Part shown: positions 1-64,000 of the stretch, piece by piece
Position numbering within the stretch: position 1 is the first letter of the stretch
How the letters are laid out: each line of letters begins with the position of its first letter
Origin: Candidatus Omnitrophota bacterium
Lineage (GTDB): Bacteria > Omnitrophota > Gorgyraeia > Gygaellales > Profunditerraquicolaceae
Assembly: GCA_025453395.1 (NCBI GenBank)
Contig: JALOQK010000001.1
Location: 74,244 to 138,243, forward strand
Reading direction: 5' to 3'
Length of the DNA: 64,000 nucleotides
The notes under the pieces: generated by a model
Database searches by the model: none
Told to the model about the DNA's origin: nothing
Seen by the model: the letters and a program-made list of their open reading frames with translations, nothing else
Program-made: the position numbers and the translations under genes

Positions 1-70
1 CGTAAATTCTGTTCCAGAATTTACTTCGCACGCTTCGGGATAATTAAATTTTCCCGTAGGGAAAATTTAA

Positions 71-141
71 TTGGGACGCATGGATTCGAACCATGATAGC
101 CAGACCCAAATTCTGGAGTCCTACCATTGGACGACATCCCA
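71..141 (-). tRNA. tRNA-Gln (anticodon UUG)
   Basis: Reverse complement folds as a cloverleaf: acceptor TGGGATG/CGTCCCA (one G-U), D-loop with AATGGTAGGAC, anticodon stem CCAGA/TCTGG with loop ATTTGGG (UUG), T-arm CATGG-TTCGAAT-CCATG, discriminator A. No encoded CCA. Confidence 0.85.
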
Positions 142-155
142 GAGCTGTTGTCAAT

Positions 156-551
156 TTAAACTGCCGCGCCCCTTAGTTTCTCCTGCTCGTAGGCATCCAG
201 GATCCTTTTCTGCACATATTCCCGGAAGGCTTGCGTGATCGGATGGGCAATATCTTTCTGATCGCTTTGAGAATTCGCCGGCTGCTCCTGCGAAACTACC
301 GGTTGAACAACAACCGGCAACTGCGCGCCGCACTGATTACAATATTTACTGCGCACTTCATTCTTAAAATTGCATTTAGGGCAAGGCTGTTTAACTTTCC
401 TGGAGGGCATAGCGATAAACAACCCCTTAGTGCCTTCAATGACTTTAATATTTCTGACCACAAAGGCGTTGTCAAAGGTAAGCGTAGCGTATGCCTTTAG
501 TTTTTTGTCCGGAGAATCTTTCAAAAAAACCCTGACCTCGGTAATTTCCAT
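156..551 (-). CDS. spoVG: SpoVG-family protein with an inserted CxxC-x10-CxxC zinc ribbon
   Basis: N-terminus MEITEVRVFLKD...KLKAYATLTFDNAFVVRNIKVIEG..GLFIAMPSRK and the later DIAHPI motif match canonical SpoVG. Between them sits PCPKCNFKNEVRSKYCNQCG where SpoVG normally has about 8 residues (TPDGEFR). Confidence 0.8.
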   Translation of the reverse strand: MEITEVRVFLKDSPDKKLKAYATLTFDNAFVVRNIKVIEGTKGLFIAMPSRKVKQPCPKCNFKNEVRSKYCNQCGAQLPVVVQPVVSQEQPANSQSDQKDIAHPITQAFREYVQKRILDAYEQEKLRGAAV

Positions 552-584
552 GGCCCTCCCCCTCCCATTTGCTGCTTTTTACGC

Positions 585-1457
585 TTAAACTGTTTCCGCT
601 GTAAACACGCTTGACTCCAGCTGTGCCTTAAGCAGCTTTGCCCAAGCTTTTGCTTCTCTCTTTGAAGAAGCAATCGCAAAGACTGTCGGGCCGCTGCCCG
701 ACATTAATAACATATCCATCCCCAAAAGCCTCATTTTCTCTTTAAGAAAACGCACTTTTGGGTACAGTTTAAAAGTAACCGGCTCTAAGCCGTTAAAAAG
801 CAACTTTTTTAAAGAGGACTTATCTTTATCCCTTTTAATCAGGGTAATTAGTCTATCATCATATCGCGGCATTGTCAATCCTGAAAGTTGGCTCCAATTA
901 CGGTAAATAACTCTGGTGGAAACCGCTATTTTGGGCACTACAATCACAAGGTAAAGCTTAAAATGCTTCAGGGCGCGGATAGGCGCTATAATCTGCCCTC
1001 TTCCTTCTGCTTTAGCAAAAGAACAATCGTAAATAAAGAAAGCTACGTCACTGCCTAATAAAGAGGCCAAAAAAACAAGCTGCTTTTTAGCTAAACCTAA
1101 TTTCCAGAGCCGGTTTAGCCCCATCAAAACACCAGCAGCGTTACTGGAGCCTCCGGCCATACCGCTTGAAACCGGGATATTTTTCTTAATGATAATATCC
1201 ACGCCTTTTTTTATTTTATATCTATCTTTTAGAAGTTTAGCGCTTTTAAAAGCAAGGTTGGCATGGTCTTTGGGGATTTCCCGGGAAGAAGTAATAATCT
1301 TTATCTTATCATCAGAACGGGTTTTAAGGGTGATCCTATCCGCCAGGCTTATCCTATGGAAAATAGTTGATATATCATGAAAGCCGTCCGGGCGTTTGCG
1401 CAGGATATTAAGATGGAGGTTGACTTTGGCGTGGGAATCAAAAGATATTCTAGCCAT
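585..1457 (-). CDS. ispE: 4-diphosphocytidyl-2-C-methyl-D-erythritol kinase
   Basis: GHMP kinase motifs (VPVSSGMAGGSSNAAGVL) and an N-terminus (ISFDSHAKVNLHLNIL) typical of IspE. Confidence 0.85.
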   Translation of the reverse strand: MARISFDSHAKVNLHLNILRKRPDGFHDISTIFHRISLADRITLKTRSDDKIKIITSSREIPKDHANLAFKSAKLLKDRYKIKKGVDIIIKKNIPVSSGMAGGSSNAAGVLMGLNRLWKLGLAKKQLVFLASLLGSDVAFFIYDCSFAKAEGRGQIIAPIRALKHFKLYLVIVVPKIAVSTRVIYRNWSQLSGLTMPRYDDRLITLIKRDKDKSSLKKLLFNGLEPVTFKLYPKVRFLKEKMRLLGMDMLLMSGSGPTVFAIASSKREAKAWAKLLKAQLESSVFTAETV

Positions 1458-1469
1458 GGGGAGAGGATG

Positions 1470-2396
1470 CTACTTAACTATGCTAAAAACTGCTTTTTCT
1501 ATATCAAAGCTGGTCAGGTTATATTCTTTCAACAGGTCTTGAGGCTCACCCGACTGTCCATACCTATTCTTAATGCCTAAACGCAATACCTTGACCGGAT
1601 GATTTTCCGCGACCACTTCATCAACCGCCGAAGCTAAACCTCCAACGGTAGCATGCTCCTCGCAAACTACAATGCCTTTAGTCTCTTTGGCAGCGCTAAT
1701 AACCGCATCCTGATCTATAGGGCGGATAGTATGCATATTAAGGACTCTTGCGTTTATCCCTTTTCCTGATAATAATTCAGCGGCAACTATCGCCTCATAA
1801 ACCATAACCCCGCAGGCGATAATGGTGATATCATCACCCTGCCTTAAAACCTGCGCCTTGCCGAATTGAAATTCAGGCTTATTCTCAATAGTAGTAAACT
1901 TTGGCCTGCCCAGGCGCACATAAAACGGGCCGTTTATTTTAGAACACGCGATAATCGCTTCGCGAGTCTGCGGCCCATCACAAGGCACGATAATATTCAT
2001 ATTGGAGATAACCCGCATCAAAGCTATATCTTCGATGGCCTGATGGCTTGAACCGTCGGGGCCGACAGTAATCCCAGCGTGGGTGGCAACGATCTTAACA
2101 TCGCAATTATTATAACTTACGGTATTTCTTACCTGATCCCAGGCCCTGCCCGAAGCAAAAATAGCGAAAGTGGAAACAAATACTTTCTTGCCGCAACTTG
2201 CCATGCCGGCGGCAGAGGCCATCATATTCTGTTCGGCAACCCCAAAATTAAAAAACCTCTCGGGAAACTGCTTAGCAAAAACGCTTGTACGGGTTGAGCC
2301 GGAAAGATCAGCGTCAAAAACAACCACATTGGAATTTTGCTTTCCTAATTCCACCAAGGTATTCCCATAAACATCACGTTGATATAAAGCGCTCAT
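1470..2396 (-). CDS. tkt: transketolase, C-terminal (pyrimidine-binding) subunit
   Basis: Transketolase C-terminal half motifs (FNFGVAEQNM, THAGITVGPDGSSHQ); split-gene arrangement with the upstream N-terminal subunit. Confidence 0.85.
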   Translation of the reverse strand: MSALYQRDVYGNTLVELGKQNSNVVVFDADLSGSTRTSVFAKQFPERFFNFGVAEQNMMASAAGMASCGKKVFVSTFAIFASGRAWDQVRNTVSYNNCDVKIVATHAGITVGPDGSSHQAIEDIALMRVISNMNIIVPCDGPQTREAIIACSKINGPFYVRLGRPKFTTIENKPEFQFGKAQVLRQGDDITIIACGVMVYEAIVAAELLSGKGINARVLNMHTIRPIDQDAVISAAKETKGIVVCEEHATVGGLASAVDEVVAENHPVKVLRLGIKNRYGQSGEPQDLLKEYNLTSFDIEKAVFSIVK

Positions 2397-2442
2397 TTTT
2401 TATGCTTTTTCTTTTTACCTTTTTACTTTTGACTTTTTACTT

Positions 2443-3264
2443 TTACTTGAGTTCCTCAAGTGCCTGCGTTGTTTCTTCCTTAGTCGGGGCGCGGCCGTGA
2501 AAATCACAAGAATTCTCCATAAAAGAAACCCCCTTGCCTTTTACGGTGCGCCCGATAATAATTGAAGGCTTACCCTTAAAGCCTTTTGCTTTTTCATAAG
2601 CCTCTAATATTTGACGCATATTGTGTCCATCAATATTAATCACATTCCAACCAAATGCCTGCCACTTATCCGCTAAAGGCTCCAGATTCATTATCTCACA
2701 GGTGCGCCCGTCAATCTGAAGCCCATTATAATCCAAGATTGCGCAAAGATTATCAACCTTGTAATGAGCGCATGCCATAGCCGCTTCCCAAATATTTCCT
2801 TCTTGGGTTTCTCCGTCGCCTAAGAGCACATAAACCCGGTAATCTTTTTTATCAAGCCTGCCAGCTAAACTCATCCCTAAAGCTACAGATAATCCCTGGC
2901 CCAAAGAACCAGAGGCTACTTCTACCCCGGGGGTCCTTTTATCCGGATGCCCTTGAAGCATAGAGCCTAACTGGCGCAAGGTAAATAATTTATCCTCGGG
3001 GAAAAAACCTCTTTTTGCCAATACCGCGTACAGCAAAGGGCAACAATGCCCTTTAGATAAATGAAACCTATCCCTATCCGGATAATGCGGCTCTTTAGGG
3101 CGGTTGTTTAAGACATGAAAAAATAAAGCTGTAACCATGTCCGCGGAAGAAAGGCTGCCTCCCGGATGCCCGGAACCGGCTTTAGCTATCATCTGGACAA
3201 TTAAGCGGCGGATTTCTTTGGCTTGTAACTCTAAATCCTTTATGGTCTTATCATCAAAAGGCAT
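2443..3264 (-). CDS. tkt: transketolase, N-terminal (TPP-binding) subunit
   Basis: GHPGGSLS, LLGDGE and NIWEA motifs of the transketolase TPP-binding domain; 273 aa, adjacent to the C-terminal subunit. Confidence 0.85.
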   Translation of the reverse strand: MPFDDKTIKDLELQAKEIRRLIVQMIAKAGSGHPGGSLSSADMVTALFFHVLNNRPKEPHYPDRDRFHLSKGHCCPLLYAVLAKRGFFPEDKLFTLRQLGSMLQGHPDKRTPGVEVASGSLGQGLSVALGMSLAGRLDKKDYRVYVLLGDGETQEGNIWEAAMACAHYKVDNLCAILDYNGLQIDGRTCEIMNLEPLADKWQAFGWNVINIDGHNMRQILEAYEKAKGFKGKPSIIIGRTVKGKGVSFMENSCDFHGRAPTKEETTQALEELK

Positions 3265-3265
3265 A

Positions 3266-4228
3266 TTATTTCTCTAATCCTTCTATTTTCTCTTTGACCG
3301 CCTGCTGTTTGGGATCCATCTTAAGAGATTTCTCCCAATTCTCTTTCGCGTTTACCTTGTCGCCTAAAACAAGATACAGATCACCCAGATGCAGGTAGAT
3401 TTCCGGGTCTTCTAAAGATGAGGCGGCCTTTTCTAAAAGCTTTTTCGCGTCTTCGTATTTTTTCTGCTTAAAATAAACCCAACCCAAACTATCAATATAG
3501 GCAGGATTATCCGGTTCAAATTCCAACGCTTTTTTTATTATTATTTCGGCTTGATCTAAGTTCTTTCCAGCCTGAGCATACATATACCCCAAAAAATTAA
3601 GCGCCTGATGAAAATCAGCTTTTATCTCTATGGCTTTTTTTAAAGAGCCTTCAGCCTTTTCAAATAAAGCTTGGCTGTAATACGCATCGGCTAACTGCAA
3701 ATAAATTAACGGCTGGTTGGGAAAGATTTTAAGCATTTCCTGGCATAAACTTTCCGCTTCTTTGTATCTGCCTTGGCGCGCGTAGAGGCTGGCCAAAACT
3801 TCTTGGATCTTTAAATTATCCGGTTGCAGCACTGAAGCGTTCTTAAGGGCCCTTTCATAGGACTTATCGGATTTTATCTTATCGTCTTTCAGGCCGTAAA
3901 GCACAGCGCAGACGAAATTTGCCTCTACAGAATCAGGCTGCAACTTTGAAACAACCTCAAGATGAACAATAGCTTTATCTATCTGGTTATTCTTAATATA
4001 TATGGCAGCTGAATTTAAATGAGCCAGGCTATTATCAGGGTCAAATTTAAGGGATTTTTCGTATTCAGCCAAGGCCTGGGTATCTTTATCAAGGTTTGAA
4101 TAATAAGAACCCATGATAAAATGGGACAGCGCTTCCGGAAACCCCCTATCGGAAGCAAAAACAGCTGACGCGCAAAATAATAGAAAAACAAAGAAAGGGC
4201 ATGCTTTTCTTTTTAAAAAAACAAACAT
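3266..4228 (-). CDS. TPR-repeat protein with signal peptide
   Basis: Hydrophobic N-terminus followed by multiple 34-aa TPR-like repeats (AxxYxxxGxY patterns). Confidence 0.6.
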   Translation of the reverse strand: MFVFLKRKACPFFVFLLFCASAVFASDRGFPEALSHFIMGSYYSNLDKDTQALAEYEKSLKFDPDNSLAHLNSAAIYIKNNQIDKAIVHLEVVSKLQPDSVEANFVCAVLYGLKDDKIKSDKSYERALKNASVLQPDNLKIQEVLASLYARQGRYKEAESLCQEMLKIFPNQPLIYLQLADAYYSQALFEKAEGSLKKAIEIKADFHQALNFLGYMYAQAGKNLDQAEIIIKKALEFEPDNPAYIDSLGWVYFKQKKYEDAKKLLEKAASSLEDPEIYLHLGDLYLVLGDKVNAKENWEKSLKMDPKQQAVKEKIEGLEK

Positions 4229-4257
4229 AATGTTTTAATGGATGCAACTGACTACTA

Positions 4258-4388
4258 AGAATGAGACTTGGGTAATGGGTAGTAAGCTTAAGATGAGGGT
4301 TAGGTTGAAGAATAATTTAAAGATTTTTCCCCACAACCCACCCACACTCTCGACCCACAACCTACATCCCACGACTCACTCTTATCCT
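4258..4388. repeat. Interspersed element family A, copy 1 (G/T-rich arm followed by C/A-rich arm)
   Basis: gggtaatgggtagtaag...gagggttaggttg...ccccacaacccacccacactctcgacccacaacctacatccc; near-copies at 53286-53405 (same orientation) and 5755-5885 (inverted). Confidence 0.7.
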
Positions 4389-4535
4389 AAAAAGTTACCT
4401 TAGCTGATAAAGGCTAACCCCAGCTTCTCTTCTTCAGGTGGCGAAGACGGCGGCGCATCTTTTTTCTTTTATGCGTGCGTATCTTCTGTCTTTTTCTTTT
4501 TCTGCCGCAAGGCATCGTTTACTCCCTTCGATCGT

Positions 4536-4712
4536 AAAACTAAAAATTAAAAAGTAAAAGCGCAAAACTATAATTTAAAACTAAAAATTAAGAAAAATGC
4601 ATAAAAAACAAAAGATAAAAGTGTAAAAGATTGTATTAACGTTTTTAGTTTCGTTTTTTTAGTTTTAAATTTTAAGCTGTAGTTTTTAATTTTGCGCTTT
4701 ACGCTTTACATT
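4536..4712. repeat. Heptamer-built AT-rich palindromic element, family B copy 1
   Basis: Left arm aaaagtaaaagcgcaaaactataatttaaaactaaaaatt mirrors right arm agtttttaattttgcgctttacgctttac; abuts the hisG stop. Confidence 0.7.
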
Positions 4713-4713
4713 T

Positions 4714-5595
4714 CTAATATATGACTTTGTTCAACGGATACTCTATAATCCCTGTAGCTCCGGCTCTTTTTAATTCCGGAATAAGCGTGCGCACAACCTT
4801 CTCGTCTATAATTGTTTCCACAGCCACCCATCCGTCTTCTGAAAGGCTGGACACTGTAGGCTTTTTTAACGCGGGCAAAACAGCAAGGATCTTTTTTATG
4901 TCATTTTTCCTTACGTTCATCTTCAGGCCCACCTTAGATTCGGCAGCAATAGCTCCTTGAAGTAAAACCGCGATTTCCTCCATCTTTTGCCTTTTCCATG
5001 GGTCTTTATACGCCTTCTTATTGGCAATAAACTGCGTGGTGGATTCGCAAATCGTATCAATTATCGCCAGCTTATTGGCCTTCAAGCTTCTTCCGGTTTC
5101 AGTCAATTCCACAATCGCATCTACCAGGCCGGAACTTACCTTTACTTCAGTAGCGCCCCAGCTAAACTCCACATCCACATTGATCTTGTTTTTCTTAAAA
5201 TACTGCTTTGTCACATTAACCAATTCTGTGGCAATGCGCTTGCCGCTTAAATCTTTTGCCGATTTAAAACCCGACGCCTCCGGAACAGCCAAAACCCACC
5301 TAACCTTGCTTAAACTCTGTTTAGCGTAAACTAAGTCCGTAACCCGGACGACATCTGAAGCATTTTCCAATATCCAGTCATTGCCGGTAATCCCGCAGTC
5401 AAGCGCCCCGTCAGCGACATAACGCGACATCTCCTGCGCGCGTAAAAGCACCGGCTCTATCTGTCCATCGTCAATAGAAGGAAAATAAGACCTCTCCGAG
5501 GGCAGATTTACATTAAACCCTGCCTTGCGGAACATCTTGAAAGTCGCCTCCTGGAGGCTGCCCTTTGGTAAACCTAATTTCAGAATTTTATCCAT
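4714..5595 (-). CDS. hisG: ATP phosphoribosyltransferase, long form
   Basis: 293 aa with the HisG catalytic region ([18 protein letters not shown]) plus a C-terminal regulatory domain. Confidence 0.8.
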
Positions 5596-5754
5596 AGTAA
5601 TTTAAGCCTTTTGTTAAGTTTTACACTCGCAAAGGCTGTATTATACCTTCCGGATAAGTTTTTGTAAAGAAAATTTACCTGTTTTTATTTACAAAATGTC
5701 CCCTTTGCCTTATAATAGGAGAACACTACTTAAAATGAAATTAAACCTAAATTA

Positions 5755-5885
5755 AGTCATCCGAGAATGAGCCGTGAGTTGTGAGCCGTGAGTTTGGGGC
5801 TAGAGTGAGTTGGGAGGAATTTATATTTAAACTCATCCTTATCCTCATCCCAAACCCAATACCCATTACCCATTTCTCATCCTTA
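5755..5885. repeat. Family A element, copy 2 (inverted relative to copies 1 and 3)
   Basis: gagtgagttgggagg...cccaaacccaatacccattacccatttctcat is the reverse complement of the A1/A3 arms; sits in the divergent hisG/ppiD-like promoter region. Confidence 0.65.
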
Positions 5886-5926
5886 TAAATCAAAGAATTT
5901 ACAATTATTTTATGGAGAAAATATAA

Positions 5927-7357
5927 ATGCTCAAATTCCTTCGCGACCGCAAAAATTCAAAAAAGATCTGGATATTCTTGGCCATTGTCATAGTGATCCC
6001 CTTTGCTTTCTGGGGGGCAGGATCAGTTGTTTCTGATAAAAACTACGCCGGCTACGTTGGCACTATCTGCGGAAGAAAAATCACAAGCTCGCAATTTCAG
6101 GATTCTTATAACGCCACAGCCGCCAGGCTGCGCCTGCAATTCCCGGATCAATTCGATCAATTAAAAGACTCCCTGGACCTTGAATCCCAGGCCTGGGAGA
6201 GGCTGGTACTTATCAGCGAAGCCAAAAGGCGCAATATCAAGGTAACAGATCAAGAAGTTATAAAAGATATAACCGCCAACCCCACTTTTCAAGGGAAAAA
6301 CGGCTTTGATGATTCCGCCTACAAACATATTATAAAATATTACCTGCACAGCTCACCACGGGCATTTGAAGAACAGACCCGGGAAAGTTTAATGCTTGCC
6401 AAATTATATGATCAGGTCACCTGCGTTGTAAAATTAGACGACGAGCAATTAAAAGAAGAATACCGCAAAGCCAACGAAGAATTAAGCATCTCTTACATAA
6501 GCGCGCAATACGCAGAGCTTGAAAAGAATATCCAGGCCGATGATGAAACTTTAAAATCATACTTTCAAAACAACTCCATAAAATTCAAAGAGCCGCTGTC
6601 CTTTAATTTAGAATACGTCAAAATAGAGGCCGAGGAAAAAACAAGCCTTAAACAGAGAAGCGAAAAGATATTCCTTCTGGCGCAAAAAAATATCCCTTTA
6701 AAGAAAATAGCCCAGGAAAATAAACTTACCCTTAAGGAAACCGGCCTGTTCCCGGAAACCGGCCCCATCCCGGAAATTGGATGGGCAAAGCAGATAATCA
6801 ACGCGCTGCCTAAAATAAAGCCTGACGAATACCTGCCCCCTTACTGTAATCAACAGGCCTGTTTTTTAGCGAAAATAAAAGTAAAAATGGACCCCTATAT
6901 ACCGGAGTTTACAACCATCAAGGATAAAATAAAAATCATCTTTTCCAGAGAAAAAGCCAAAGAACAAGCTAAAGAAAGAATTGAAAAATGCCTGGCGCGC
7001 CTTAAGGAACAGCCGGATTCAGATATTTTTGAAACAACTGCCGTGGAAAACGGGCTAAAATACGCCTCCACTTCCTTTTTTAAATTCGCCAGCTACATCG
7101 AAGGCATTGGCTCATCCTCTGAATTCTGGTTAACAGCAGAAAAATTACAACCAAACAAGGCCAGCGAAATTATCTCTACCCCCACAGCGTTATTTATTAT
7201 CCGTTTAAAAGAAAAAAAGGAAGCGGATTGGAATAAATTTGAAGAAGATAAGAAAACATTCTCGGAAAAAATACTTTCCGATAAAAAAAATGAATACTTT
7301 ACCTCTTTCTTAAAAGAACTTGATAAAAAGGCCTTTTTTAAAACAAGCCAAAGCTAA
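5927..7357 (+). CDS. Periplasmic chaperone, PpiD/SurA-N-domain-like, membrane-anchored
   Basis: N-terminal signal-anchor (IWIFLAIVIVIPFAFWG), then a SurA-N-like helical region; length and organisation resemble PpiD. No clear parvulin catalytic motif seen. Confidence 0.5.
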   Translation: MLKFLRDRKNSKKIWIFLAIVIVIPFAFWGAGSVVSDKNYAGYVGTICGRKITSSQFQDSYNATAARLRLQFPDQFDQLKDSLDLESQAWERLVLISEAKRRNIKVTDQEVIKDITANPTFQGKNGFDDSAYKHIIKYYLHSSPRAFEEQTRESLMLAKLYDQVTCVVKLDDEQLKEEYRKANEELSISYISAQYAELEKNIQADDETLKSYFQNNSIKFKEPLSFNLEYVKIEAEEKTSLKQRSEKIFLLAQKNIPLKKIAQENKLTLKETGLFPETGPIPEIGWAKQIINALPKIKPDEYLPPYCNQQACFLAKIKVKMDPYIPEFTTIKDKIKIIFSREKAKEQAKERIEKCLARLKEQPDSDIFETTAVENGLKYASTSFFKFASYIEGIGSSSEFWLTAEKLQPNKASEIISTPTALFIIRLKEKKEADWNKFEEDKKTFSEKILSDKKNEYFTSFLKELDKKAFFKTSQS

Positions 7358-7368
7358 ATAAGCATAAA

Positions 7369-7911
7369 TTGCCTGTTGCCATGAATAAACTAAAGAAATC
7401 CTTAGCCAACAAAGGTATGGCCCTGGCAGAAGTGCTGGTAGCGGCATTTCTTTTAAGTGGCGCCTTTGCCGGAACAATCGCCTTTATCTCGCAATACCTG
7501 CGCGGTCTTGAACACTCCCAAAATATGACCTTGGCAATTAATGCCGCCCAGCAAAGAATTGAATCTATCTTGGGCCGCGTCAACCCCACAGCTCCAGATA
7601 CGGTAGAAGACTTTTTCAGCGATACGATAAGCGACTACACTAATAACCCTACCTTTAACGTCTATGACTCTACCGGATCCGCCATGCCAAATTTTAAAGG
7701 CACAACTTATATAAGCAGTCAAAACATCAATGACCTTACCTTTTACAGGATAAAAGCTGTGGTTTGCTGGGAGCAAGCAGGAGGGATACTTATCGGAGAA
7801 GATAAGAATTTAAACGGAGTGCTTGATTCAGGCGAAGATAAAGCCGGCGGAACAGCCAACGAACTTGATTCTCCGGTGAGCATTATTATAAATATAACTA
7901 ATATAGACTAA
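7369..7911 (+). CDS. Type IV minor pilin / pseudopilin (prepilin-type N-terminal cleavage/methylation domain)
   Basis: Leader MNKLKKSLANKG | MALAEVLVAAFLL has G(-1) and E(+5) followed by a hydrophobic helix. Confidence 0.75.
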   Translation: MPVAMNKLKKSLANKGMALAEVLVAAFLLSGAFAGTIAFISQYLRGLEHSQNMTLAINAAQQRIESILGRVNPTAPDTVEDFFSDTISDYTNNPTFNVYDSTGSAMPNFKGTTYISSQNINDLTFYRIKAVVCWEQAGGILIGEDKNLNGVLDSGEDKAGGTANELDSPVSIIINITNID

Positions 7912-7912
7912 A

Positions 7913-8554
7913 ATGCGCGCAAAAAACAAAAAAGGATTTACTCTTTTAGAATTAATGATTAGCGTAGGCATAACCGCGATTATTTCTGCGGCGATACTTA
8001 ATATCTTTAGCATAGGCCTGTCCTCATGGCAGATCGGGGAAGCAAAAATAGAAAGCCAATATCAGGCAAGAAAGGCAATGCAGGAAATAACCCAGGATTT
8101 AAGACTCAGCAATCCCGGGCATATAGACGTGCTTAATGATAGCAATACCGAGATACAAACAGGAATAGGGACAAAACTGCGTTTTCAAGTGCCTTCATAC
8201 GATAACAAAATAATCCATTTCCTGGGCGGCGATGTGGCTTTAGCCGCGATACGGCTAGATAATGACAATAACATTATCTGGGGCGCGGATAATACCAATG
8301 GTTATTTTATACAATACCAGCTGGTTACATCAGGGACGAACCATCAGTTAGCAAGGGTTATTCTTAACAGCTCCTTTACGCAGGTATCGCGCAGGGTTTT
8401 GGCGAATAATATCTTAGCCGTGGGTTTCAAAGGTATTCCCAGCGGCACCTCTAACCCGCGTTCGGTTGAGATATCCATAACCGGCAGCAATACTATTAAT
8501 ACCGGCCGGTCCGTAAGTTTTAAGCTAACATCACTGATAAATGCACGCAATTAA
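7913..8554 (+). CDS. Type IV minor pilin / pseudopilin, PilW-like
   Basis: Canonical class III signal KKG | FTLLELMISVGI; overlaps the stop of the previous pilin by 1 bp, indicating an operon. Confidence 0.8.
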   Translation: MRAKNKKGFTLLELMISVGITAIISAAILNIFSIGLSSWQIGEAKIESQYQARKAMQEITQDLRLSNPGHIDVLNDSNTEIQTGIGTKLRFQVPSYDNKIIHFLGGDVALAAIRLDNDNNIIWGADNTNGYFIQYQLVTSGTNHQLARVILNSSFTQVSRRVLANNILAVGFKGIPSGTSNPRSVEISITGSNTINTGRSVSFKLTSLINARN

Positions 8555-8637
8555 AGATGTAAATCAATTGTAAAAACTTATCATTCAGCATAGTGTTGCT
8601 TTAAAATACAGGCTATACTGTTTATTGGAGTAAAAAT

Positions 8638-11577
8638 ATGGCGCATATATTAAGAAATAAAAAAGCCTCGGCATTATTGCTTTCTATGATAACGATTATT
8701 TTTCTAATTAGCGTAACCGCGGCCGCGCTTTTGCGTTATATCACTGAACAAAAATCCACAAATTCAACCCTGGGCAGAATCAAAGGCATCTTTAACGCTG
8801 AAGAAGGCATTTACTATGCCTACGCGGAGCTTTCTAAAAATGCCTTTAACTGGGGCACACACGAATGGAAAAACTCTCAACTTCAGAAAATAGCCAATCC
8901 AACTTTCTCTGTTGCACAAGCTGGCTTTAATAACGACGGCTCATATTACGTGGCCAATCATAATTTTAAGGTGATTGTCTTCCCGGAATTAAGAACTGAC
9001 GGCTCTGAAACAAACGTAGTTATTGTCCGCTCACAGGGCCTTGATAATACAGCAGCCCCTTTGCGCACCATAGAGCTGCGCGTGAGCAAACAATCATTGT
9101 TTGATTATTTTTATTTCTTCCCCTATGACAAAACATTTTCTACCGCCACCTACGACGGCGCCGGTTACGGCAAAATGCACGCCAACGGTAATATTTATTT
9201 TTCCGGTAACCCTATTTTCATTAATCTGACGGAATTGAGCACCGCTGGAAAATTCGCCTTGTCCAACTCCCAATACGCTTCCCCCTATTCTTTTGACAAT
9301 AACAACACAACCATTGACGGAAAAGCGGATCTCTATGGATCATCTGCCCCCCCTTACGAATATTACCTGCCAAGCTCTTTATATAACCCGGGTTATTTTT
9401 TTAACGGAAACTACTATCCTTCAGCAAACAATAACGCGACAGTTGACGGAATAAAACTTCCTATAACATTAGCTACCTCTTGGAAATGGGACCAATACTC
9501 CGGGACAAAAACACAAGCAGAAGTGCCTGTTTCATTCACCGTTGATAACAATGCTCTTTCCTGGCTTGCCAGCAATAAAAGTTTTCTCCCCCCGGCTGAC
9601 TACGCTTCTTTTTCAGCAGCTGTAATAGACGGCACAACGGATAGCTTCTGGAACGCCTGGAAAGCCGCCAATTACACAGACGCAAATACAAGCACCACGG
9701 GAAACTTGGCAAGGGCTTATTGGACAACCTTTTTGGGGCCTACTTATATAAACAATTACGTGAATAACGAATGGTGGACAGATTTAGTTTATGGCAATGG
9801 CCGGACAACCGATGCGAGCTCGGATTTAATTGATGTCAATTTCCTGGACACATCGCAACAAACATCTGACTGGTCAAGCTGGCTATCAGGAAAAAAAGTT
9901 GATATCGTAAAACAGGATACTAACGCTACCGGAACTTTAGATTTGCAAGATATTCTAAAAGATAATTCCAACGGCGGGAAATACCTTACCCCTATAGACA
10001 TACAAACTGATTACAAGGCCAAGGCTTCTTCCGGAGGGATACTCTTAGGTCAAGTTGAAACAAGCGGATATACAGCATGGCTGAATCAACCAAGAACTTT
10101 TACATATTCAGGACATACGTTTAATTATACCATGCGCCAAGACGCAAATGTATATACTTGGGGAACCAACAGGGTAGAGTATATTACAGCTAAAGATGAT
10201 ACTGTTAACCGGTTCTGCGCGGCAGCAGGATATGATCAGGATTGCAGTGACTGCTATGATCTAAGAGATGCTTTTGAATCGGAATTAAGCAGTAATTATT
10301 ATGCCGGTGACGTTATGGGGTGGAACACTGAAGAATTGGAAGAAAAGGGTATTGTAAGCTTTAAAGAATTCTATAACCCGGTCAGGCCTGCCGGATCATC
10401 TTCTTATCTAAATGATTCACAAAATATTGCCTCAGCCAAGAAAACCAAAGCTTTAAATATTGACGTGGAGAAACTGCGCGCCTACCTGGCGGGCAAAGAT
10501 TATAACGGAATTATTTATGTGGAAACGCCAGACGAATCTGACCTTTCTTATGATTATTCGGTCTCTCTTACCAATGCCGGGATATTGCCGGAAAAAGGGT
10601 TAACACTGGTTACCCCGCATAATATTTACGTGAATGGAAGCTTTAACCTTGATTACACAAGAGACAGCGCGACTGAAGCATTCACTCATTATCAAGCAAC
10701 ACATACAGAGAACAACAGCAATGATTATAAATGGCGCAATGCCGCTCTTATAAGCACCAAACGCCTAATTTACACGGTGTCTGACCAATTCTTGGATTAT
10801 GCTGCAAACTTATCTTCTTTCTCAGATATCGCCTCATACCATTACTGGGAACCTAACAGCTCAAGCACATCTTATCCTTATTCATTAGGAAGCTTAAACT
10901 TTATCAATACTTACCTTAATGCTGCCGGGGTAACAGGAAACAATTCTCCGCAGGCGGTAAAAGACTTTTACGCCAAGTACCCGGGCCTAAGCATTCCCGG
11001 TTTATGGACACCTGCGGATATTGAATTCTTAAAATCTAAAGCTGTTTACGACCCCTCTGCGGCAACTGCCGCGAAAGCGCTTCTTGATGCCGGAGAACAA
11101 AATTATGCCACCGCAACTGAATCTAAACAACCCAACAGGGTACTTTATGATATAACTTATAACACCGCTATGGTCTCTGCTTATGACCCCAGCGGTTATA
11201 CCTTAGAGCGCTGGATTAACTCAAGCGGACAAACAGTAAAAAGAAACATTACCGGCGCGTTTATACAGCTTACTGCTGATAAACGCGCTTCTGTGCCATC
11301 AAACTATTCAATAAAAGTTGGAGGAAAATTTTGTTATCAAGTAGGGCCAGGATATGATTATTGGGGTTATTACAGATCTGGCAGGTTTGGGAGCAATCGA
11401 TACGTTCCGCAATTCTCCGACGCATATAACCCCATTTATAATTACGCTTATGAAATTAACTTCGCCAAGAATTCCGCAAGTGGAGCAAGTACCGGCCCCA
11501 TTGCCACAGGCAAAAAGAGTTGGATAGAACTTCCTAATAGCGACTTTTTCCCGGTAAAGAAAATATATTGCCCTTAA
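8638..11577 (+). CDS. Giant PilX-N-domain protein, putative pilus-tip adhesin (979 aa)
   Basis: N-terminus KKASALLLSMITIIFLISVTAAALLRYITEQKST...AEEGIYYAYAEL resembles the PilX_N domain. The rest is N/Y/S/T/G-rich with no catalytic motifs. Last gene of the minor-pilin operon. Confidence 0.6.
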   Translation: MAHILRNKKASALLLSMITIIFLISVTAAALLRYITEQKSTNSTLGRIKGIFNAEEGIYYAYAELSKNAFNWGTHEWKNSQLQKIANPTFSVAQAGFNNDGSYYVANHNFKVIVFPELRTDGSETNVVIVRSQGLDNTAAPLRTIELRVSKQSLFDYFYFFPYDKTFSTATYDGAGYGKMHANGNIYFSGNPIFINLTELSTAGKFALSNSQYASPYSFDNNNTTIDGKADLYGSSAPPYEYYLPSSLYNPGYFFNGNYYPSANNNATVDGIKLPITLATSWKWDQYSGTKTQAEVPVSFTVDNNALSWLASNKSFLPPADYASFSAAVIDGTTDSFWNAWKAANYTDANTSTTGNLARAYWTTFLGPTYINNYVNNEWWTDLVYGNGRTTDASSDLIDVNFLDTSQQTSDWSSWLSGKKVDIVKQDTNATGTLDLQDILKDNSNGGKYLTPIDIQTDYKAKASSGGILLGQVETSGYTAWLNQPRTFTYSGHTFNYTMRQDANVYTWGTNRVEYITAKDDTVNRFCAAAGYDQDCSDCYDLRDAFESELSSNYYAGDVMGWNTEELEEKGIVSFKEFYNPVRPAGSSSYLNDSQNIASAKKTKALNIDVEKLRAYLAGKDYNGIIYVETPDESDLSYDYSVSLTNAGILPEKGLTLVTPHNIYVNGSFNLDYTRDSATEAFTHYQATHTENNSNDYKWRNAALISTKRLIYTVSDQFLDYAANLSSFSDIASYHYWEPNSSSTSYPYSLGSLNFINTYLNAAGVTGNNSPQAVKDFYAKYPGLSIPGLWTPADIEFLKSKAVYDPSAATAAKALLDAGEQNYATATESKQPNRVLYDITYNTAMVSAYDPSGYTLERWINSSGQTVKRNITGAFIQLTADKRASVPSNYSIKVGGKFCYQVGPGYDYWGYYRSGRFGSNRYVPQFSDAYNPIYNYAYEINFAKNSASGASTGPIATGKKSWIELPNSDFFPVKKIYCP

Positions 11578-11580
11578 AAA

Positions 11581-11660
11581 AATAAAGGGGACGGTTCAAA
11601 ATAAAGGGGACGGTTCAAAATAAAGGGGACGGTTCTATTAAATAGAGCCGTCCCCATATT
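11581..11660. terminator. Bidirectional rho-independent terminator with triplicated 19-bp left arm
   Basis: (aataaaggggacggttcaa)x3 then ttaaa tagagccgtcccc; hairpin GGGGACGGTTCTA/TAGAGCCGTCCCC flanked by an A-run upstream and T-run downstream. Lies between convergent genes. Confidence 0.7.
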
Positions 11661-11677
11661 TTTGTTTTTACCTGTTT

Positions 11678-11860
11678 TTAGCTTACCTTAATCGCGTTTA
11701 CCGGACACTGATCAGCTACTTCCGCAAGATTATGGATAGAGCAAACTTGCGCTTTGACATGCGCTAACCCGTCACCCTGCACTTGAAAAACTTCCGGACA
11801 AGACTGCTCGCACAAACCACAACCCACACAAGTTGATGTATCTACTGTTACCTTGGCCAT
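11678..11860 (-). CDS. 4Fe-4S ferredoxin (single-cluster, about 60 aa)
   Basis: CVGCGLCEQSCP ... C ... CP; same size and pattern as Thermotoga/Pyrococcus-type ferredoxins. Confidence 0.8.
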   Translation of the reverse strand: MAKVTVDTSTCVGCGLCEQSCPEVFQVQGDGLAHVKAQVCSIHNLAEVADQCPVNAIKVS

Positions 11861-11960
11861 TTCTTCTTAACCTCCCCTTTTCAGTTTTCAGCTTTCAGTC
11901 TTCAGCTTTCAGCCGTCAGCAAAAGCTTTAAGCTAATAGCTGACAGCTGATGGCTGATAC
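11861..11960. repeat. Heptad-repeat palindrome (TTCAGCT x5 ... GCTGACAGCTGATGGCTGA), family F
   Basis: ttcagtt ttcagct ttcagtc ttcagct ttcagcc gtcagc | loop | gctgacagctgatggctga; a related element lies at 47305-47351. Confidence 0.65.
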
Positions 11961-12439
11961 TATCTTTCTAACAAATTCTCAAACATTTCTTCGTGTGTCA
12001 CTTCTTCAGAGATTATATGCGAAATAAGATTGTAAGTAACGTGATCTTTGCCAAATGTTTTCTTTAAAATTTTGTGGTACACTTCTATCGCGCCTTGTTC
12101 GGCTTCAGTAACAATACGAATGATCCGGTTGATATCAGCGCTATTCTTGGGAGGCATGGCATATGGGGCATTGGCGTTTTTCTCCAACTCTATAGGATTG
12201 GCAATCGGCACCCCGCCTAATTTTGTGATAAGATCCGCTAGTTCTCCCGCGTGCTCAAGTTCGTCCTTAGCTACCTTCTCCAGCATCTCCTGCATATCTT
12301 CATAGGCCTTGCCGGAAACTATTCTTGCCATATACCAATAAAGGTAAAATGCCAGCCATTCATCCGCGTAGGCCTTATTCAAGTCATGCACTAATTCTTT
12401 AAGGCTTAAATCCACAATTGACCTTGCCTGTTTTCCCAT
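11960..12439 (-). CDS. Ferritin-like diiron protein (bacterioferritin/Dps-like family)
   Basis: 159 aa with paired E..H ligand motifs (DELEHA, EEVTHEE) at ferritin-like spacing. Confidence 0.55.
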   Translation of the reverse strand: MGKQARSIVDLSLKELVHDLNKAYADEWLAFYLYWYMARIVSGKAYEDMQEMLEKVAKDELEHAGELADLITKLGGVPIANPIELEKNANAPYAMPPKNSADINRIIRIVTEAEQGAIEVYHKILKKTFGKDHVTYNLISHIISEEVTHEEMFENLLER

Positions 12440-12464
12440 ATCTACTACCCCCTTTTGCGCTGCT

Positions 12465-13334
12465 TTAAGCCTTCAGTCCGTACTTAGCGATATTGTTATC
12501 TGCTATGGCCTGAATCTTTCTTATCTCTTCCGGATTATTCAGAAGATGCTTGAACCTGCCTTGCACCTTAAGATATTCCTCTACCGGCTTAGGCTGGATT
12601 TTACGCACTTGCGCCAAGACGCCATTCTCATATTCAATTAAAGGATAAAGCCCGGTTTCTACTGCTAACTTGCCAACCTCGAGGGTCATAGAAGATTCAT
12701 GTCTCCAGCCTAAAGGACAGGGGACATGAATTTGCATATATTTTGGCCCCTTGATGCTTAAGGCCTTTTTAACTTTGCGCTGTATATCTTGCGGCAAACT
12801 AGCTGATGCTGTAGCAACATAAGGGATCCCATGAGCCACGGCAATTTCCGGCATAGGTTTCTTGGGACGGATATTGCCCGTGGAACCAGCGCCTATGGGG
12901 CTGGTGGTAGTATTAGTATCAAAAGGCGTCAAACCGCTTCTCTGGACACCGGTATTCATATAAGCTTCATTATCATAACAAACATATAAAATATCATGGC
13001 CTCTTTCCAGCATCCCGGAAAGAGCCTGCAGGCCAATATCTGCTGTTCCTCCGTCACCTGCCTGAGCGATAACATTAATATTATCTTTCTTGCCTAAATA
13101 TTTCAGGCCTGCCTCTACTCCGGAAGCCACCGCCGCGCAGTTTTCAAATAAAGAATGCATCCAGGGAATTTCCCAGGCTGATTCCGGAAATTTAGTAGAA
13201 AAAACCTCAAGGCACCCGGTATTATTTACTACCATGGTATTCTTACCGGCAGTATCAATTACCATTCGGGCGGCTAATGCCTGGCCGCATCCGGCGCAAG
13301 CAGTATGCCCACAAGCTAAAAGGCTATTGCTCAT
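12465..13334 (-). CDS. porB: Pyruvate:ferredoxin oxidoreductase beta subunit (TPP-binding)
   Basis: CAGCG, GDGG and YVCYDNEAYMNTG motifs of the PFOR/2-oxoacid:ferredoxin oxidoreductase beta subunit. Confidence 0.85.
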   Translation of the reverse strand: MSNSLLACGHTACAGCGQALAARMVIDTAGKNTMVVNNTGCLEVFSTKFPESAWEIPWMHSLFENCAAVASGVEAGLKYLGKKDNINVIAQAGDGGTADIGLQALSGMLERGHDILYVCYDNEAYMNTGVQRSGLTPFDTNTTTSPIGAGSTGNIRPKKPMPEIAVAHGIPYVATASASLPQDIQRKVKKALSIKGPKYMQIHVPCPLGWRHESSMTLEVGKLAVETGLYPLIEYENGVLAQVRKIQPKPVEEYLKVQGRFKHLLNNPEEIRKIQAIADNNIAKYGLKA

Positions 13335-14508
13335 AACTCTCCTTCAAAAGTTCGGGCTTTAAATCAATAAAATCGCCGTTTAATTCTTTAGCAGTCAAAA
13401 GGCGGAAAATTTCTTTTATGGACTCCCTGGTGATATCTCTTCCGCCAAGGCCTAAGACAAAACTGCTTATTACTTTAGGCGCTTTCTTCTTTCCGCAAAA
13501 GGCAGCTTTTACCTCCGCGGCAATAGGAGCAAACGATCCTAAAGATACGGATTTATCTACTATTGCTACTTTCTTGGCATTCTTCAACGCCTCGCAGACA
13601 GCCTGCGCCGGGAAGGGGCGGAAAGTGGTAATTTTTAACAAGCCCACTTTCTTGCCCTTTGACCTTAACTGATCAATAGTATCTTTTATTGTCCCGCATA
13701 CAGAGCCCATGGCCACGATCACCCGTTCAGCGTCTTCAAGCTGGTATCCTTCAACTAAGCCGTTATAATTTCTGCCGAATGCCTTGCCAAAATCAGCAAA
13801 TACCTTAGGTATGAATTCTAAAGCCTTTTCATGGGTTTTATGAAGGGCATACCGGGTCTCAAGGTAAGAATCGGGATCCACTAAGGGGCCTAAAGTCATT
13901 GGGTTATCCACATCTAATTTATATAATGCCTTATATGAAGGCAAGAATTTATCAACTGTTGCCTGATCCGGAATATCCACTGTTTCTATCCCGTGGGTTA
14001 GGATAAAACCGTCCATGCACACCATTACCGGAAGCATCATCCCGGCATCTTCAGCAATGCGATAAGCCAAAACATGAAAATCCACTGCTTCCTGCACGTC
14101 TTCAGCGTAAAACTGGATCCATCCGGCGTCCCTTAAAGAAATGGAATCCTGCTGGTCGTTCCAGATATTGATCGGAGCGGAGATCGCGCGGTTAGCGCAG
14201 GTCATTACTACCGGCAGCCTCATTCCCGCAATATTAAAAACTACCTCTGCCATCAAGAAAAGCCCTTGGGAGCTTGTGGCGGTATAAGAACGCACCCCTG
14301 TTGCGGATGCGCCCAAGACTACCGAAGCTGCCGAATGCTCTGATTCCACATTCACAAACTCTGCTTTAAGTTTTCCATCGGCGACTATCTGGGCCAAATC
14401 TTCCACAATATGCGTCTGGGGAGTAATCGGATACGCCGAAATAACTCCGGGCCTGCATAATTTAACGATCTCTGCTATAGCGTGAGAGCCTTCAATAAAT
14501 TCTTTCAT
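13324..14508 (-). CDS. porA: Pyruvate:ferredoxin oxidoreductase alpha subunit
   Basis: 394 aa, typical PorA N-terminus (EGSHAIAE...CRPGVISAYPITPQT), overlaps porB. Confidence 0.85.
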   Translation of the reverse strand: MKEFIEGSHAIAEIVKLCRPGVISAYPITPQTHIVEDLAQIVADGKLKAEFVNVESEHSAASVVLGASATGVRSYTATSSQGLFLMAEVVFNIAGMRLPVVMTCANRAISAPINIWNDQQDSISLRDAGWIQFYAEDVQEAVDFHVLAYRIAEDAGMMLPVMVCMDGFILTHGIETVDIPDQATVDKFLPSYKALYKLDVDNPMTLGPLVDPDSYLETRYALHKTHEKALEFIPKVFADFGKAFGRNYNGLVEGYQLEDAERVIVAMGSVCGTIKDTIDQLRSKGKKVGLLKITTFRPFPAQAVCEALKNAKKVAIVDKSVSLGSFAPIAAEVKAAFCGKKKAPKVISSFVLGLGGRDITRESIKEIFRLLTAKELNGDFIDLKPELLKESYEQ

Positions 14509-14509
14509 C

Positions 14510-14773
14510 TTATTCCTTGGCCTCTTCTTTGATCATTACGATATCTTTCTTAGGGCAAATTGCCGCGCAATTGCCGCAGCCTTTACAATACAACAAATCG
14601 CAATTATAGGTATTCTTGGCGCTGCCGGTAATGCATCCTTCGGGACAGATCAATAAACACATCTTACAGCCAATACAATCTTTTTGTAAGAATTTGGGCT
14701 TTACTTCTGTCCTCCAGGAACCGGTCTTATTATCCCTGCTTTTGCCGGATTTACAAATTAACGGACCAAACAT
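14510..14773 (-). CDS. porD: Pyruvate:ferredoxin oxidoreductase delta subunit (2x[4Fe-4S] ferredoxin)
   Basis: CIGCKMCLLICP and CKGCGNCAAICP motifs; position between porG and porA. Confidence 0.85.
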   Translation of the reverse strand: MFGPLICKSGKSRDNKTGSWRTEVKPKFLQKDCIGCKMCLLICPEGCITGSAKNTYNCDLLYCKGCGNCAAICPKKDIVMIKEEAKE

Positions 14774-14781
14774 TCATACTC

Positions 14782-15321
14782 CTATTTTTTAATGAAAGAA
14801 AAACCCTGTTTCACCGCTTCAATATTGCCCTCAAGCGCCTTACCGGAAAAACGGTGTTTTACTGCTTCCAAAAGCGCGTCTAACTCTAATTCACCAGTAG
14901 CCGCGCAAAAAGCCCCCAATAAAGCGGTATTACCTAAGGGCCGTCCAATAGTCTTTAAAGCAATGTCATTGGCCGGGATCACATAAAGCTTCTGGCGGGC
15001 ATTAAGCTTAGGGATCTCCACGCCTTCTTTTTGGTTAATTATAGCAATGCCACTATCTTTTAAGCCTGCGAAACAATTAAAACCTCTTAAAAGCGTGGCA
15101 TCCATGATTAAAAGGTAATCCGGCTCATATATTTGGCTGCGCAGGCGCACAGGTTTAGCATCAACCCTGACAAAGGCGTTCATAGGAGCGCCCATTCTGG
15201 CCGCGCCAAAATGCGGAAAAGCGTAAGGATACATCCCCTTTAAAAAGTAGGCATCCCCTAACAAGGCCGCGGTAGTAATTGCCCCCTGCCCGGCACGGGC
15301 ATGGATCCTGATCTCTTTCAT
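14782..15321 (-). CDS. porG: Pyruvate:ferredoxin oxidoreductase gamma subunit
   Basis: 179 aa, N-terminus EIRIHARAGQGAITTA typical of PorG; first gene of the porGDAB operon. Confidence 0.85.
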   Translation of the reverse strand: MKEIRIHARAGQGAITTAALLGDAYFLKGMYPYAFPHFGAARMGAPMNAFVRVDAKPVRLRSQIYEPDYLLIMDATLLRGFNCFAGLKDSGIAIINQKEGVEIPKLNARQKLYVIPANDIALKTIGRPLGNTALLGAFCAATGELELDALLEAVKHRFSGKALEGNIEAVKQGFSFIKK

Positions 15322-15401
15322 TTTACAATAAACTCCTTAATGGATAATTTGGAAAACGAGAGTATCAATATACCTTCTCCTAAAGCCTTTGTCAACTATT
15401 T

Positions 15402-16433
15402 TTAATTTGGCCTTATCAGGCCGGAAACTTCAGAAAGAAGCTTCAAAACCCCTGAAGCATCTTGTGCAGACAAAGTCCCTAAACCGCAGCTTGGGGAGAT
15501 AAGAAGGTTTTCTAAAAGCGCTTGTTTGTCTAAGCCTTTCCTGAAAAAGGCCTCTATGCCTTTATTGATCTTCTCTGCCAAGAAAGAAGCCTTCATATCA
15601 GAGCTATACCCTTGAGCCGGCACAATGCCCCAACAAAGGATCCTCTCCTGCTTTAAAAAATTTTCTATTTCCGGGCTATACAAAATAAGCTTATCCAAGA
15701 AGCCGAAAGCGTCAAAATTTATGATTTTCAGGCTGTTGATTTGAGTAAATATGGACCAATCGGTATTGCCGCAGCAATGCACCCCCGGCAATATCCCCGC
15801 CTGGGCTAAACAATCGCAAAATTCGGATAGTGTTGCTACCACGCTTTCCCGCCCCAGCGCGGAATAAGCTGAACCAAAACAGGCCAGATAAGGCTCATCA
15901 ATGAATAAAATAACCGGCTTGCCGAATTCCTCAAGGAATTGCGCCTGCCACAATGCCTTCATTAAAAGGCCTTGGGTAATCGCCTGCATAAAAACCTGAT
16001 CATGTAGAAGTATGACGCCTTTTTCATCTTTGATGCTGGCGGCCATAGTAAACGGCCCGGTAACATGGCACTTTAAGAAAGAAACCCCGCTTAGATCTGT
16101 TTTCTTCAGGCGCTTTCTAAAGGCATATAACCCGCTGGCATAGGCTTCGGAAATGGCAAAATATGCCATCTGTTTACTTATTATCTTCTCGTAAAATACT
16201 TCTAACTCTTTTTCTTTATTTTCCGGAGAGAAAATTACCCCTTCAGCACTGGTCTTAATGCAGGGCAGGCCTTCAATAAACTGCGCGGTCATGCCTTCAC
16301 GCGCGTCTTTCTTAGGAAGCTGCGGCCAAAAAGGTATTTGAGGGGCGTATTGAAAAACTAAATCCAGGGCTTCTTGCGGGTCTTTATAGGGGAGGCTTCC
16401 TATTCCGGTTGCTAAACCTTTAATATTCTTCAC
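15402..16433 (-). CDS. Cobalamin-independent methionine synthase (MetE C-terminal-domain-like / URO-D-like TIM barrel), short form
   Basis: 343 aa; IGSLPY near the N-terminus, VHCCGN and C-terminal PSCGLG resemble the Zn-ligand motifs of the short (archaeal-type) MetE. Confidence 0.5.
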   Translation of the reverse strand: MKNIKGLATGIGSLPYKDPQEALDLVFQYAPQIPFWPQLPKKDAREGMTAQFIEGLPCIKTSAEGVIFSPENKEKELEVFYEKIISKQMAYFAISEAYASGLYAFRKRLKKTDLSGVSFLKCHVTGPFTMAASIKDEKGVILLHDQVFMQAITQGLLMKALWQAQFLEEFGKPVILFIDEPYLACFGSAYSALGRESVVATLSEFCDCLAQAGILPGVHCCGNTDWSIFTQINSLKIINFDAFGFLDKLILYSPEIENFLKQERILCWGIVPAQGYSSDMKASFLAEKINKGIEAFFRKGLDKQALLENLLISPSCGLGTLSAQDASGVLKLLSEVSGLIRPN

Positions 16434-16894
16434 ATCTGCTCCCTTTGCAAGCCTCCGCTTGGCTTTATTTCCACAAGCTCTTTAACCTCTATTCTTAAAA
16501 CCACAAATTTTTCTGGTATGGCAAGCTCAAAGCTAGAGTGTTTCTTGCCCTTGGAAATTCCTTCAATAATACGGCTAGCAGAGAGGCTTACCTGCTTTTG
16601 GGAAAGCTCATGAAATATCTTCTCATACTCATGGCCGTTTTCTAAGATATGCGCCTTGCCGTTTAACTGATAGCCCAAAAGTGTTTCAGTATCCATAAAG
16701 GAAAGCGATATCAGAGGATTTACCTTCAGATTCTCCCAAGTAGTCCCAATAGTATAATCAATAAGATAAATAAAATTCCCCTCACACTTAAGTATAAATT
16801 TCGGGGCGGCGTTGGGCTTGCCCTTAAGGCTTGAGGTTGCAACGCTTATAAATTCTTTTTGCTTAAGCAATCCCCTGATCTTTTCCGGAAGCAT
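16430..16894 (-). CDS. Pyridoxamine 5'-phosphate oxidase-related FMN-binding protein
   Basis: 154 aa split-barrel-type sequence (FISVATSS..GKPNAAPKF..EGNFIYL). Confidence 0.55.
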   Translation of the reverse strand: MLPEKIRGLLKQKEFISVATSSLKGKPNAAPKFILKCEGNFIYLIDYTIGTTWENLKVNPLISLSFMDTETLLGYQLNGKAHILENGHEYEKIFHELSQKQVSLSASRIIEGISKGKKHSSFELAIPEKFVVLRIEVKELVEIKPSGGLQREQM

Positions 16895-16897
16895 ATT

Positions 16898-17197
16898 CTA
16901 AAATCCCGGCAGGGCTAGCCCGCTTATATCCTTCATCTTGCTGGCGGCTATTTCCTGCGCGCGCTTGATCGCGCGGTTGTATGTATCCTTTATCGCCTGT
17001 TCTAATTTACCCTTGTCCACCTTACTATAGGAATCAGCTAAAATCACATCTTTAATTTCCTGCGCGGCATTCATAACCACTTTAAAAACGCCGTCAGAGC
17101 TTGAAACTTCAAAGGTTGCCTGCTCCAGCTGCTTCTTAAGTTCCTGAACTTTCTTTTGCAAATCCATCATCTGTTTCATTTTATCAAACATGAGCAA
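16898..17197 (-). CDS. ybaB: Nucleoid-associated protein YbaB/EbfC
   Basis: 99 aa, MxxMMxxxQKxQ N-terminus, coiled coil, C-terminal GLPGF. Confidence 0.85.
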   Translation of the reverse strand: MLMFDKMKQMMDLQKKVQELKKQLEQATFEVSSSDGVFKVVMNAAQEIKDVILADSYSKVDKGKLEQAIKDTYNRAIKRAQEIAASKMKDISGLALPGF

Positions 17198-17816
17198 CTT
17201 CTCCTTGTTCCAATTTACGATAAATATAGGCGTAGGCTAAAGAAGTAAGCGGAATAGTCACTAAAAGCCCTACCACCAGGCACAATAATCCGGCGATGTT
17301 TACAAGAACTGTTAGCAAGGCGAATAAGAAAAGCTGCCATTTCTGCCCGCGAGTTATCCGGGAACTCTCTTTTAAAGCCTGCATGGGGCCGGTTTTCTTA
17401 TCTACTATAAAATATGCGAAAAACTGCAGCTGTAACCCAAGGATAATTCCCGGCACAATCAAAACAATGATACCGCCTATTACCGCTAAAGTCATAAGAA
17501 TGGCGCTTAATAGATAGGGGAAGAACTGCTTGGCGCAGGAAAATAAATCGTCAAAATCAGCTTTCTGCTTGTCATAAAATTTAAGCGCTATCTTTATGAA
17601 TCCCATGCCTACGATCATGCTCAAAATGTTGGAAATAAGGCTGAAAATAAAAGAAATAACCGGGTATGTTTTCTCGGTGACGCTGCTGACGAATGCCGGC
17701 ACATAAACCACCACAAACACTACAAGGCTTAAGCCAATAAAGAAACCAATATTGCCGGTTACAGTTTCCCAGCCAAACTTCAAAGCTTGCTTTTTAGAAA
17801 ATTTTCTTTCTTCCAC
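17184..17816 (-). CDS. Polytopic membrane protein, unknown function
   Basis: Four to five predicted TM helices; no catalytic motif recognised. Confidence 0.5.
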   Translation of the reverse strand: MEERKFSKKQALKFGWETVTGNIGFFIGLSLVVFVVVYVPAFVSSVTEKTYPVISFIFSLISNILSMIVGMGFIKIALKFYDKQKADFDDLFSCAKQFFPYLLSAILMTLAVIGGIIVLIVPGIILGLQLQFFAYFIVDKKTGPMQALKESSRITRGQKWQLFLFALLTVLVNIAGLLCLVVGLLVTIPLTSLAYAYIYRKLEQGEVAHV

Positions 17817-17846
17817 GCTGGCCTCCTATTTGCTGTTATTTATGCG

Positions 17847-18308
17847 CTATTTTACCCCAAGGATTTTCTTTATTTGCTCATCCGGGTAACGGTTATCCCG
17901 GGCGGCAATGTTTCCTTCTTTATCAATTATAATATAAGCGGGAATCCCATAAACCATAAAAGAACCTACCACTGTTTGCTGTTGATCCAAAAGAACCGGA
18001 TATTTCAAATCACGCAATTGCACGAATTTCTCAACTTTTTCCCGTGATTCCCCGATATTAATCGCCAAGATCTCAAGCCCGCCCTTTGAAGTTTCCGGAT
18101 ATTTGCCATTAACATCCAGAAGCGCCTGACGGCAATACGGGCACCAGGTGGTCCAAAAAAGAAGAAGCACCGGCTTTTGATTCTTAAAGCTAGTTAAGGT
18201 AACCTCTTGCCCTTTTAGATCCTTAAGCTTAAAATCCTGGGCAAAACAAACCCCGGACAATAAAACAAATAACGCAACCAAACTTACGGTTAATTTCTTA
18301 ATTCTCAT
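17847..18308 (-). CDS. Thiol:disulfide oxidoreductase, TlpA/ResA family (thioredoxin fold, WCPYC)
   Basis: Signal peptide MRIKKLTVSLVALFVLLSG and FWTTWCPYCRQ active site. Start moved to the MRIKK Met, which overlaps the ccdA stop; the longer ORF extends to 18395. Confidence 0.8.
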   Translation of the reverse strand: MRIKKLTVSLVALFVLLSGVCFAQDFKLKDLKGQEVTLTSFKNQKPVLLLFWTTWCPYCRQALLDVNGKYPETSKGGLEILAINIGESREKVEKFVQLRDLKYPVLLDQQQTVVGSFMVYGIPAYIIIDKEGNIAARDNRYPDEQIKKILGVK

Positions 18309-18979
18309 TAAAGCCCCCTTATCCCTGAAAAAATAATAACTGCCCCCATGATTAATAAAATCAACGCTGCCGCGCGTTTTGCATAAAACATCCACTTTCC
18401 GGATTTAGGCATTGATAAAATCACGCTTCCTAAAAATCCGGCAAGAATAAATATCATCCCCAGGCCATAGGCAAAGCTTAAAAGAAGACTTGCGCCGTAG
18501 AAAACATTTTGTTTTGCCGCCAACAAAAGCAATATCGAGCCTAATACGGGGCTGACACAAGGGGTGATCACCAAAGCAGAAGTTATCCCTAAAACAAAAA
18601 CCCCTGAATAGCCGCATCCCTTAGGTTTTACTGACTTGGTAATATTTAAAAAAGGTAGATTCACCAAGTCAAACATTGCCGCACCAAATAAAATAACGAT
18701 TAAGCCGATGATGATCTGGGTAACTGGGTGGCTTGAAACAGTGCCAAAGACTTTTCCAGTCAAAGAGGCCAAGATCCCAAGCAGCATATAGGTAAAAGCT
18801 AACCCCGAACTATAGGCTAATCCTAAAAGGAACCCTTTTAGTTTTGAGCCGGCACAGCTTATACCGATATAACTTAAGCTAACCGGCAAAAGCGGATACA
18901 CGCAAGGAGTCAAGCTTAAAAGAACGCCCCCCAAGAAAGCAATTAAATAATCAAGAATTCCGCCGGACAGATTCATCAA
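18308..18979 (-). CDS. ccdA: Cytochrome c-type biogenesis / disulfide-transfer membrane protein CcdA (DsbD TM domain)
   Basis: Two-Cys motif CVYPLLP and the six-TM architecture typical of CcdA; coupled to the downstream TlpA gene. Confidence 0.85.
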   Translation of the reverse strand: MMNLSGGILDYLIAFLGGVLLSLTPCVYPLLPVSLSYIGISCAGSKLKGFLLGLAYSSGLAFTYMLLGILASLTGKVFGTVSSHPVTQIIIGLIVILFGAAMFDLVNLPFLNITKSVKPKGCGYSGVFVLGITSALVITPCVSPVLGSILLLLAAKQNVFYGASLLLSFAYGLGMIFILAGFLGSVILSMPKSGKWMFYAKRAAALILLIMGAVIIFSGIRGL

Positions 18980-19271
18980 TCCATTTAAGGTAGCTTTTTA
19001 TTCCGCCGATTATAGGAAGGGCTATAATTTCCGGAACTTGGTAACTATGTAGAGATTTTACCTTTTTAATGATCTTATTCAAAAGTGATTTCTTAGACTT
19101 AATTATCATCAAGCACTCATTTGCCTGATCAATCTTTTTTTCCCACCAGAAAAATGAACTTACCCCCTGCAAAATATTCACGCAGGCGGCCAATTTATTT
19201 TCCAGAAGGCCGTTTGATATTTTTACTGCTTCCTCTTTGCTGGAAGCTGTGACTAAAACTACGATATACAT
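18951..19271 (-). CDS. cutA: Divalent-cation tolerance protein CutA
   Basis: 106 aa with the LAACVN...WW.K CutA1 signature. Confidence 0.85.
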   Translation of the reverse strand: MYIVVLVTASSKEEAVKISNGLLENKLAACVNILQGVSSFFWWEKKIDQANECLMIIKSKKSLLNKIIKKVKSLHSYQVPEIIALPIIGGIKSYLKWIDESVRRNS

Positions 19272-19339
19272 TATTGTCCCCTATATTAGAATCATACCAC
19301 GAAATAAACTTATCTTCAAGGCATCCGGAAGCTCTTATA

Positions 19340-19588
19340 CTAATTAGAAGCCTTTTCCTCTATCTTCATGGATTTTATTTTCCCGAATTGCGCGCAGATG
19401 TCAAAGATGATCGTCGGCTCTTCCACAGTCATGCTGATCTTATACTGATCAGTCCGCGATAAACCATTCTCTTCTATTTGAGCTACTTGAATAGCCTGCG
19501 CGAATTCCACAAGGGCACTTTTTACCGCCTGAAGGTTTGTCGCGGTATACGTGTGAAGAATAAAATCTAAAGTATAGTAAGGTATCAT
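19340..19588 (-). CDS. Small hypothetical protein (82 aa), possibly ferredoxin-like/ACT-like fold
   Basis: 4-bp start/stop overlap with pgeF suggests a real, translationally coupled gene; no motif recognised. Confidence 0.4.
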   Translation of the reverse strand: MIPYYTLDFILHTYTATNLQAVKSALVEFAQAIQVAQIEENGLSRTDQYKISMTVEEPTIIFDICAQFGKIKSMKIEEKASN

Positions 19589-20301
19589 TTAAGCATAAGC
19601 GCTGACATCATCCTGCCGCAAGAAACGCCTTCTTTACGATAAGAAAAATATTTATTATTATTGCAAAAGTTACACTCTTGTTTATCCTCAATGTTTCTTG
19701 GATCGACCCCCCAAGAAACTATCTGCCTTTTATTGGCATTTCCCAAATCGAAATAATATTTACCGCCTTTAAAAGTTACATCTTCGGGAAAGAAATCTTT
19801 GAATTCTTCTCCCACTTCATAGCAACAACTCTTTATGCGGGGGCCGAACCCGCAATACACGTTCTCTGGAGAAGTAGAAAACTCTTTGCGCATATATTCC
19901 AGAGTTTTTAAACATATCTGTTTTTTTGTCCCGCGCCATCCGGCATGCACTATTCCCGCGGCATGATTCTTTTTGTCATAGATAAAAACTGCTAAGCAAT
20001 CCGCGGTAAATACTGCCATGGGCAAGCCTGCGGCATTAGTAATAAAGGCATCAGTTTTATCAAAAGCGCTATCAGGCGACAACGCGCCCCTTCCAGCATC
20101 TGCTAAGACTACTTTTCTTACCATAGCAGAATGCGCCTGAACCCCGCAGGCAAGCTTCTTGTAATCTATACCCAAAAAACTTAAGAAATCTTTCCGATTC
20201 TGCAAAGAGCTTGTTGTGTCCCCGTGGGCCAAAGACATATTATAAGGCTTACTGCTTGTAGCGCAAATTAAACCTGGAAGATTAAACACGCAGGGCATCA
20301 A
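19585..20301 (-). CDS. pgeF: Peptidoglycan editing factor PgeF / YfiH (DUF152 purine nucleoside phosphorylase/laccase-domain)
   Basis: HSAMV, FTADCLAV and HAGWRGT motifs characteristic of YfiH/PgeF. Confidence 0.85.
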   Translation of the reverse strand: MMPCVFNLPGLICATSSKPYNMSLAHGDTTSSLQNRKDFLSFLGIDYKKLACGVQAHSAMVRKVVLADAGRGALSPDSAFDKTDAFITNAAGLPMAVFTADCLAVFIYDKKNHAAGIVHAGWRGTKKQICLKTLEYMRKEFSTSPENVYCGFGPRIKSCCYEVGEEFKDFFPEDVTFKGGKYYFDLGNANKRQIVSWGVDPRNIEDKQECNFCNNNKYFSYRKEGVSCGRMMSALMLK

Positions 20302-21212
20302 GATTGTTTTTCCTGTATCTTTTCCAGCTGCTGGGTAATTTTCTCCAGATGTTTAAAGCTTTCTTCAAATTTACCGCGGGTGTTATTAATATGCGCGCCT
20401 AAAGTAGTAAAATCCTCCTGAAATTTATTCATCTGAACGCCAAGCGCGCTTAACCCTTTGAGTATTGCCTTGGCATTTTCTTCTATCTGAAGCCCTTTTA
20501 AACCCATACAAATAATCTCTAGATAAGCGTAAAAGGTATTCGGTGATACCGGAATGATCTTCTTGGCAGTAAAAATACCCAGCATGTCCTGGTTGACAAT
20601 GATTTCATAGTAGACATTTTCCGCCGGAATATACATAAAAGCAAAATCATAAGTACCCTCATCAGGAAGAATGTACTTAGAGGAGATTTCGTCAATGCGA
20701 TTCTTCACATCCTGTGTAAAACGCTTACGAAAAGAATTCTTGGCGTCTTCATCAACTGCTTCCTGCAAGCGCTGAAAATTCTCTAAGCTGAACTTGGCGT
20801 CAATAGAAAGCACTTTTCCGGCAAGCTTGATTACCGCGTCCACCGCGTCGCCGGTTTTAAAACGATATTGAAGCGCGAAATATTGTTTAGGCAAAACTTC
20901 AGCTAAAAGATTTTCCAGCATCCGTTCGCCTAATTGCCCGCGGAATTTAGGCGCTCTTAAAAGCTGCTGCAAGGCAGATATATCCCGGCTTATCTCAACG
21001 ATCTGGCGGTTGGTTTCTTCCAGCTTACCCAGCTTTTCATACACCCCGCTAAACACTGTGGTGGTATTTCCAAGCGACTGGGTAAAGAATTTCCTGGCCT
21101 CATCCACCGCGCCTGTAACTTCAGAAAGCTTCTGATTGATCTTGCGGATAAGAAAAAATAACAGGCAGGCGATAAATATACCAACAATAATTAACACTAA
21201 ATTAGTTATCAT
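20298..21212 (-). CDS. rmuC: DNA recombination protein RmuC
   Basis: N-terminal TM helix, long coiled coil, C-terminal FDFAFMYIPAENVYYE RmuC core. Confidence 0.8.
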   Translation of the reverse strand: MITNLVLIIVGIFIACLLFFLIRKINQKLSEVTGAVDEARKFFTQSLGNTTTVFSGVYEKLGKLEETNRQIVEISRDISALQQLLRAPKFRGQLGERMLENLLAEVLPKQYFALQYRFKTGDAVDAVIKLAGKVLSIDAKFSLENFQRLQEAVDEDAKNSFRKRFTQDVKNRIDEISSKYILPDEGTYDFAFMYIPAENVYYEIIVNQDMLGIFTAKKIIPVSPNTFYAYLEIICMGLKGLQIEENAKAILKGLSALGVQMNKFQEDFTTLGAHINNTRGKFEESFKHLEKITQQLEKIQEKQS

Positions 21213-21235
21213 TATTCTCTATTCCCGATTTCCGC

Positions 21236-21350
21236 CATCTTTTTTATCTTTTTATTTTGGTTATTGGACATTGGTGTTTGATTATTATTTGGTTATTTAA
21301 CATTTGGTTATTGGTTATTTACTACTTTTACCTTTTTGCTTTATTTATTA
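21236..21350. repeat. 'ttggttatt'-rich element (family G, single arm)
   Basis: ttttggttattggacattggtgtttgattattatttggttatttaacatttggttattggttattt; resembles the arms of the palindrome at 33050-33240. Confidence 0.6.
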
Positions 21351-21363
21351 TACCATTTACCCG

Positions 21364-22083
21364 CTAAAGCAAGTAATCCTTTTTCACGCGCTTAATACTT
21401 CTGAAGATGTTTTTCTTCACATCGGGGCAGACTTTTTCCAACTCTTGTATGATGCGGGAAATTCTGGTGCGATTTGAGATGTGGTAATTAGGACATGTGC
21501 AATCATAGGTTTTAAGTTTCTCGGATTTTACAAACCTCTCTATCAACCTTTCCTCCACATAGGCCAAGGGGCGGATAATCTGGATTTTCCCGTGGAATAA
21601 TTCCTGTTTGGGATTCATCGCGGAAATCTCGCCTTGAAAGAAAAGATTTAAAAGCGTAGTCTGGATAATATCGTCAAAATGATGCCCTAATGCCACCTTA
21701 TTACAACCCAACCTGTCCGAACATTTAAAAAGCGCCTTGCGCCTGTTCCAGGCGCACCAAAAACAGGTAATATCCTTTTTCTTCATCTTTCTTAACTCAT
21801 CGGTTTTTTCTATATGATACTCTACCCCCATTTTCTGGAAGTGCTTTTCCAGTTGTTTTGCCGATGATTTGGGATAACCCATGTCAATATGGATAGCTAC
21901 CAGGGAATATTTGATAGGGACAAAGGTCCTTCTGTCGTTTAAAACCCGAAGAAGCGTCAAGCTGTCTTTACCGCCAGAAACAGCAACCGCAACCTTATCG
22001 CCTTCCTGAAGCATATCATAGTCGGTAATTGCCTTTCCGATACGCTTGGAAACATAAAACTCTTCGCCCTTAATAATTGACAT
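21364..22083 (-). CDS. ttcA: tRNA 2-thiocytidine(32) synthetase TtcA (PP-loop ATPase)
   Basis: SGGKDS PP-loop and the CxxC pairs (CFWCAWNRR, CTCPNY) of TtcA. Confidence 0.8.
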   Translation of the reverse strand: MSIIKGEEFYVSKRIGKAITDYDMLQEGDKVAVAVSGGKDSLTLLRVLNDRRTFVPIKYSLVAIHIDMGYPKSSAKQLEKHFQKMGVEYHIEKTDELRKMKKKDITCFWCAWNRRKALFKCSDRLGCNKVALGHHFDDIIQTTLLNLFFQGEISAMNPKQELFHGKIQIIRPLAYVEERLIERFVKSEKLKTYDCTCPNYHISNRTRISRIIQELEKVCPDVKKNIFRSIKRVKKDYLL

Positions 22084-22127
22084 AGCGTTTAATTATACAG
22101 CCTCAAATTAAAAAACCAAACATATTT

Positions 22128-22236
22128 CTTAGCTAAAAAATTAAAGCGTAAAGCTAAAAACTACAGTGCAAAATTAAAAATTTTTAATTTTGAATTATGG
22201 TTTTTAGTTTTACGCTTTTAGCTTTACGCTTTTTGC
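22128..22236. repeat. Family B heptamer palindrome, copy 2
   Basis: aaagcgtaaagctaaaaactacag...ggtttttagttttacgcttttagctttacgcttt. Confidence 0.7.
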
Positions 22237-22240
22237 CTCT

Positions 22241-22453
22241 TTATCTACTGCGGCGTATGGCAGCTAAACTTATTTTTCTTTTTGTTTCGGCGGAATGGTG
22301 CTTTCCGTACATGGGGTTATTTTTGCCTTTAGTAGCTTGTGATATTTTAGCCAGGGAAGATTTCTTGTGGCGCTTTCCGTACATGGAATTACTCTTTCCT
22401 CTTTGCGCTAAACTGATCTTGCGCTTTGTCGCCTCTGACTGCTTTCTCTTCAT
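22241..22453 (-). CDS. Standalone NUMOD3-repeat DNA-binding mini-protein (70 aa), homing-endonuclease remnant-like
   Basis: Three tandem NUMOD3-type motifs: SEATKRKISLAQRGK..., KSSLAKISQATKGKNNPMYGK, SAETKRKISLAAIRRS. No nuclease domain in frame upstream. Confidence 0.65.
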   Translation of the reverse strand: MKRKQSEATKRKISLAQRGKSNSMYGKRHKKSSLAKISQATKGKNNPMYGKHHSAETKRKISLAAIRRSR

Positions 22454-22580
22454 ATGCCCTCCATTTGTTTATATTATACCCCAATCCAGTCAAAATCTCA
22501 ATCTTAAATTTTGCCAAAAAGGCTAACACCCGCGCAATACAAGTTAAGCGCGGGTGCCGGAACAAAACAACAATATCTAT

Positions 22581-22600
22581 TTAGCTAAAGCGTCTACAAA
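22581..22600. repeat. 20-bp direct repeat TTAGCTAAAGCGTCTACAAA (left boundary of 2-kb cassette)
   Basis: Identical 20-mer recurs at 24615-24634. Confidence 0.8.
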
Positions 22601-22603
22601 CTA

Positions 22604-23002
22604 TTAACTAACCTCAACGCCATGTTTTCGCTTAAATTCTTCTTTCACTTTGGGAAAAATCAGGAAAGATAATTTATAATAAGGTTTAATAAATAAGGAA
22701 TTTAACAACTGCGGGATTTCGCTTTCTGGTGTTACAGGCTCAAAGAAATATTCCTTGGCCTGCTCAACAGTTAAAAAAGGCTTCCAAAGAAGCATTCCAA
22801 CACCCATACCTAAAAATGTAAAAATATAAAGCATTGTTCCAGTTAATGGCAGGACTGCGCAAAAAATTATAAAACGGCTTGGTTTTGGCCCGAATATAAA
22901 TGCTAAAAAACAAATTGAGGCTATTATGCCTACGAAAATAACAAACATCATTACCAGAAAAGCTATAAAATTAACCAACTGTTTAAATTTTTCTTTGTTC
23001 AT
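22604..23002 (-). CDS. Small membrane protein, unknown function (132 aa)
   Basis: Three predicted TM helices; lies inside the direct-repeat-bounded cassette. Confidence 0.5.
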   Translation of the reverse strand: MNKEKFKQLVNFIAFLVMMFVIFVGIIASICFLAFIFGPKPSRFIIFCAVLPLTGTMLYIFTFLGMGVGMLLWKPFLTVEQAKEYFFEPVTPESEIPQLLNSLFIKPYYKLSFLIFPKVKEEFKRKHGVEVS

Positions 23003-23030
23003 AGTTATTTTCTGTCGGCCTTGCCTTTTC

Positions 23031-23582
23031 TTACTTGAATGATTTTAAGGTAAAGGCCCCTATTAAACCTAATCCAAAACATATTGGCACAGTATAAGCA
23101 GCCATCTTAGCAAGCGCCTTCATGGATTCACGAAATGAAACTTCCTTGGTGCCTTGGGCTTCCTTATTAAATACTTTTCTGGCTGGCGGGATACACCAAG
23201 CCAAAAGATTTGCTACTATCATCCCCAACGCCAGAGAAGAAAAAATAAGAGGCACCATAAGAAGAAAACTTGAAATAAAGCTTTCGGCGGACATCTTCCC
23301 TCTCCAGAATTGCGAAAACTTACCGGCATGTTCCGGGAATATCAGGATATGAATATTCCATAGTATTTTGAATTGAAAAACCCAACTAAACCATACACCC
23401 AACACAGTAAACGGTATTAAAATCAAATTCCACGGACTTTTTCTACGGCCGGCTCTTGCAGTAGCTTCGGTCAGATATTCCCCACCGGATTTAGTCTTGG
23501 AAGCTATATGCAAAATAACCCAGATAAGAATTATGCTAACAGCTGGAACAAGTAAACTAGATAAGATTTCTCTTTTCATCAT
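23031..23582 (-). CDS. Membrane protein, unknown function (183 aa)
   Basis: Four to five hydrophobic helices; lies inside the cassette. Confidence 0.5.
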   Translation of the reverse strand: MMKREILSSLLVPAVSIILIWVILHIASKTKSGGEYLTEATARAGRRKSPWNLILIPFTVLGVWFSWVFQFKILWNIHILIFPEHAGKFSQFWRGKMSAESFISSFLLMVPLIFSSLALGMIVANLLAWCIPPARKVFNKEAQGTKEVSFRESMKALAKMAAYTVPICFGLGLIGAFTLKSFK

Positions 23583-23696
23583 ATTTATTATATCGCTGTC
23601 AAATCAAAATCTCAATTATAATTTTCGACCGGTCACAAATTGTGACCAGTTCATCTATTTCAGCTTTTGCCACCTCCCTGCCCAGAAAGGGCACAT

Positions 23697-23724
23697 TTGC
23701 GCCTGCCTGCCGGCAGGCAGGCAA
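23697..23724. repeat. 28-bp perfect palindrome TTGCGCCTGCCTGCCGGCAGGCAGGCAA (family C)
   Basis: Exact dyad symmetry. The same 22-bp core is at 46663-46684, with variants at 33170-33191 and 24655-24690. Confidence 0.85.
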
Positions 23725-23786
23725 TTCCGATAAGCACAAGGTATCTACCTTATTAGACGAGGGAGATTGTTAAATCTTACAAAAAT

Positions 23787-23826
23787 AAAAAGGACGGTTA
23801 TTTTTAATAGAACCGTCCCTTTATTT
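23787..23826. terminator. Bidirectional terminator hairpin GGACGGTT...AACCGTCC, downstream of brnA
   Basis: aaaaaggacggttatttttaatagaaccgtccctttattt; A-run upstream, T-run downstream. Confidence 0.7.
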
Positions 23827-23836
23827 GCTTATTTGC

Positions 23837-24088
23837 TTATCTTACCCCTTGCGCCACCTGATGCAGGATTTCGGAAATAAAAGTTTGGTATTTAACGCCC
23901 AATTGCCTTGCTTTTTGCTTAATATGTTCCAGATCATAGCTATTCACCCGGATATTCAACACCGCGTCTTTCTTTCTGGCTTCAAGCATCCGCGCGATTC
24001 TATCGTATTCCTCTTTACCCGCAGGCACAAACTCTTCAAAATGATCTTCAATCCATTGCTCCTCTTTGGTTAATTTTATCTTTCTCAT
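23837..24088 (-). CDS. brnA: BrnA-family antitoxin (ribbon-helix-helix)
   Basis: 83 aa; LNIRVNSYDLEHIKQKARQLGVKYQTFISEILHQ matches the BrnA C-terminal RHH pattern. 4-bp overlap with the upstream toxin gene. Confidence 0.75.
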   Translation of the reverse strand: MRKIKLTKEEQWIEDHFEEFVPAGKEEYDRIARMLEARKKDAVLNIRVNSYDLEHIKQKARQLGVKYQTFISEILHQVAQGVR

Positions 24089-24345
24089 ATAATCACCTCT
24101 TTCTTATAAATTTTCTTGTATTTACGACACGGATATAATGTTTTTAAGAAAATACCTTCTGCGTCAGCAACAAATGGCGCCGCCCAAACATACCCATTAT
24201 GTTCATATATCAAAATCCCTTGATTGTTCCTGCTTGGATGTTGCAGGACATCTAAAAACTTTGCTTTGACTATTTCTTCGAATGAAACGCCACGTATGCG
24301 TTTTAATCTTGCACTTTTTGTTACATTCCATCTGATTGCCTCCAT
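24085..24345 (-). CDS. brnT: BrnT-family toxin (DUF497 RNase)
   Basis: 86 aa; W..K...N..KHGVSFEE-like N-terminus (RWNVTKSARLKRIRGVSFEEIVKAKF); toxin-first gene order typical of BrnTA. Confidence 0.75.
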   Translation of the reverse strand: MEAIRWNVTKSARLKRIRGVSFEEIVKAKFLDVLQHPSRNNQGILIYEHNGYVWAAPFVADAEGIFLKTLYPCRKYKKIYKKEVII

Positions 24346-24442
24346 AAAATTGTCGTGCCGCTTGTTGTATATACAATTGTATTATAAAGAGACCTCCTTG
24401 TCAAATTCTTTTATTTCCACGGCACCTACCCCCTTTCATCCA

Positions 24443-24585
24443 TATTAGACGAAGGAGGTTGCTGAATCTTACACAAAAAGTGTAGGCCAGCTTATCCTAT
24501 AAAGCTGGGCCTTACAAAAAAGTCACAAGGTCACAAAAAAAGGACGGCTCATTTTAATGAGGCCGCCCTTTATCCTGCCCTTAAT
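24443..24585. repeat. Second copy of the ~80-bp 'ttagacgaRggaG...aaaggacgg...ccgtccctttat' element (with insertions); first copy at 23745-23830
   Basis: catattagacgaaggaggttgctgaatcttaca...aaaaaaaggacggctcattttaatgaggccgcccttta aligns with ccttattagacgagggagattgttaaatcttaca...aaaaaggacggttatttttaatagaaccgtcccttta. Confidence 0.65.
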
Positions 24586-24614
24586 TGTTTTGTAATTTAT
24601 TGGAAGACTAGAGG

Positions 24615-24634
24615 TTAGCTAAAGCGTCTACAAA
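24615..24634. repeat. 20-bp direct repeat TTAGCTAAAGCGTCTACAAA (right boundary of cassette)
   Basis: Identical to 22581-22600. Confidence 0.8.
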
Positions 24635-24811
24635 TAATGAATTTTAAATTGTGGTTTTGCCTGCCTGTCTGCCGTAGGCAGACCTACCGGCAGGTAGGCG
24701 TTTTTCGCTTTTAGCTTTACGCTAACTAAGCTCTACCCGAGCTAGTGACAATCTGTCCTGCTTCGCCATTTAACTAACAAAATATGGTATGGCTTCGCAG
24801 AGACTGCGCCA

Positions 24812-26650
24812 TCATGCAAGTCTATTAGAATCGGCGATGGCTTGCTTTATCTTATCCGTTACTTTATGCTTAGCTAATTCTTCCAAAGAAAGCGGAAGAA
24901 CCAAAGACCAGTTGGTCTGATTGGTAGTTCCGGGAAAGTTGATGCGGTATTGGTAAGGATCACCTTTAAAAATGCCTCCCATAGAGAGTAAATCCGTGAT
25001 CAATTGGATGGAAAATATTGCGGAAGTTTCATAATTAAACTTTAACGCCTTTTCTACTAGCTCATCACTTGCTTCTTCTTGCATGACACCAGTCATTCCT
25101 AGAAGTTTCCAAAGTTTTTCTTTTTCCTGATAAGTATTCTGATACATCTCAATAAAGTCGCCGACTTCTTCTTTTCTTTTGCCTAAGATCCAAACCAAAG
25201 TATCAATATTATCTATTGAATTTTTCCAACGCAAACGCCCATGGCAGGATAACGCGGCATCAAAAAGTTTATCTTTAGTCAACTCGTAATCTATTCTTCT
25301 ATCCTGACACTTACAGGCAAAAAGCCCGTCGTCAATTGTGCCTGCCTCATATTTCCACCAGGCAGCGAAATTTGTCGTGTCATGAGTTGAGAGCATGGTT
25401 ACAGAAGTTTTACGATACTCATAAGCAGGCAAAAAATCATGCCGGTTGCTCCAATCCTTGACCCAGCGCGCCACATCATTACCCGGTATGCCCATATCAC
25501 GCAGGGTATCTGTGCAAACCTTAGGGATTACCCCTAGATCCTCAGCGCACAAAAGCATATCCGATGAATCAAGCATTACTGACAAAATATCCCGGCCCTG
25601 TTTGCCCCAAACATTTTCATCAACTGGGTCAAACGCGCCGCGGCTGCCTTTATTCTCTTCTGGGTCGCTATAAGGAATACTCCAAATTCTAAACAACCCC
25701 ACCACATGGTCCACGCGCAAGATATTATAGAAATTAGAAGCGTATTTAAACTTCTCGCGCGCGTACCTGTAATCATCTTTAGCGATATTCTGCCAGTTAT
25801 AAGTAGGCATGCCCCAACGCTGACCCCTAGAGCAATACATATCAGGAGGGGCCCCTGATGCAAATTCAAGCTTAAAGAATCCCGGATTAGCCCAGACATC
25901 CGCGCTGTCCCGCGACACCAGAATCGGAAGGTCCCCCTTCAGAAAAACCCCCTTAGAATTGGCATGTTTCAAAACATCATTTAACTGTTTAAAAGCTACA
26001 TACTGCAGCCAAACCTGAAAATCTATTTCCTGTTTATTCTTGCGCTGTGCATGCTCAAGGGCTTTTTTGTCACGGCTTGCCAAATCCAAATCCCAATCAT
26101 ACCAGGCGCGCCCGCCTTGTGTTGCCTTAAGCACTTTAAAAAAAGCAAAGTCCTCCAGCCAATAGCTGTTCTCATGCCGGAATCTTATTAAAGCCTTATC
26201 ATCGCAAGTGCCGCTTAAAGAAAATATCTTCCAGAATAATTCCATTTTCCTTTGTTTGATCCGGTAATCCAGGTTCTTCGCAGGCAAAGGAAATTCCGCG
26301 CGGATTTTTTCTATATCCTGTTTCACATGCTTGATCTGCCCTGCAGGCAATAAAGAAAATGATATATACAAAGGCTCAATAGCAAAAGAACTCAAAGCAT
26401 CATAGGGGCAATTAACCCAGCCCATTTCATTAAGCGGCAATAGCTGCAAAATAGAATTACCGGTCTTGGCGCACCAGTCCACAAACTTTTTTAAATCCGC
26501 GAAATCTCCTACGCCAACGCTATCGCGTGAATACAGGGAAAATAAAGGCAGCGCCACCCCTGCTCTTTTTCCTGTTCCAATCTTCTGCCACTTAGAAGCG
26601 GATATGGTATTTAAAAGCGGATTTTCTTCTGCGAGTTTTTTATCTGTCAT
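24812..26650 (-). CDS. malQ: 4-alpha-glucanotransferase (amylomaltase, GH77)
   Basis: GVALPLFSL, GDLPILVS and DHVVGLFRIW motifs of GH77; 612 aa with an N-terminal extension. Confidence 0.8.
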   Translation of the reverse strand: MTDKKLAEENPLLNTISASKWQKIGTGKRAGVALPLFSLYSRDSVGVGDFADLKKFVDWCAKTGNSILQLLPLNEMGWVNCPYDALSSFAIEPLYISFSLLPAGQIKHVKQDIEKIRAEFPLPAKNLDYRIKQRKMELFWKIFSLSGTCDDKALIRFRHENSYWLEDFAFFKVLKATQGGRAWYDWDLDLASRDKKALEHAQRKNKQEIDFQVWLQYVAFKQLNDVLKHANSKGVFLKGDLPILVSRDSADVWANPGFFKLEFASGAPPDMYCSRGQRWGMPTYNWQNIAKDDYRYAREKFKYASNFYNILRVDHVVGLFRIWSIPYSDPEENKGSRGAFDPVDENVWGKQGRDILSVMLDSSDMLLCAEDLGVIPKVCTDTLRDMGIPGNDVARWVKDWSNRHDFLPAYEYRKTSVTMLSTHDTTNFAAWWKYEAGTIDDGLFACKCQDRRIDYELTKDKLFDAALSCHGRLRWKNSIDNIDTLVWILGKRKEEVGDFIEMYQNTYQEKEKLWKLLGMTGVMQEEASDELVEKALKFNYETSAIFSIQLITDLLSMGGIFKGDPYQYRINFPGTTNQTNWSLVLPLSLEELAKHKVTDKIKQAIADSNRLA

Positions 26651-26651
26651 A

Positions 26652-27461
26652 TTAGTAGCAAATTACCATGTTTAAAATATTGCCATAAAAAAATAGCGAC
26701 GCCAAAGCCGCCAATGCCAAAAATGGCCCATAAGGCAGAGTGTGGTCTTTTTTCACGATCATATTTACTACCCCAAAGATGATCCCGGCAAAGGGAGCCA
26801 AGAAAAATGTCATAAGCGCTCTTTCCCAGCCTAAGAAAGCTCCGATCATCGCCAAGAGCTTTACGTCTCCTCCGCCCATGGATTCAGTTTCTCCATTAAT
26901 CGCGGGTTTTTTAAGCAATTTAAAATAGATAAGATCAAATATCCAACCGGTCAAATAAATTACTCCCCCGCCAATAATAATCCCCGAAAGCGAGTAAACT
27001 GCTGGATGCCAATTCCACGAGAAAGGTTTTAAGCTTAAGCCTCTTATAATGTTAAAAACAAGCCCCAAGACTATCCCTCCGATGGAGATTTCATCCGGAA
27101 TAATCCTGTGTTTGATATCCACGAATGTGCCCACAATTAACCCGCAGATAAAGGTAAGATAATAAAAGAAACTGAAACTTAAACCATAAAGGTTAAAACA
27201 TAAAAGAAACACAAGCGCGGTTAAAAGCTCAACCAGTATATAGCGCGGGGAAATCGGCTTCTTGCAATAACGGCACTTCCCCAACAAAAATATATAACTT
27301 ATAAAAGGAATATTATCATACCAAGAAAGCGGTTTTTTGCAGGAAGGGCAATGCGAAGCCGGAAAAACTACCGATTCTTCCAAGGGCATCCTATGGATGC
27401 AGACGTTTAAGAAACTGCCCACAATCGAGCCAAAAAGAAAAACAAATATCTTTTCTAACAT
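26652..27461 (-). CDS. pilD: Prepilin peptidase (type IV leader peptidase / N-methyltransferase, A24 family)
   Basis: N-terminal CPSC...CRYC zinc motif, catalytic Asp-containing loops, eight TM helices. Confidence 0.8.
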   Translation of the reverse strand: MLEKIFVFLFGSIVGSFLNVCIHRMPLEESVVFPASHCPSCKKPLSWYDNIPFISYIFLLGKCRYCKKPISPRYILVELLTALVFLLCFNLYGLSFSFFYYLTFICGLIVGTFVDIKHRIIPDEISIGGIVLGLVFNIIRGLSLKPFSWNWHPAVYSLSGIIIGGGVIYLTGWIFDLIYFKLLKKPAINGETESMGGGDVKLLAMIGAFLGWERALMTFFLAPFAGIIFGVVNMIVKKDHTLPYGPFLALAALASLFFYGNILNMVICY

Positions 27462-27463
27462 TT

Positions 27464-28303
27464 TTAACCTTTCGCTATAGCGTTATTTAAAGCATCGCGC
27501 ATTACATCAATGGGGGCGATTTTGCCGGTAAATATCTCAAAGGACTTTGCCCCCTGATAAAGAAGCATGCCTAAACCATTTAAAGCGGCAGCTTTTTTCT
27601 TGCGCGCCAATTCTAAAAGTTTGGTTTGGGCTGGATTATAAATTAGATCATAGACGTATAATTCCGGATAGATCATCTCCAAAGCAACCAAGCAGGGATC
27701 ATCTTGTTTCATCCCTACGGGGGTGGCATTGACCAAAAGCTGCGCCTGTTTTATATTCAATTCTTCTACCGAAGAAGCGCAGGAAAATTTAATCTTGGGA
27801 AATTTGTTTCTTAGCCGCGATAGAAGTGTTTCGCATCTGGAAGAATCAAGATCATACACAGCTAAGCTTTGGATCCCGGCAAAAGCCAAATACGCGCTAA
27901 CTGCCTTGGCTGCCCCTCCGCAGCCCAGCATGGCTACTTTCTTATTACGCGGGTCAAACCTCATGTCACTTGTCAAATGCCTGATAAACCCTTCGCCATC
28001 AGTATTAAAACCTGTGAGTTTACCGGCTTCGGCCTTAATAGTATTAACCGCGCCGATAAATTCTGCTTCCGGAGAAAGACTTGTCAAATAGGCAATGACT
28101 TTTTCTTTATAAGGGACAGTAATATTTAGGCCGTGGATATTATTGTCCGCTAAAGTTTTAATAAAATTATCTAATTCTTCGGGATTTTTCTCAAAAAGCT
28201 TATATTCAGCGTCAATTTGCAACTTCTGGAAGGCGGCGTTGTGCATTGCCGGAGAAAAACTGTGTTTGACAGGAAAACCCAAAACCCCGTAGATTTTAGG
28301 CAT
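27464..28303 (-). CDS. aroE: Shikimate dehydrogenase
   Basis: GVLGFPVKHSFSP N-terminus, NITVPYK motif and GCGGAAKA Rossmann motif. Confidence 0.85.
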   Translation of the reverse strand: MPKIYGVLGFPVKHSFSPAMHNAAFQKLQIDAEYKLFEKNPEELDNFIKTLADNNIHGLNITVPYKEKVIAYLTSLSPEAEFIGAVNTIKAEAGKLTGFNTDGEGFIRHLTSDMRFDPRNKKVAMLGCGGAAKAVSAYLAFAGIQSLAVYDLDSSRCETLLSRLRNKFPKIKFSCASSVEELNIKQAQLLVNATPVGMKQDDPCLVALEMIYPELYVYDLIYNPAQTKLLELARKKKAAALNGLGMLLYQGAKSFEIFTGKIAPIDVMRDALNNAIAKG

Positions 28304-28310
28304 AAATATT

Positions 28311-29816
28311 TTATAGACTCTCGATTTTATTCAATGCGTTGATATATGCCCTTACTGAAGATTCAATAATATCCGTACTTGCCCCTCTGGAAGTAACTAC
28401 CCTGCCCTTGGCTTTTAGTTTCAAGCTTACTTCGCCAAGCGCGTCTTTTCCTTGAGTGACCGCTTCAATGCGGTAATCCTGAAGTTCACCTTTAATGCCA
28501 GTAGCTTTATCAATGGCCTTAAAGCAGGCATCTACCGGGCCATCTCCTGTGGAAGAAGCGCTTAATTTTTTATTTTTGTAGATCATTGTTACTTCGGCTT
28601 TGGGCGCGATCTTGGTGCCGGAATGAATTTGAAAACCAACAAGCTTCCATACCGGCTTTATGGACTTTATTTCATCTTCCACAAGAGAAACCAAATCATC
28701 ATCAAAGATATTTTTCTTTTTATCGGCTAATTCCTTGAAGCGAAAGTTTACTTTCTCCAACTGCTCTTGGCTTAGAGACACCCCCAGGTCTTTCAGGCGC
28801 TCTGCCAAGGCATGCCTTCCGGAATGTTTGCCCAAAACTATTCCTGTTCCGGTAAACCCCACATCCTCAGGCAAAATAATTTCATAGGTAGAGCGCTCTT
28901 TCAATACCCCGTCTTGATGAATACCGGATTCATGGCGAAAGGCATTTCCTCCCACAATTGCTTTATTCGGAGCAACTACAAATCCTGTAAGTTTACTCAC
29001 CAATCGCGATACTCTATATATCTGATTACAGGCGATATTAGTTTTAACATCCTTAAATATATCCTGGCGGGTTTTGATATTCATTACGATCTCTTCCATA
29101 GAAGCATTGCCCGCGCGCTCGCCAATACCGTTTATAGTGCACTCAACCTGGCGCGCTCCGCTTTTAATTGCTTCCAGGGAATTTGCTACCGCCATACCCA
29201 GATCGTTATGGCAGTGCGTTGAGATAATCGCCTTATTAATATTCGGGACATTGTTCTTGATACTGCGGATCAAATCACCGTATTCTTCAGGCTGGGTGTA
29301 ACCTACGGTATCCGGGATATTTACCGTTGTTGCTCCGGCATTGATTACCGCTTCCAATACCTTAAAGATAAATGCGCGCTCGCTTCTTGAGGCGTCTTCC
29401 GGAGAAAATTCCACATCCGGGCAAAACTTCTTAGCGTATTTTACGCTTTCTACTGCCAAGCGCAAAATCTGATCTTCGGCTTTCTTCAATTTATACTGCA
29501 TGTGGATCTTGGAAGTCGCCAAAAATACATGGATTCGCCCGCGTTTAGCCGGCTTGATCCCGCAAGCGGCCGCGTCAATATCAGCTTTTATTGCCCGCGC
29601 CAAAGCGCAGACAACCGGCCCCTTAATCTCTTTGGCAATTTTTTTAACAGACTGCAAATCTCCGGGGCTGGAGATAGGGAAACCGGCCTCAATAACATCA
29701 ACGCCCATACTGGCTAAAGCATGGGCGATTTCCATCTTTTCAGCAGGGTTAAGGCTTGCCCCCGGCGCCTGCTCCCCGTCGCGAAGTGTAGTATCAAATA
29801 TAATTAGGTTATCCAT
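28311..29816 (-). CDS. leuA: 2-isopropylmalate synthase (or citramalate synthase) LeuA/CimA family
   Basis: IFDTTLRDGEQ start region, HCHNDLGMAVANS motif, C-terminal LeuA dimerisation/regulatory domain. Start placed at MDNLIIFDTT; the longer ORF extends to 29864. Confidence 0.8.
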   Translation of the reverse strand: MDNLIIFDTTLRDGEQAPGASLNPAEKMEIAHALASMGVDVIEAGFPISSPGDLQSVKKIAKEIKGPVVCALARAIKADIDAAACGIKPAKRGRIHVFLATSKIHMQYKLKKAEDQILRLAVESVKYAKKFCPDVEFSPEDASRSERAFIFKVLEAVINAGATTVNIPDTVGYTQPEEYGDLIRSIKNNVPNINKAIISTHCHNDLGMAVANSLEAIKSGARQVECTINGIGERAGNASMEEIVMNIKTRQDIFKDVKTNIACNQIYRVSRLVSKLTGFVVAPNKAIVGGNAFRHESGIHQDGVLKERSTYEIILPEDVGFTGTGIVLGKHSGRHALAERLKDLGVSLSQEQLEKVNFRFKELADKKKNIFDDDLVSLVEDEIKSIKPVWKLVGFQIHSGTKIAPKAEVTMIYKNKKLSASSTGDGPVDACFKAIDKATGIKGELQDYRIEAVTQGKDALGEVSLKLKAKGRVVTSRGASTDIIESSVRAYINALNKIESL

Positions 29817-29825
29817 AATATTTAA

Positions 29826-29912
29826 CTTAAAATTTAAAGCGTAAAGCGTAAAACCATAATTCAAAATTCAAAGTTTTTAGTTTTACGTTTTTCGCTTTAC
29901 GTTTTACGCTTT
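29826..29912. repeat. Family B heptamer palindrome, copy 3
   Basis: aaagcgtaaagcgtaaaaccataattcaaaattcaaagtttttagttttacgtttttcgctttacgttttacgctttc; overlaps the ilvC stop codon. Confidence 0.75.
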
Positions 29913-30899
29913 CTTCATCCAGGGCATCATCTCACGCAGCTGCTTACCCACCTTCTCTATCAAGTGATTATCCCCTGCGGCAATAAGCTTATTGAAATTG
30001 GGGCGGCCTTGTTCATTTTCCTTGATCCATTCCTTGGCAAATTCCCCAGACTGGATTTCTTTTAATATTTTTTCCATTTCCTTGCGCGTTTCTTTGGTAA
30101 TAACTCTTGTGCCGCGGGTTAAATCTCCGTAACAGGCGGTATTAGAAACGCCACGGCGCATCCCGGAAATCCCTCTTTCCTGAATTAAGTCCGTAATAAG
30201 TTTTAACTCATGCAATACTTCAAAATAAGCGATTTCCGGTTGATAGCCTGCGGCAACCAAAGTATCAAACCCGGCCATGATCAATTCGCTTGCCCCGCCG
30301 CATAAAACCGCTTGCTCTCCAAATAGGTCAGTTTCTGTTTCTTCTTTGAAATCCGTCTGGATAACCCCTGCTTTTGTGGCCTTAAGCGCCTTGGCATAGG
30401 CTAAAGCCAGGTCAAGCGCCTTGCCGGTTGCGTTCTGATAAACTGCTACCAACGACGGCACCCCCTTGTCCTCTTCATACATTTTTCTTACCAAAGCTCC
30501 CGGGCCTTTGGGAGCAACCATAAAGACATCCACATCCTTAGGCGGGACTATTTGTTTAAAATGAATATTAAACCCGTGCGAAAAACAAAGCGCCTTGCCG
30601 GCTTTTAAATTCGGCTCAATAGATTCTTTGTAAACTTTTGCCTGCACGTGGTCTTGGGTTAATATCTGGATAATATCCGCCTGCTTGGCTGCTTCCGCGG
30701 CACTTACCGGATCAAACCCATCTTTTTTGGCTTGCTCGTAGTTAGGCGTGCCGGAGGTTTCTGACACAACCACGCTTACCCCTGAATCACGCAAACACAA
30801 AGACTGTCCTCTTCCCTGTATGCCATATCCGATAATCGCGACTTTTTTATTTTTTAATAAATCCAAATTTGCGTCTTTCTCGTAATAAACCTTAATCAT
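29904..30899 (-). CDS. ilvC: Ketol-acid reductoisomerase
   Basis: [17 protein letters not shown] Rossmann region and class I KARI length (331 aa). Confidence 0.9.
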
Positions 30900-31383
30900 C
30901 TTGCGTGTCTCCTTTCGCCATAGCGATTTTTCCGGTGCGAATCAATTCCACGACGGTAAATCTTCTTAATTCCTCCAGAAGCTTTTTTATATTGTCCTGT
31001 TCCCCTACCGCTTCAATAATAGCGGTTTTGTTCTTTGAAAAAACTATCTTTGCCACGTAGCTGTTGACAATATTATCTAATTTTGCCTTATCTTTAAGGC
31101 TATGATTTACCTTAGCTAAAATAAGCTCTCTTTCCACGTGCTCCCTTTTGGTAAAATCAGTGATGGAAATAACATCAATGAGTTTATTCAGCTGTTTTTT
31201 AATCTGCTCAAGTATCTTCTCGTCTTTGGCATCCACGACAATAGTCATGCATGAAATCTCCGGATCCAAGGTCTCGGAAACAGCCAAAGATGAAATATTA
31301 TAACCTCTGGCGCTGAATAATCCGGAAATCCGCGCCAAGACCCCAAATTTATTTTCCACTGATACCGTAATCGTATGCCTCAT
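30892..31383 (-). CDS. ilvH: Acetolactate synthase small (regulatory) subunit
   Basis: ACT-domain N-terminus ([28 protein letters not shown]); overlaps ilvB and ilvC. Confidence 0.85.
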
Positions 31384-33044
31384 GCTAAACCCTCAATCAT
31401 TCTATTTAATGCTTCTCCTGCCGGCACCATAGGAAACACATTCTCTTCCGGCTCAATACGAAAATCTATCAAGACGGTATTTTCTGTATTAATCGCCTTT
31501 TCGATTGCGGCTGTTACATCTTTTTTCTCGGTGACCCTTATCCCCAGCGCGCCATAACTATCGGCCAATTTCACAAAGTCAGGGCTGGTGATGCCCACAT
31601 GCGAATAGCGCCTTTTATAAAAAAGTTCCTGCCATTGCCTGACCATACCTAAATAACCGTTATTAAGGATAGCGACTTTCACGTGGATCTTATTGGCCAC
31701 GCAAGTTGCCAATTCCTGTATATTCATCTGAATAGACCCATCCCCTGCCACATCAAAAACTTCTCTGTCCGGGAAAGCTACTTTTGCTCCCATGGCTGCT
31801 GGAAGCCCGAATCCCATTGTCCCCAAGCCTCCGGAAGAAATAAAGGTGCGCGGATTATTATATTTATACCACTGCGCCGCCCACATTTGATTCTGCCCGA
31901 CTTCAGTAGTAATAATCGCCTCGCCCTTAGTAATCTTATCAATCTGCTCTATAACATATTGCGGCTTGATTTTGCCTTCATCCTTATATATTAAGGGATG
32001 TTTTTTCTTATAGGTGTCCACTATTTTCAACCACTCTTTTGTATCGGGGGCTTTCTTGATTTCTTCAAGAAGCGCTCCTAAAATATTCTTGGCATCTCCC
32101 ACAATCGGGATGTGCACTGCCACGTTCTTGCTTATTGAAGAAGGGTCAATATCAATATGCACGATTTTAGCGTTGGGCGCAAAGGCATCGAGCCTGCCGG
32201 TCACCCGGTCATCAAAACGGGCTCCCACCGCGATAATCACATCCGCTTCCATGATCGCGTGATTGGCGTAAGCTGTGCCATGCATCCCCAACATCCCTAA
32301 AGATAATTCGTGATCCGACGGAAAAGCCCCGATACCCATCAGCGTCCAAGTTACAGGGGCCTGGATCTTATTGGCAAACCTAAGAAGCACTTCACTGGAA
32401 GCGCTTGTAATGACCCCGCCGCCTATATAAAGAAGCGGCTTCCTGGCTTCGGAAATTATTTTAGCTGCTTTTTTGATCTGGCCCGGATGCCCAAAATAGG
32501 TCGGCTTGTAACTTCTTATCTGTACCTCTTGCGGAAAGATAAATTCCGTATCCTGCATCTGCACATCAGAGGGGATATCAATTAACACCGGGCCCGGACG
32601 GCCAGTTGAGGCCACATAAAAAGCCTCGCGCACAATGCGCGCTAGATCTTTAACATCTTTAACTAAATAATTATGCTTGGTGATCGGACGGGTAATACCG
32701 GTAACATCCGCTTCCTGGAAGGCGTCGTTTCCGATCAGGAAACTTTTTACCTGCCCTGTGATCGCCACCATGGGAATTGAATCCATATAAGCTGTGGCAA
32801 TTCCTGTGGTCAGATTAGTCGCTCCCGGTCCGGAGGTAGCCAAGCACACCCCCACTTTCCCAGTAGCGCGGGAATACCCGTCGGCAGCGTGAGCAGCTGC
32901 CTGTTCATGACGCACTAAAATAAGCTTTAAATCCGAATCATAAAGCTTGTCAAAAATAGGCAAAACCTGCCCCCCGGGGTAGCCAAACAGCACCTCTACC
33001 CCTTCACGTTTTAAAGATTCAATAAGTATTTGAGCACCCGTCAT
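31380..33044 (-). CDS. ilvB: Acetolactate synthase large subunit
   Basis: TPP enzyme motifs (GYPGG, GDGSIQMNIQE) and ALS-specific residues; 554 aa. Confidence 0.9.
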   Translation of the reverse strand: MTGAQILIESLKREGVEVLFGYPGGQVLPIFDKLYDSDLKLILVRHEQAAAHAADGYSRATGKVGVCLATSGPGATNLTTGIATAYMDSIPMVAITGQVKSFLIGNDAFQEADVTGITRPITKHNYLVKDVKDLARIVREAFYVASTGRPGPVLIDIPSDVQMQDTEFIFPQEVQIRSYKPTYFGHPGQIKKAAKIISEARKPLLYIGGGVITSASSEVLLRFANKIQAPVTWTLMGIGAFPSDHELSLGMLGMHGTAYANHAIMEADVIIAVGARFDDRVTGRLDAFAPNAKIVHIDIDPSSISKNVAVHIPIVGDAKNILGALLEEIKKAPDTKEWLKIVDTYKKKHPLIYKDEGKIKPQYVIEQIDKITKGEAIITTEVGQNQMWAAQWYKYNNPRTFISSGGLGTMGFGLPAAMGAKVAFPDREVFDVAGDGSIQMNIQELATCVANKIHVKVAILNNGYLGMVRQWQELFYKRRYSHVGITSPDFVKLADSYGALGIRVTEKKDVTAAIEKAINTENTVLIDFRIEPEENVFPMVPAGEALNRMIEGLA

Positions 33045-33049
33045 AATCC

Positions 33050-33240
33050 ACCTCTAATCAATAACCAAACACCAAATTACAATAACCAAATAATCATCAA
33101 ACACCAATTACCAATACCCAAACCTGTTTGGTCCATTGGTTATTGATTATTGGATATTGTTTGATATTTGCCTGCCTGCCGGTAGGCAGGAAATTTGGTT
33201 ATTGATTATTAACATTTAGTTATTGTAATATTGCTCCTTT
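33050..33240. repeat. ~190-bp 'aaccaaa/ttggtt' palindromic element (family G) containing the family C near-palindrome CCTGCCTGCCGGTAGGCAGG at 33170-33191
   Basis: Left arm aataaccaaacaccaaattacaataaccaaataatcatcaaacaccaattaccaata mirrors right arm cattggttattgattattggatattgtttgata...tttggttattgattatt. Confidence 0.7.
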
Positions 33241-34872
33241 ATCCGCGGAACTGACCAACCTAGAATACCTTGATAAATATCCGGTCTTGATTTTTGGTTC
33301 TAGAATCTTAAGCTTCTTTAATCTCTTATCTATTTCCTTATTTGTCAGGCGGACATTGATACGCCTTGCGGCAATATCAATATCAATTATATCGCCATTT
33401 TTCAAAATTGCAATGGGCCCGCCCTTGGCGGCTTCCGGAGAAACGTGGCCTATGCAAGGGCCTTTGGTGCCTCCGGAGAATCTTCCGTCGGTAATAAGCG
33501 CCACTGAATCCGACAGCCCTAATCCCACAATCGCTGATGTAGGGGCTAACATCTCGCGCATGCCCGGGCCGCCTGATGGGCCCTCATAGCGGATAACAAC
33601 CACATCAGCGGATTTTATTTTATTAGCAAGAATCGCTTCCATCGCGTATTCTTCGCGCTCAAACACCCGCGCGCGGCCTGTGAACTTCATCATTTTAGGG
33701 CTTACCGCGGCCTGCTTGACCACTGAGCCGTCAGGAGCTAAATTGCCGAATAAAACCGCCAAGCCGCCTTCTTTATGATAAGCTCTGTCCAGCGGGCGGA
33801 TAACATCTTCATTAGAAATACAGGCCTGATCGGCAATATCATGAATTTTTCTTCCGCTTACAGTAGTAAGATTATGTAATTTGCTTTTTAGCCGTTTCAT
33901 TACTGCCGGGATTCCTCCGGCAAATTCCAGATCCTCCATATAATGCTCTCCGGCGGGCTCAAGCAAAGTAATATGCGGTACAGTCTTTCCAATCTTATCA
34001 AAAGTCTTTAAGTCCAATTTTATCCCTGCTTCATGGGCAATGGCCATAAGATGCAAAATAGTATTACTCGAACCGCCCAAAGCCATATCGACGACAATGG
34101 CGTTCTCAAGAGAATCTTTAGTAATAATGTCCCGCGGCTTGATATCTTTCTTGACTAATTCCACGATCCGCTCTCCGCTTGCCTGGGCGATCCTTCTTTT
34201 TTTGGCAGAAACCGCTAAAGCGGTCCCGCAGCCCGGAAGAGACATCCCTAAAGTTTCAGTTAAGCATGCCATAGTATTGGCGGTATATAACCCTTGGCAG
34301 GAACCAGCTCCGGGGCAAGCCTCTTCTTCCAAACATGCTAATTCGCGGCTTAAGATCCGGCCGTTCTTGGCTTTGGCTATTGCCTCATAAGTATCATGCA
34401 CAAAAGCTAACTTTTTCTGATTTAATCTTCCAGAAAGCATGGGGCCCGCGGTAACAATAATCGCCGGGATATTCAAGCGCGATACCCCCATAATCATTCC
34501 GGGAGTGATTTTATCGCAATTAGTCAAACAGACAATTCCGTCTAACTGATGCGCGTTACAAACAGTTTCAATTGTGTCCGCGATGATCTCACGCGATGCC
34601 AAAGGATAACACATCCCCAAATGCCCCATGGCAATTCCGTCGCAAATTCCGGGAACACCGAAGAAGAATGGGACCGCCCCGGCGTAACAAACCCCTCTTT
34701 CAATATAGCGTTCTAAATCGCGCATGCCCACGTGCCCCGGGATAAGGTCAGTAAAAGAAGTAGCCACCCCTATAAAGGGTTTATCAAAATCCCTTCTAGA
34801 TAAACCTGTCGCGTGTAATAGCGCGCGATGCGGTATCCTCTCAATGCCTTTCTTAATCTTATCCGACCTCAT
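33220..34872 (-). CDS. ilvD: Dihydroxy-acid dehydratase
   Basis: Conserved ILVD/EDD motifs ([14 protein letters not shown]) and Cys cluster; 550 aa. Confidence 0.9.
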
Positions 34873-34892
34873 ATTTTACCTCCAAGTCACAA

Positions 34893-35028
34893 GTTAGCGT
34901 AAAGCGTAAAACGAAAAGTGTAAGACTATAATTTAAAATTCAAAAATTTTAAATTTTGCGCTATAGTTTTACATTTTACGCTTTTCGCTTCTGTTTTTCG
35001 CTTTTCGCTTTTCGCTTTTCGCTTTCTA
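34893..35028. repeat. Family B heptamer palindrome, copy 4, with (TTTTCGC)x6 tandem run
   Basis: gttagcgtaaagcgtaaaacgaaaagtg...gttttacattttacgcttttcgcttctgtttttcgcttttcgcttttcgcttttcgctttc. Confidence 0.75.
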
Positions 35029-36351
35029 GTCCGCGCCTTCTCCATCATGCACCACCTGCGAATCTTCTTTGGCTTTGCGCACAATGACCCTTTTTAAGGT
35101 TATATATTTATCTACCTCGGGCTTGGTATTTCCCACATTAAGCTGTTTGAATAAAAATTCAAATTTGGCTTCAATGTCGGAAGTGATCTTATCGCGGGTT
35201 TCTTTTGGTAGCCCCATAATCTGCTTCTTAAACGGCCCCAGGGCTTTTTTACGCGCCTTATAGAAAAACTGATCATCGCTTTCGCCTTCTTTTCTTTCGT
35301 TGGCGGCATTTACCTTAAGCCATTCGTAAATCTTATTCTTCAATTCCATGGGAAAATGCGCGCTGTCAAACATCATGTTCTGAAAACCGGTGGCCAAATG
35401 CACTTCGGCTGTTGTAACTTCAGGGAATTTATGGAATGCTTCGTCAGGAAGAGTAGATGCCCCGTGCTGCACCGCTCCTGCTAATCCATAATCCTTGCGC
35501 GCGATCTCAGAAATAACTCTTAATGCTTCAAAATCAAGCTTTACTTCCGCTACTCTTCCGTCGGGAAGCACTACCCCTCCGTGAGAAGTCCCGGTTTGGA
35601 TGCTTATCTTGCTAATCCCGGCTCTTCCTTTTCTTAGGCGCTGGGTGAACCCCTGCATAAAAGCGTGAAAATCTTCAGGAGTAGAATTCTTATGCCCCAC
35701 CTCTCCAATCTCTCCGCCCACAGAAACCTCAACCCCTCTGGGTTGTATTTGACGAATAAATTGGGTCAATTTCGCGCAAACTTCATAATTATTAAATTGC
35801 TGCTTCTTCAGGTCCTCTTTGGACAGATCCACCAATGTAGAGGAATCTATATCTATATTGTAAAACCCTGCGTCAATGGCATCCTGAATAAGCGCCTTTA
35901 AGGCGTCTAATTCCTTATCCGGGTTTTCCTGGAATTTCTTTAAATTTACCTGGGTGTGGTCAGCCTGAATAAACACCGGGCCGGTGTAATCTTCTTTTAC
36001 CGCCGCAGCTAAAATTACCGCCGAGAATTCCGCGGGTATCTGATTGGTATAGCCCATTTCAGATTTGGCAATCTCAAAAATAAACGCCCCGGCGTTATTT
36101 CTCTTGGCAACTCTGAATAACGCGCGCGCCAGATCATAGGTCATACTGCGCAAATTTATCGCCGGGACAGTAAAACCTTTGACTTCGCCTTTACCCATAG
36201 CCATATATAACTCATGGATACTTGAAGGATACACTCCTTTTTTATAGGCGATATCCACTATTTTCTTAGCTAAAATCTTTTTCACTGTCACATCGTCATT
36301 CATAATTAAGTCCATGGCGATGTTTTCAATATCAAGCGGCCTTCTTCCCAT
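35026..36351 (-). CDS. fba: Class II fructose-bisphosphate aldolase family protein (long form)
   Basis: 441 aa; TVPAINL and HGG-containing class II aldolase motifs; gene directly downstream of pfkA. Confidence 0.65.
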   Translation of the reverse strand: MGRRPLDIENIAMDLIMNDDVTVKKILAKKIVDIAYKKGVYPSSIHELYMAMGKGEVKGFTVPAINLRSMTYDLARALFRVAKRNNAGAFIFEIAKSEMGYTNQIPAEFSAVILAAAVKEDYTGPVFIQADHTQVNLKKFQENPDKELDALKALIQDAIDAGFYNIDIDSSTLVDLSKEDLKKQQFNNYEVCAKLTQFIRQIQPRGVEVSVGGEIGEVGHKNSTPEDFHAFMQGFTQRLRKGRAGISKISIQTGTSHGGVVLPDGRVAEVKLDFEALRVISEIARKDYGLAGAVQHGASTLPDEAFHKFPEVTTAEVHLATGFQNMMFDSAHFPMELKNKIYEWLKVNAANERKEGESDDQFFYKARKKALGPFKKQIMGLPKETRDKITSDIEAKFEFLFKQLNVGNTKPEVDKYITLKRVIVRKAKEDSQVVHDGEGAD

Positions 36352-36368
36352 TAGGTGTTTCCTCCTTA

Positions 36369-37328
36369 TTAACTTACGGTCTTAAGTAACCGGTATAACT
36401 TCTCTACATCCCATTCTTTTTTCTTAACTGCATCTTCAAAATCAATAGTAATAAGTTCTCCGTACCTTAAACCTACAGCGATATCTGCTTCTCCAGACAA
36501 AAGTGATTCTACGGCCAACTGCCCCAGATTAAGCGCCAAAGTCCGACTAAAAGCTGTAGGCTTACCCCCACGCTGGACATGCCCCAAAACTACCGAACGG
36601 GTTTCAAGGCTTGTTCTTTCTCTAATATTGCGCGCTACCTCTTCTGCCTTAGCTGCTCCCTCAGCAAGAACAATGATCCAACTTATCTTGCCACGGATAT
36701 TGCCACCCACGATACTATGGCAAAGATCCGAAAAATCACATTTTTTCTCTGGGATAATCACGTCTTCGCATCCCCCGGCTAAAGCTACCTGAAGCGCCAT
36801 ATAACCGCATTCCCTTCCCATAACCTCAATCACAAAAATCCTCTCCATGGAAGTGGCGGTATCACGCACCTTATCAATGGCGTCAAGCGCGGTATTAATG
36901 GCGGTGTCTGACCCAATAGTAACATCTATGCCATTAACATCATTATCTATGGAAGCAGGTATCCCCACGCAAGGAAATTGATATTGCAGGTAAAATTCAT
37001 GCGCGGCCGAAAAACTGCCGTTGCCGCCGATAACGATCATCCCCTCAATATTATTTCTCTTTAAAGTTTCAAGGGCCTGTTTCTTGCCGTCCTCGGTTTT
37101 AAACTCCGGGCAACGCGCGGTTTTTAAGATTGTCCCGCCCTGATTAATAATACCTGACACGGAACGGTGATTAAGCGGCTTTATATCTTCGTCAATAAGT
37201 CCTTGGTATCCGCGATACACGCCCATGACTTCAACTTTTCTGGCTAATGCCGAGCGCACCACCGCTCTTACAGCCGCGTTCATCCCCGGAGCGTCTCCTC
37301 CAGTAGTCAAAACCGCAATACGCTTCAT
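36369..37328 (-). CDS. pfkA: ATP-dependent 6-phosphofructokinase
   Basis: IAVLTTGGDAPGMNAAVRAVV, GGNGS and MGRxCG motifs. Confidence 0.9.
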   Translation of the reverse strand: MKRIAVLTTGGDAPGMNAAVRAVVRSALARKVEVMGVYRGYQGLIDEDIKPLNHRSVSGIINQGGTILKTARCPEFKTEDGKKQALETLKRNNIEGMIVIGGNGSFSAAHEFYLQYQFPCVGIPASIDNDVNGIDVTIGSDTAINTALDAIDKVRDTATSMERIFVIEVMGRECGYMALQVALAGGCEDVIIPEKKCDFSDLCHSIVGGNIRGKISWIIVLAEGAAKAEEVARNIRERTSLETRSVVLGHVQRGGKPTAFSRTLALNLGQLAVESLLSGEADIAVGLRYGELITIDFEDAVKKKEWDVEKLYRLLKTVS

Positions 37329-37334
37329 AAACTC

Positions 37335-39461
37335 TTAACCTGCCTTTTGTTTTTTCCTATTGGCTATCTTTCTAATAATAAATGCTAATCCGCCAAGCAC
37401 TATAAAAAGCTTAACCCAATTTAATAAGGTATAAAATCCATACATAAAATAGGCTGAGACATAAGGGCTTTCTTTTTCAGTAATAAGTAATTTAGAGAAA
37501 CGGTACGAACGCCCAAGCTGCGGGACATCTATTCTAATTGGAAGCGCCCCTTTGACTTGCGCCTGCTGCAACTCTTCCTGGAACTGTTCATCCTGCACCA
37601 TCTGCTGTGAAACAAAGTTAGAACCAACTGCATAAGACCCTGATCTTTGTGATTTATGCATTATGTACCCTTGCGCCTGGTTTCGCTCTAATTTCACATC
37701 TCCGCCAAAAGCAAAATAACGGTAGTCTTTAGGAAGATACAGCGACCAGAAAAGACTGCTTATGGGTATATCTGTTTTGGGAAGATGCAATTTAAAATTC
37801 CCAAAGAAACCAACTTTACTTGCAGAATCAAGATAAACTATTTCTACAGGAAACTGCGTAAGGCTATCGCCGCTTAACTGCGATTTCTCAAGCGGAACTA
37901 GTATATCGCCATTTTTATCCTTAGCTGGCTTTGCGGGCCTTCCGGAGACAAAGGCGCTCCAAAGAACTGCGTTCTTAGGCAGATTCAAGTGGATAAACTG
38001 CTTAACATTATTCCTGATCTGAAACACTGCCTTAGTTAAAACTTTTCCCTCGTCGGTATAAAGGGTCATATAATCCACAGAATCAATCGCCGTAACTAAA
38101 ACCGGCAGCTCCTCATGTTTGGTTACATCAATAGCAATATTTACCGGATGATTCAAATATTTAAAAGCCAGTAATATTGGGCTATTGGAACTAGACCAAA
38201 TATCAGAGGGAAGTTCCTTCACATCGATACTGGTAACGTTATCCGCCTTATTTACCGCTAGCTCCACATTAGTAGAAGCGGCAACGCCAAAGAATCCAGT
38301 TTCCCTTTCTGCGCCTACTACCTTAACCCAGGGCATAGAGGCCACAGTTGAACCTATGCCGATATTTCTTTCATATATGATATTCAGGTTATAACTACCC
38401 TTAACTCCGAAATTTAGATACACATCCGCATATTGCACGCCCTGCTCTTTAGAAACTTTCCAATCGCGTAAGTCTTTTCCCTGCACATCCAAAACACCCA
38501 CATCGTCGGGTAGCGCAAGCCTAAAACTTGAAACTTCTGACTGTAGTATTGAATATTTTATTTTGGTCTGAGCGCGCACCAAACCTTCGCCGATACTAGC
38601 GTAAGTAGCTGTATCCGCGTATATTTTAGGCTCTAATTTTACCGGCGCGATAGTTTCCTTAGGCAATGCCTTTGCCCAACGCACTGAAACTTTGTTTGTA
38701 TTAGGCATAACTGCCCAGGCTACGGTCTGCTTATTTTCTTTCTTAATCTCTAATCTAATTGAAGGTTCAACAAAAATATCCAAGTCTTCTTCAGGCATTC
38801 GCATTTCAAACTGTGAAATAGGAGCGGGTATTACCTCAAATTCAAAACTCCCCGGGCCATTTTCTCTTTCCCGGGCGGCCTTAACCAAAAACTCCATATC
38901 CAGGCTGTATCTTCCGGGCTTATTCACCATACAATAATATTTACCGTCCTGATTTATCACTAATGACGGAGAGCGGTTAAGTTTTACCTCAATAAGGCCC
39001 ACACTTGTAGAGCAGACTGGAATTCTGGTCCATCCGGGTTTAAAAACATCAAAAAGGACATTTCCGCTTATAGAAACAACATTATCCTCTAATTCGGTAT
39101 TATATTCAGTTCGATAAACAATGTAACCTGCGGCAACCGGGAAAAGAGATTCCTGCGGTTTTGGCGAATAAGCCACTTGGTTAACTTCAGAAGATGAAAC
39201 TATATCAACTTCAACCTTGCGGGATCTATCGTCTACTATTTCTTTTTTACCAAGTTGCTGATCCCTATCATGCTTATAAGAATCTTTCTTACCTTCTTGC
39301 TCATTATTGTAATCATATTGCAAAATAGGCTGGTTATTACTGGAATTAAGCTTATTTTGAATCTTTTCTTTAAACACACCGCCAGCTAAGGCAGATTGGA
39401 GACAAAAACAAAGAGTAAGAATTAAACACGCAAAAAAAGCCCTTATTGGGTTCTTTCTCAT
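37335..39461 (-). CDS. Large secreted, C-terminally membrane-anchored protein of unknown function (708 aa)
   Basis: N-terminal signal peptide (AFFACLILTLCFCLQSALA), C-terminal TM helix plus basic tail (LFIVLGGLAFIIRKIANRKKQK); no recognisable domain. Confidence 0.5.
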   Translation of the reverse strand: MRKNPIRAFFACLILTLCFCLQSALAGGVFKEKIQNKLNSSNNQPILQYDYNNEQEGKKDSYKHDRDQQLGKKEIVDDRSRKVEVDIVSSSEVNQVAYSPKPQESLFPVAAGYIVYRTEYNTELEDNVVSISGNVLFDVFKPGWTRIPVCSTSVGLIEVKLNRSPSLVINQDGKYYCMVNKPGRYSLDMEFLVKAARERENGPGSFEFEVIPAPISQFEMRMPEEDLDIFVEPSIRLEIKKENKQTVAWAVMPNTNKVSVRWAKALPKETIAPVKLEPKIYADTATYASIGEGLVRAQTKIKYSILQSEVSSFRLALPDDVGVLDVQGKDLRDWKVSKEQGVQYADVYLNFGVKGSYNLNIIYERNIGIGSTVASMPWVKVVGAERETGFFGVAASTNVELAVNKADNVTSIDVKELPSDIWSSSNSPILLAFKYLNHPVNIAIDVTKHEELPVLVTAIDSVDYMTLYTDEGKVLTKAVFQIRNNVKQFIHLNLPKNAVLWSAFVSGRPAKPAKDKNGDILVPLEKSQLSGDSLTQFPVEIVYLDSASKVGFFGNFKLHLPKTDIPISSLFWSLYLPKDYRYFAFGGDVKLERNQAQGYIMHKSQRSGSYAVGSNFVSQQMVQDEQFQEELQQAQVKGALPIRIDVPQLGRSYRFSKLLITEKESPYVSAYFMYGFYTLLNWVKLFIVLGGLAFIIRKIANRKKQKAG

Positions 39462-39476
39462 ACTATCCTCTCCTTT

Positions 39477-40733
39477 TTAAGTTCCAGCTTCCCAACTTGC
39501 TAAATATTTCTTTTGCTCGGCAGTTAATTTGTCTATTTTTACGCCCATACTTTCTAATTTCAAAAGCGCGATATTTTTATCAATATCTTCTGGGACTTTA
39601 TAGACCTGATTTTCTAATTTCTTATAATTCTTCAGCATATATTCAGCACCTAAAGCCTGGTTGGCAAAAGACATATCCATAACCTGCGCCGGGTGCCCCT
39701 CGGCAGCAGCCAAATTAATCAGACGGCCTTCTCCTAAAAGATAAACTCTTCTACCGTCTTTTAACGTATACTCATCGGTAAAATCACGAATCGTGCGCTT
39801 GGATTTACTTAAAGATTCTAATCCCGGAATATCTAACTCTACATTGAAGTGCCCGGAATTAGCAACGATTGCACCATCTTTCATAATTGCAAAATGTTCT
39901 TTGCGGATAACATTTATGTCACCAGTAACGGTAATAAACACATCGCCTAGTTTAGCGGCATCTTTAATCGGCATGACCTCAAATCCATCCATACAAGCTT
40001 CTATGCCGCGCAAAGGATCAACTTCAGTAACCACAGTCTTGGCGCCTAATCCTTTTGCGCGCATAGCTACTCCCTTACCGCACCAACCATAGCCAGAAAC
40101 CACAACTGTGGAGCCGGCGATTAATTTATTGGTGGCACGGATAACTCCGTCTATAGTTGACTGACCCGTACCATAGCGATTATCAAAAAGATGCTTAGTC
40201 TGGGCGTCGTTTACGGCAATAATCGGATATCTTAATTTTTTCTGATCTGCCAATGCCCTCAAACGGATAACACCCGTTGTAGTTTCCTCAGTACCACCAA
40301 TAATATTATTGTGGACTGATCTGTCACGCTGATGAATGGTGCCGACTAAATCCGCGCCATCGTCCATAGTAATCTGCGGTTTGACTTTCAATACTTCCTG
40401 GAGATGATTGTAATATGTTTTTGTATCCTCGCCTTTAATAGCAAAACACGAGATTTTCAAGTCCTTTACCAAAGAGGCTGCCACGTCATCCTGTGTGGAA
40501 AGTGGATTTGAAGCGCACAAAGAAACTTCGGCCCCAGCGGATTTTAAAACTTCCATCAACACCCCTGTTTCAGTAGTAACATGCAAACAACAGGCCAGCT
40601 TAATCCCATCAAGCGGTTTTTCTTTGGCAAAACGTTTCTTAACTAGAGCCAAAACCGGCATATTGTTTCTTGCCCATTCAATCCTCAATGCGCCTTTTTT
40701 AGCCAGCGCCATATCCTTAATATCGTAATCCAA
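39477..40733 (-). CDS. ahcY: Adenosylhomocysteinase
   Basis: [14 protein letters not shown] and NAD-binding [10 protein letters not shown] motifs; 418 aa. Confidence 0.9.
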
Positions 40734-40809
40734 AATATCTCCTCCCTCTACAGGCTTGCGCCTGTAGTATCTTTATTCCCCACGCGGCAGCTTGGGGTTA
40801 ATCGTTATT

Positions 40810-41970
40810 TTATAATTTTGCCGCGGCTTTTTTCAAAACCGCTGCCTTAGCAGTACTTTCCCAAATAAACTCCGGCTCTGTCCTTCCAAAGTGCCCGTAA
40901 CAAGCGGTCTTGCGGTAAATTGGCCGCAAAAGATCAAGCTCTTTTATCATCCCGCGCGGAGTAAGGTCAAAATTCTCCATGATCAATTTCATAAAAGAAG
41001 CTTCTGAAATTTTCCCTGTCCCGTATGTATCCACTAAAACCGATAAGGGCTCTGGTTTTCCAATTACATAAGCCACATGAATCATGCATCTATCTGCTAA
41101 GCCTGCAGCTACGATATTTTTGGCGATGTATCTGCCCATATACGCGCCAGACCTGTCCACTTTAGTCGGGTCTTTCCCGGAGAAAGCCCCGCCGCCGGGA
41201 GCAGCTGCTCCGCCATAGGTATCCACAACAATTTTTCTGCCGGTCATGCCGGTATCTGACTGGGGGCCTCCGACGACAAACTTACCCGTCTCGTTCACGT
41301 AGTATTTGGTATTTTTATCAATATAATTCTTTAAAACAGGCTTGGCCACATGATCAATGATCTCCTGGCGCGCCTGCTTGGTGATTTTTTCTTTTGTGGA
41401 ATCAAGGATCTCTTCGGTATGCTGACAAGCCAAAACCACTGAGTCCACTCTCTTAGGCAGGCCATCATGGTATTCCACGGAAACCTGCGATTTGCAATCG
41501 GGCCCTAAATATTTCAATGTTCCGTCTCTTCTCACATCTGCCATGCGCTTGACTAATTTATGCGATAGCATCAACGGTAAAGGCATTAATTCCTCTGTTT
41601 CTTTGCATGCGTAACCAACCATAAATCCCTGATCTCCGGCTCCGCCTCTGTCAACCCCTTGGGAGATATCCGGAGATTGCGCGTTAATAGTATTAATAAT
41701 AGCGCAAGTATGGTAATCAAAACCATATTTGGGATGGGTGTATCCGATGTCTTTAATCACTGAACGGGCTAATTTCTGAATATCCACATAGGCGCTGGTA
41801 GTAATTTCTCCGCCTACGATTAATAAGCCCATAGTAACATACGTCTCACAGGCAACCCTGCCCGTGGGATCATGCTTTAATACTTCATCTAATACCCCGT
41901 CTGAAATCTGGTCGCAAAGTTTATCCGGATGCCCCTCACCAACTGATTCAGAAGTAAACAGATACTTACG
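40810..41970 (-). CDS. metK: S-adenosylmethionine synthase
   Basis: [19 protein letters not shown] and [16 protein letters not shown] motifs. Start placed at [10 protein letters not shown]; the longer ORF to 42027 would overlap the upstream gene. Confidence 0.9.
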
Positions 41971-41986
41971 CATTGCCTTTATCCTC

Positions 41987-42742
41987 CTATTTTCTTGCTT
42001 TATTAGTAATAAAACTTTCTTTGGCATGTTGATAAAATTTCTTATCCCCTATATCATACCATTTACCGCCAAATTTATAGGCGAAAATGTCTTCTTTGCG
42101 CATTAACCAATCTATATAAAATCCCAACGCGTCTTTCTTGTTTTCCTTGGCGCTTAAATATTCTTTAACAAGGCCGAGTTTCTCACGCGGGAAATAATAA
42201 AGGCACATCGCCACAAGAGTAGATGCCGGAACTTGCGGCTTTTCCTGAAATTCCACAACCTTACCATTATCATCTATCTGCACCAATCCATATTTTGAGG
42301 CCTGCGACTTATCTTTTATGTCAAAAACAGCGATAACCGGGCTTTTATTCTTAAGCCGCGCGAAATCAAGCATCAAATTAACGTCGCCGTCAAAAAGATT
42401 ATCACCTCCTATAACCAGAAGATCGTCATTGATGCGCCTTTTCTGAATAGCAAACTGCATATCTGCTATAGCGCCCTTCTTCTGGCTTAGGTCACTGGTC
42501 ATATCGTCGACAACTGTTACAACCTTGTCAGTGTTTATCTTGACCGACCATTTATGGAAATGCTCAAAGAACTTGCTGTTTGTTACGACAATAATCTCAT
42601 CTATCGCTTCAACAACAGATACTTTATCAATAATAAAATCTATCAACGGCCTTTTATTTACTTCTAAAAGGGCCTTGGGGTAATCTTTGGTTAGCGGATA
42701 AAGCCTCGTGGCATACCCTGCGGCAAGGATCAATGCCTTCAT
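41987..42742 (-). CDS. Sugar-phosphate nucleotidyltransferase (NTP_transferase family)
   Basis: [27 protein letters not shown]-terminal G-x-G-x-R-L motif. Confidence 0.7.
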
Positions 42743-42749
42743 ATTTTAT

Positions 42750-44492
42750 TTACTTTAGGATTTCCTTTAATTGGCCGCGGCAGTATTCTTCAACCTGTTT
42801 TCCTGTAGTAAGGCGAAGCGCCTCTTGGGCGATCTTAGCTACCTGCGGGAAAGTAACAGAACGAATAATATATTTTATCTCCGGGATTAAAAACGGCGGA
42901 ACGCTTAATTCGGCAAGGCCCAGGCCAAGAAGTATCAATACCAAAGCTGATTCTCCGGCCATTTCTCCGCACATGCCTACGGGAATCTTAGCGGCGCTTG
43001 CGGCATCCACAATATTTTTGATCATCCGCAATACCGCCGGATGCGCCGGGTCGTACAAGTAAGCTACTTTCTCGTTGGCGCGGTCCACCGCCAAAGAATA
43101 CTGGATAAGATCATTTGTACCGATGCTGAAAAAATTCGCCTCTTTGGCCAGAATATCCGCGGTCATTGCTGCCGACGGCACTTCAATCATCGCGCCAACC
43201 TGTATATTTTGATCAAAGGCAAGGCCTTCTCTGGTTAATTCTTCTTTAGCCTGATAAAGAATAACATTGGCCTGGGTTAATTCTTCTATGCCGGAAATCA
43301 TCGGATACATAAGCTTTAATTTACCATGCACCGAAGCCCTTAATATCGCCCTTAACTGCACCTTAAATACCTCCGGGCGAGCCAAACAAAATCTTATCGC
43401 GCGCCATCCCAAGAAGGGCTGAATTTCGTTAGGGATCTCAAACTGGGATAAAAATTTGTCCCCTCCCAGATCCAAAGTCCTTATGATAACCGGATACGGA
43501 TCCATTGTCTGCGCCACATATTTATAGGCCTGATACTGCTCCTCTTCTGAAGGGGCATCCTTGCGATTCATGTAGAAAAATTCCGTGCGGTAAAGTCCGA
43601 TGCCCTGCCCGCCGTGCAAACGCACCGACGGCACTTCATCAGGAAACTCAATATTCCCATTTACTTCTATATGCTTGCCATCAAGAGTAATAGCGGGTTG
43701 ATCTTTTACCCGCAAGAAATTATCGGTAATGCCCTTTAATTTCTTTTCCTGCTGGCGGTAAAACTCTAAAGTCTGCTCATCGGGATTTATTATGACAAAC
43801 CCCTCAGAGCCGTCCACAATAATCGTATCGCCGGTCTTAATCTTAGCGCTTAAACCGTCTACCCCTACGACTGCCGGTATCTCAAGCGACTTAGCCATGA
43901 TCGCGGTATGCGATGTTTTGCCTCCTATGTCTGTAGCGAAAGCGCAAACATTCTGCTTGTGCATCGCGGCTGTGTCTGACGGAGACAAATCATGCGCGAC
44001 TACAACCACTTTCTCTTTAAGGCTTACCAGGCCCTTATGCTCGGTTTTGCCTAAAAGATTCCTCAATATCCTGCGGCCTACATCATTGACATCGGCAGTT
44101 CTTTCCTTTAAATACTCGTCTTCTATTTTTGAAAAAACATCAATATATTTCTTAAGCACCTCGGAAAAAATATACGGCACATTAAGCCGCTCTTTCTTAA
44201 GCCGTGAGATAACCTCCTCAATAAGCATGCGGTCTTCAAGAACCAGTAAATGCGCGTCAAAGATCTGCGCCTCGTCCTGCCCCATTTGAGAGGCAATATG
44301 CTTCTGCAGGTCGATGATCTCTCTTCTTGTCTTGATCAGCGCCTCTTCAAAAGCCTGGATCTCTAAAGGGATATCCTGCTCGGTAATCGCCTGGCGGGGG
44401 ACAACAAAATCCTCTTTGCCCACCTTATACACAGGGGCAATGGCGATTCCTGACGAAGCGGCAATCCCTTTTATTTTTATCATAAGCGCCAC
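42750..44492 (-). CDS. ptsI: Phosphoenolpyruvate-protein phosphotransferase (PTS Enzyme I)
   Basis: GIAASSGIAIAPV start, GGKTSHTAIMAKSLEIPAVVG His-domain and PEP-utilising C-terminal domain; 580 aa. Confidence 0.9.
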   Translation of the reverse strand: MALMIKIKGIAASSGIAIAPVYKVGKEDFVVPRQAITEQDIPLEIQAFEEALIKTRREIIDLQKHIASQMGQDEAQIFDAHLLVLEDRMLIEEVISRLKKERLNVPYIFSEVLKKYIDVFSKIEDEYLKERTADVNDVGRRILRNLLGKTEHKGLVSLKEKVVVVAHDLSPSDTAAMHKQNVCAFATDIGGKTSHTAIMAKSLEIPAVVGVDGLSAKIKTGDTIIVDGSEGFVIINPDEQTLEFYRQQEKKLKGITDNFLRVKDQPAITLDGKHIEVNGNIEFPDEVPSVRLHGGQGIGLYRTEFFYMNRKDAPSEEEQYQAYKYVAQTMDPYPVIIRTLDLGGDKFLSQFEIPNEIQPFLGWRAIRFCLARPEVFKVQLRAILRASVHGKLKLMYPMISGIEELTQANVILYQAKEELTREGLAFDQNIQVGAMIEVPSAAMTADILAKEANFFSIGTNDLIQYSLAVDRANEKVAYLYDPAHPAVLRMIKNIVDAASAAKIPVGMCGEMAGESALVLILLGLGLAELSVPPFLIPEIKYIIRSVTFPQVAKIAQEALRLTTGKQVEEYCRGQLKEILK

Positions 44493-44756
44493 CTATTCTT
44501 TTAGATTCAATACCTTTTCCAATTCTTCAATCGCTATCGCCGCGTCTTCTCCGTCTGCTTCCACGATTATCTCGGTGCCCTTTTCCGCAGCCAGCATTAA
44601 TATGCCCATAATAGACTTGCCATTTACTTCTTCGCTATCTTTTTTAACTGTCACGCGAGAGTCATATTTATTGGCCACTTGAACAAACAAAGCCGCCGGC
44701 CTGGCGTGAAGCCCCTGCTTATTATTCACCATTAATTTCTTGCTTACTAAAGGCAT
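44493..44756 (-). CDS. ptsH: Phosphocarrier protein HPr
   Basis: NKQGLHARPAALFV with active-site His; 87 aa; abuts ptsI. Confidence 0.85.
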   Translation of the reverse strand: MPLVSKKLMVNNKQGLHARPAALFVQVANKYDSRVTVKKDSEEVNGKSIMGILMLAAEKGTEIIVEADGEDAAIAIEELEKVLNLKE

Positions 44757-44771
44757 AATTTAATCTCTTGT

Positions 44772-46073
44772 TTAAAATTCTTCAACTAAACCTATAATCG
44801 CGCGCGACAATTTCTGCGGGTCATGGCGGATAAGCCCTTCGCTATTTACGATATCTTCTTCAATCACCCTATAACCCATATTACGCACATTTTGAATATC
44901 ATTGACGACCAAATACGCGTCTTCCTGCGCGTAACGCTTTAAGAGGTTAGCGGGGATTTCCCCGATATTGACAATACAATAATCAAAGATCTGCGGGTGG
45001 CTGTGCGCAACTAAAGTCTTGATATGATCCGATACCCGGAATCCGCCTGTTTCCCCGGGCTGGGTCATGATATTGCACACATAAACCTTTGTTGCCTGCG
45101 AAGCGACAATCGCGTCGGTTATTTCCTTGATCAACAGGTTCGGGATAATGCTTGTATAAAGCGAACCCGGGCCCAGGATAATCACCTGCGCCTCTTCAAT
45201 GGCCTTGATCGCTTCAGGAGTAGCAGAGGGCGAATCAGGCTTTAAATACACGCGGTTGATCAATCTTCCGGCTTTAGGGATCTTGGCCTCGCCTTCGGCA
45301 GAAGTCCCGTCTTTGTATTCAGCCGCCAAAACAACATTAGAAAGAGTAGCCGGTATAACTTGGCCTTTCAAGGCTAAAACACGGCTTGTTTCTTTAATCG
45401 CTTTCTCAAAATCGCCTGTCAGCTGGGTCATGACCGTAATAAAAAGATTCCCAAAACTATGCCCTCCCAGTTCTGACTTGGTGTCAAAACGAAACTGAAA
45501 AAGATCGCGCATTAAAGTAGGCGCGTCAGCTAATGCCACCAGGCAATTCCTGATATCTCCCGGAGGCAAGATATCAAACTCCTGGCGCAATCTTCCGGAA
45601 GACCCTCCGTCATCAGCGACAGTGACTATTGCGGTGTTATTAAAGGTATACTCTTTAAGGCCGGTTAACAAAACCGACATCCCTGTTCCGCCTCCGACAG
45701 TGACGATCTTAGGCCCCCGGCCGAGCTGTTTTTTATGATAAAGCATATCAAAAAGCTGGCTATCGCCTCCAGAAGGAATAAAAGCAGTTATAAAAGAACG
45801 GATTAATTTTACAAAGCTTAAAGCCAGTATAACAATCCCGCAGAAAATAAGGACTATATCTAAAAGGCTGTTGACCCAGAAATCCTCGCTTCTTAAAAGA
45901 ACAGAACCCAGAATTATAAGAAGCACCGATAAGAAAGATAACCCTATCCAGCGTTTTATCCCGATACCGGGAGAAAGCCATTTAACCAACCAGCCAAACC
46001 GGGAATGAAACCTGCCGCCCGGAAAGGCCCTGTTAGATTTTCTTTTCATCTTCCTGGCTGATAATCTTGACAA
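44772..46073 (-). CDS. yvcK: Gluconeogenesis factor YvcK/CofD-like (UPF0052) with N-terminal membrane extension
   Basis: KIVTVGGGTGMS...VADDGGSSGRLR core of YvcK. Preceded by about 100 aa holding two hydrophobic helices (WIGLSFLSVLLIILG..., IVLIFCGIVILALSFV). Start uncertain; several in-frame Mets. Confidence 0.75.
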   Translation of the reverse strand: MSRLSARKMKRKSNRAFPGGRFHSRFGWLVKWLSPGIGIKRWIGLSFLSVLLIILGSVLLRSEDFWVNSLLDIVLIFCGIVILALSFVKLIRSFITAFIPSGGDSQLFDMLYHKKQLGRGPKIVTVGGGTGMSVLLTGLKEYTFNNTAIVTVADDGGSSGRLRQEFDILPPGDIRNCLVALADAPTLMRDLFQFRFDTKSELGGHSFGNLFITVMTQLTGDFEKAIKETSRVLALKGQVIPATLSNVVLAAEYKDGTSAEGEAKIPKAGRLINRVYLKPDSPSATPEAIKAIEEAQVIILGPGSLYTSIIPNLLIKEITDAIVASQATKVYVCNIMTQPGETGGFRVSDHIKTLVAHSHPQIFDYCIVNIGEIPANLLKRYAQEDAYLVVNDIQNVRNMGYRVIEEDIVNSEGLIRHDPQKLSRAIIGLVEEF

Positions 46074-46503
46074 TCGCTTCTTGCGTTTCGCAAACTCTTA
46101 GGCTGTCACGGAAATATTTATCTTTAAGAAGGCGTGAAATCCTTGCCAACGCCTTAAGATGCGGGCCGGCAGAATCTTGAGGAGCTAAAAGGAGGAAAAA
46201 TATATAGGCCGGTTCTCCGTCTAGAGAATCAAAATCAACGCCTTTTTTGGAAAGGCCGAATGCCGCCACGAGCTTTGTGACATTCTCGGATTTAGCATGC
46301 GGAATAGCCACGCCTTGTCCTATGGCAGTAGAACCCAAAGACTCTCTGGCCATAAGCGCTTCAAATATCTTAGAGGCATCTTTTTTATCTACCTCTCCGG
46401 CATTGATCAGGGAGTTAACCAGCTCACTAATAATATCTTGCTTTTTAGTTGATTTGATTTCAGGGATGATCGCGCCTTGAGCTAAAAAATCCATTATTTT
46501 CAT
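46033..46503 (-). CDS. ptsN: PTS IIA-like nitrogen-regulatory protein PtsN (EIIA-Ntr)
   Basis: PTS EIIA type-2 fold with GQGVAIPHAK active-site His. Start moved to MKIMDF because the longer ORF reads through the tandem hairpin repeats. Confidence 0.75.
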   Translation of the reverse strand: MKIMDFLAQGAIIPEIKSTKKQDIISELVNSLINAGEVDKKDASKIFEALMARESLGSTAIGQGVAIPHAKSENVTKLVAAFGLSKKGVDFDSLDGEPAYIFFLLLAPQDSAGPHLKALARISRLLKDKYFRDSLRVCETQEAIVKIISQEDEKKI

Positions 46504-46520
46504 GCTTTTTTCTCCTTCAT

Positions 46521-46656
46521 AGTGAATGAACACCGGCCCATCCGATAGGGCCGGGTGTTAGCAGTAGTGAACACCGGCCCATCCGATAGGGCCGGGTGTT
46601 AGCAGTAGTGAACACCGGCCCATCCGATAGGGCCGGGTGTTAGCAGTAGTGAACAC
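46521..46656. repeat. Tandem array, 3 copies of a 41-bp unit each forming hairpin AACACCGGCCC-ATCCGATA-GGGCCGGGTGTT, directly upstream of ptsN
   Basis: Units begin at about 46521, 46566 and 46607 (plus a partial at 46648). Unit agtgaacaccggcccatccgatagggccgggtgttagcagt. Confidence 0.85.
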
Positions 46657-46662
46657 TCCGCG

Positions 46663-46684
46663 CCTGCCTGCCGGCAGGCAGGCA
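46663..46684. repeat. Family C 22-bp perfect palindrome GCCTGCCTGCCGGCAGGCAGGC
   Basis: Identical core to 23701-23722. Confidence 0.85.
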
Positions 46685-46830
46685 ATACATAATAAGCGCC
46701 GGGTGTAGGTATTATGTATAAAGAAACTATTCCTACTCCTCGCCTAATCGCTCTCAAATTTTTAGTGCTGCGCACCAAAAATTTGCTTCGCAGGCTTCGG
46801 AGTGAAATTTTTACTGCGTAAAAATTTCTA

Positions 46831-46903
46831 AGCGGGAGACGGGGTTCGAACCCGCGACATCGACCTTGGCAAGGTCGCGCTCTACCAACTGAGCCACTCC
46901 CGC
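46831..46903 (-). tRNA. tRNA-Gly (anticodon GCC)
   Basis: Revcomp GCGGGAGTGGCTCAGTTGGTAGAGCGCGACCTTGCCAAGGTCGATGTCGCGGGTTCGAACCCCGTCTCCCGCT; anticodon loop TTGCCAA. Confidence 0.9.
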
Positions 46904-47118
46904 GTCGCTCACTTTAGGTGGTTCAATATTATCAAGTAAACTAACAATACTTATTGACGTATCTATTACTAATCTAGCGTTCGCTGGACGTTCGCTCCCC
47001 ATGGGAAAACCAAAGGTTTCCCCTCTGGCGTCGCTTGAGTGACATATCTAAAACTATATGCCCGCTCCTGTCACCCCTTCCTTTTGTCCTATCGATACTT
47101 TCAAAAAACTTTAGTTAA

Positions 47119-47200
47119 TGGGCGGAAGAGGAGTTGAACCTCCAAGGGTTGCCCCATCGGCTCCTAAGGCCGACGCGTATGCCAATTCCGCCATCCGCCC
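47119..47200 (-). tRNA. tRNA-Leu (anticodon UAG), type II with long variable arm
   Basis: Revcomp GGGCGGATGGCGGAATTGGCATACGCGTCGGCCTTAGGAGCCGATGGGGCAACCCTTGGAGGTTCAACTCCTCTTCCGCCCA; anticodon loop CTTAGGA. Confidence 0.85.
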
Positions 47201-47231
47201 GTCGAGGGCTTTGTAACTTTATTTAAATTTA

Positions 47232-47304
47232 TGAGCCTCCCGCGGCTCGAACGCGGCACACCCACCTTAAAAGGGTGGTGCTCTACCAGATGAGCTAGAG
47301 GCCC
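47232..47304 (-). tRNA. tRNA-Lys (anticodon UUU)
   Basis: Revcomp GGGCCTCTAGCTCATCTGGTAGAGCACCACCCTTTTAAGGTGGGTGTGCCGCGTTCGAGCCGCGGGAGGCTCA; anticodon loop CTTTTAA. Confidence 0.85.
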
Positions 47305-47351
47305 AAAATCAGCTATCAGCCGTCAGCTTACAGCTTACAGCTTACAGCTGA
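47305..47351. repeat. Family F heptad-repeat palindrome (ATCAGCTATCAGCCGTCAGC (TTACAGC)x3 TGATT), downstream of frr
   Basis: Shares the TCAGCYNTCAGCYGTCAGC motif with 11895-11955; the outer AATCAGCT/AGCTGATT arms pair. Confidence 0.65.
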
Positions 47352-47912
47352 TTAGATTTCCAAAACTTCTTTTTCTTTATACTTTAATAATTCTTCAACT
47401 TTAGCGGTATATTTATCCGCCGTCTTCTGCAATTCATCTATACCGCGGAATTTATCATCTTCAGAAATAGCCTTGTCTTTTTCAAGCTTCTCTATCGCCT
47501 CTTTGGCGTCGCGGCGGATAGTACGCATAGAAACCCTGCCGTTTTCCGCCATCTGATGCACAACCTTAACCAACTCCTGCCTTCTATCTTTTGACAAAGG
47601 CGGAATAGAAAGCCGGATAATTTTCCCGTCATTAGAAGGAGTAACCCCAAGGCTTGATTTCATAATCGCTTTTTCTATCTCAACAATCGCGGTTATATCC
47701 CAGGGCTGTATGGTGATAAGATGCGCGTCAGAGGCAGAAATAGAAGCCAACTGCTTTAAAAGTGTAGGGGTACCGTAATAATCCACATGCAAACCCTCAA
47801 CCAGCCCCGGATGCGCCCTGCCGGTTCTTACTTCAGAATATTCGCGCGAAACAGATTCTACCGCCTTCTTCATTTTATCTTCTGCGTTATGCAAAACTTC
47901 TTTGATAGTCAT
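47352..47912 (-). CDS. frr: Ribosome recycling factor
   Basis: 186 aa; conserved RRF sequence (VRTGRAHPGLVE, IRRDA). Confidence 0.9.
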   Translation of the reverse strand: MTIKEVLHNAEDKMKKAVESVSREYSEVRTGRAHPGLVEGLHVDYYGTPTLLKQLASISASDAHLITIQPWDITAIVEIEKAIMKSSLGVTPSNDGKIIRLSIPPLSKDRRQELVKVVHQMAENGRVSMRTIRRDAKEAIEKLEKDKAISEDDKFRGIDELQKTADKYTAKVEELLKYKEKEVLEI

Positions 47913-47938
47913 AACCCGCCTCCAACGTTACCCAATCT

Positions 47939-48664
47939 TTAATTTACCTTTGTGCCTATTTTCTCGCCCATTACCACGCGCTTGATATTTCCTTCTTTAG
48001 TCATATTAAAAACAATAATCGGCAATTTATTATCCATACAAAGGCTAACCGCGGTAGCGTCCATTACTTTCAAACCTTTTTTCAAAACATCGAGATACTT
48101 TAAATTCGTGAATTTCTTGGCGTCTTTAAATCTTACCGGGTCGGCAGAATAAACCCCATCAACCTTGGTCGCCTTTAATATCGCATCGGCGCTAATCTCC
48201 ATTGCCCGTAAGGCTGCTGCGGTATCGGTAGTAAAATAAGGATTGCCTGTGCCGGCAACGAAAATCACGATCCTGCCCTTTTCAAGATGGCGCACTGCCC
48301 TGCGCCTAATATAGCTTTCAGCGATGCGCTGCATTTCTATGGCAGTCATCACCCGGGTAGGCATATTCATCTTTTCCAAAACATTCTGCATAGCTAAGCC
48401 GTTTATAACCGTGGCCAACATACCCATATAATCAGCGGTAGAACGGTTCATATCAAGCCCTCTGGAATCGGAATTCTCTTGGCCGCGAAAAATGTTACCC
48501 GCGCCTAAAACAATCGCCACTTCCACATCAAGCTTGCGTATCTGTTTTATCTGACGGGCGATACTTACAAGCACCGCATTATCAATGCCATGCGCTTGAG
48601 AACCCTGCAGGGCTTCTCCGCTTAACTTCAGCACTATCCTCTTATAAACAGGTTTTGCTTTCAT
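47939..48664 (-). CDS. pyrH: UMP kinase
   Basis: [22 protein letters not shown] and [17 protein letters not shown] motifs. Confidence 0.9.
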
Positions 48665-48680
48665 CCCTTTAATAAGCTTG

Positions 48681-49208
48681 TTATTCGCCGATCTTATAAC
48701 GGATAAATTTGCGTATCAGGATATTTTCATTAAACTTTGCCACAAGACTGCCCAAATAATCTTTAATATTTAGAGAAGGATCCTTGATAAATGCCTGCTC
48801 CATAAGGCAGTTCTCTTTATAAAAAAGCTCTTTATCTTTTTCATGCTCTAAAGCTTCCTGCGAGACATCTTCTTTCTTGATATATTTAGGATTAAGAGCG
48901 GCTATCTGCATAGCCAAGTCTTTAGCAAACTGGGCGAATTCCGCGTTACGCGCGACAAAATCCGTTTCGCAATCCACTTCAAGCAACACGCCGATCTTAT
49001 TCCCGTTATGGATATAGGCTTCTACTCTTCCCTCTTTAGCAACGCGATCCTGCTTCTTGGCGGATAGTTCCAGCCCTCTTTTACGCAAAAGCTCAGAGGC
49101 TTTTTTGATGTCTCCGGATGCGTCTTGAAGGGCCTTGCGGCAGTCACTGACGCTTGCGGAAGTGATATTTCTTAATTCTTTAATAGACTCAAGCGGTATC
49201 TTTGTCAT
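48681..49208 (-). CDS. tsf: Elongation factor Ts (short form)
   Basis: [20 protein letters not shown]-like N-terminus and CETDFVARN core; 175 aa. Confidence 0.85.
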
Positions 49209-49234
49209 TTTACTTTTAGTGCCTTTCTTATTTA

Positions 49235-50107
49235 TTATTTGGCTCTTGTTTTTATGTTTTTCTTAGGCAACGCCTGATCCGTCTCCACAACCTCTTCAAT
49301 AACTTTAATTGTGGTTTCTTCTTCGGCAGATATAACCTGAGCCTCCTGAACCGGCTCGTCTTTAATCTTATTCACTCCGGTTTCGGAAAGATAAGACAAA
49401 AACCTCTTTCTTCCTTCTACGGCGCTTTCCGCGATCAAGTTTGTAATAAGCTTAATGGATTTAGCAGCGTCATCATTTCCGGGCACGGGAAAAGCTACCG
49501 GATCAGGATTACAATTAGTATCCAAAAGCCCGATAATGGGAATCCCCAGCTTCAAGGCTTCGCGCACCGCGGTTTCTTCTTTTTTGGTGTCCACGATAAA
49601 AATAGCCTTAGGCATCTTTTCCATCTGGGTGATACCGGAAAAATTCTTTCTTAATTTCTCTAATTCTTTTTCTAAACCGGCGACCTCTTTCTTGGTGAAT
49701 TTTTCATAAGTGCCGTCTTCTTTCATTTTTTCAATTTCCCTTAAACGATTAATGCTGCTTTTAACTGTTGAAAAATTAGTCAAAAGCCCCCCCGGCCAGC
49801 GCTGGGTAACATAAAACATCCCCGAACGCAGCGCTTCCTCATGCACGACGGCTTGGGCCTGCTTTTTGGTCCCCACAAAAAGGACATAGTCCCCTTTAGA
49901 GGTAAGATCCACCACGAAATCACGCGCCTTATTCAGGCACTCTTCGGTCTTTTCAAGGTCAATGATATAAACACCGCTTCTGGAGCCAAAAATAAACTTC
50001 TTCATTTTCGGGTTCCAGCGCGATGTCTTATGGCCGAAATGCACCCCTGCTTCTAAAAGCTGCTTTATTAATTCTGTTGGCACAATAACTCCCCCTTTCA
50101 AAGGCAT
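49235..50107 (-). CDS. rpsB: 30S ribosomal protein S2 with acidic C-terminal extension
   Basis: LLEAGVHFGHKTSRWNPKM and LFVGTKKQAQ S2 motifs; about 40-aa E/V-rich tail. Confidence 0.9.
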   Translation of the reverse strand: MPLKGGVIVPTELIKQLLEAGVHFGHKTSRWNPKMKKFIFGSRSGVYIIDLEKTEECLNKARDFVVDLTSKGDYVLFVGTKKQAQAVVHEEALRSGMFYVTQRWPGGLLTNFSTVKSSINRLREIEKMKEDGTYEKFTKKEVAGLEKELEKLRKNFSGITQMEKMPKAIFIVDTKKEETAVREALKLGIPIIGLLDTNCNPDPVAFPVPGNDDAAKSIKLITNLIAESAVEGRKRFLSYLSETGVNKIKDEPVQEAQVISAEEETTIKVIEEVVETDQALPKKNIKTRAK

Positions 50108-50319
50108 AGCCTGTTTTGTTTCATGCTTTTTAAAGCATTACGCACATGCTTATATTAAAGCCGGAAAACAAGCTATTTTTGCTTTGGTTGCGCGCCTCTT
50201 GATACCTGTGCGTTAATGGCGCTAACCGTGATTTTTACACTGTTTTTCCAAATTAAACGCCAAATATATCACAATTAAACCGCCAATGCAACAAAAAAGA
50301 TGACTTTTTTGAAGGATTA

Positions 50320-52116
50320 TTAAGACAGGCCTAATTCCTGCAACTGGTAGAGTTTGCGGTATATCCCTTTTTTCTCCAAAAGCTCTTGATGGTTTCCTTC
50401 TTCGGCAATTCTTCCTTCGCTTAAAACAATGATCCGGTGGGCGTTCTTAACTGTGGAAAGCCGGTGCGCCACCACAAAAACGGTTCGTCCCTGTATCAGC
50501 TTATCTAAGGCCTGCTGGACAAGCCTTTCAGATTCCGAATCAAGCTGAGAAGTAGCTTCATCAAGGATAAGTATGGGCGGATTTTTCAAAAGCGCACGGG
50601 CTATAGCAATACGCTGCCTCTCTCCTCCGGAAAGCTTAGCGCCCCTGTCGCCGATAAGAGTCTGATATCCTAAACAGGAATTTAAAATAAAATCATGGGC
50701 GCAGGCCTTTTTAGCGGCTTCCTCTATCTGTTCCTGCGAAGCGTTATCTGTTCCGTAAGAAATATTCGCCTGTATAGTATCATTAAAAAGCACCGTCTCC
50801 TGACTGACAATACCGATGTGCGAACGTAATGATTTTAAGGTAAAATCACTTATGTCGTTACCATCAATTATTATCCTCCCCCTTTGCGGATCGTAAAAAC
50901 GCGGGATCAAGTCTATAAAAGTAGTCTTGCCTGTGCCGCTGGGGCCGACAATAGCGATAATCTCCCCCTTATTTACCTTTATATTGATACCTTTAAGGAT
51001 ATCTTTGTCCGCGTACCTGAACCAGACATCTTCAAAAGCTATATAGTTTTTAAACCCGGTAAGAACTCCGGCATGGGGTTTTTCTACGACAGTAGGGACC
51101 ATATCCAAAATCTCATAGATCCTCTCGCTTGCGGCTTGCGCCTGCTGCATAATGGAGCTTACCTGGCTTAATTTCTTAAAGGGGCGGATCATGGATAAAA
51201 GCGCTGCCATAAACAAAGTAAACGTCCCGAATGAAATCTCTCCGCTTACCACCTGTTTCCCGCTGTAATAAATGATCACCAGCGCCACAAAGACCCCGAT
51301 TAGCTCTGTAGCGATACCAAGCAGTAATGTGCGCTTAATGGATTTCATAGCCAAACGGTAATACTGAAAATTCTGCTGCGTGAAACGGGCGATCTCGCGG
51401 GCTTGGGCATTAAAGGCCTTGACGACTTTTATACCGGTAAAAGTCTCCACAAGAGTAGAATTTATATCGGCAGATTTTTCCTGCGAGCGTTTGCTTAATT
51501 TTCTTAAAACCTTTCCCACAGATACCATCGGCCAGGCGATCATCGGCAAGATCACTAAAGAAAGAAACGCCAGCCTCCAATTGATGAAAAATATGAGGAT
51601 CGCGAAAGATATTACCTCAAAAGACTGATAAACCAAATCCGTAAGCGCGTAAGATACCGCGTTTTCAATAAGTTTTACGTCATTGGTAATGCGCGATATT
51701 AGCTCCCCGCTTCTTTTTTGGGTAAAATAGTCTAAGGATAAATCCTGCAGTTTCTCGTAGACCTTATTGCGCACGTCACGGATGACCTTTTGCCCCACAT
51801 CAGACATAATATAGCTTTGCGCGAACTCAAAAACCGCCCTTAAGATTAAAGCTATGGGCATAACAATAAGGATAAGGCTTAAGACCTTTAACGGGGGCAG
51901 GCTGTTTAATTGAACAAGGATCTTCTCTAAGAAAAACGGCAGCTTACCATTCGGGAAAACAATCTGTTTGTTGGTAAAAATACGGTCGATCAAAGGCACT
52001 ATCGCGCTTAGGCGGAAAACATCAAAAAAAGTGACCACCCCCATCAATAATCCGGAAATAACCAGAAGATGGGTATAGGCTTTGGAGAAACTGAATAGCT
52101 TGCGGTAATTTTTCAT
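50320..52116 (-). CDS. msbA: ABC exporter, fused permease/ATPase, MsbA-like (lipid A/lipid flippase family)
   Basis: Six-TM domain followed by Walker A GPSGTGKTT, LSGGERQRIAIARAL signature and Walker B ILILDEATS. Divergent from lpxB. Confidence 0.75.
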   Translation of the reverse strand: MKNYRKLFSFSKAYTHLLVISGLLMGVVTFFDVFRLSAIVPLIDRIFTNKQIVFPNGKLPFFLEKILVQLNSLPPLKVLSLILIVMPIALILRAVFEFAQSYIMSDVGQKVIRDVRNKVYEKLQDLSLDYFTQKRSGELISRITNDVKLIENAVSYALTDLVYQSFEVISFAILIFFINWRLAFLSLVILPMIAWPMVSVGKVLRKLSKRSQEKSADINSTLVETFTGIKVVKAFNAQAREIARFTQQNFQYYRLAMKSIKRTLLLGIATELIGVFVALVIIYYSGKQVVSGEISFGTFTLFMAALLSMIRPFKKLSQVSSIMQQAQAASERIYEILDMVPTVVEKPHAGVLTGFKNYIAFEDVWFRYADKDILKGINIKVNKGEIIAIVGPSGTGKTTFIDLIPRFYDPQRGRIIIDGNDISDFTLKSLRSHIGIVSQETVLFNDTIQANISYGTDNASQEQIEEAAKKACAHDFILNSCLGYQTLIGDRGAKLSGGERQRIAIARALLKNPPILILDEATSQLDSESERLVQQALDKLIQGRTVFVVAHRLSTVKNAHRIIVLSEGRIAEEGNHQELLEKKGIYRKLYQLQELGLS

Positions 52117-52177
52117 AACGATGATGATATCATACTAATTGACTTTTGTCGAGGCGTTTGCTATCATTTTTGTTAAT

Positions 52178-53296
52178 ATGGAAAATTTAAAACATATCTT
52201 TATTATCTGCGGAGAGGCATCCGGAGACCTGCACGCCTCTAACTTGGCAGCTGAACTAAAGAAAATAGACCCCTCTATTAAAATATCGGGTGCGGGAGGA
52301 GCTTTATTAGAAAACACCGGGGCAAACCTCTATGCCAACATCAAAGACTTCGCGGTAATGGGGCTATTTGATGTCTTGAAAAAATTACCTCAATTTTTTG
52401 CCCTCAAAAAACTCTTAATTGAGAAAATCCGCTCGGAAGCCCCTGACGCGCTTGTTTTAATTGACTTCTCCGGATTTAACTTACGCTTAGCAAAGGCAGT
52501 AAATAAATCCCTGCCGGTAATTTATTACATCAGCCCCCAGGTCTGGGCGTCAAGGCCGGGGAGGATTCAAACCATCAAGAAATATATTGATAAAATGATC
52601 GTTATCTATGAATTTGAAAAAAAATTCTATGCCAAACACGGTATTGACGCCCAATACGTAGGAAATCCTCTCTTAGATATTGTTAAAGTCCAGCAAATAA
52701 AACAAAATAATCCGATTGTGGCCCTCTTGCCCGGCTCACGCAAACAGGAAATAACATATATTCTTCCGGTAATGCTTGAAACATCCAGGCTTATTAAAGA
52801 AAAAATACCCGATGCCAGCTTCCTTATTGCCAAGCCGGTAAATCTGGATGAATCTATTTATACAGAAGCAATCAATAAATATAAACTGGATGTGCAGATA
52901 ATTTCCGGGAAAACTTATGATTGTATTAACGCGGCGAGTTTCTGCTTGGTTGCCTCTGGCACTGCCACCCTTGAAACCGCAATACTTGAAAAGCCGTTTG
53001 TTGCTATTTATAAAATGAGCTTATTAAATTATCTTTTTTACCGGCCACAGGTAAAGATTCCTTTTATCTGCATAGTCAATATTATTGCCGGCAAGAAAAT
53101 AATCCCCGAATTCATCCAATTCCATGCCAAGGCAAAAAAAATAGCCGGTGAAGTTGTTAAAACCTTGACCGACCATCAATATTACCGCCAGATCAAAGAA
53201 AATCTTGTTTCCTTTAAAGCGCTTCTTGGAAAAACAGGCGCCTCGCAGCGCGCCGCAGAGATTATTTTGAATACTGTCAGAATGGGAAATGAGTAA
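52178..53296 (+). CDS. lpxB: Lipid-A-disaccharide synthase
   Basis: IFIICGEASGDLHASNLAAELKK N-terminus typical of LpxB (GT19). Start placed at MENLKH; the longer ORF starts at 52139. Confidence 0.85.
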   Translation: MENLKHIFIICGEASGDLHASNLAAELKKIDPSIKISGAGGALLENTGANLYANIKDFAVMGLFDVLKKLPQFFALKKLLIEKIRSEAPDALVLIDFSGFNLRLAKAVNKSLPVIYYISPQVWASRPGRIQTIKKYIDKMIVIYEFEKKFYAKHGIDAQYVGNPLLDIVKVQQIKQNNPIVALLPGSRKQEITYILPVMLETSRLIKEKIPDASFLIAKPVNLDESIYTEAINKYKLDVQIISGKTYDCINAASFCLVASGTATLETAILEKPFVAIYKMSLLNYLFYRPQVKIPFICIVNIIAGKKIIPEFIQFHAKAKKIAGEVVKTLTDHQYYRQIKENLVSFKALLGKTGASQRAAEIILNTVRMGNE

Positions 53297-53405
53297 TGGG
53301 TAGTGGGTCCAAGGTGAGAATTGGGTTGAGTAAAAAACTTTAGAATTTTCCCCACAACTCACCCCCACTGTTTACCCACAACTCATGTCTAACAACTCAC
53401 CCTCA
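53286..53405. repeat. Family A element, copy 3 (overlaps last codons of lpxB)
   Basis: gagtaatgggtagtgggtccaaggtgagaattgggttgag...ttttccccacaactcacccccactgtttacccacaactcatgtctaacaactcaccc. Confidence 0.7.
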
Positions 53406-53633
53406 TTTTGGAAGGATGTTAATAAAGGTCCTTACAGAACCCTTGGGAGATTTCTTTTTGGTAAAATAAACTGTCCCGCAAGCTATCGCGTAGACAGTCC
53501 CCTCTCCTTTAACATTTTTCCCGGCCTTGTAGCGATTAATCCCCCGGCAAAGAATAGTGCCTGTTTTAACCGGCTGCCCTTGGGAAACTTTTAAAACTTC
53601 ATCTTTTTTTCCAGTTGCTTTACCGCCTGCCAT
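53403..53633 (-). CDS. rpmA: 50S ribosomal protein L27
   Basis: G..V..G.I..R..G.....G.NV..G.D.T..A...G.V.F pattern (GQPVKTGTILCRGINRYKAGKNVKGEGTVYAIACGTVYF); 76 aa. No rplU adjacent. Confidence 0.7.
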   Translation of the reverse strand: MAGGKATGKKDEVLKVSQGQPVKTGTILCRGINRYKAGKNVKGEGTVYAIACGTVYFTKKKSPKGSVRTFINILPK

Positions 53634-53657
53634 ATTACTACCTCCTTAAATAATAAG

Positions 53658-53762
53658 TTTAGCTTAAAGCTAAAAGCGAAAAATTAAAAATCATAATTCA
53701 AAATTTAAAGTTTTTAATTTTACACTATAGTTTTTCGCTTTACGCTTTACGTTTTGCGCTTA
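53658..53762. repeat. Family B heptamer palindrome, copy 5
   Basis: ttagcttaaagctaaaagcgaaaaattaaaaatcataattcaaaatttaaagtttttaattttacactatagtttttcgctttacgctttacgttttgcgct. Confidence 0.75.
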
Positions 53763-53779
53763 ATAATACCATAGAACTA

Positions 53780-55174
53780 TTACTGGAGCAATACTTCTTC
53801 GCCCTTAGCCGGCAAGTAAGCGCTTATGCCTTTTTGGGTTAAAGCCTGAAAAAAACCCTGCGACTGCTCCTCTTCACCGTGCACTAAGAACACCTTTTTC
53901 AAAGGAAGACATGCAGATACAAAATCCATAAGCTCGCCTTGATCGGCGTGCCCGGAAAAAGCATTTATAACCACAACCTCCGCGTTTAACTGATACTCAG
54001 AGCCATAAATTTTCACATATTCCTGTTTATCAACTATCCTTCTTCCTAAAGTATCTTTTGCCATATAGCCCACAACAAGTATAGTGTTGCGCGCATCTTC
54101 AATATTATTCTTCAAGTGGTGTAATACTCTTCCTGATTCACACATGCCGCTTCCAGCAATAATGATCATCGGCCGGTCGTCATTATTCAGGGATTTTGAT
54201 TCCTTCTGGTCGCGCACATAACGTAAATTCAAGAATTCAAAGGGGCTTCTGCCGGAACTTATCGCAAAACGCGCCTCTTTATTCAAATAAGCAAGCTGCT
54301 TAGAAAAAACCTGCGTAATATCTGTTGCCAAGGGGCTGTCCACGTAAACCGGGACAACAGGGATCTGTTTCTTCTCTAAAAGCTCATTTAAGAAATAAAT
54401 CACTTCTTGCGCGCGCTCAAGCGAAAAAGAAGGAATGATGACCTTGCCCTTGCGCGCGATAGTGCGGTTAATGACTTCCTTTAACTTCCCCTGGGCCTGA
54501 TCAATGGGCGTGTGGCTCTTAGCGCCATAGGTAGTTTCAAGGATAAGATAATCTAAATTCTTGGGGATTACCGGATCCTCTAATAACGGCAAGCCTCTTC
54601 TTCCCAAATCCACGGCACAACCAATGCGCAAATTCCCGGCTTCATCTTTAACATCTAAAACAATAATCCCTGACCCTAAGATATGCCCGGCATTAAAAAA
54701 AGTCAAAAAAACATTCTTGGCAATGCACAGCCTTTGATTATAGGAAAGCGGATGAAATTTAGAAGCGGCTTTCGAAGCTTCTCTGCGGTTATATAATGGC
54801 TTGCGGATACTGCCGCCGAAACGCCTGCCGATCTTATTCAAATACCGCGCATCTTCTTCCTGGATCTTCCCGGAATCTTCAAGCATCAGGCTTGCTAAAG
54901 CCTTAGTGGCATGGGTAGAATAGATACGGCTTTTCAAACCGTTCTTGACTACCGTAGGGATATTACCGCAATGGTCAATATGCGCGTGAGAGACAACCAC
55001 AGCGTTTATCTTGTGCGGATTATAAGAAAGGCTGGTATTTACCGCGTAAGACTCATCGCGGCGGCCGTGAAAAAGCCCGGCATCAAGTAAAACCTGGGAC
55101 CTGCCGGAAGTCACAAGATGCGACGAACCGGTCACTGTCCTTACCCCGCCCATAAATCTTATAGTTACAGCCAT
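53780..55174 (-). CDS. MBL-fold beta-CASP ribonuclease (RNase J / CPSF73-like RNA-metabolising metallo-beta-lactamase)
   Basis: IRFMGGVRTVTGSSHLV...LLDAGLFHG N-terminus, HAHIDHCG metal motif, beta-CASP region. Start placed at MAVTIRF; the longer ORF extends to 55219. Confidence 0.75.
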   Translation of the reverse strand: MAVTIRFMGGVRTVTGSSHLVTSGRSQVLLDAGLFHGRRDESYAVNTSLSYNPHKINAVVVSHAHIDHCGNIPTVVKNGLKSRIYSTHATKALASLMLEDSGKIQEEDARYLNKIGRRFGGSIRKPLYNRREASKAASKFHPLSYNQRLCIAKNVFLTFFNAGHILGSGIIVLDVKDEAGNLRIGCAVDLGRRGLPLLEDPVIPKNLDYLILETTYGAKSHTPIDQAQGKLKEVINRTIARKGKVIIPSFSLERAQEVIYFLNELLEKKQIPVVPVYVDSPLATDITQVFSKQLAYLNKEARFAISSGRSPFEFLNLRYVRDQKESKSLNNDDRPMIIIAGSGMCESGRVLHHLKNNIEDARNTILVVGYMAKDTLGRRIVDKQEYVKIYGSEYQLNAEVVVINAFSGHADQGELMDFVSACLPLKKVFLVHGEEEQSQGFFQALTQKGISAYLPAKGEEVLLQ

Positions 55175-55175
55175 A

Positions 55176-56834
55176 TTAGATATCGTAGGTTGAATAAAAA
55201 TAAGGAGTGTACGCTTCAAACTCTGCGGCGCAGGTGTCTACTAATTTAAATGATGGGACAACCCCTAAAGATTTGCGCAGAACACAGATTTCTTCTTCGC
55301 TTTTGCCAACTAATTCCCCAAGCTGCTTATCGCTAAAACCGTATTCCTTGGCCTTTAAAATAAGTTCTTTATCCAAGGTATTTGCCGACGATATTTCTTT
55401 TTCGAATTGGATAATTTGCTTAATATTATGTATAAACCAGGGGTCTATTTGGGTTAATTCATGGATTTTACTTTCATCCACTCCGGCACGCAAAGCATCT
55501 CCGATATAAAATATCCTCTCGGCGTAAGGCACTCTTATTTTATCATAAATAGTCTTTAAGGCTTCCGCGGACGGATTAATATCTTTTGCCCCCTTAAAAA
55601 GAATGCTCTCCAGGCCGGATTTCTTAATTTCAAGCGAACGCAAGCCTTTTTGCAAGGCCTCCTTAAAAGTCCTTCCAATAGCCATCGCCTCGCCCACGGA
55701 TTTCATAGAAATATTAAGCCTGGGGTCGGCCTTAGCAAATTTCTCAAAAGTAAAACGCGGTATTTTCACCACGCAATAATCAATGGACGGCTCAAAACAA
55801 GCTGGAGTCTGTTTAGTAATGTCATTGGGAATTTCATCAAGGGTATACCCGACAGAAAGTTTGGCCGCGATCTTAGCGATAGGAAAACCCGTTGCCTTAG
55901 AGGCAAGCGCGGAGCTTCGCGACACCCGCGGGTTCATTTCAATGACCACCATTCTTCCAGTTGCGGGATGCACGGCGAATTGTATATTTGAACCGCCTGT
56001 CTCAACGCCGATTTCCCGAATACAAGCTATGGCAGCGTCACGCATCTTTTGATATTCTTTATCGGTTAAGGTCTGGGCTGGCGCAACCGTAATACTATCC
56101 CCGGTATGCACACCCATGGGGTCAAGATTCTCAATGGAACAAATGATAACCACATTATCTTTGGTATCGCGCATAACCTCAAGCTCAAATTCCTTCCAGC
56201 CTAAAACCGATTCTTCGACAAGTATTTCGCTTATCATGCTTGCTTCCAAGCCTGTGCGCGCCAGGCCTTTGAACTCTTCCATGCTATAAGCAATGCTTCC
56301 GCCCGTGCCCCCCAATGTAAAACTAGGCCGGATAATTATTGGGAACCCTATCTTCTTGGCTATTGCAAGGGCTTCTTCAATATTGTAGGCAAGCCCGCTC
56401 TTGGGAAGATCAAGCCCGATTTTCTCCATTGCCTGTTTAAAAAGTTTTCTGTCTTCGGCTTTCTTAATCGCCTTGATGTTAGCTCCGATAACTTCCACTT
56501 TATATTTCTTTAAGACGCCTTTCTCTGCTAAACCAACTGCGGTATTCAAAGCTGTCTGCCCGCCAAGCGTGGGCAGAAGCGCGTCAGGCAATTCCTTGGC
56601 AATAATTTTCTCCACCATCTCCACAGTGATCGGCTCAATATAAGTTTTATCCGCCATCTGCGGATCAGTCATGATCGTGGCCGGATTAGAATTAACCAGG
56701 ATTACTTTGTATCCTTCCTGCCTTAGAACCTTGCAGGCTTGAGTGCCGGAATAATCAAATTCACAGGCCTGGCCGATAACAATCGGGCCGGAGCCGATAA
56801 TCATGATTTTCTTAATGTCTGTGCGTTTGGGCAT
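55176..56834 (-). CDS. carB: Carbamoyl-phosphate synthase large subunit, N-terminal half only (split carB: first ATP-grasp plus oligomerisation domain)
   Basis: [25 protein letters not shown] start; ends ...[24 protein letters not shown], exactly where full-length CarB begins its second ATP-grasp domain. No second half in any frame downstream. Confidence 0.8.
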
Positions 56835-56840
56835 ATTAAA

Positions 56841-56942
56841 AGTGTAAAATTAAAAGCGCAAAGCGTAAAATTAAAATTCAAAACTAAGAATTTTGAGCTT
56901 TAAATTATGGTTTTTAGTTTTTCGCTTTTCGTTTTTCGCTCT
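56841..56942. repeat. Family B heptamer palindrome, copy 6
   Basis: gtgtaaaattaaaagcgcaaagcgtaaaattaaaattcaaaactaagaattttgagctttaaattatggtttttagtttttcgcttttcgtttttcgctc. Confidence 0.75.
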
Positions 56943-58032
56943 CCATTATTCTTGTAAACTCCTTAAAAAGATAGCGCGCGTCGTGCGGACCGGGCCCCGC
57001 CTCTGGATGAAACTGCACACTAAAAACCGGAAGCTTCTTGTGGCGCATACCCTCTAAAGTCTTATCATTTAAATTAATGTGGGTTAATTCAACTTCTTTC
57101 TTATTTAAAGTATCCATGTCCACGCAAAAACCATGATTCTGCACAGAGATAGAGACCTTCCCTGTTTTTAAATCTTTTACCGGATGGTTGCCTCCATGAT
57201 GGCCGAATTTAAGCTTAAAGGTCTTGCCTCCTAAGGCCTGCCCCAACATCTGATGCCCCAGGCAAATCCCAAAGATCGGGATCTTCCCCAACAACTCTTT
57301 TGTGGTATTAACCACATACGGAACAGCTGATGGGTCTCCGGGCCCATTTGATAAAAGCACTCCTTGGATTTTAAGCTTAAGGATATCACCCGACGGTGTT
57401 TTGGCCGGAACAACTGTAACCCGGCAATCATTTTCTTCTAAACAACGCAGGATATTATATTTTACCCCGCAGTCTAAGACTGCCACGTGGTATTTGCCAT
57501 TTTTATTCCAAACATATTCAGCTTTAGGCTGGACTTCTTTTACTAGATCTATTCCCTCTAAACCTTTTGATTTTTTTGCTTTTTCTACAAGGCTTTCTTT
57601 ATTAAGGTCAACAGTAGAAACAACACAACGCATGGCGCCGGTTTTACGTATATGAAGCGTTAGCTTGCGGGTATCCACGCCTTCAATGCCGATGATATTG
57701 TTTTTTTTCATATAATCTGGAAGGCTCTCTGAAGCTCTCCAATTGCTGGTAATTTTACTGACCTCTTTTACCACAACAGCCTCAAGAAACGGCTTACGCG
57801 ATTCGGCATCCTCAATATTCACCCCGTAATTACCGATCAGAGGATAAGTCATTACCACAATTTGGCCCTTATAAGAAGGATCGGTAATAATTTCCTGATA
57901 ACCGGTAAGGCTAGTATTGAATACCGCTTCTCCATAAGCTTCGCCTTCTGCGCCAAAAGAATACCCGCACAGGACCGTGCCATCTTCAAGGGCGATCATC
58001 GCCCTTTTTAATTTATCGCTTGGATTTGCCAT
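56914..58032 (-). CDS. carA: Carbamoyl-phosphate synthase small (glutaminase) subunit
   Basis: GICLGHQMLG class-I amidotransferase Cys and a CarA-specific N-domain; 372 aa. Confidence 0.9.
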   Translation of the reverse strand: MANPSDKLKRAMIALEDGTVLCGYSFGAEGEAYGEAVFNTSLTGYQEIITDPSYKGQIVVMTYPLIGNYGVNIEDAESRKPFLEAVVVKEVSKITSNWRASESLPDYMKKNNIIGIEGVDTRKLTLHIRKTGAMRCVVSTVDLNKESLVEKAKKSKGLEGIDLVKEVQPKAEYVWNKNGKYHVAVLDCGVKYNILRCLEENDCRVTVVPAKTPSGDILKLKIQGVLLSNGPGDPSAVPYVVNTTKELLGKIPIFGICLGHQMLGQALGGKTFKLKFGHHGGNHPVKDLKTGKVSISVQNHGFCVDMDTLNKKEVELTHINLNDKTLEGMRHKKLPVFSVQFHPEAGPGPHDARYLFKEFTRIMESEKRKAKN

Positions 58033-58037
58033 CTTTA

Positions 58038-59561
58038 TTATTCCTCAACAAAAAGATTGCGGGATGAAAACTCTCCGTCAGTGGTAAGGTTTACTCCCAG
58101 ACGCTTTAATCCAACATCATCCCCGGGGGTGGGGATATGAGTCATATGCAATTCGCATTTATTTAAATCCGCTAATTTATTCATCGCCAACTCTGCCGTA
58201 TGGTTAGTAGTCGCACTTATAGCCAGGGCGATCAATGCCTCTTCCAAATCCAGGCTCTCTGATTCCGTGCCTAGTATATCCTTCTTAAGCTTGGATATTT
58301 GCTTAATTACCTGCGGCGAAAGAAGAAGAATTTCATCCGGGATATTAGCTAACAGCTTAAGCGCGTTTAAAATCAGGCTTGATGCCGCGTGCATCAAATG
58401 AGAATTCTTTCCAGTAATAATTTTCCCATTTGGCAACTGCATAGCTGCCCCGCAATAGACCCCAAAATTACCCTTGCCCTTGCCTTCTGCTTCTTGCGCT
58501 GCCTTGCGGGCAACTTCTACTACCGGCCGATCAACGACTTTTACCTGCAACTCTTCCATTAATGCGGCGACTCTATCAACCGCTGATTTTTTTTCAATCC
58601 CCATCAAATATTCGCTATTATACCTGAAATACCTGCGGATCAATTCCTGACGCGAAGCTTCCCGCACCAAACTGTCGTCCACGATCCCGAATCCGGCGCG
58701 GTTGACCCCCATATCTGTGGGAGAATTATACATCGGAGCGCTGGAACTTCCGCTTGAGATGCGGCTTAAGATAAGCTTTAAAATCGGAAAACATTCCACG
58801 TCTCGGTTATAATTTATCGCGGTCTTGTTATATGTGCTTAAATGGAACGGATCAACTAAATTAAAATCCAATATATCGGCAGTTGCCGCCTCATAAGCAA
58901 CATTGACCGGATGTTTTAAAGGAAGGTTCCAAATCGGGAATGTCTCAAATTTAGCGTAACCGGCGTTTATGCCTCTTTTATGCTCATGATAAAGCTGGGA
59001 AAGGCATACCGAAAGTTTTCCGCTATTTGGCCCGGGAGCAGTAACCACAACAATGGGTTTCTTTGTGGCAATATAATCATTCTTGCCAAGACCCCTCTCG
59101 CTTACCACATAGTCCACATTCGTAGGGTATCCATCAATTGGATAATGCAAATAAACTTTAACATTTCTTCTCTCCAGCTTATTCTTAAAGATAATTGCGG
59201 CATGCTGATTGGCAAAACGGGTGATCACCACTGATGAAATATCCAGCCCCCACTTTCTTAGATCATCGATAAGCTTGAAGGTGGCCGCGTCGTAGGTGAT
59301 CCCGAAATCTCCGCGCACCCTGCCGCGCTCAATATCTGCGGCATAGATACAAAGCACAATTTCAATCTTATCTTTGAGTAACTGCAGAAGGCGGATTTTT
59401 ACATTGGGATCATACCCGGGCAAAACCCGCGCGGCATGGTAGTCAAAACAAAGCTTGCCCCCAAATTCAAGATAAAGCTTATTGCCGAATTTACTTACCC
59501 TCTCGGTAATCGCAGAAGTCTGCTCTTCAAGGTATTTCTCGTTATCAAAACCGTTTTTCAT
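58038..59561 (-). CDS. DUF1846/UPF0371-family protein (about 500 aa, unknown function)
   Basis: N-terminus GFDNEKYL...LYLEFGGKL...DYHAARVLPGYDPN recalled as the UPF0371 signature. No catalytic motif assignable. Confidence 0.5.
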   Translation of the reverse strand: MKNGFDNEKYLEEQTSAITERVSKFGNKLYLEFGGKLCFDYHAARVLPGYDPNVKIRLLQLLKDKIEIVLCIYAADIERGRVRGDFGITYDAATFKLIDDLRKWGLDISSVVITRFANQHAAIIFKNKLERRNVKVYLHYPIDGYPTNVDYVVSERGLGKNDYIATKKPIVVVTAPGPNSGKLSVCLSQLYHEHKRGINAGYAKFETFPIWNLPLKHPVNVAYEAATADILDFNLVDPFHLSTYNKTAINYNRDVECFPILKLILSRISSGSSSAPMYNSPTDMGVNRAGFGIVDDSLVREASRQELIRRYFRYNSEYLMGIEKKSAVDRVAALMEELQVKVVDRPVVEVARKAAQEAEGKGKGNFGVYCGAAMQLPNGKIITGKNSHLMHAASSLILNALKLLANIPDEILLLSPQVIKQISKLKKDILGTESESLDLEEALIALAISATTNHTAELAMNKLADLNKCELHMTHIPTPGDDVGLKRLGVNLTTDGEFSSRNLFVEE

Positions 59562-59605
59562 ATGGCGGTTATTATATTATAGGAGGCTGGCTTTGTAAAG
59601 GCATA

Positions 59606-60703
59606 TCATTGGCGGGCTTTTTCAATAATCCCTCCCCCTAAAACCGAATCCCGCAGGTAAAAAACAACTGACTGTCCGGGGGTAATAGACATCTGCGGCT
59701 TGTCAAAAACAACCCTTGCCATATTTTTATCTTGCGCAATAACCGTGCAAGGCTGTTCTGGATGGCGAAAACGTAATTTGGCTTTAGCTTTTATCTTACT
59801 GGGCAGTTTTAAATTAGAGATCCAATTGACATCTTTAGCAATCAAAAAGCGGGAAAAAAGTTCGTCTTTTTTGCCGGCAATTACTTTATTTTTACAGGCA
59901 TCAAGCCCCACAACATAAAAGGGCTCTTTTAGGCCTCCGATATTCAAACCTTTGCGCTGCCCAATAGTATAATAAACGATCCCCCTGTGCTTGCCGATTA
60001 CTTTTCCTGAAGTATCCACAATTTCACCCGGGTAAATCTTATTCTTTGGGAAAAAAGCCGAAAAATCATCGCCTTCGTAGAAATCCTGGCTTTCCGGTTT
60101 CTCTACAAAATCCTTAAGGCCGATTTCCATGGCCAGCTTCTTGACCTGTTTCTTGAGAAACCCGCCCAGCGGAAATATTGTTTTTCTAAGCTGCTGTTGT
60201 TTCAAGCGATAGAGAAAATAGGTCTGATCTTTTTCTGGATCAAGGCTTTTCTTAAGTAAATACCTTTTAGTTTTCCGGTCAAACTCTATACGCGCGTAAT
60301 GCCCGGTAGCGAATAAATCAAAATCAATCCCCAGCTTATCCGCCTTATCCAGTAATAACCCGAATTTGATCTTCTGATTACAAACAATGCAGGGATTAGG
60401 GGTTTTACCGGATAAATATTCTTTTGAGAAATACCCTAAGACTAACTTTTTATATTCATCCTTGAGATTTACTACATAATGCGGAATTCCAATTTTTTCG
60501 GCAGCTTTTTGCGCGTCCAAAATATCTTTGCCTTCGCCAGGGCCGTAACATCCGCTTTTTATAAAATCCCCCGAAGATGAAGCATCATCCCAGATTTTCA
60601 TGGTGATGCCTTTTACATCATACCCCTGTTCTTTAAGCAAATACGCGGCGATTGTGGAATCTACTCCTCCGCTTAAGGCGGCTAATACTTTCTTTTTTTT
60701 CAT
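59606..60703 (-). CDS. mnmA: tRNA-specific 2-thiouridylase MnmA
   Basis: VLAALSGGVDSTIAAYLL PP-loop and the catalytic Cys region CIVCN; 365 aa. Confidence 0.85.
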   Translation of the reverse strand: MKKKKVLAALSGGVDSTIAAYLLKEQGYDVKGITMKIWDDASSSGDFIKSGCYGPGEGKDILDAQKAAEKIGIPHYVVNLKDEYKKLVLGYFSKEYLSGKTPNPCIVCNQKIKFGLLLDKADKLGIDFDLFATGHYARIEFDRKTKRYLLKKSLDPEKDQTYFLYRLKQQQLRKTIFPLGGFLKKQVKKLAMEIGLKDFVEKPESQDFYEGDDFSAFFPKNKIYPGEIVDTSGKVIGKHRGIVYYTIGQRKGLNIGGLKEPFYVVGLDACKNKVIAGKKDELFSRFLIAKDVNWISNLKLPSKIKAKAKLRFRHPEQPCTVIAQDKNMARVVFDKPQMSITPGQSVVFYLRDSVLGGGIIEKARQ

Positions 60704-61680
60704 AAATTAGCTCCGGAAACAATTGTGCGGCCCAAGGCGCGCGCCATTTTCTCTACGCATCCGCGGCAACGAAGCGCATCTTCACTAATACAAATCTTAT
60801 CCGGATAGATCTGGTAGAGCTTTCTGTATTTAGCGTCAGTAATATTGGGCATTAAAACATTCGCTCCGCAGGCTAATGCCTTTTGCCTGCCCAAGGCGTC
60901 AATTGTCCCAACAGCAGTAGTTGCCGGAATATTTGTGTTCTTGGTAACAATTCTAGTTAAAGCCAATACCTTCAAGACTTTTTCCAGTGTTCCGGTTTTA
61001 TTTCTTGCTAAAGGCGTGTGAGGATGCGGGATAAAAGGCCCTACGCCGATCATGTCCAATTTAAACTTCTTAAAAAGCATGATATCATCGGCCAAACTTT
61101 CATCAGTTTGCCCGGGCAAACCCACCATAACTCCGGATCCGGTTTCAAAACCTAACCTTTTTAGATTCTTCAAACAAGAAAGCCTCGTAGACAACAAACA
61201 CCCGGGCTTTAATTTTTTGTAGAGTTTCGGGTCAGATGTTTCAAACCTTAGCAAATACCTGTCTGCGCCGGCTTTACGCAATTTCTTATAGTCTGCGTAA
61301 GAACACTCGCCGATAGATAAAGTAACAACCAACCCCAATTTCTTTATTTCCCTAATTAAAGCACAAAGCTTATCTATTTTATACCAAGGGTCTTCCCCGG
61401 ACTGCAAAACAACTGTAGGAATTTTTAAATCTTTGGCTTTAATAGCGTGCCTGAAGATTTCCGGATAATCCATGCGGTAGCGCTTAAGATTTTTGTTATC
61501 TCTTCTTAAACCGCAATAAGCGCAATTTCTCTTGCAGTAATTGGAAAATTCAATGATCCCGCGCAAGTGTATTGCATCCCCCACAAAATCCTTGCGCGCT
61601 TGATCCGCGCGAGAAAATAATTGATCAATATCGTGCTTCTTGTCGGAATTTAGAAAAGAAAAGATTTCTTCTTTATTCAT
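60700..61680 (-). CDS. hydE: Radical SAM protein, HydE/BioB family ([FeFe]-hydrogenase maturase HydE-like)
   Basis: CKRNCAYCGLRRDN (CxxxCxYCGLR) is the HydE-type radical SAM motif, as opposed to BioB CxxxCxYCPQ. No hydG/hydF/hydA in window. Confidence 0.5.
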   Translation of the reverse strand: MNKEEIFSFLNSDKKHDIDQLFSRADQARKDFVGDAIHLRGIIEFSNYCKRNCAYCGLRRDNKNLKRYRMDYPEIFRHAIKAKDLKIPTVVLQSGEDPWYKIDKLCALIREIKKLGLVVTLSIGECSYADYKKLRKAGADRYLLRFETSDPKLYKKLKPGCLLSTRLSCLKNLKRLGFETGSGVMVGLPGQTDESLADDIMLFKKFKLDMIGVGPFIPHPHTPLARNKTGTLEKVLKVLALTRIVTKNTNIPATTAVGTIDALGRQKALACGANVLMPNITDAKYRKLYQIYPDKICISEDALRCRGCVEKMARALGRTIVSGANL

Positions 61681-61716
61681 CTGATGGGCCCTTTTTCTAC
61701 ATAATACCATGGAAAC

Positions 61717-63425
<1,709 letters not shown>

Positions 63426-63568
63426 GGGAAATAAAAAAACGTTTAGCGCCGATACTTCGGCCACCAAACGCCGCTGTTTTATAATCTTTTAAGAAACTCG
63501 CCCTTGAGCCTCTTCTTAAGTATTAATATAGCACTGCCCTAGACAAATGTCAAGCTCCAGAGGACAAT

Positions 63569-64000
63569 TTATTCATATCCATACCTGTTAATAAACCAAC
63601 CCTTAACAGCTTGCACCGTAAACAAGTAACCTGCTACAATAATTAATAGGGCAATAAAATAGGTTGGCGCAGGCGCCACAAAACCAAAATATTTCCCAAG
63701 CGGAATAAATGGAAGTATCAAACCTATTGTCACAATATAAATAGAAGTAAATATCAGGAACTGGCTAGGTCTACTTTCTGCAAAAGGGATTTTTCCCGTG
63801 CGTATAACATGAATTACCAATGTCTGCGTGCAAAGAGATTCCAGAAACCATCCGGTCTGGAAGAATGCTGCGTTGGCGTGGAAGATAAACCATAAAGTCC
63901 CGAAGGTTATATAATCAAAAAATGAGCTTACCGGGCCGATAAAAACCATAAATCTCTTAATATAGTTCACGTTCCATGCCCTTGACTTTAAAAGATACTC
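63569..64000 (-). CDS. mgtA: Mg2+-importing P-type ATPase, C-terminal part (gene continues beyond window end)
   Basis: LESLCTQTLVIHVIRTGKIPFAESRPS ... VKGWFINRYGY matches the MgtA C-terminal TM9-10 region (QTLIVHMIRT..IPF..S). N-terminus truncated by the window. Confidence 0.75.
   Translation of the reverse strand, partial: EYLLKSRAWNVNYIKRFMVFIGPVSSFFDYITFGTLWFIFHANAAFFQTGWFLESLCTQTLVIHVIRTGKIPFAESRPSQFLIFTSIYIVTIGLILPFIPLGKYFGFVAPAPTYFIALLIIVAGYLFTVQAVKGWFINRYGYE

Follow-up and report, generated by a model that had tools for sequence, protein, structure and literature searches.

The ERIC or IRU element of enterobacteria is an imperfect palindrome of ~127 bp that lies in transcribed intergenic DNA in either orientation, has no coding capacity, and shows moderate divergence among its copies. 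REP and REPIN elements are non-autonomous and dispersed extragenically, and consist of inverted halves, each an imperfect palindrome of ~20–40 nt, which together form a hairpin of ~100 nt; following the work of Bertels and Rainey in 2011, they are said to be mobilised by RAYT transposases. Bacterial MITEs (Correia/NEMIS, RUP, BOX, and Nezha) are short non-coding sequences with terminal inverted repeats, which insert at gene boundaries and are sometimes fused to the 3' ends of genes. The over-representation of 7-nt repeats in bacteria is a long-standing question. G-rich heptamer repeats occur in Xanthomonas (GGGAATC) and Nostoc [GGGGA(C/T)T], and ~70 inverted pairs of G-rich heptamer arrays have already been described in Xanthomonas (Rehm et al., 2015, PMC4692102). 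Other heptamer repeats are STRR in Calothrix and Anabaena and TAACTGA in Beggiatoaceae, cyanobacteria, and Bacteroidetes, and a Beggiatoa genome carries 169 direct sets versus one indirect set of its heptamer repeat (MacGregor, 2015, PMC4679880).

The 64-kb stretch of DNA analysed here (the window), from an uncultured Omnitrophota bacterium, contains three copies of a repeat that we call family A: c1 at 4249..4392 on the plus strand (nhmmer, 140 bits; repeat finder family D6), c2 at 5756..5892 on the minus strand (129 bits, versus 31 bits on the plus strand; repeat finder inverted pairs I7 and I14), and c3 at 53277..53409 on the plus strand (132 bits). An earlier note on this DNA had reported three copies, the second of them inverted, with shared core motifs; nhmmer and the repeat finder, which put the copies at 4249-4390, 5761-5892 (minus strand), and 53277-53409, agree approximately with its placements and with the inversion, and two core motifs occur 3–5 times each against a chance expectation of 0.03–0.09. 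Pairwise identity among the copies is 65–71%, and this divergence of 29–35% is unlike that of a recently active MITE. An ungapped comparison of c1 with c3 over 128 nt gave 73% identity at register 0, and no shift, ±7 and ±14 among them, gave more than 44%; because the alignment holds at a single register, the similarity reflects homology and not shared composition. The middle segment is 70% identical between c1 and c3, the non-periodic loop and the flanks are part of the similarity, and the order of variant units is common to c1, c2, and c3. A single ancestral sequence gave rise to c1, c2, and c3. The count of three applies to the ~69 kb of this genome that was examined.

In each copy, degenerate G-rich heptamers (approximately TGRGTWR; for example TGGGTAA, TGGGTAG, and TGAGTTG) form two arrays that converge, one on each strand, with an A/T-rich loop of 15–20 nt between them. 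Because of this arrangement the top strand is G/T-rich and then C/A-rich, and whichever strand is read, its 5' half is the G-rich arm. The strong strand skew and loose complementarity of the arms, as first described, are borne out by composition (0–5% C in the left arms, 3–13% G in the right arms), while the internal periodicity, which had been given as 8 nt, is in fact 7 nt (lag 7, z = +5.2), lag 8 being depleted (z = -3.2). Since the left arm is poor in C and the right arm poor in G, neither arm is able to pair with itself; the two arms are convergent degenerate heptamer arrays, which accounts both for their loose complementarity and for folding on both strands. Both strands of every copy fold into an imperfect stem-loop of ~50 bp, with -32.7 kcal/mol for the plus strand and -46.9 kcal/mol for the minus strand of c1, and -46.5 kcal/mol (z = -4.5) for c2. 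The termini ...AGAATGAG and CTCATTCT... base-pair in c1, c2, and c3, and helix 1 is 95% paired.

Copy c1, with its G/T-rich arm at ~4258-4310, loop at ~4311-4326, and C/A-rich arm at 4327-4390, is intercistronic between two co-directional genes on the minus strand. It begins 22 nt past the stop codon of a conserved, highly basic ORF of 33 aa (MPCGRKRKRQKIRTHKRKKMRRRLRHLKKRSWG; 4414..4515, stop at 4414), and its spacer is bounded on the other side by the start, at 4228, of a TPR gene. The small ORF is found behind hisG in 75 of the 80 related loci, matches no Pfam or NCBIfam family, and presumably resembles the ribosomal protein bS22. The spacer that holds c1 measures 185 nt here; of 72 relatives, 67 have an orthologous spacer shorter than 100 nt.

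Copy c2 is situated between hisG and a ppiD-like gene, which are divergently transcribed. Two promoters with TTTACA and TATAAT separated by 17 nt are predicted there, one for ppiD at 5688..5716 on the plus strand (11 of 12 consensus matches; a prediction by consensus only) and one for hisG at 5640..5668 on the minus strand (11 of 12). The predicted hisG promoter points away from c2, and the ppiD promoter intervenes between them; c2 lies downstream of the latter and would therefore be within the ppiD 5'-UTR. An equivalent back-to-back promoter pair is found in relatives, in which the CTTTACAA...TATAAT block is kept upstream of hisG and the hisG/ppiD promoter region is short and lacks the element. 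All three copies had been placed in promoter-proximal DNA by the earlier note, a description that fits c2 alone, since c1 separates cistrons and c3 lies between convergent stop codons.

Copy c3 fills the whole gap of 106 nt between the convergent lpxB and L27-like genes. It had been said to overlap the lpxB stop from within the last three codons; the overlap is real (TAA at 53294-53296, plus strand), but the element begins further upstream, at ~53277-53279, and covers the last five codons as well as the TAA (R-M-G-N-E-stop). The conserved LpxB core finishes with ...IILNxL in relatives; directly after it, the usual end of the protein is replaced by the RMGNE tail, which is unique to this genome. 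Other Omnitrophota carry a different palindromic element at the same lpxB 3' end, where it encodes other tails ('GTSL...'). The gene on the far side (53403..53633, minus strand), whose TGA stop at 53403-53405 falls in the right terminus of c3, had been named rpmA, but it qualifies only as L27-like and is divergent (Pfam Ribosomal_L27, 25.5 bits; NCBIfam L27, 21 bits, where the cutoff is 90); it is 56% identical to its orthologue in the relative L104. The annotation of these gene ends is thereby corrected, as the lpxB tail and stop and the L27-like stop are repeat-derived. Relatives have a gene for an M48 peptidase between lpxB and the L27-like gene, and in L104 lpxB overlaps the following gene without any spacer. 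Short-read contigs pass straight through c3, which indicates that family A does not exist as many copies of high identity.

The 1.17 Mb of orthologous hisG loci from 80 related Omnitrophota genomes yielded no copy of family A, and the sites orthologous to c1 and c2 are short and empty in most relatives. We lean towards the view that family A is a lineage-specific, low-copy, diverged, non-coding palindrome of ~130 bp, that is, a dispersed selfish or neutral repeat of the REP/ERIC/MITE type. Its arms would have been built through heptamer slippage and inverted duplication, and its copies may have reached their present sites after the lineage split from its sequenced relatives. These sites, all in untranslated DNA among housekeeping genes (one spacer between cistrons, one 5'-UTR, and one junction of convergent 3' ends), are non-coding and probably transcribed, and the element may do no more there than form a passive stem-loop in RNA or DNA, serving for example as a 3'-end or exonuclease barrier or as a cistron spacer. 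Mobility, transcription, and any RNA effect are what we infer for family A, mobility because the copies are dispersed and the orthologous sites are empty in relatives that are rather distant (HisG 78–85% identical; next-closest LpxB 61%). Inspection of the flanks gave no clear target-site duplication, with weak candidates at c1 (TAAG/TAAA) and c2 (TCATCC) and none at c3, and a Pfam search of nearly all long ORFs detected no transposase, RAYT, or integrase in the window, in which eight ORFs have no Pfam match.

Less probably, family A is instead an RNA stem-loop that acts in cis and is kept at each site by selection for its structure; it would then stabilise 3' ends, form a barrier resembling a terminator, or be a site of RNase III cleavage or of processing between cistrons. 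The location of all copies at probably transcribed sites, with c1 close behind a stop codon and c3 holding both convergent stops, is consistent with this, as is the orientation relative to the local sense transcript, which is the same in c1, c2, and c3. The consensus fold is more stable on the sense strand (-33.0 versus -22.7 kcal/mol), but the individual fold of c2 prefers the opposite strand. The covariance analysis proposed in the earlier note speaks against selection on the structure: both sides have changed in 3 of 35 pairs, a number attained in 291 of 500 shuffles, so that covariation is no greater than in shuffled sequences. A terminator consensus scan found no canonical site with a G+C stem followed by a U tract at any copy, although such terminators are present elsewhere in the window (e.g., 11578-11677). 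Related CPR contigs retain a GT/CA hairpin at one orthologous junction, and strong hairpins of unrelated sequence occupy the spacer between hisG and the 33-aa ORF in 27 of 75 relatives; the other 48, however, have none, and this absence, together with the mostly empty c1 and c2 sites, argues that the hairpin is dispensable.

Family A is accompanied in the window by at least three further families of heptamer-built hairpins, among them families based on AAAGCGT, TTGGTTA, and CAGCTAT. Eight runs of period 7 were found in the window versus none of periods 5, 6, 8, or 9, and all eight are intergenic, overlapping a few terminal codons at most; the relatives have 28 runs of period 7 versus 0–5 for other periods. 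Among short periods, 7 nt predominates both in this genome and in the relatives. Inverted arrays of period 7 with unrelated sequences recur at the same junctions across species (for example between hisG and the 33-aa ORF, at the 3' end of lpxB, and in the spacer that precedes pth), and they often start at a stop codon or finish at the next start codon. These observations would suit a lineage-wide process that writes hairpins of 7-nt period at gene boundaries in Omnitrophota, and apparently in some CPR too, with family A as one of its products, but we consider this rather unlikely. If it were true, a dedicated generator or reader would be implied, with a polymerase or template switch moving in 7-nt steps and an RNA-binding factor that reads intercistronic 7-nt repeats as candidates; otherwise these arrays would simply be selfish repeats of an ordinary sort.

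The G-tract heptamers of family A (GGGTAAT, GGGTAGT, and GGGTATT), convergent on opposite strands as in the inverted pairs of Xanthomonas (PMC4692102), also bring to mind G-quadruplex or i-motif elements of the GGGNATC type known there and in Nostoc, in which the G-rich arm would form a G-quadruplex that modulates transcription or translation. The G-rich arm of c2 (GGGTAATGGGTATTGGGTTTGGG; 5849-5871, minus strand) does contain a canonical G3N3-4 four-tract motif, but a G-tract scan showed it to be the only one in the family, the tracts of c1 and c3 being broken or 8–15 nt apart. The pattern (GGGN4)x3 is not enriched in the window (one observed, in c2, versus 0.2 expected) and occurs four times in the 1.17 Mb from relatives, and the AAAGCGT, TTGGTTA, and CAGCTAT families are unable to form G-quadruplexes, so we regard this explanation as improbable.

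We think it very improbable that the arrays of family A grew independently in place, each by slippage at its own locus, and came to resemble one another by converging on the same favoured heptamer. Heptamer arrays are abundant, a given junction carries different ones in different species, and slippage favouring 7-nt units has already been proposed (PMC4692102), but the register test described above largely refutes such growth, and the similarity of the loop and flanks and the shared order of variant units speak against it as well. It is scarcely credible that family A is a small-RNA gene or an element of a promoter or operator, two readings in line with the earlier note, or that it encodes a short protein, even though c2 lies within a divergent promoter region and c1 and c2 are spanned by ORFs of 53 and 48 aa that share a frame (WVMG...), because stop codons interrupt this frame in c3 and a profile search of 5.8 billion proteins gave no family (lone match, E = 1.7), c1 is between co-directional genes and c3 between gene ends, no copy has a promoter and terminator of its own, the element is absent from the 1.17 Mb of loci from 80 relatives, and in an Rfam scan only tRNAs reached the gathering score, the best E around the copies being 1.6.

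Taken alone, a dispersed palindrome such as family A is an ordinary, routine type of intergenic repeat. Omnitrophota are very small, partly host-dependent cells with dense genomes, and a sizeable share of their scarce intergenic DNA consists of heptamer hairpins, an abundance that appears not to have been reported in the literature. Such repeats are a probable cause of breaks in short-read assemblies, and Logan contigs of the same organism terminate inside the sister heptamer families. A phylum in which many families of inverted heptamers turn over at conserved junctions would be well suited to a comparative study of why 7-nt repeats are so common.

In size, palindromy, location, and divergence, family A is like ERIC/IRU; it differs in belonging to another phylum and in its heptamer substructure and strand-skewed arms, which ERIC is not known to have, and whereas copy numbers are known for ERIC, that of family A is a count over ~69 kb. 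With REP/REPIN it shares two inverted halves that form a long hairpin and an extragenic dispersal, but its arms are not themselves short palindromes, lacking C or G as they do, its copy number is apparently low and its divergence high, and the annotated ORFs of the 64-kb window include no RAYT/Y1 transposase. Inverted and paired termini, sites at gene boundaries, and absence from the orthologous sites of relatives recall MITEs; these, however, are inverted only at their termini, whereas family A is palindromic throughout with a 7-nt period, and it has three copies at 65–71% identity in ~69 kb in place of many near-identical ones, no transposase in the window, no recognisable target-site duplication, and no known parent IS. 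With the repeats of Rehm et al. (2015, PMC4692102) family A shares 7-nt units led by a G-tract, intergenic positions near gene ends, and convergent arrays on opposite strands capable of a stem-loop or cruciform. Its units, however, are degenerate (TGRGTWR) and not perfect tandem GGGAATC, the defining GGGAATC/GGGGAYT unit being absent from family A, and in contrast to the independent simple-sequence loci of Xanthomonas its copies are dispersed versions of a single ~130-bp sequence with a fixed unit order and a common loop. Finally, family A resembles STRR and TAACTGA in being a lineage-specific set of intergenic 7-nt units beside start or stop codons, but while those repeats mostly form direct arrays, family A and its sister families are inverted pairs.

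Family A is a real repeat family, some details of which were misdescribed in the earlier note. The window belongs to a Candidatus Omnitrophota MAG (JGI 3300037461, 243-kb contig). The three stretches that were named there as copies of one element, at 4249-4392 (+; c1), 5756-5892 (-; c2), and 53277-53409 (+; c3), are genuine repeats, which align by MAFFT with a mean column identity of 75% and a pairwise identity of 65-71%. The repeat finder matched 4258-4385 to 53279-53406 (73%, ungapped), and paired 5820-5892 with both in inverted orientation. Two core motifs occurred five and three times, where chance would give 0.03 and 0.09. An HMM trained on these copies returned 4249-4390 (+), 5761-5892 (-), and 53277-53409 (+), and because each copy scored ~130 bits in its own orientation but only 31-37 bits when reversed, c2 is truly inverted, as had been proposed. 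Half-element HMMs detected no solo arms, and no new copies were found in the 0.6 kb and 4.8 kb of the source contig outside the window, so that family A was followed over ~69 kb of its own genome.

The internal period, which had been read as 8 nt, is actually 7 nt (pooled autocorrelation: lag 7, z = +5.2; lag 8, z = -3.2). The left arms (0-5% C) consist of TGGGTAA, TGGGTAG, and TGAGTAA units on the top strand, and the right arms (3-13% G) of TGAGTTG, GTGAGCC, and TGGGTAA units on the bottom strand. Each element is thus an A/T-rich loop flanked by two convergent, degenerate G-rich heptamer arrays, which explains why the strands are skewed and why the arms are only loosely complementary. Predicted folding gives a long imperfect hairpin from either strand (-33 to -47 kcal/mol, z -2.1 to -4.5), and ~90% of cells are paired in the consensus structures. 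A selected RNA structure has less support than the reading favored below, because no measure of covariation among the three sequences rose above shuffles, only 3 of 35 pairs being altered on both sides. The choice of a strand by G-U pairs was dropped, since the consensus pointed to the mRNA-sense strand and c2 alone to the opposite strand. A G-quadruplex element is also less supported, as it would not be general to the family: only c2 has four intact G tracts.

Comparison of c1 with c3 gave 73% identity at register 0 and no more than 44% in every other register within 21 nt in either direction (±7 and ±14 among them); the loop segments were 70% identical. Judging from the identity in a single register and from the loop, the similarity is homology to one ancestor, not common composition or periodicity. 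Independent slippage in place, in which each copy would have grown at its own site, accordingly has less support, such an origin being largely excluded by the register test.

The description "promoter-proximal" does not fit the family. c1 is bounded by the stop of a conserved, basic ORF of 33 aa (4414-4515, -) and by the start of the TPR gene, and c3 occupies the entire gap between two convergent genes, supplying the final five codons and TAA of lpxB (product MCU0665601.1 at NCBI) and holding in its other terminus the TGA stop of the divergent L27-like gene. For c2, the flanking genes are hisG and the ppiD-like gene, which diverge, and the two best promoter matches stand there back-to-back (hisG, 5640-5668, -; ppiD, 5688-5716, +); we infer that c2 is downstream of the predicted ppiD promoter, inside the ppiD 5'-UTR. 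The positions of family A are probably transcribed and untranslated. An sRNA gene, as the earlier note suggested, or a short ORF has less support, because no canonical terminator or Rfam family match was found at any copy, a profile search for element-encoded peptides (spurious ORFs at other copies) gave one weak match (E = 1.7) in a different heptamer array, and c3 contains stop codons. The idea that stops in all three frames characterize the element was dropped: the TGAGTAATGGGTAG core of c3 has TGA, TAA, and TAG in three frames, but c1 and c2 do not. With regard to the neighboring genes, the 33-aa ORF is extremely basic, follows hisG as a conserved feature in 75 of 80 relatives, and has no Pfam or NCBIfam model; it looks bS22-like, an identity to which Pfam and NCBIfam give no support. 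The gene called "rpmA" (53403-53633, -) encodes the divergent 76-aa L27-like protein, which is far under the NCBIfam L27 cutoff.

Neither whole nor half elements of family A were present in 80 related Omnitrophota hisG loci (1.17 Mb; HisG 78-85% identical). The order ppiD, hisG, 33-aa ORF, and TPR gene is kept in related loci, where the counterpart of the c1 spacer measures <100 nt (67 of 72 loci), compared with 185 nt in the window, and in the closest relatives the ppiD-hisG region holds a compact back-to-back promoter and no insert. LpxB homologues share a conserved IILNxL motif, after which they soon end in variable tails; the tail RMGNE was seen in this genome alone among the homologues compared. 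In one relative, L104, the lpxB stop overlaps the following gene without any spacer. Both L104 and a second relative, L105, have an M48 peptidase gene that separates lpxB from the orthologous L27-like gene (56% identical). The window lacks this gene, so c3 stands exactly at the junction (53297-53402) where it is missing.

In L105 (1820-2175) and several other relatives (LpxB tails of P0003-5, P0010-11, P0025, P0049, and P0055), the lpxB 3' end is occupied by a different palindromic element of ~300 nt, which is bounded by GGGACGTCTTTGAATCC terminal repeats and whose left terminus codes for other LpxB C-terminal tails ("GTSL..."). Among loci L015-L094, 27 of 75 related genomes have a spacer of 47-276 nt between hisG and the 33-aa ORF, expanded from 9-35 nt. 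These expanded spacers are strong hairpins of unrelated sequence, many of them heptamer-built, and several start on or within the stop codon of hisG (e.g., TAGTTCA and TAGTCTA units).

A blind scan of the window found eight period-7 runs and none of period 5, 6, 8, or 9; all eight are intergenic, overlapping at most a few terminal codons. The 80 related loci contained 28 period-7 runs, compared with 0-5 for other periods. The other hairpin families of the window have the architecture of family A with different units. Family B, with AAAGCGT-type heptamers in the 5' arm and ACGCTTT-type heptamers in the 3' arm, occupies six sites (4534-4709, 22123-22230, 29816-29914, 34896-35033, 53661-53768, and 56837-56945), taking up most of each spacer, mostly between co-directional minus-strand genes; the copy at 34979-35033 has about five tandem CGCTTTT units at its end. 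In family C (33045-33219 and 21256-21310), one hairpin carries first a CA-rich arm (AACCAAA...) and then an arm of TTGGTTA-type heptamers, the polarity opposite to that of family A, and a solo TTGGTTA array lies upstream of the RmuC-like gene; the unit resembles that of the cyanobacterial STRR2. Logan contigs of the same organism (SRR12684589; L002, L095, and L098) are 100% identical to the window, and their ends (window 53745, 2442, 33132, and 29904) fall inside family B and C elements and a T-rich array, suggesting that families B and C are multicopy and break assemblies. c3 is crossed uninterrupted by short-read contigs of this organism. Family D hairpins (11875-11958 and 47306-47354) consist of TTTCAGC/CAGCTAT and then AGCTGAn. 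In three relatives (L016, 18287-18360; L025, 18412-18455; L026, 19344-19384), this type fills the spacer between a gene and pth, and its (RNCTGA)n arm runs up to the following start codon, reminiscent of the Beggiatoaceae TAACTGA repeats (PMC4679880).

The window also holds repeats of other kinds. A 41-nt unit (TGAACACCGGCCCATCCGATAGGGCCGGGTGTTAGCAGTAG) with a G+C hairpin is repeated three times in perfect tandem at 46527-46656, adjoining a three-tRNA-gene cluster (46831-47304). The G+C-rich palindrome GCCTGCCTGCCGGCAGGCAGGC occurs at 23699-23725, 24676-24702, 33168-33194, and 46660-46686, two of these copies being identical over 27 nt. Canonical terminator-like hairpins (GGGGACGGTTC...GAGCCGTCCCC, then T-rich) lie at 11578-11677, where the left half-arm is triplicated as a 19-nt tandem repeat, 23787-23821, and 24537-24571. 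Repeats are unusually dense in a small island (~22100-24800) of ORFs without a Pfam match and a CopG-family antitoxin gene, compared with the housekeeping genes over the remaining window.

A pattern scan for family A in a metagenome collection without the source sample gave 12 matches, most of them chance; of two viral-contig scans, one gave no match and the other four chance matches. L007 (a CPR contig), L012, L004, and L014 represent the same type of G-heptamer hairpin. The ~95-nt GT/CA hairpin of L007 (5087-5183; core GAGTAATGGGTAGTG), also listed from L106 and L107 (1799-1903) and L108 (1-55), has a 23S_rRNA_IVP-family gene on one side and a TIM-like gene on the other in these Patescibacteria-like groundwater contigs, and CPR relatives (88-90% protein identity) retain a hairpin of diverged sequence at that junction. 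We do not claim L007 as a homologue of family A, as the right-arm-only HMM did not match it.

On the best-supported reading, family A is a non-autonomous palindromic repeat of REP/ERIC/MITE type that is specific to this lineage. It has convergent G-rich heptamer arrays as arms, would be tolerated solely in untranslated DNA, and would have at most the role of a passive stem-loop. The phylum-wide abundance and turnover of heptamer-built hairpins is a more interesting lead than family A itself. Family A cannot be placed with confidence among the MITEs, the REPINs, or the GGGNATC repeats, because no convincing target-site duplications were found at the copies and no transposase or RAYT within the window, neither arm is palindromic in itself, the unit differs from that of GGGNATC, and four intact G tracts persist in c2 alone. 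Among described elements, the nearest are the paired, inverted GGGAATC heptamer arrays of Xanthomonas, for which polymerase slippage was proposed as the reason that 7-nt units are favored (PMC4692102).

What the first reader, a model, noticed from the sequence alone, without database searches (positions are those of the whole stretch)
4536..56942. Family B: six or more AT-rich palindromic elements assembled from the heptamers GCGTAAA/TTTACGC at 3' ends of genes
Copies lie at 4536-4712, 22128-22236, 29826-29912, 34893-35028, 53658-53762 and 56841-56942, with a single-arm variant at 2397-2442 between the two transketolase genes. Each is a 90-180-bp imperfect palindrome. The left arm is made of AAAGCGT-type heptamers and the right arm of TTTACGC/TTTTCGC heptamers (for example (TTTTCGC)x6 at 34985-35026). 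The central loop is aattcaaaatt-like. Every copy starts within a few bp of a stop codon; copy 3 overlaps the ilvC stop. The heptameric periodicity and gene-end placement suggest a lineage-specific terminator/attenuator or mRNA-stabiliser element that spreads like a MITE. I do not recognise it as a described repeat.
Basis: seen in the sequence. Interest (0 to 1): 0.65.

Follow-up and report, generated by a model that had tools for sequence, protein, structure and literature searches.

The report
Heptamer-built hairpin repeats between genes
The window holds a real family of ~100-bp AT-rich palindromes built from 7-base units that fill the short gaps between neighbouring genes; they are an Omnitrophota version of the poorly understood heptamer-repeat hairpins known from cyanobacteria and Xanthomonas, and look more like self-propagating DNA than like dedicated transcription terminators.

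Summary
A three-heptamer pattern gives 20 hits against 0.01 expected by chance.

- **Placement.** All flanking genes are on the minus strand, and each copy fills the spacer between one gene's stop codon and the next gene's ribosome-binding site or start.
- **Wider class.** At least five more heptamer palindromes with other 7-mer words lie in the same window.
- **Relatives.** Syntenic relatives have either no spacer at these junctions or a heptamer palindrome built from a different word.
- **Range.** GCG-type heptamer palindromes with the same layout saturated both the genome and the metagenome scans. They occur in many phyla, and Atribacterota-like contigs share a 41-nt stretch with two mismatches.

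The terminator or stabiliser idea found little support:
- mRNA-sense folding is no better than antisense (31 versus 31);
- copies sit between carA and carB;
- ordinary GC-rich terminators exist in the same genome;
- gene contexts match the background.

My best reading is a DNA-level hairpin repeat of the STRR / heptameric-SSR kind. It spreads and nests within genomes, and any effect on RNA is incidental. How it moves is unknown.

The parts
4532..4713 (.). Family B copy 1. It lies between the hisG stop (4714-4716, minus strand) and the SD/ATG of a 33-aa basic ORF (4414..4515, minus). It carries an extra ~70-nt inner heptamer segment, so it is a nested copy.
   Evidence: (I2/I7)
22126..22238 (.). 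Family B copy 2, the best palindrome (50-nt arms, 80% complementary). It lies between the stop of a 70-aa NUMOD3-only ORF (22241) and the start of a PP-loop (TtcA-like) gene (22083).
   Evidence: (I1)
24606..24728 (.). It is degenerate and lies downstream of the malQ stop (24812). Its centre is interrupted by a GC-rich hairpin (about 24657-24700). A canonical terminator follows it at about 24520-24565 on the minus strand.
29824..29914 (.). Family B copy 3, between ilvC and leuA. The ilvC stop (29904-29906) is the TAA of a GCGTAAA unit. No SD precedes the leuA ATG.
   Evidence: (I5, I9, I14)
34892..35028 (.). Family B copy 4, between the stop of a class-II aldolase-like gene (35026-35028) and the ilvD SD/start (34872). 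Its right arm is expanded to 7.4 heptamer units. A TTGTGACT remnant of another heptamer family sits next to the ilvD RBS.
   Evidence: (I3)
53656..53764 (.). Family B copy 5, between the stop of a beta-CASP RNase (53780) and the SD/start of rpmA (L27, 53633).
   Evidence: (I4)
56838..56944 (.). Family B copy 6, between carA and carB. The carA stop (56914-56916) and about its last 10 codons lie in the arm. The carB ATG (56834) follows 4 nt after the other arm and has no SD.
2397..2448 (.). Single-arm A-rich (sense strand) heptamer/octamer array that fills the spacer between the two transketolase subunit genes. It belongs to the same class but is not a Family B member.
33055..33232 (.). Heptamer palindrome of another family (CAATAAC/TTGGTTA words) between ilvD and ilvB. 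It is interrupted by the hairpin GCCTGCCTGCCGGTAGGCAGG. MFE -52.7, z -6.0.
   Evidence: (I6, I12)
11866..11962 (.). Heptamer palindrome of another family (TTTCAGC/AGCTGAN words), between a ferritin-like gene (11960..12439) and, as read by eye only, a small ferredoxin-like gene; the left neighbour was not annotated with any tool.
5762..5882 (.). Heptamer palindrome of another family (GTGAGTT/CTCATCC words) in the divergent hisG/SurA-like intergenic region.
47303..47356 (.). Short heptamer palindrome (CAGCTTA words) between frr and a tRNA. The orthologous junction in metagenome contig L167 carries a GCG-type element instead.
   Evidence: (I13)
53283..53402 (.). Heptamer palindrome (GTGGGTN/CCCACNN words) at the convergent lpxB/rpmA junction.
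21245..21330 (.). Single-arm TTGGTTA heptamer array between the TtcA-like gene and rmuC. It does not form a hairpin (z +0.4).

Best explanation
Family B is one sequence family within a broader class: non-coding palindromes whose two arms are tandem 7-nt units. The 5' arm is (N4 AAA)n and the 3' arm is (TTT N4)n on either strand.

I read it as a DNA-level repeat rather than a dedicated RNA signal, working in four steps:
1. Copies are made from other copies in the same genome, by transposition or gene conversion through a fold-back hairpin or cruciform.
2. Arms grow and shrink in 7-nt steps by replication slippage. Template switching inside the quasi-palindrome keeps the arms complementary.
3. 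New copies, and other small hairpin repeats, land preferentially in or next to existing hairpins. A junction therefore stays occupied while its sequence is replaced, giving 'onion' nesting.
4. In this compact genome with co-directional genes, the only tolerated sites are the 1-25-nt intercistronic spacers, so each element ends up spanning stop codon to RBS. GCGTAAA units carry TAA in all three frames, so encroaching on a gene end costs at most a few codons.

The element is co-transcribed and must fold into a long AU-rich hairpin in the mRNA. Any effect on read-through, processing or translational coupling is a by-product that may sometimes be exploited.

Shown: the family, the hairpins, the occupancy and turnover at orthologous junctions, the cross-phylum spread, and the lack of sense-strand bias. 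Inferred: the copying mechanism, loop-targeted nesting and slippage.
For: - **Real family with a shared centre that is not a simple repeat**.
- **Hairpins on both strands**.
- **Part of a genome-wide habit**: five more heptamer palindromes with other words and two single-arm arrays in the same 64 kb.
- **Filled and empty orthologous sites.** Relatives L123 and L125 have 1-23-nt or overlapping junctions at FBA|ilvD, ilvD|ilvB and ilvC|leuA. L122 and L124 have heptamer palindromes there with different words: GGTCAAA, GTCACAA, AGTTCAT.
- **Same operon, different junctions or words.** L229 has a GCG-type element at ilvN|ilvC, where the window's genes overlap. L167 has one at frr|tRNA, where the window has a CAGCTTA palindrome.
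- **Remnant of a replaced element.** TTGTGACT beside the ilvD RBS is shared with L122's GTCACAA palindrome.
- **Nesting.** Copy 1 has an inner segment. GC-rich hairpins sit inside copy 2b, inside the 33055 palindrome and inside many metagenomic copies. Onion-like arrays occur in L012, L081 and L124.
- **No RNA-sense signature.** Sense versus antisense MFE is 31:31, mean difference 0.13 kcal/mol, p = 0.82. In the window the antisense strand folds as well or better in 5 of 6 full copies.
- **Contexts equal the background.** 37 co-directional, 5 convergent and 4 divergent, against 79/11/10% for all adjacent gene pairs.
- **Assemblies break or switch at the elements.** L001 ends at 29904 and 33132. 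L160 and L237 are 99.3% identical up to the middle of an element and unrelated beyond it.
- **Cross-phylum spread with near-identical cores**. This fits descent or transfer of an element and also explains the 26:4 excess of the A-arm-first layout.
- **Published parallel.** Xanthomonas heptamer repeats sit in the same intergenic sites in two species with variable length and sequence, and 70-75 of them form inverted pairs (PMC4692102).
Against: - I found no transposase, no conserved terminal motif and no target-site duplication, so the copying mechanism is entirely inferred.
- The same junctions are occupied in three related genomes (FBA|ilvD, ilvD|ilvB, ilvC|leuA). Selection for something at those junctions could explain this as well as targeting of existing hairpins does.
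- The 26:4 layout bias and the repeated CGC-UUU(U) motif are what a two-way terminator-like signal would look like.
- Single-arm arrays in the genome scan lean towards convergent over divergent junctions (17:5) and towards A-rich on the sense strand (23:12). This hints at some RNA-level or 3'-end constraint.
- Gene orientation in the metagenomic tests came from a crude longest-ORF caller.
- Only 64 kb of the host genome was available, so I have no genome-wide copy number or replication-strand analysis.
Confidence: 0.5

Rival explanations
1. Operon punctuation at the RNA level, REP- or STRR-like. The long AU-rich hairpin in the polycistronic mRNA would act as a 3'-exonuclease barrier, as an RNase III or other processing site, or as a translational-coupling device. 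It would set the relative expression of neighbouring cistrons, and the family would be kept because of that.
For: - Every copy lies between co-directional genes and is necessarily transcribed if the genes are co-transcribed.
- In copy 6 the carA stop lies inside the 5' arm. The SD-less carB start lies at the foot of the 3' arm, so a terminating ribosome would unmask the carB start.
- leuA and the second transketolase gene also lack an SD behind their arrays.
- The same junctions are occupied in three genomes despite sequence turnover.
- Cyanobacterial 7-bp STRR hairpins between hupS and hupL have been proposed to stabilise transcripts or couple translation (PMC2670836).
Against: - No sense-strand folding advantage.
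- Weak covariation: the RNAalifold covariation term is -0.5, and only 4 of 20 pairs show double changes.
- Relatives L123 and L125 manage the same operon with overlapping genes and no element.
- Elements also occur between divergent genes at the background rate.
Confidence: 0.2
2. Intrinsic, two-way transcription terminator or attenuator. The stem closes with GCG/CGC triplets, each followed by U3-4, giving a stack of weak terminators that works on either strand.
For: - The A-rich arm is 5' and the T-rich arm 3' on both strands in 26 of 30 paired loci from an unbiased scan.
- U-rich tails follow the last CGC in copies 2, 3 and 6.
- A heptamer palindrome occupies the convergent lpxB/rpmA junction.
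- Single-arm arrays favour convergent over divergent junctions, 17:5.
Against: - Copies separate carA from carB, and a related array separates the two transketolase subunits, where termination would be harmful.
- The simple terminator scan did not pick them up.
- The genome has canonical GC-rich hairpin + U7 terminators, one right after copy 2b.
- No sense bias.
- Palindromic copies match the background for divergent junctions.
- The stems are AU-rich with large internal loops.
Confidence: 0.12
3. Protein-binding array. A single-strand or duplex nucleic-acid-binding protein with a ~7-nt footprint would read the phased A3/T3 + N4 units. Cold-shock-domain proteins and ribosomal protein S1 are candidates on RNA; a nucleoid protein is a candidate on DNA. 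The palindrome would be secondary.
For: - AAA/TTT columns are invariant every 7 nt across 18 sequences from at least two phyla, while the 4-nt words vary (A2).
- Single-arm arrays exist without a partner arm.
- S1, Csp and CsrA were proposed as readers of TAACTGA heptamer arrays (PMC4679880).
- An unidentified binding partner is proposed for Nostoc heptamers (bioRxiv 10.1101/2022.06.06.494920).
- That a cold-shock domain covers about 6-7 nt is from my memory, not tested here.
Against: - Many unrelated words occur in the same genome, which would need many readers or a shape-only reader.
- I identified no candidate protein.
- Periodicity is equally expected from slippage in 7-nt steps.
Confidence: 0.1
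4. Integron attC-like recombination sites, or chance low-complexity AT-rich DNA.
For: attC sites are also imperfect palindromes of about 60-140 nt placed directly after ORFs and similar to one another within a genome (from memory).
Against: - The flanking genes are housekeeping genes in synteny conserved across five genomes, not cassettes.
- No RYYYAAC/GTTRRRY ends are evident.
- Chance is excluded.
Confidence: 0.02

Closest known systems
Cyanobacterial STRR (short tandemly repeated repetitive) heptamer sequences, including the STRR hairpins between hupS and hupL
   Same: Both have tandem 7-bp units, lie between genes, and are often arranged so that they can form a hairpin between co-transcribed genes. 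Several different heptamer words coexist in one genome, and the function is unknown (PMC2670836; Mazel 1990 from memory).
   Different: The host here is Omnitrophota, and similar elements occur in MAGs labelled as many other phyla. The words are AT-rich with an A3 tract plus a GCG-type word. The element has a defined ~100-nt architecture with a shared centre. Near-identical copies occur across phyla.
GGGAATC / GGGGAYT heptameric repeats of Xanthomonas and Nostoc (Rehm et al. 2015, PMC4692102)
   Same: Both are intergenic heptamer arrays present in ~186 and 183 patterns per genome (Xcc, Xac). 70-75 of them form inverted pairs able to make stem-loops. They sit between the same genes in related species but differ in length and sequence. 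They are transcribed, and no function has been found.
   Different: Those repeats are G-rich and form quadruplexes, with a preferred four-unit length, and are under-represented between divergent genes. Family B is AT-rich, cannot form G4, and its palindromic relatives showed no depletion at divergent junctions (4 of 46).
REP/BIME elements (REPINs) of Enterobacteria and Pseudomonas
   Same: Both are high-copy extragenic palindromes between co-directional genes in operons. Their sequences are species-specific at conserved positions, other elements nest into them, and proposed side effects include mRNA stabilisation and termination.
   Different: REPs are 20-40 nt, GC-rich, carry a GTAG/CGTC head and are mobilised by RAYT transposases. 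Family B is 84-182 nt, AT-rich and heptamer-periodic, has no conserved head, and no RAYT was seen.
MITEs (e.g. Correia, RUP, ERIC, Nezha)
   Same: Both are small, non-coding, multi-copy, inverted-repeat structured and intergenic, with presence/absence differences between relatives.
   Different: I detected no terminal motif or target-site duplication. The whole element is a periodic palindrome rather than short terminal inverted repeats around a core. No partner insertion sequence is known.
TAACTGA direct heptamer repeats of Beggiatoaceae, Cyanobacteria and Bacteroidetes (MacGregor 2015, PMC4679880)
   Same: Both are intergenic heptamer arrays that can overlap gene ends (the unit contains stop codons) and lie directly upstream of start codons that often lack an SD. 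Both have a scattered cross-phylum distribution that suggests transfer with no known mechanism.
   Different: The TAACTGA sets are almost all direct, with one inverted case in 170, and are oriented relative to the downstream start. Family B is palindromic.

Membership tests
Heptameric SSR / STRR-type inverted repeats | Arms made of tandem 7-nt units | tested here: met
   Tandem Repeats Finder reports period-7 arrays in every copy. The alignment shows AAA/TTT columns every 7 nt.
Heptameric SSR / STRR-type inverted repeats | Intergenic location, close to gene ends | tested here: met
   All 7 copies lie in stop-to-start spacers.
Heptameric SSR / STRR-type inverted repeats | Arrays paired in inverted orientation and able to form a stem-loop | tested here: met
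   Inverted repeats I1-I5, I7, I9, I14. MFE -20 to -38 kcal/mol, z -2.4 to -8.7.
Heptameric SSR / STRR-type inverted repeats | Same intergenic sites in related genomes, but variable length and sequence | tested here: met
   FBA|ilvD, ilvD|ilvB, ilvC|leuA and frr|tRNA carry different words in the window, L122, L124 and L167. L123 and L125 are empty at these sites.
REP/REPIN (RAYT-mobilised) | Short (20-40 nt) GC-rich palindrome with a conserved GTAG or CGTC head | tested here: not met
   The elements are 84-182 nt and AT-rich. Across 242 arm ends the outermost unit is only a weak A-GCG-N consensus, with no GTAG/CGTC.
REP/REPIN (RAYT-mobilised) | A RAYT (Y1 transposase) gene in the genome, flanked by the repeats | not testable with these tools
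   Only 64 kb of the genome is available. None of the 30 window proteins I scanned against Pfam is a transposase, and the remaining ORFs were not scanned.
MITE | Defined terminal inverted repeats flanked by a target-site duplication | tested here: not met
   No conserved flank or duplicated bases: T at position -6 is 31% against a ~26% background. Comparison of filled and empty sites shows no duplication. Element boundaries are fuzzy, so this is a weak negative.
MITE | Presence/absence polymorphism between related genomes | tested here: met
   The relatives share only ~82% ilvD protein identity, so no recent insertion event was caught.
Intrinsic (Rho-independent) terminator | Short GC-rich stem, small loop, immediately followed by a U tract on the transcribed strand | tested here: not met
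   The consensus scan did not call them. The stems are ~45 bp, AU-rich and have internal loops. The same genome has canonical examples at 24520-24565(-) and 11610-11665.
Intrinsic (Rho-independent) terminator | Structure favoured on the transcribed strand (G.U rather than A.C mismatches) | tested here: not met
   31 versus 31, p = 0.82, n = 62. In the window the antisense strand folds as well or better.
Integron attC | Follows mobile gene cassettes; R''/L''...L'/R' core sites; integrase nearby | tested here: not met
   The flanking genes are housekeeping genes in conserved synteny. No core-site consensus is visible at the ends. Nothing resembling an integrase is among the 30 Pfam-scanned window proteins; the other ORFs were not scanned.
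Any Rfam family | Match at the gathering threshold | tested here: not met
   Only 4 tRNAs reach the gathering threshold. With E up to 1 there are only sub-threshold plant miRNA-precursor hairpins on copy 4.

The most novel reading that the evidence does not exclude
The ~100-nt A-tract-phased heptamer palindromes form a previously unrecognised superfamily of mobile hairpin elements shared across phyla. They appear in MAGs labelled Omnitrophota, Atribacterota, Chloroflexota, Acidobacteriota, Bacteroidota, Planctomycetota and others. They would home into existing hairpins at intercistronic junctions and replace one another there, using an unknown mobilising activity that may not be a transposase. 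Heptamer periodicity would be a signature of that activity rather than of ordinary polymerase slippage.
Probability: 0.25. Interest if true: 0.75.

Novelty: new variant of a known kind. Interest (0 to 1): 0.5.

Why it matters
Heptanucleotide repeats have been reported as the most abundant long simple repeats in most prokaryotic genomes examined (Mrazek 2007, as summarised in PMC4679880). More than 30 years after the cyanobacterial STRRs were described, they still have no accepted origin or function. Three results here turn 'why seven, and how do they spread?' into a question that comparative genomics can address:
- the same architecture, and nearly the same sequence, fills operon junctions in uncultivated Omnitrophota and Atribacterota-like genomes;
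- a junction stays occupied while the 7-mer word is replaced;
- there is no mRNA-strand signature.

There is also a practical point. These elements break and mis-join metagenome assemblies. They extend or rewrite gene 3' ends (ilvC, carA). They are easily mistaken for terminators in annotation.

Tried and rejected
- **Promoter/terminator consensus scan.** Promoter-like sites are not above shuffles (46 versus 40.4). A symmetric TTNAAA-N17-TATAGT pair inside copy 4 is most likely AT-rich chance. The elements are not called as terminators.
- **Rfam.** Nothing at gathering or E-value thresholds.
- **Target-site duplication and terminal motif.** MFE-defined boundaries over-extended into the flanks. 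Phase-defined boundaries gave no conserved end or duplication.
- **Covariation.** RNAalifold on 18 homologues gave a weak consensus. Most pairs are invariant A-U and uninformative.
- **Strain-level polymorphism.** The only other contigs encoding identical window proteins are the same assembly at 100% identity, plus a short Logan contig that ends at the repeats.
- **Viral carriers.** Only 3 hits in IMG/VR, so phages are not an obvious vehicle.
- **Period spectrum by a home-made array finder.** Too crude to use.
- **Taxonomy of the low-GC contigs by protein names.** The names were truncated. I instead inferred Atribacterota affinity from several other small repeat families shared with named Atribacterota contigs.
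- **Elhai et al. 2008** (small dispersed repeats nested in heptamer arrays) could not be retrieved, so that comparison rests on memory.
- **Integron attC and chance low complexity** were both considered and rejected.

Full report
**1. Observation**

The six listed copies exist at the stated coordinates. MAFFT aligns them to a single consensus: outer AAAGCGN-type heptamers, inner AT-rich heptamers and a shared centre..AAAACYATAATTCAAAATT-AAAG-TTTTTAATTTTA.. (A1).

- The repeat finder reports inverted arms of 32-54 nt at 70-81% complementarity for five of them.
- Tandem Repeats Finder reports period-7 arrays in all of them.
- A three-heptamer pattern with up to 2 mismatches gives 20 matches against 0.01 expected, all inside the family. 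This revealed a seventh, degenerate copy at about 24606-24728.
- All full copies fold into long imperfect hairpins, MFE -20 to -38 kcal/mol and z -2.4 to -8.7.
- The array between the transketolase genes (2397-2448) is a single-arm A-rich array with other words. The family profile does not match it.

**2. Context**

The contig is from a 'Candidatus Omnitrophica' MAG: ilvD is 100% identical to an NCBI/JGI protein on a 272-kb contig. GC is 42.8%, and almost all genes are on the minus strand.

Each copy spans the whole spacer between a stop codon and the next gene's SD or ATG:

| Copy | Upstream gene | Downstream gene |
|---|---|---|
| 1 | hisG | 33-aa basic ORF |
| 2 | NUMOD3 ORF | ttcA-like |
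| 2b | malQ | 2.7-kb insert with small ORFs (see section 8) |
| 3 | ilvC | leuA |
| 4 | aldolase-like | ilvD |
| 5 | beta-CASP RNase | rpmA |
| 6 | carA | carB |

- The ilvC stop is the TAA of a GCGTAAA unit.
- About the last 10 codons of the carA ORF lie in an arm.
- carB, leuA and the second transketolase gene have no SD behind the arrays.

**3. Family B is one of several such families**

The same 64 kb holds heptamer palindromes built from other words:
- 5762-5882;
- 11866-11962;
- 33055-33232;
- 47303-47356;
- 53283-53402.

Their z scores range from -2.3 to -6.0. A further single-arm array lies at 21245-21330. By my count, about 14 of roughly 60 spacers carry 7-nt-periodic arrays.

**4. 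Relatives**

Four syntenic loci with ~82% ilvD identity carry the same gene order, PTS...pfk-FBA-ilvD-ilvB-ilvN-ilvC-leuA-aroE-pilD-malQ-ttcA-rmuC.

- L125 and L123 have overlapping genes or spacers of 1-42 nt at the junctions where the window carries copies 3 and 4 and the 33055 palindrome.
- L122 and L124 carry heptamer palindromes at those same junctions, but with other words: GTCACAA, GGTCAAA, AGTCAAA, AGTTCAT, CAGTTCA.
- Metagenome contig L229 has a GCG-type element at ilvN|ilvC, where the window's genes overlap.
- L167 has one at frr|tRNA, where the window has a CAGCTTA palindrome.
- TTGTGACT next to the ilvD RBS is shared by the window and L122. In L122 it is the last unit of a GTCACAA palindrome, which suggests replacement in the window's lineage.

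Occupancy of a junction therefore persists while the sequence turns over. Within a genome, copies at different junctions resemble each other more than they resemble their positional orthologues.

**5. Range**

- **Genome scan.** Hits came from MAGs labelled Chloroflexota (many), Acidobacteriota, Omnitrophota, Bacteroidota, Planctomycetota, Verrucomicrobiota, Patescibacteria, Atribacterota and Elusimicrobia, among others.
- **Layout.** In 26 loci an A-type array lies upstream of a T-type array within 250 nt. Only 4 loci have the opposite order.
- **Metagenome scan.** I estimate 2.6e-12 per position under uniform base composition, so only a handful of chance hits per 10^12 bases. Host GC ranged from 0.29 to 0.69.
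- **Viruses.** IMG/VR gave only 3 hits.
- **Closest outside copies.** An nhmmer profile of the window copies scores outside copies at up to 80 bits, against 78-89 bits for the window's own compact copies. In A2 the AAA/TTT columns are invariant across 18 sequences. The 5' half of copy 3 differs from L214 by 2 of 41 nt.
- **Affinity of the low-GC contigs.** L214, L129, L147 and L186 (GC 0.32-0.35) share several other small repeat families with contigs named Atribacterota (L012 Ca. Sediminicultor tertius, L015, L080).

So the family is not lineage-specific.

**6. Tests of function**

- **Strand test.** RNA structures under selection should fold better on the transcribed strand. For 62 elements between co-directional ORFs, sense was more stable in 31 and antisense in 31 (mean difference 0.13 kcal/mol, Wilcoxon p = 0.82). 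In the window the antisense strand is as good or better in 5 of 6 copies.
- **Context test.** 37 co-directional, 5 convergent and 4 divergent, against a background of 79/11/10%.
- **Terminator test.** The consensus scan does not call the elements. The genome has canonical GC-rich hairpin + U7 terminators, one about 45 nt downstream of copy 2b and one at 11610-11665.
- **Covariation.** It is weak because most pairs are invariant A-U.
- **Ends.** No conserved terminal motif or target-site duplication.
- **Rfam.** No match.

Points in favour of some RNA or 3'-end constraint:
- the 26:4 layout bias;
- single-arm arrays at convergent versus divergent junctions, 17:5, and A-rich on the sense strand, 23:12;
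- the geometry of copy 6, where ribosomes finishing carA would open the stem that holds the SD-less carB start.

**7. Interpretation**

The evidence fits a DNA-level hairpin repeat best, for three reasons:
- The family has a common origin.
- Both strands show symmetric decay through transition-type mismatches.
- Occupancy shows turnover and nesting. Copy 1 has an inner segment, GC-rich hairpins sit inside copy 2b, the 33055 palindrome and many metagenomic copies, and L012, L081 and L124 show onion-like arrays.

The elements are also assembly or recombination breakpoints.

The ancestral spacers are 1-25 nt, so any tolerated insertion abuts a stop. GCGTAAA units supply TAA in all three frames.

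How copies are made is not shown. I infer hairpin-mediated copying or gene conversion, plus 7-nt slippage and quasi-palindrome correction. RNA-level consequences such as read-through, processing and coupling are likely but unproven.

**8. Relation to known elements**

The class is known:
- Cyanobacterial STRRs are 7-bp repeats that form hairpins between hupS and hupL (PMC2670836).
- Xanthomonas and Nostoc heptameric repeats include 70-75 inverted pairs per genome, lie at the same intergenic sites in sister species, vary in length and sequence, are transcribed, and have no known function (PMC4692102).
- TAACTGA arrays have a scattered cross-phylum distribution (PMC4679880).
- Nostoc heptamers near start codons have been studied experimentally (bioRxiv 10.1101/2022.06.06.494920).

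Family B differs by its AT-rich A3+N4 words, its defined ~100-nt architecture with a shared centre, its hosts, and its near-identical copies across phyla. It fails the tested defining features of REP, MITE, intrinsic terminator and attC.

I rate it a new variant of a known kind, of moderate interest.

Noticed in passing
window 23701-23722, 33170-33191, 46662-46683; variant at about 24657-24700: A perfect 22-nt GC-rich palindrome, GCCTGCCTGCCGGCAGGCAGGC, occurs three times against 0 expected, plus one longer variant. Two of the four sit inside heptamer palindromes. Similar small GC hairpins sit in the centres of many metagenomic heptamer palindromes (e.g. L229, L159, L220). This resembles the 'small dispersed repeats' nested in heptamer arrays of Nostoc, a comparison made from memory.
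   Followed up: partly
window 46527-46656: A perfect 41-nt tandem repeat, 3.2 copies at 100% identity, each unit holding a CACCGGCCC..GGGCCGGGTG hairpin. It lies immediately upstream of, and overlaps by 7 nt, the GTG start of the PTS EIIA gene, and is followed by the GC palindrome.
   Followed up: no
window 11579-11665: A perfect 19-nt x3 tandem repeat (AAAATAAAGGGGACGGTTC) triplicates the left arm of a GC-rich terminator-like hairpin at an apparently convergent gene junction. The lower-coordinate neighbour on the minus strand was read by eye only.
   Followed up: partly
window 22083-24812: About 2.7 kb lies between malQ and the ttcA-like gene. In relative L124 these genes are 18 nt apart. The insert holds small ORFs: a 70-aa protein made only of two NUMOD3 motifs, a CopG/NikA-like 83-aa protein, and three ORFs with no Pfam match. 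It also has its own canonical terminator. Family B copies 2b and 2 bracket it.
   Followed up: partly
window 55176-56834: carB is only 552 aa (the first ATP-grasp half plus the oligomerisation domain) and is followed directly by a beta-CASP RNase gene, so carbamoyl-phosphate synthase large subunit appears to be split. Transketolase is also split into two genes (1470-2396 and 2443-3264).
   Followed up: no
window 4414-4515 (minus strand): A 33-aa, extremely basic ORF (MPCGRKRKRQKIRTHKRKKMRRRLRHLKKRSWG) with a good SD lies directly after Family B copy 1. It may be a small ribosomal-type protein. It would not appear in a gene list with a length cut-off above 33 aa (such as the 80-aa ORF list used here).
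   Followed up: no
L001 (= window 29904-33132); L160 versus L237: A short-read Logan contig of the same organism ends exactly at two heptamer palindromes. Two metagenome contigs are 99.3% identical up to the centre of an element and unrelated beyond it. The repeats therefore break or chimerise assemblies, or mark real rearrangements.
   Followed up: partly
L012 4060-4400 and 5100-5320; L081 around 2010-2400; L124 15430-15530 and 21335-21510: 'Onion' arrangements: several different heptamer families in series on one side and in mirrored order on the other side, around a central hairpin. This suggests repeated insertion into the middle of older palindromes.
   Followed up: partly
window 8638-11577 (+): A 979-aa ORF with no Pfam match at E up to 0.01. 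It lies next to a gene with a type IV pilin-like N-terminal methylation motif (7913-8554).
   Followed up: no

What the first reader, a model, noticed from the sequence alone, without database searches (positions are those of the whole stretch)
5927..11577. Minor-pilin operon ending in a 979-aa PilX-like adhesin, preceded by a PpiD-like chaperone; the prepilin peptidase sits 15 kb away inside an amino-acid/sugar operon
Two prepilin-signal proteins (G|MALAE and G|FTLLE) are followed by a giant protein with a PilX_N-like non-cleaved anchor and an N/Y/S/T/G-rich body and no PilY1-type domain. This suggests a lineage-specific pilus-tip or surface adhesin that fuses PilX/PilY1 roles. Its only + strand neighbours are the chaperone-like gene upstream. 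The cognate peptidase pilD (26652..27461) is wedged between aroE and malQ with 2-3-bp spacers. No major pilin, pilB/C/T/M-Q genes are in the window.
Basis: partly seen in the sequence, partly recalled or inferred. Interest (0 to 1): 0.6.

Follow-up and report, generated by a model that had tools for sequence, protein, structure and literature searches.

The report
Giant pilus-tip pilin operon, Omnitrophota
A four-gene operon in an uncultivated Omnitrophota bacterium encodes a membrane chaperone, two small minor pilins and a 979-residue protein with a pilin-like head, which belongs to a large unannotated family seen so far almost only in this phylum and most likely caps a type IV pilus-like fibre as its adhesive tip.

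Summary
Window 5927-11577 (+) carries four tightly spaced genes: a PpiD-like chaperone, two prepilin-type proteins and a 979-aa protein. A promoter-like site lies upstream and a strong terminator downstream. A canonical prepilin peptidase sits 15 kb away, between aroE and malQ. No other pilus gene is in the window.

The small proteins are GspI/PilV-like (s1) and GspJ/XcpW-like (s2). The s2 call has fold-level support. The large protein (BIG) has a pilin-type head (long helix plus beta-sheet, residues 1-157) and an approximately 820-residue beta-rich body. The body matches no Pfam, NCBIfam or PDB entry.

BIG is not a lineage oddity. An exhaustive search found 485 cluster representatives, and nearly all the named ones are from Omnitrophota. 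The s1-s2-BIG trio recurs in 13 of 13 assessable loci. In distant relatives it sits directly after the platform gene of a complete pilus/T2SS-like cluster.

Best reading: an I-J-K-type priming/tip complex whose K subunit carries a large adhesive module. ComZ, GspK and PilX/PilY1 are the closest analogues. The window copy is a satellite module, and the same genome holds a second one.

The "non-cleaved anchor" is doubtful: the family has Gly at -1, and this copy has Ala. New variant of a known kind; moderate interest.

The parts
5688..5716 (+). Best sigma-70-like promoter match (TTTACA-17-TATAAT, 11/12) in the 330-bp divergent intergenic region upstream of the PpiD-like gene
   Evidence: This is a consensus match only and is not verified. 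The leader 5720-5930 has no significant structure (z = -0.92).
5927..7357 (+). PpiD-like membrane-anchored periplasmic chaperone (476 aa; N-terminal TM helix, SurA_N_3/SurA_N_2, Rotamase_2)
   Evidence: The NCBIfam PpiD equivalog scores 88 bits, well below its cut-off of 493. The gene occupies the same position in L001, L010 and L015.
7381..7911 (+). s1: GspI/PilV-class minor pilin (176 aa from ATG 7381; the ORF opens at TTG 7369), leader MNKLKKSLANKG|MALAEVLVAA
   Evidence: IMG names it 'Tfp pilus assembly protein PilV'. hhalign scores best against E. coli GspI (93.8 %), covering the N-terminal helix only.
7801..7836 (+). EF-hand-type 12-residue loop DKNLNGVLDSGE inside s1 (putative Ca2+ site)
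   Evidence: The strict motif is present in 4 of 15 distinct s1 homologues and a loose DxDxDGxI in 5 more. There is a weak DUF7151 hit at the same place. Metal binding is not tested.
7913..8554 (+). s2: GspJ/XcpW-class minor pilin (213 aa), leader MRAKNKKG|FTLLELMISV; 1-bp spacer after s1; conserved C-terminal ...LRN
   Evidence: N_methyl 33 bits, above the 21.2 cut-off. AF2 model pLDDT 83.9. Foldseek top hits are XcpW 3nje (E 2.2e-4, prob 1.0) and the EpsI:EpsJ entry 3cfi (2.9e-3). hhalign scores best against GspJ.
8638..11577 (+). BIG: 979-aa (108.9 kDa, pI 5.2) giant PilX/GspK-class minor pilin-like protein. It has a single N-terminal hydrophobic segment and a Y/N/S/T/W-rich body.
   Evidence: AF2 pLDDT is 84.4 and pTM 0.82.
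8638..9108 (+). Pilin-like head of BIG (residues 1-157): leader MAHILRNKKA|SALLL, helix 9-67 with the AEEGIxYAYAE motif, then a beta-sheet at 75-153
   Evidence: DSSP of the model. hhalign against a PilX_N+DUF7305 protein of L002 gives prob 97.8, E 1.2e-12 over residues 6-157.
9109..11577 (+). Body of BIG (residues 158-979): a run of short beta-strands at 157-208 suggestive of a solenoid-type repeat (YDGxGxGxxHxNG), then mixed alpha/beta. The conserved core is interrupted by lineage-specific inserts at about 321-360, 421-440, 481-600, 681-700, 721-740, 761-820 and 881-940.
   Evidence: No match in Pfam or NCBIfam, PDB sequences, PDB folds or viral folds.
11625..11655 (+). Strong intrinsic terminator-like hairpin (14-bp stem, 8 GC pairs, T-run) 48 nt after the BIG stop codon, between convergent genes
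   Evidence: No + strand terminator-like site lies between 5927 and 11577.
26652..27461 (-). Prepilin peptidase/N-methyltransferase PilD (269 aa), the presumed processing enzyme, embedded in the ilv-leuA-aroE-pilD-malQ string

Best explanation
The operon encodes a self-contained priming/tip module for a type IV pilus-like filament, built on the GspI-GspJ-GspK (PilV-PilW-PilX) plan.

Proposed mechanism:
1. s1 (I-class), s2 (J-class) and BIG (K-class) are inserted into the inner membrane by their N-terminal hydrophobic helices. The co-transcribed PpiD-like chaperone may help.
2. s1 and s2 are trimmed and methylated by the remote PilD. BIG probably is too, since Ala at -1 is the one substitution known to be tolerated.
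3. The three proteins associate through their helices into a heterotrimer. This sits on the platform/ATPase machine encoded elsewhere and nucleates polymerisation of a major pilin.
4. BIG lacks Glu5 and carries an approximately 820-residue body that could not pack into a fibre shaft. It must therefore be the first and topmost subunit.
5. The body is thus displayed at the distal end of the fibre. It has a conserved beta-rich scaffold with variable, aromatic/Asn/Ser/Thr-rich inserts, and it most likely acts as the adhesin that contacts a surface, glycan or host/prey cell.
6. Several alternative s1-s2-BIG sets per genome would give alternative tips.

Shown here: the gene anatomy; the prepilin motifs; the J-class fold of s2; the pilin-like head of BIG; family size; conserved trio; embedding in machine clusters of relatives.

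Inferred: the heterotrimer; tip location; processing of BIG; the adhesin function; any role of PpiD.
For: 1. Prepilin signatures. s2 passes the N_methyl and TIGR02532 cut-offs. s1 has KG|MALAE, and 7 of 10 s1 homologues hit TIGR02532.

2. Class assignments. The s2 model (pLDDT 83.9) has XcpW and the EpsI:EpsJ entry as its only probability-1.0 hits in the PDB. In hhalign against E. coli K-12 Gsp proteins, s1 scores best with GspI (93.8 %) and s2 with GspJ (92.6 %). NCBIfam hits for s1 are GspI/PilV/ComGE, and for s2 GspJ/ComGF.

3. The head of BIG. The model shows a 59-residue helix followed by a beta-sheet. The family N-terminus is (N/K)KG|(V/I)(V/I)LI with Gly at -1 in 52 of 56 sequences and never Glu at +5, as in E. 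coli GspK (NEQRG|VALLIV). hhalign gives prob 97.8 to a PilX_N+DUF7305 protein that occupies the third slot of another s1-s2-X module.

4. Conserved trio. s1 and s2 flank BIG in 13 of 13 distinct loci where the flank is present. In 6 loci the module lies inside, or beside the PilM/secretin genes of, a cluster of the form T2SSE(x2)-GGDEF-MshEN-T2SSF | PilM-secretin-PilO-PilN. Where the platform gene is in view, the module directly follows it.

5. One transcription unit. Gaps are 23, 1 and 83 bp, with a promoter-like site upstream, a strong terminator downstream and none inside.

6. A functional PilD is present.

7. Body features. The core is conserved mainly at Gly, Asn, Trp, Tyr, Phe and Pro, with variable inserts. 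There is aromatic/Asn/Ser/Thr enrichment. Two relatives carry dockerin modules.

8. Precedent. ComZ, a pilin with a large beta-solenoid, is argued on steric grounds to be a tip pilin like GspK (PMC6561018). T4aP genes are common in all Omnitrophota classes and are linked there to host attachment (PMC10066038).
Against: - BIG itself hits neither PilX_N nor any GspK model. Only 2 of 52 relatives reach a weak PilX_N score.
- hhalign of the family against E. coli GspK is in register but not significant (10-13 %), and it does not discriminate K from G, H, I or J.
- Foldseek finds no significant PDB analogue. ComZ ranks first, but only at E 0.088.
- The I/J assignments from sequence rest on the N-terminal helix and have small margins.
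- The window copy has Ala at -1, so cleavage is uncertain.
- No H-class (GspH/FimU) minor pilin and no major pilin is seen in the module or in the machine clusters of relatives. s1 could therefore be the fibre subunit.
- A 109-kDa tip has to pass a secretin.
- No expression, localisation or binding data exist.
- The PpiD linkage may be plain synteny.
Confidence: 0.6

Rival explanations
1. The module is the tip of a type II secretion-type pseudopilus, a short periplasmic piston, rather than of an extended surface pilus. BIG would engage the secretin or secreted cargo instead of an external target.
For: The small proteins score best against T2SS pseudopilins (GspI, GspJ, XcpW, EpsJ). The machine clusters of relatives show GspE/GspF-type genes plus a secretin, and no PilT-type ATPase is recognisable in the stretches seen. 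West-Roberts et al. describe such Omnitrophota loci as type II secretion-like (10.1101/2023.11.21.568195).
Against: The clusters carry PilM/PilN/PilO-type alignment genes, not GspC/L/M, and MshE-type ATPases as in MSHA pili. No GspG-like major pseudopilin follows the platform gene. Minor pilins of true T4P in Thermus also look T2SS-like (PMC6561018). A 109-kDa cap on a periplasmic piston is hard to fit. Seymour et al. classify these systems as T4aP.
Confidence: 0.15
2. s1 is the fibre-forming (major) subunit of a dedicated filament. Only s2 and BIG would then be accessory or tip proteins, so each s1-s2-BIG set encodes its own complete small filament.
For: No other pilin gene is present in the complete-looking clusters of relatives. 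s1 directly follows the platform gene, where T2SS and Com operons place the major subunit. s1 has a canonical Glu5 leader.
Against: s1 homologues score better against GspI/PilV/ComGE than against major pilin models, and hhalign ranks GspI above GspG. s1 is duplicated together with every BIG, which fits co-evolving tip partners. s1 diverges fast, with 19-43 % identity among homologues. Major pilins of T4aP are commonly encoded away from minor-pilin operons (established knowledge).
Confidence: 0.12
3. BIG is not processed and not incorporated into a fibre. It stays as a bitopic inner-membrane protein with a large periplasmic domain, for example an assembly or cell-envelope factor, and merely shares a pilin-like anchor.
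For: The window copy has Ala instead of Gly at -1 and lacks Glu5. No Pfam pilin model recognises it. ComZ likewise is not predicted to be a PilD substrate.
Against: Gly at -1 is kept in 52 of 56 relatives, which implies selection for peptidase recognition. A bona fide FTLAE pilin in a related genome also has Ala at -1. GspK and PilX also lack Glu5 yet are assembled (established knowledge). The strict s1-s2-BIG linkage inside pilus machine clusters argues for co-assembly.
Confidence: 0.08

Closest known systems
ComZ-PilA2 of Thermus thermophilus (competence pilus tip; PDB 6qvi)
   Same: Both have a pilin-like, GspK-type head joined to a very large beta-rich module that is too bulky for the fibre shaft. 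Both are encoded next to small T2SS-like minor pilins and have a non-canonical leader. ComZ is the top-ranked PDB chain for the BIG model, and the tip-cap logic applies to both.
   Different: The Foldseek match is not significant (E 0.088, TM 0.16). BIG is nearly twice as long. By the secondary-structure order its body appears to follow the head rather than being inserted in it, but this was not verified in 3D. There is no sequence similarity. ComZ binds DNA, whereas nothing is known here. ComZ is a single protein in Thermus, whereas BIG is a family of 485 clusters.
GspI-GspJ-GspK / XcpV-XcpW-XcpX pseudopilus tip complex of type II secretion
   Same: The gene order is small I-like, medium J-like, large K-like. 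The K member has Gly at -1, no Glu5 and an extra domain that forces it to the top. s2 is a structural match to XcpW/EpsJ. s1 and s2 score best against GspI and GspJ.
   Different: GspK is about 330 aa with an alpha-helical insert, whereas BIG is 979 aa and beta-rich. No GspH or GspG accompanies the trio. All NCBIfam scores are below the curated cut-offs. BIG against GspK is not significant. The surrounding machine in relatives is PilMNO-type.
FimU-PilVWX-PilY1 (Pseudomonas) and minor-pilin/PilY1 tip complexes (Myxococcus) of T4aP
   Same: Both are minor-pilin operons encoded apart from the machine and from pilD. Both carry a large (>100 kDa) tip protein thought to mediate adhesion. Both occur as several alternative sets per genome. 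Both have an EF-hand-like Ca2+ motif in the module: in PilY1 there, in s1 here (the PilY1 facts are from established knowledge).
   Different: PilY1 is a separate, non-pilin protein with a beta-propeller (Neisseria_PilC). No such domain is found here. Here the large module is covalently part of the PilX-class pilin. There are three pilin-like genes rather than five.
Modular or large minor pilins: CofB/TcpB of type IVb pili; PilB/PilC of Streptococcus sanguinis
   Same: The principle is the same: a pilin module carries grafted functional domains that initiate assembly and/or mediate adhesion at the fibre end (established knowledge; CofB is mentioned).
   Different: Their grafted modules (lectin-like, vWA and others) are recognisable folds, whereas the BIG body is not. 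There is no sequence or significant structural similarity.
PilX_N + DUF7305 proteins (Pfam PF14341/PF23981), e.g. the 418-aa protein of L002
   Same: The head is homologous (hhalign prob 97.8 over residues 6-157). It occupies the same third slot after an s1-type and an s2-type gene in the same cluster.
   Different: The body differs. DUF7305 is not detected in BIG or in 52 relatives.
Verru_Chthon cassette (TIGR02596-TIGR02600) of Verrucomicrobia
   Same: These are repeated cassettes of small prepilin-type proteins plus a large protein in a related (PVC) lineage. The s2 N-terminus hits cassette protein C (8.6e-9). The cassette organisation is recalled from the TIGRFAMs description, not tested.
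   Different: The hit covers only the first 58 residues and scores 35 bits against a cut-off of 256. BIG hits no cassette model.

Membership tests
Type IV pilin-like proteins (class III signal peptide, Pfam N_methyl PF07963 / TIGR02532) | Short basic leader ending in Gly, then a hydrophobic helix with Glu at +5, recognised by the HMM above its cut-off | tested here: met
   s2 scores N_methyl 33.0 bits (cut-off 21.2) and TIGR02532 25.0 (cut-off 16.3). s1 has the motif NKG|MALAE by regex but the window copy gets no HMM hit. 7 of 10 s1 homologues hit TIGR02532.
GspJ / XcpW / PilW class (J-type minor pilin), for s2 | Pilin helix plus a two-sheet beta domain structurally like XcpW/EpsJ | tested here: met
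   AF2 model pLDDT 83.9, pTM 0.70. The Foldseek top three are XcpW 3nje_B (E 2.2e-4, prob 1.0, TMt 0.52), 3cfi_E (EpsI:EpsJ entry, E 2.9e-3, TMt 0.55) and 3nje_A. The next hit is at E 0.04.
GspJ equivalog (TIGR01711), for s2 | Score at or above NCBI's curated cut-off (64.85 bits) | tested here: not met
   The score is 20.4 bits, over the N-terminal 60 residues only. 4 of 10 homologues hit it, best E 5e-8, none at the cut-off.
GspI / PilV class (I-type minor pilin), for s1 | Sequence or profile match to GspI (TIGR01707) or PilV (TIGR02523) at the cut-off; small size; partner of the J type | tested here: inconclusive
   The window copy scores 18-19 bits against cut-offs of 44-52. 6 of 10 homologues hit each model. 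hhalign ranks GspI 93.8 % above GspJ 88.3 % and GspG 83.6 %, on the helix only. No structure was predicted for s1.
PilX_N (Pfam PF14341), for BIG | HMM match to the PilX N-terminal domain at or above 25.5 bits | tested here: not met
   The window copy gives no hit at E <= 1. 2 of 52 relatives reach E about 2.5e-4. The indirect link, via the L002 418-aa protein, is strong for the head (hhalign 97.8 %), but that protein itself scores only 20.6 bits on PilX_N.
GspK-class minor (pseudo)pilin, for BIG | Leader with Gly at -1, no Glu at +5, third gene after I and J, extra domain on the pilin fold; sequence or fold match to GspK | tested here: inconclusive
   The leader pattern and the lack of Glu5 are met at family level, while this copy has Ala at -1. 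Gene order is met. The extra domain is met. A sequence match to E. coli GspK is not met (hhalign 10-13 %). No GspK chain appears among the 50 best Foldseek hits listed.
PilY1 / PilC tip adhesin (Pfam Neisseria_PilC PF05567) | C-terminal beta-propeller domain recognised by the HMM | tested here: not met
   There is no hit in BIG or in any of 52 relatives. No PilY1 chain appears among the 50 best Foldseek PDB matches listed.
ComZ-like tip pilin | Significant structural similarity to ComZ (6qvi): pilin domain plus triangular beta-solenoid | tested here: inconclusive
Prepilin peptidase A24 (PilD/GspO), for 26652-27461 | A24_N_bact plus Peptidase_A24 domains, two catalytic Asp motifs, Cys-rich methyltransferase region | tested here: met
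   The scores are 120.7 and 74.2 bits, above the cut-offs. CPSC...CRYC, DIKHRIIPDE and GGGDVKL are read directly from the translation.
PpiD (periplasmic chaperone), for 5927-7357 | N-terminal TM anchor, SurA-like N domain, parvulin-like domain; NCBIfam equivalog PRK10788 at its cut-off | tested here: inconclusive
   The domain set is met (SurA_N_3 100.8 bits, Rotamase_2 35.4 bits). The equivalog scores 88 bits against a cut-off of 493, and the protein is 476 aa against a 626-position model.
Verru_Chthon cassette | Proteins A-D matching TIGR02596-TIGR02600 at their cut-offs | tested here: not met
   Only the s2 N-terminus matches protein C (35 bits against 256). BIG matches nothing.

The most novel reading that the evidence does not exclude
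The approximately 820-residue body would be a previously undescribed fold that serves as the host- or prey-recognition module of ultra-small, probably predatory or parasitic Omnitrophota, and possibly also as an envelope-attacking module. It would be delivered on the end of a retractile fibre. The multiple, rapidly diversifying s1-s2-BIG cassettes per genome would be interchangeable 'warheads' that set host range, much as phage receptor-binding proteins do.
Probability: 0.2. Interest if true: 0.75.

Novelty: new variant of a known kind. Interest (0 to 1): 0.45.

Why it matters
Omnitrophota are widespread and uncultivated. Most are ultra-small, and they are suspected to live attached to or preying on other cells. 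Type IV pili are their most consistent 'symbiosis' trait (PMC10066038), but what the pili bind is unknown.

This work identifies a large, unannotated protein family: at least 485 clusters, 700-1200 aa, with no Pfam or NCBIfam model and no PDB analogue. By anatomy and context it is the best candidate for the pilus-tip contact protein. The work also defines its two obligatory partners.

This gives concrete targets for metaproteomics, structure work and binding assays. It also provides a searchable marker (the s1-s2-BIG trio) for comparing host-interaction repertoires between genomes.

Conceptually it extends the ComZ/GspK principle, a K-type pilin enlarged into a functional tip, to a much larger module and a whole phylum. 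It does not overturn current models of pilus assembly.

Tried and rejected
**Searches on BIG that found nothing**
- Pfam and NCBIfam scans of BIG, and Pfam scans of 52 relatives, gave only stray hits: Tla3_C and Mqo at E about 0.1, 2 dockerin and 2 weak PilX_N. No enzyme or adhesin family can be assigned.
- The family profile searched against PDB sequences matched only geopilin N-termini at E 0.08.
- Foldseek of the BIG model against the PDB and the viral BFVD library gave nothing at E <= 1e-3. A phage tail-fibre or depolymerase relationship is not supported.

- The word-indexed homologue search found only 2 relatives of BIG and almost none for s1 and s2. The family only appeared with the exhaustive HMM search.
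- The search for related loci with broad alignments failed for lack of conserved stretches. The genome-contig scan returned only the already known locus.
This was solved by looking them up as collection proteins.

**Ideas tested and dropped**
- hhalign of the BIG family against E. coli GspK, G, H, I and J was not discriminating. K-class membership cannot be claimed from sequence.
- A structured 5' leader or riboswitch upstream of the operon: the long GU-rich hairpin at 5763-5885 has z = -0.92 and is not significant. Rfam finds only four tRNAs in the window.
- PpiD as a dedicated pilin chaperone: adjacency is conserved only within a lineage where the whole neighbourhood is syntenic, and PpiD is absent from the machine-embedded modules. 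It is kept only as a possibility, prompted by the Rotamase_2 gene reported in Omnitrophota T2SS-like loci.
- BIG as a fragment or relative of the Omnitrophota 'giant' (>20 kb) genes: it has one TM segment, is 979 aa and has no shared domains. Rejected.

Full report
**1. What is in the sequence**

Window 5927-11577 holds four + strand ORFs in a region where nearly all other genes are on the - strand.

- 5927-7357 (476 aa) has an N-terminal membrane helix, SurA_N_3 (9e-29), SurA_N_2 and Rotamase_2 (2e-8). It is PpiD-like, although it scores far below NCBI's PpiD equivalog cut-off.
- 7369-7911 opens at a TTG. The public annotation starts at ATG 7381 (176 aa), which gives the leader MNKLKKSLANKG|MALAEVLVAA.
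- 7913-8554 (213 aa) begins MRAKNKKG|FTLLELMISV and passes the N_methyl and TIGR02532 thresholds.
- 8638-11577 (979 aa, 108.9 kDa, pI 5.2) has one hydrophobic segment at residues 8-36 and no Pfam or NCBIfam hit.

A six-frame scan finds only these two canonical prepilin motifs in the 64 kb. The gaps between genes are 23, 1 and 83 bp. The best promoter-like site of the region (11/12) is at 5688-5716. A 14-bp-stem terminator follows the last gene at 11625-11655, and no + strand terminator-like site lies inside. The four genes therefore look like one operon.

The composition claim is right for Y, N, S and T (and W), but not for G.

**2. The peptidase and the rest of the window**

26652-27461 (-) is a canonical bifunctional prepilin peptidase. 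It has A24_N_bact plus Peptidase_A24, CPSC...CRYC, DIKHRIIPDE and GGGDVKL. It is packed with 2- and 1-bp spacers between aroE and a GH77 4-alpha-glucanotransferase, downstream of ilvD, ilvBNC and a leuA-like gene.

Pfam scans of the other sizeable ORFs gave only housekeeping functions: glycolysis, SAM cycle, PTS, ribosome and translation, carbamoyl-phosphate synthase, CTP synthase, pyruvate:ferredoxin oxidoreductase and others. There was no pilus ATPase, platform, alignment or secretin gene.

**3. Source organism and relatives**

The 979-aa protein (BIG) is identical to MUF05_00435 of a Candidatus Omnitrophica MAG, on a contig of 272 kb.

The word-indexed search found only two relatives. An exhaustive profile search of 1.84 billion cluster representatives found many more:

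| E-value threshold | Proteins found |
|---|---|
| <= 1e-3 | 485 |
| <= 1e-10 | 176 |
| <= 1e-30 | 108 |

Most are 700-1200 aa.

All named members examined are from Omnitrophota MAGs, apart from one old 'Chlamydiae bacterium GWC2' record. Of 52 diverse members scanned against Pfam, 2 reached a weak PilX_N score and 2 had dockerin repeats. None had anything else meaningful. This is a sizeable, unannotated family found almost only in this phylum, not a single-lineage oddity.

**4. The head of BIG is a PilX/GspK-type pilin module**

The AlphaFold2 model was built with 61 sequences (pLDDT 84.4, pTM 0.82). It has a 59-residue helix (9-67) followed by a beta-sheet (75-153), which is the pilin plan.

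Across 61 relatives the N-terminus reads (N/K)(N/K)KG|(V/I)(V/I)L(I)xT. Gly is at -1 in 52 of 56 sequences, Leu at +3 in 56, and T/A/S/V/L/I at +5, never Glu. This is the pattern of E. coli GspK (NEQRG|VALLIVL). The helix carries the A-E-x-G-I-x-Y-A motif.

hhalign of the family against the 418-aa PilX_N+DUF7305 protein of a related cluster gives probability 97.8 (E 1.2e-12) over residues 6-157.

The window copy has Ala at -1 (KKA|SALLL). One canonical FTLAE pilin of a related genome also has Ala there (PEKA|FTLAE). From established work on Pseudomonas PilD, Ala is the only substitution at -1 that still allows some cleavage.

Direct membership tests fail or are inconclusive:
- There is no PilX_N or GspK HMM hit for this copy.
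- hhalign against E. coli GspK is in register but reaches only 10-13 %.

**5. The body**

- Residues 157-208 form eight short strands around the conserved YDGxGxGxxHxNG motif. This periodicity suggests a solenoid-type repeat. The rest is mixed alpha/beta.
- Conservation across the family is discontinuous. Core blocks lie at about 141-300, 361-480, 601-720, 821-880 and 941-960.
- These blocks are separated by segments that most relatives lack: about 321-360, 421-440, 481-600, 681-700, 721-740, 761-820 and 881-940. These include the low-confidence loops of the model.
- The best-conserved residues are mainly Gly, Asn, Trp, Tyr, Phe and Pro, with a handful of Asp, Glu, His and Gln. No recognisable catalytic motif is present.
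- Foldseek against the PDB gives no hit at E <= 1e-3. The top-ranked chain is ComZ of Thermus thermophilus at E 0.088, which is suggestive but not significant.
- The viral structure library gives nothing, and the family profile against PDB sequences gives only pilin N-termini.

The body is thus a scaffold with variable inserts and no known relative. This fits a binding module better than an enzyme, but that is inference.

**6. The two small proteins**

BLAST among modules from different loci sorts the small genes into two orthologous groups, s1 (129-189 aa) and s2 (174-213 aa).

For s2:
- The AlphaFold2 model uses 13 sequences (pLDDT 83.9, pTM 0.70).
- Its only probability-1.0 PDB matches are XcpW, the GspJ of the Pseudomonas T2SS (E 2.2e-4, TM 0.52), and a 158-residue chain of the EpsI:EpsJ entry (E 2.9e-3).
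- NCBIfam hits among ten s2 proteins are ComGF (8), ComGE (8), Verru_Chthon C (6) and GspJ (4, best 5e-8).

For s1:
- NCBIfam hits among ten proteins are ComGE (8), GspI (6, best 5e-7) and PilV (6).
- IMG names the window protein PilV.

In hhalign against E. coli K-12 GspG-K, s1 scores best with GspI (93.8 %) and s2 with GspJ (92.6 %). The alignments cover only the N-terminal helix and the margins are modest. All curated cut-offs are missed.

I therefore call s2 J-class with fold support, and s1 I-class provisionally.

**7. Genomic context across the family**

I collected 15 distinct loci and mapped them with local HMMs.

| Group | Loci | Arrangement |
|---|---|---|
| s1-s2 pair beside BIG | 13 of 13 assessable | The other two loci are cut by contig ends on the relevant side |
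| Machine-embedded | L002, L005, L007, L021, L022, L023 | Two MshEN-T2SSE ATPases, a 1300-aa GGDEF/AAA_16 protein, a stand-alone MshEN protein, T2SSF, then s1-s2-BIG(-BIG)(-s1-s2); on the other strand PilM, secretin, PilO, PilN-like. L021 and L022 are contig fragments that show only the PilM (and secretin) side |
| Satellite with PpiD | window, L001, L010, L015 | PpiD-s1-s2-BIG between hisG and ferredoxin/rubrerythrin, with housekeeping synteny on both sides |

L001 has three BIG copies and two s1-s2 pairs in that slot. The window's own MAG has a second module, BIG(1052)-s1(135)-s2(205), on another contig beside a two-component system (MUF05_04725-04735). That BIG is closest to the second BIG of L005.

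The window operon is thus a dispersed copy of a module whose home is directly after the platform gene of a pilus machine.

**8. Mechanism proposed**

By analogy with the GspI-J-K and PilV-W-X complexes, s1, s2 and BIG would form a helical heterotrimer in the inner membrane that primes fibre assembly on a machine encoded elsewhere. BIG has no Glu5 and a body that cannot be accommodated in a shaft, so it would be the apical subunit, with its body displayed at the fibre end. This is the same steric argument made for ComZ (PMC6561018).

The aromatic/Asn/Ser/Thr-rich composition, the variable inserts, the occasional dockerins and the multiplicity of modules per genome point to a binding role. The literature on Omnitrophota links T4aP to attachment to host cells (PMC10066038).

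The clusters of relatives suggest c-di-GMP control, through the MshEN and GGDEF genes.

The PpiD-like gene is co-oriented and probably co-transcribed. A Rotamase_2 isomerase has been noted in Omnitrophota T2SS-like loci (10.1101/2023.11.21.568195). However, the modules embedded in machine clusters lack it, so a dedicated chaperone role is only a possibility.

Confidence in the tip-module reading is about 0.6.

**9. Rivals**

- A T2SS-type periplasmic pseudopilus tip (0.15).
- s1 as the fibre subunit of a dedicated filament, since no other pilin is seen in the clusters (0.12).
- BIG as an unprocessed inner-membrane protein (0.08).

Each is set out with its tests in the structured fields.

**10. 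Comparison and novelty**

The closest known systems are:
- ComZ-PilA2;
- the GspI-J-K tip;
- the PilVWX-PilY1 complexes;
- the modular pilins CofB/TcpB and PilB/PilC;
- locally, PilX_N+DUF7305 proteins.

The principle is known: a K-type pilin enlarged into a functional cap and encoded with its I and J partners.

Four things are new:
- the size of the module;
- its lack of any detectable relative;
- the absence of a separate PilY1;
- its spread as a large Omnitrophota family with several cassettes per genome.

I rate it a new variant of a known kind, with interest 0.45. The most novel reading not excluded is interchangeable pilus-tip 'warheads' that set host or prey range, possibly with a new fold or activity. 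I give this about 0.2 probability.

Noticed in passing
window 7801-7836 (+), inside s1: A perfect 12-residue EF-hand-type loop, DKNLNGVLDSGE. The strict motif recurs in 4 of 15 distinct s1 homologues and a looser DxDxDGxI in 5 more, always in the longer (>=154 aa) ones. It is possibly a Ca2+ site, as in PilY1 and some pseudopilins.
   Followed up: partly
L008 10001-14169 (same MAG, contig of 187 kb): A second module in the same genome, in the order BIG(1052 aa)-s1(135)-s2(205), beside a HisKA/response-regulator pair. Its BIG is closest to the second BIG of the machine cluster in L005, which suggests two module subtypes.
   Followed up: partly
L005 1-19417; also L002, L007, L023: The pilus/T2SS-like clusters of relatives carry two MshEN-domain T2SSE ATPases, a 1300-1355-aa GGDEF/AAA_16/HEAT protein and a stand-alone 153-aa MshEN protein. 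This implies c-di-GMP control. No major-pilin-like gene is visible in these clusters.
   Followed up: partly
window 24812-34872 (-): pilD is packed with 1-2 bp spacers into a long biosynthetic string: ilvD, ilvB, ilvN, ilvC, leuA-like, aroE, pilD, malQ. This is an unusual home for a prepilin peptidase. I did not check whether it is conserved in relatives.
   Followed up: no
window 23837-24345 (-): A toxin-antitoxin-like pair. The 83-aa protein has a CopG_antitoxin domain (2.3e-6). It overlaps by 4 bp an upstream 86-aa partner that has no Pfam hit.
   Followed up: partly
window 22241-22453 (-): A 70-aa ORF consisting only of two NUMOD3 motifs (3.7e-25). This DNA-binding motif is usually part of homing endonucleases. 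No nuclease domain is attached.
   Followed up: partly
window 5763-5885 (+): A long imperfect GU-rich/CA-rich hairpin with tandem TGAGCCGTGAGTT repeats in the 5' leader of the operon. The folding energy is not better than shuffles (z = -0.92) and there is no Rfam hit.
   Followed up: yes
window 37335-39461 (-) and 15402-16433 (-): A 708-aa ORF and a 343-aa ORF have no Pfam match at all. They lie among glycolysis/SAM-cycle genes and oxidoreductase genes respectively.
   Followed up: no
family members P0036 and one other of alignment A3: Two relatives of BIG end in dockerin type I repeats. West-Roberts et al. describe dockerin-type repeats in Omnitrophota giant proteins, so there may be a cohesin-dockerin link between pilus tips and other surface proteins.
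   Followed up: no
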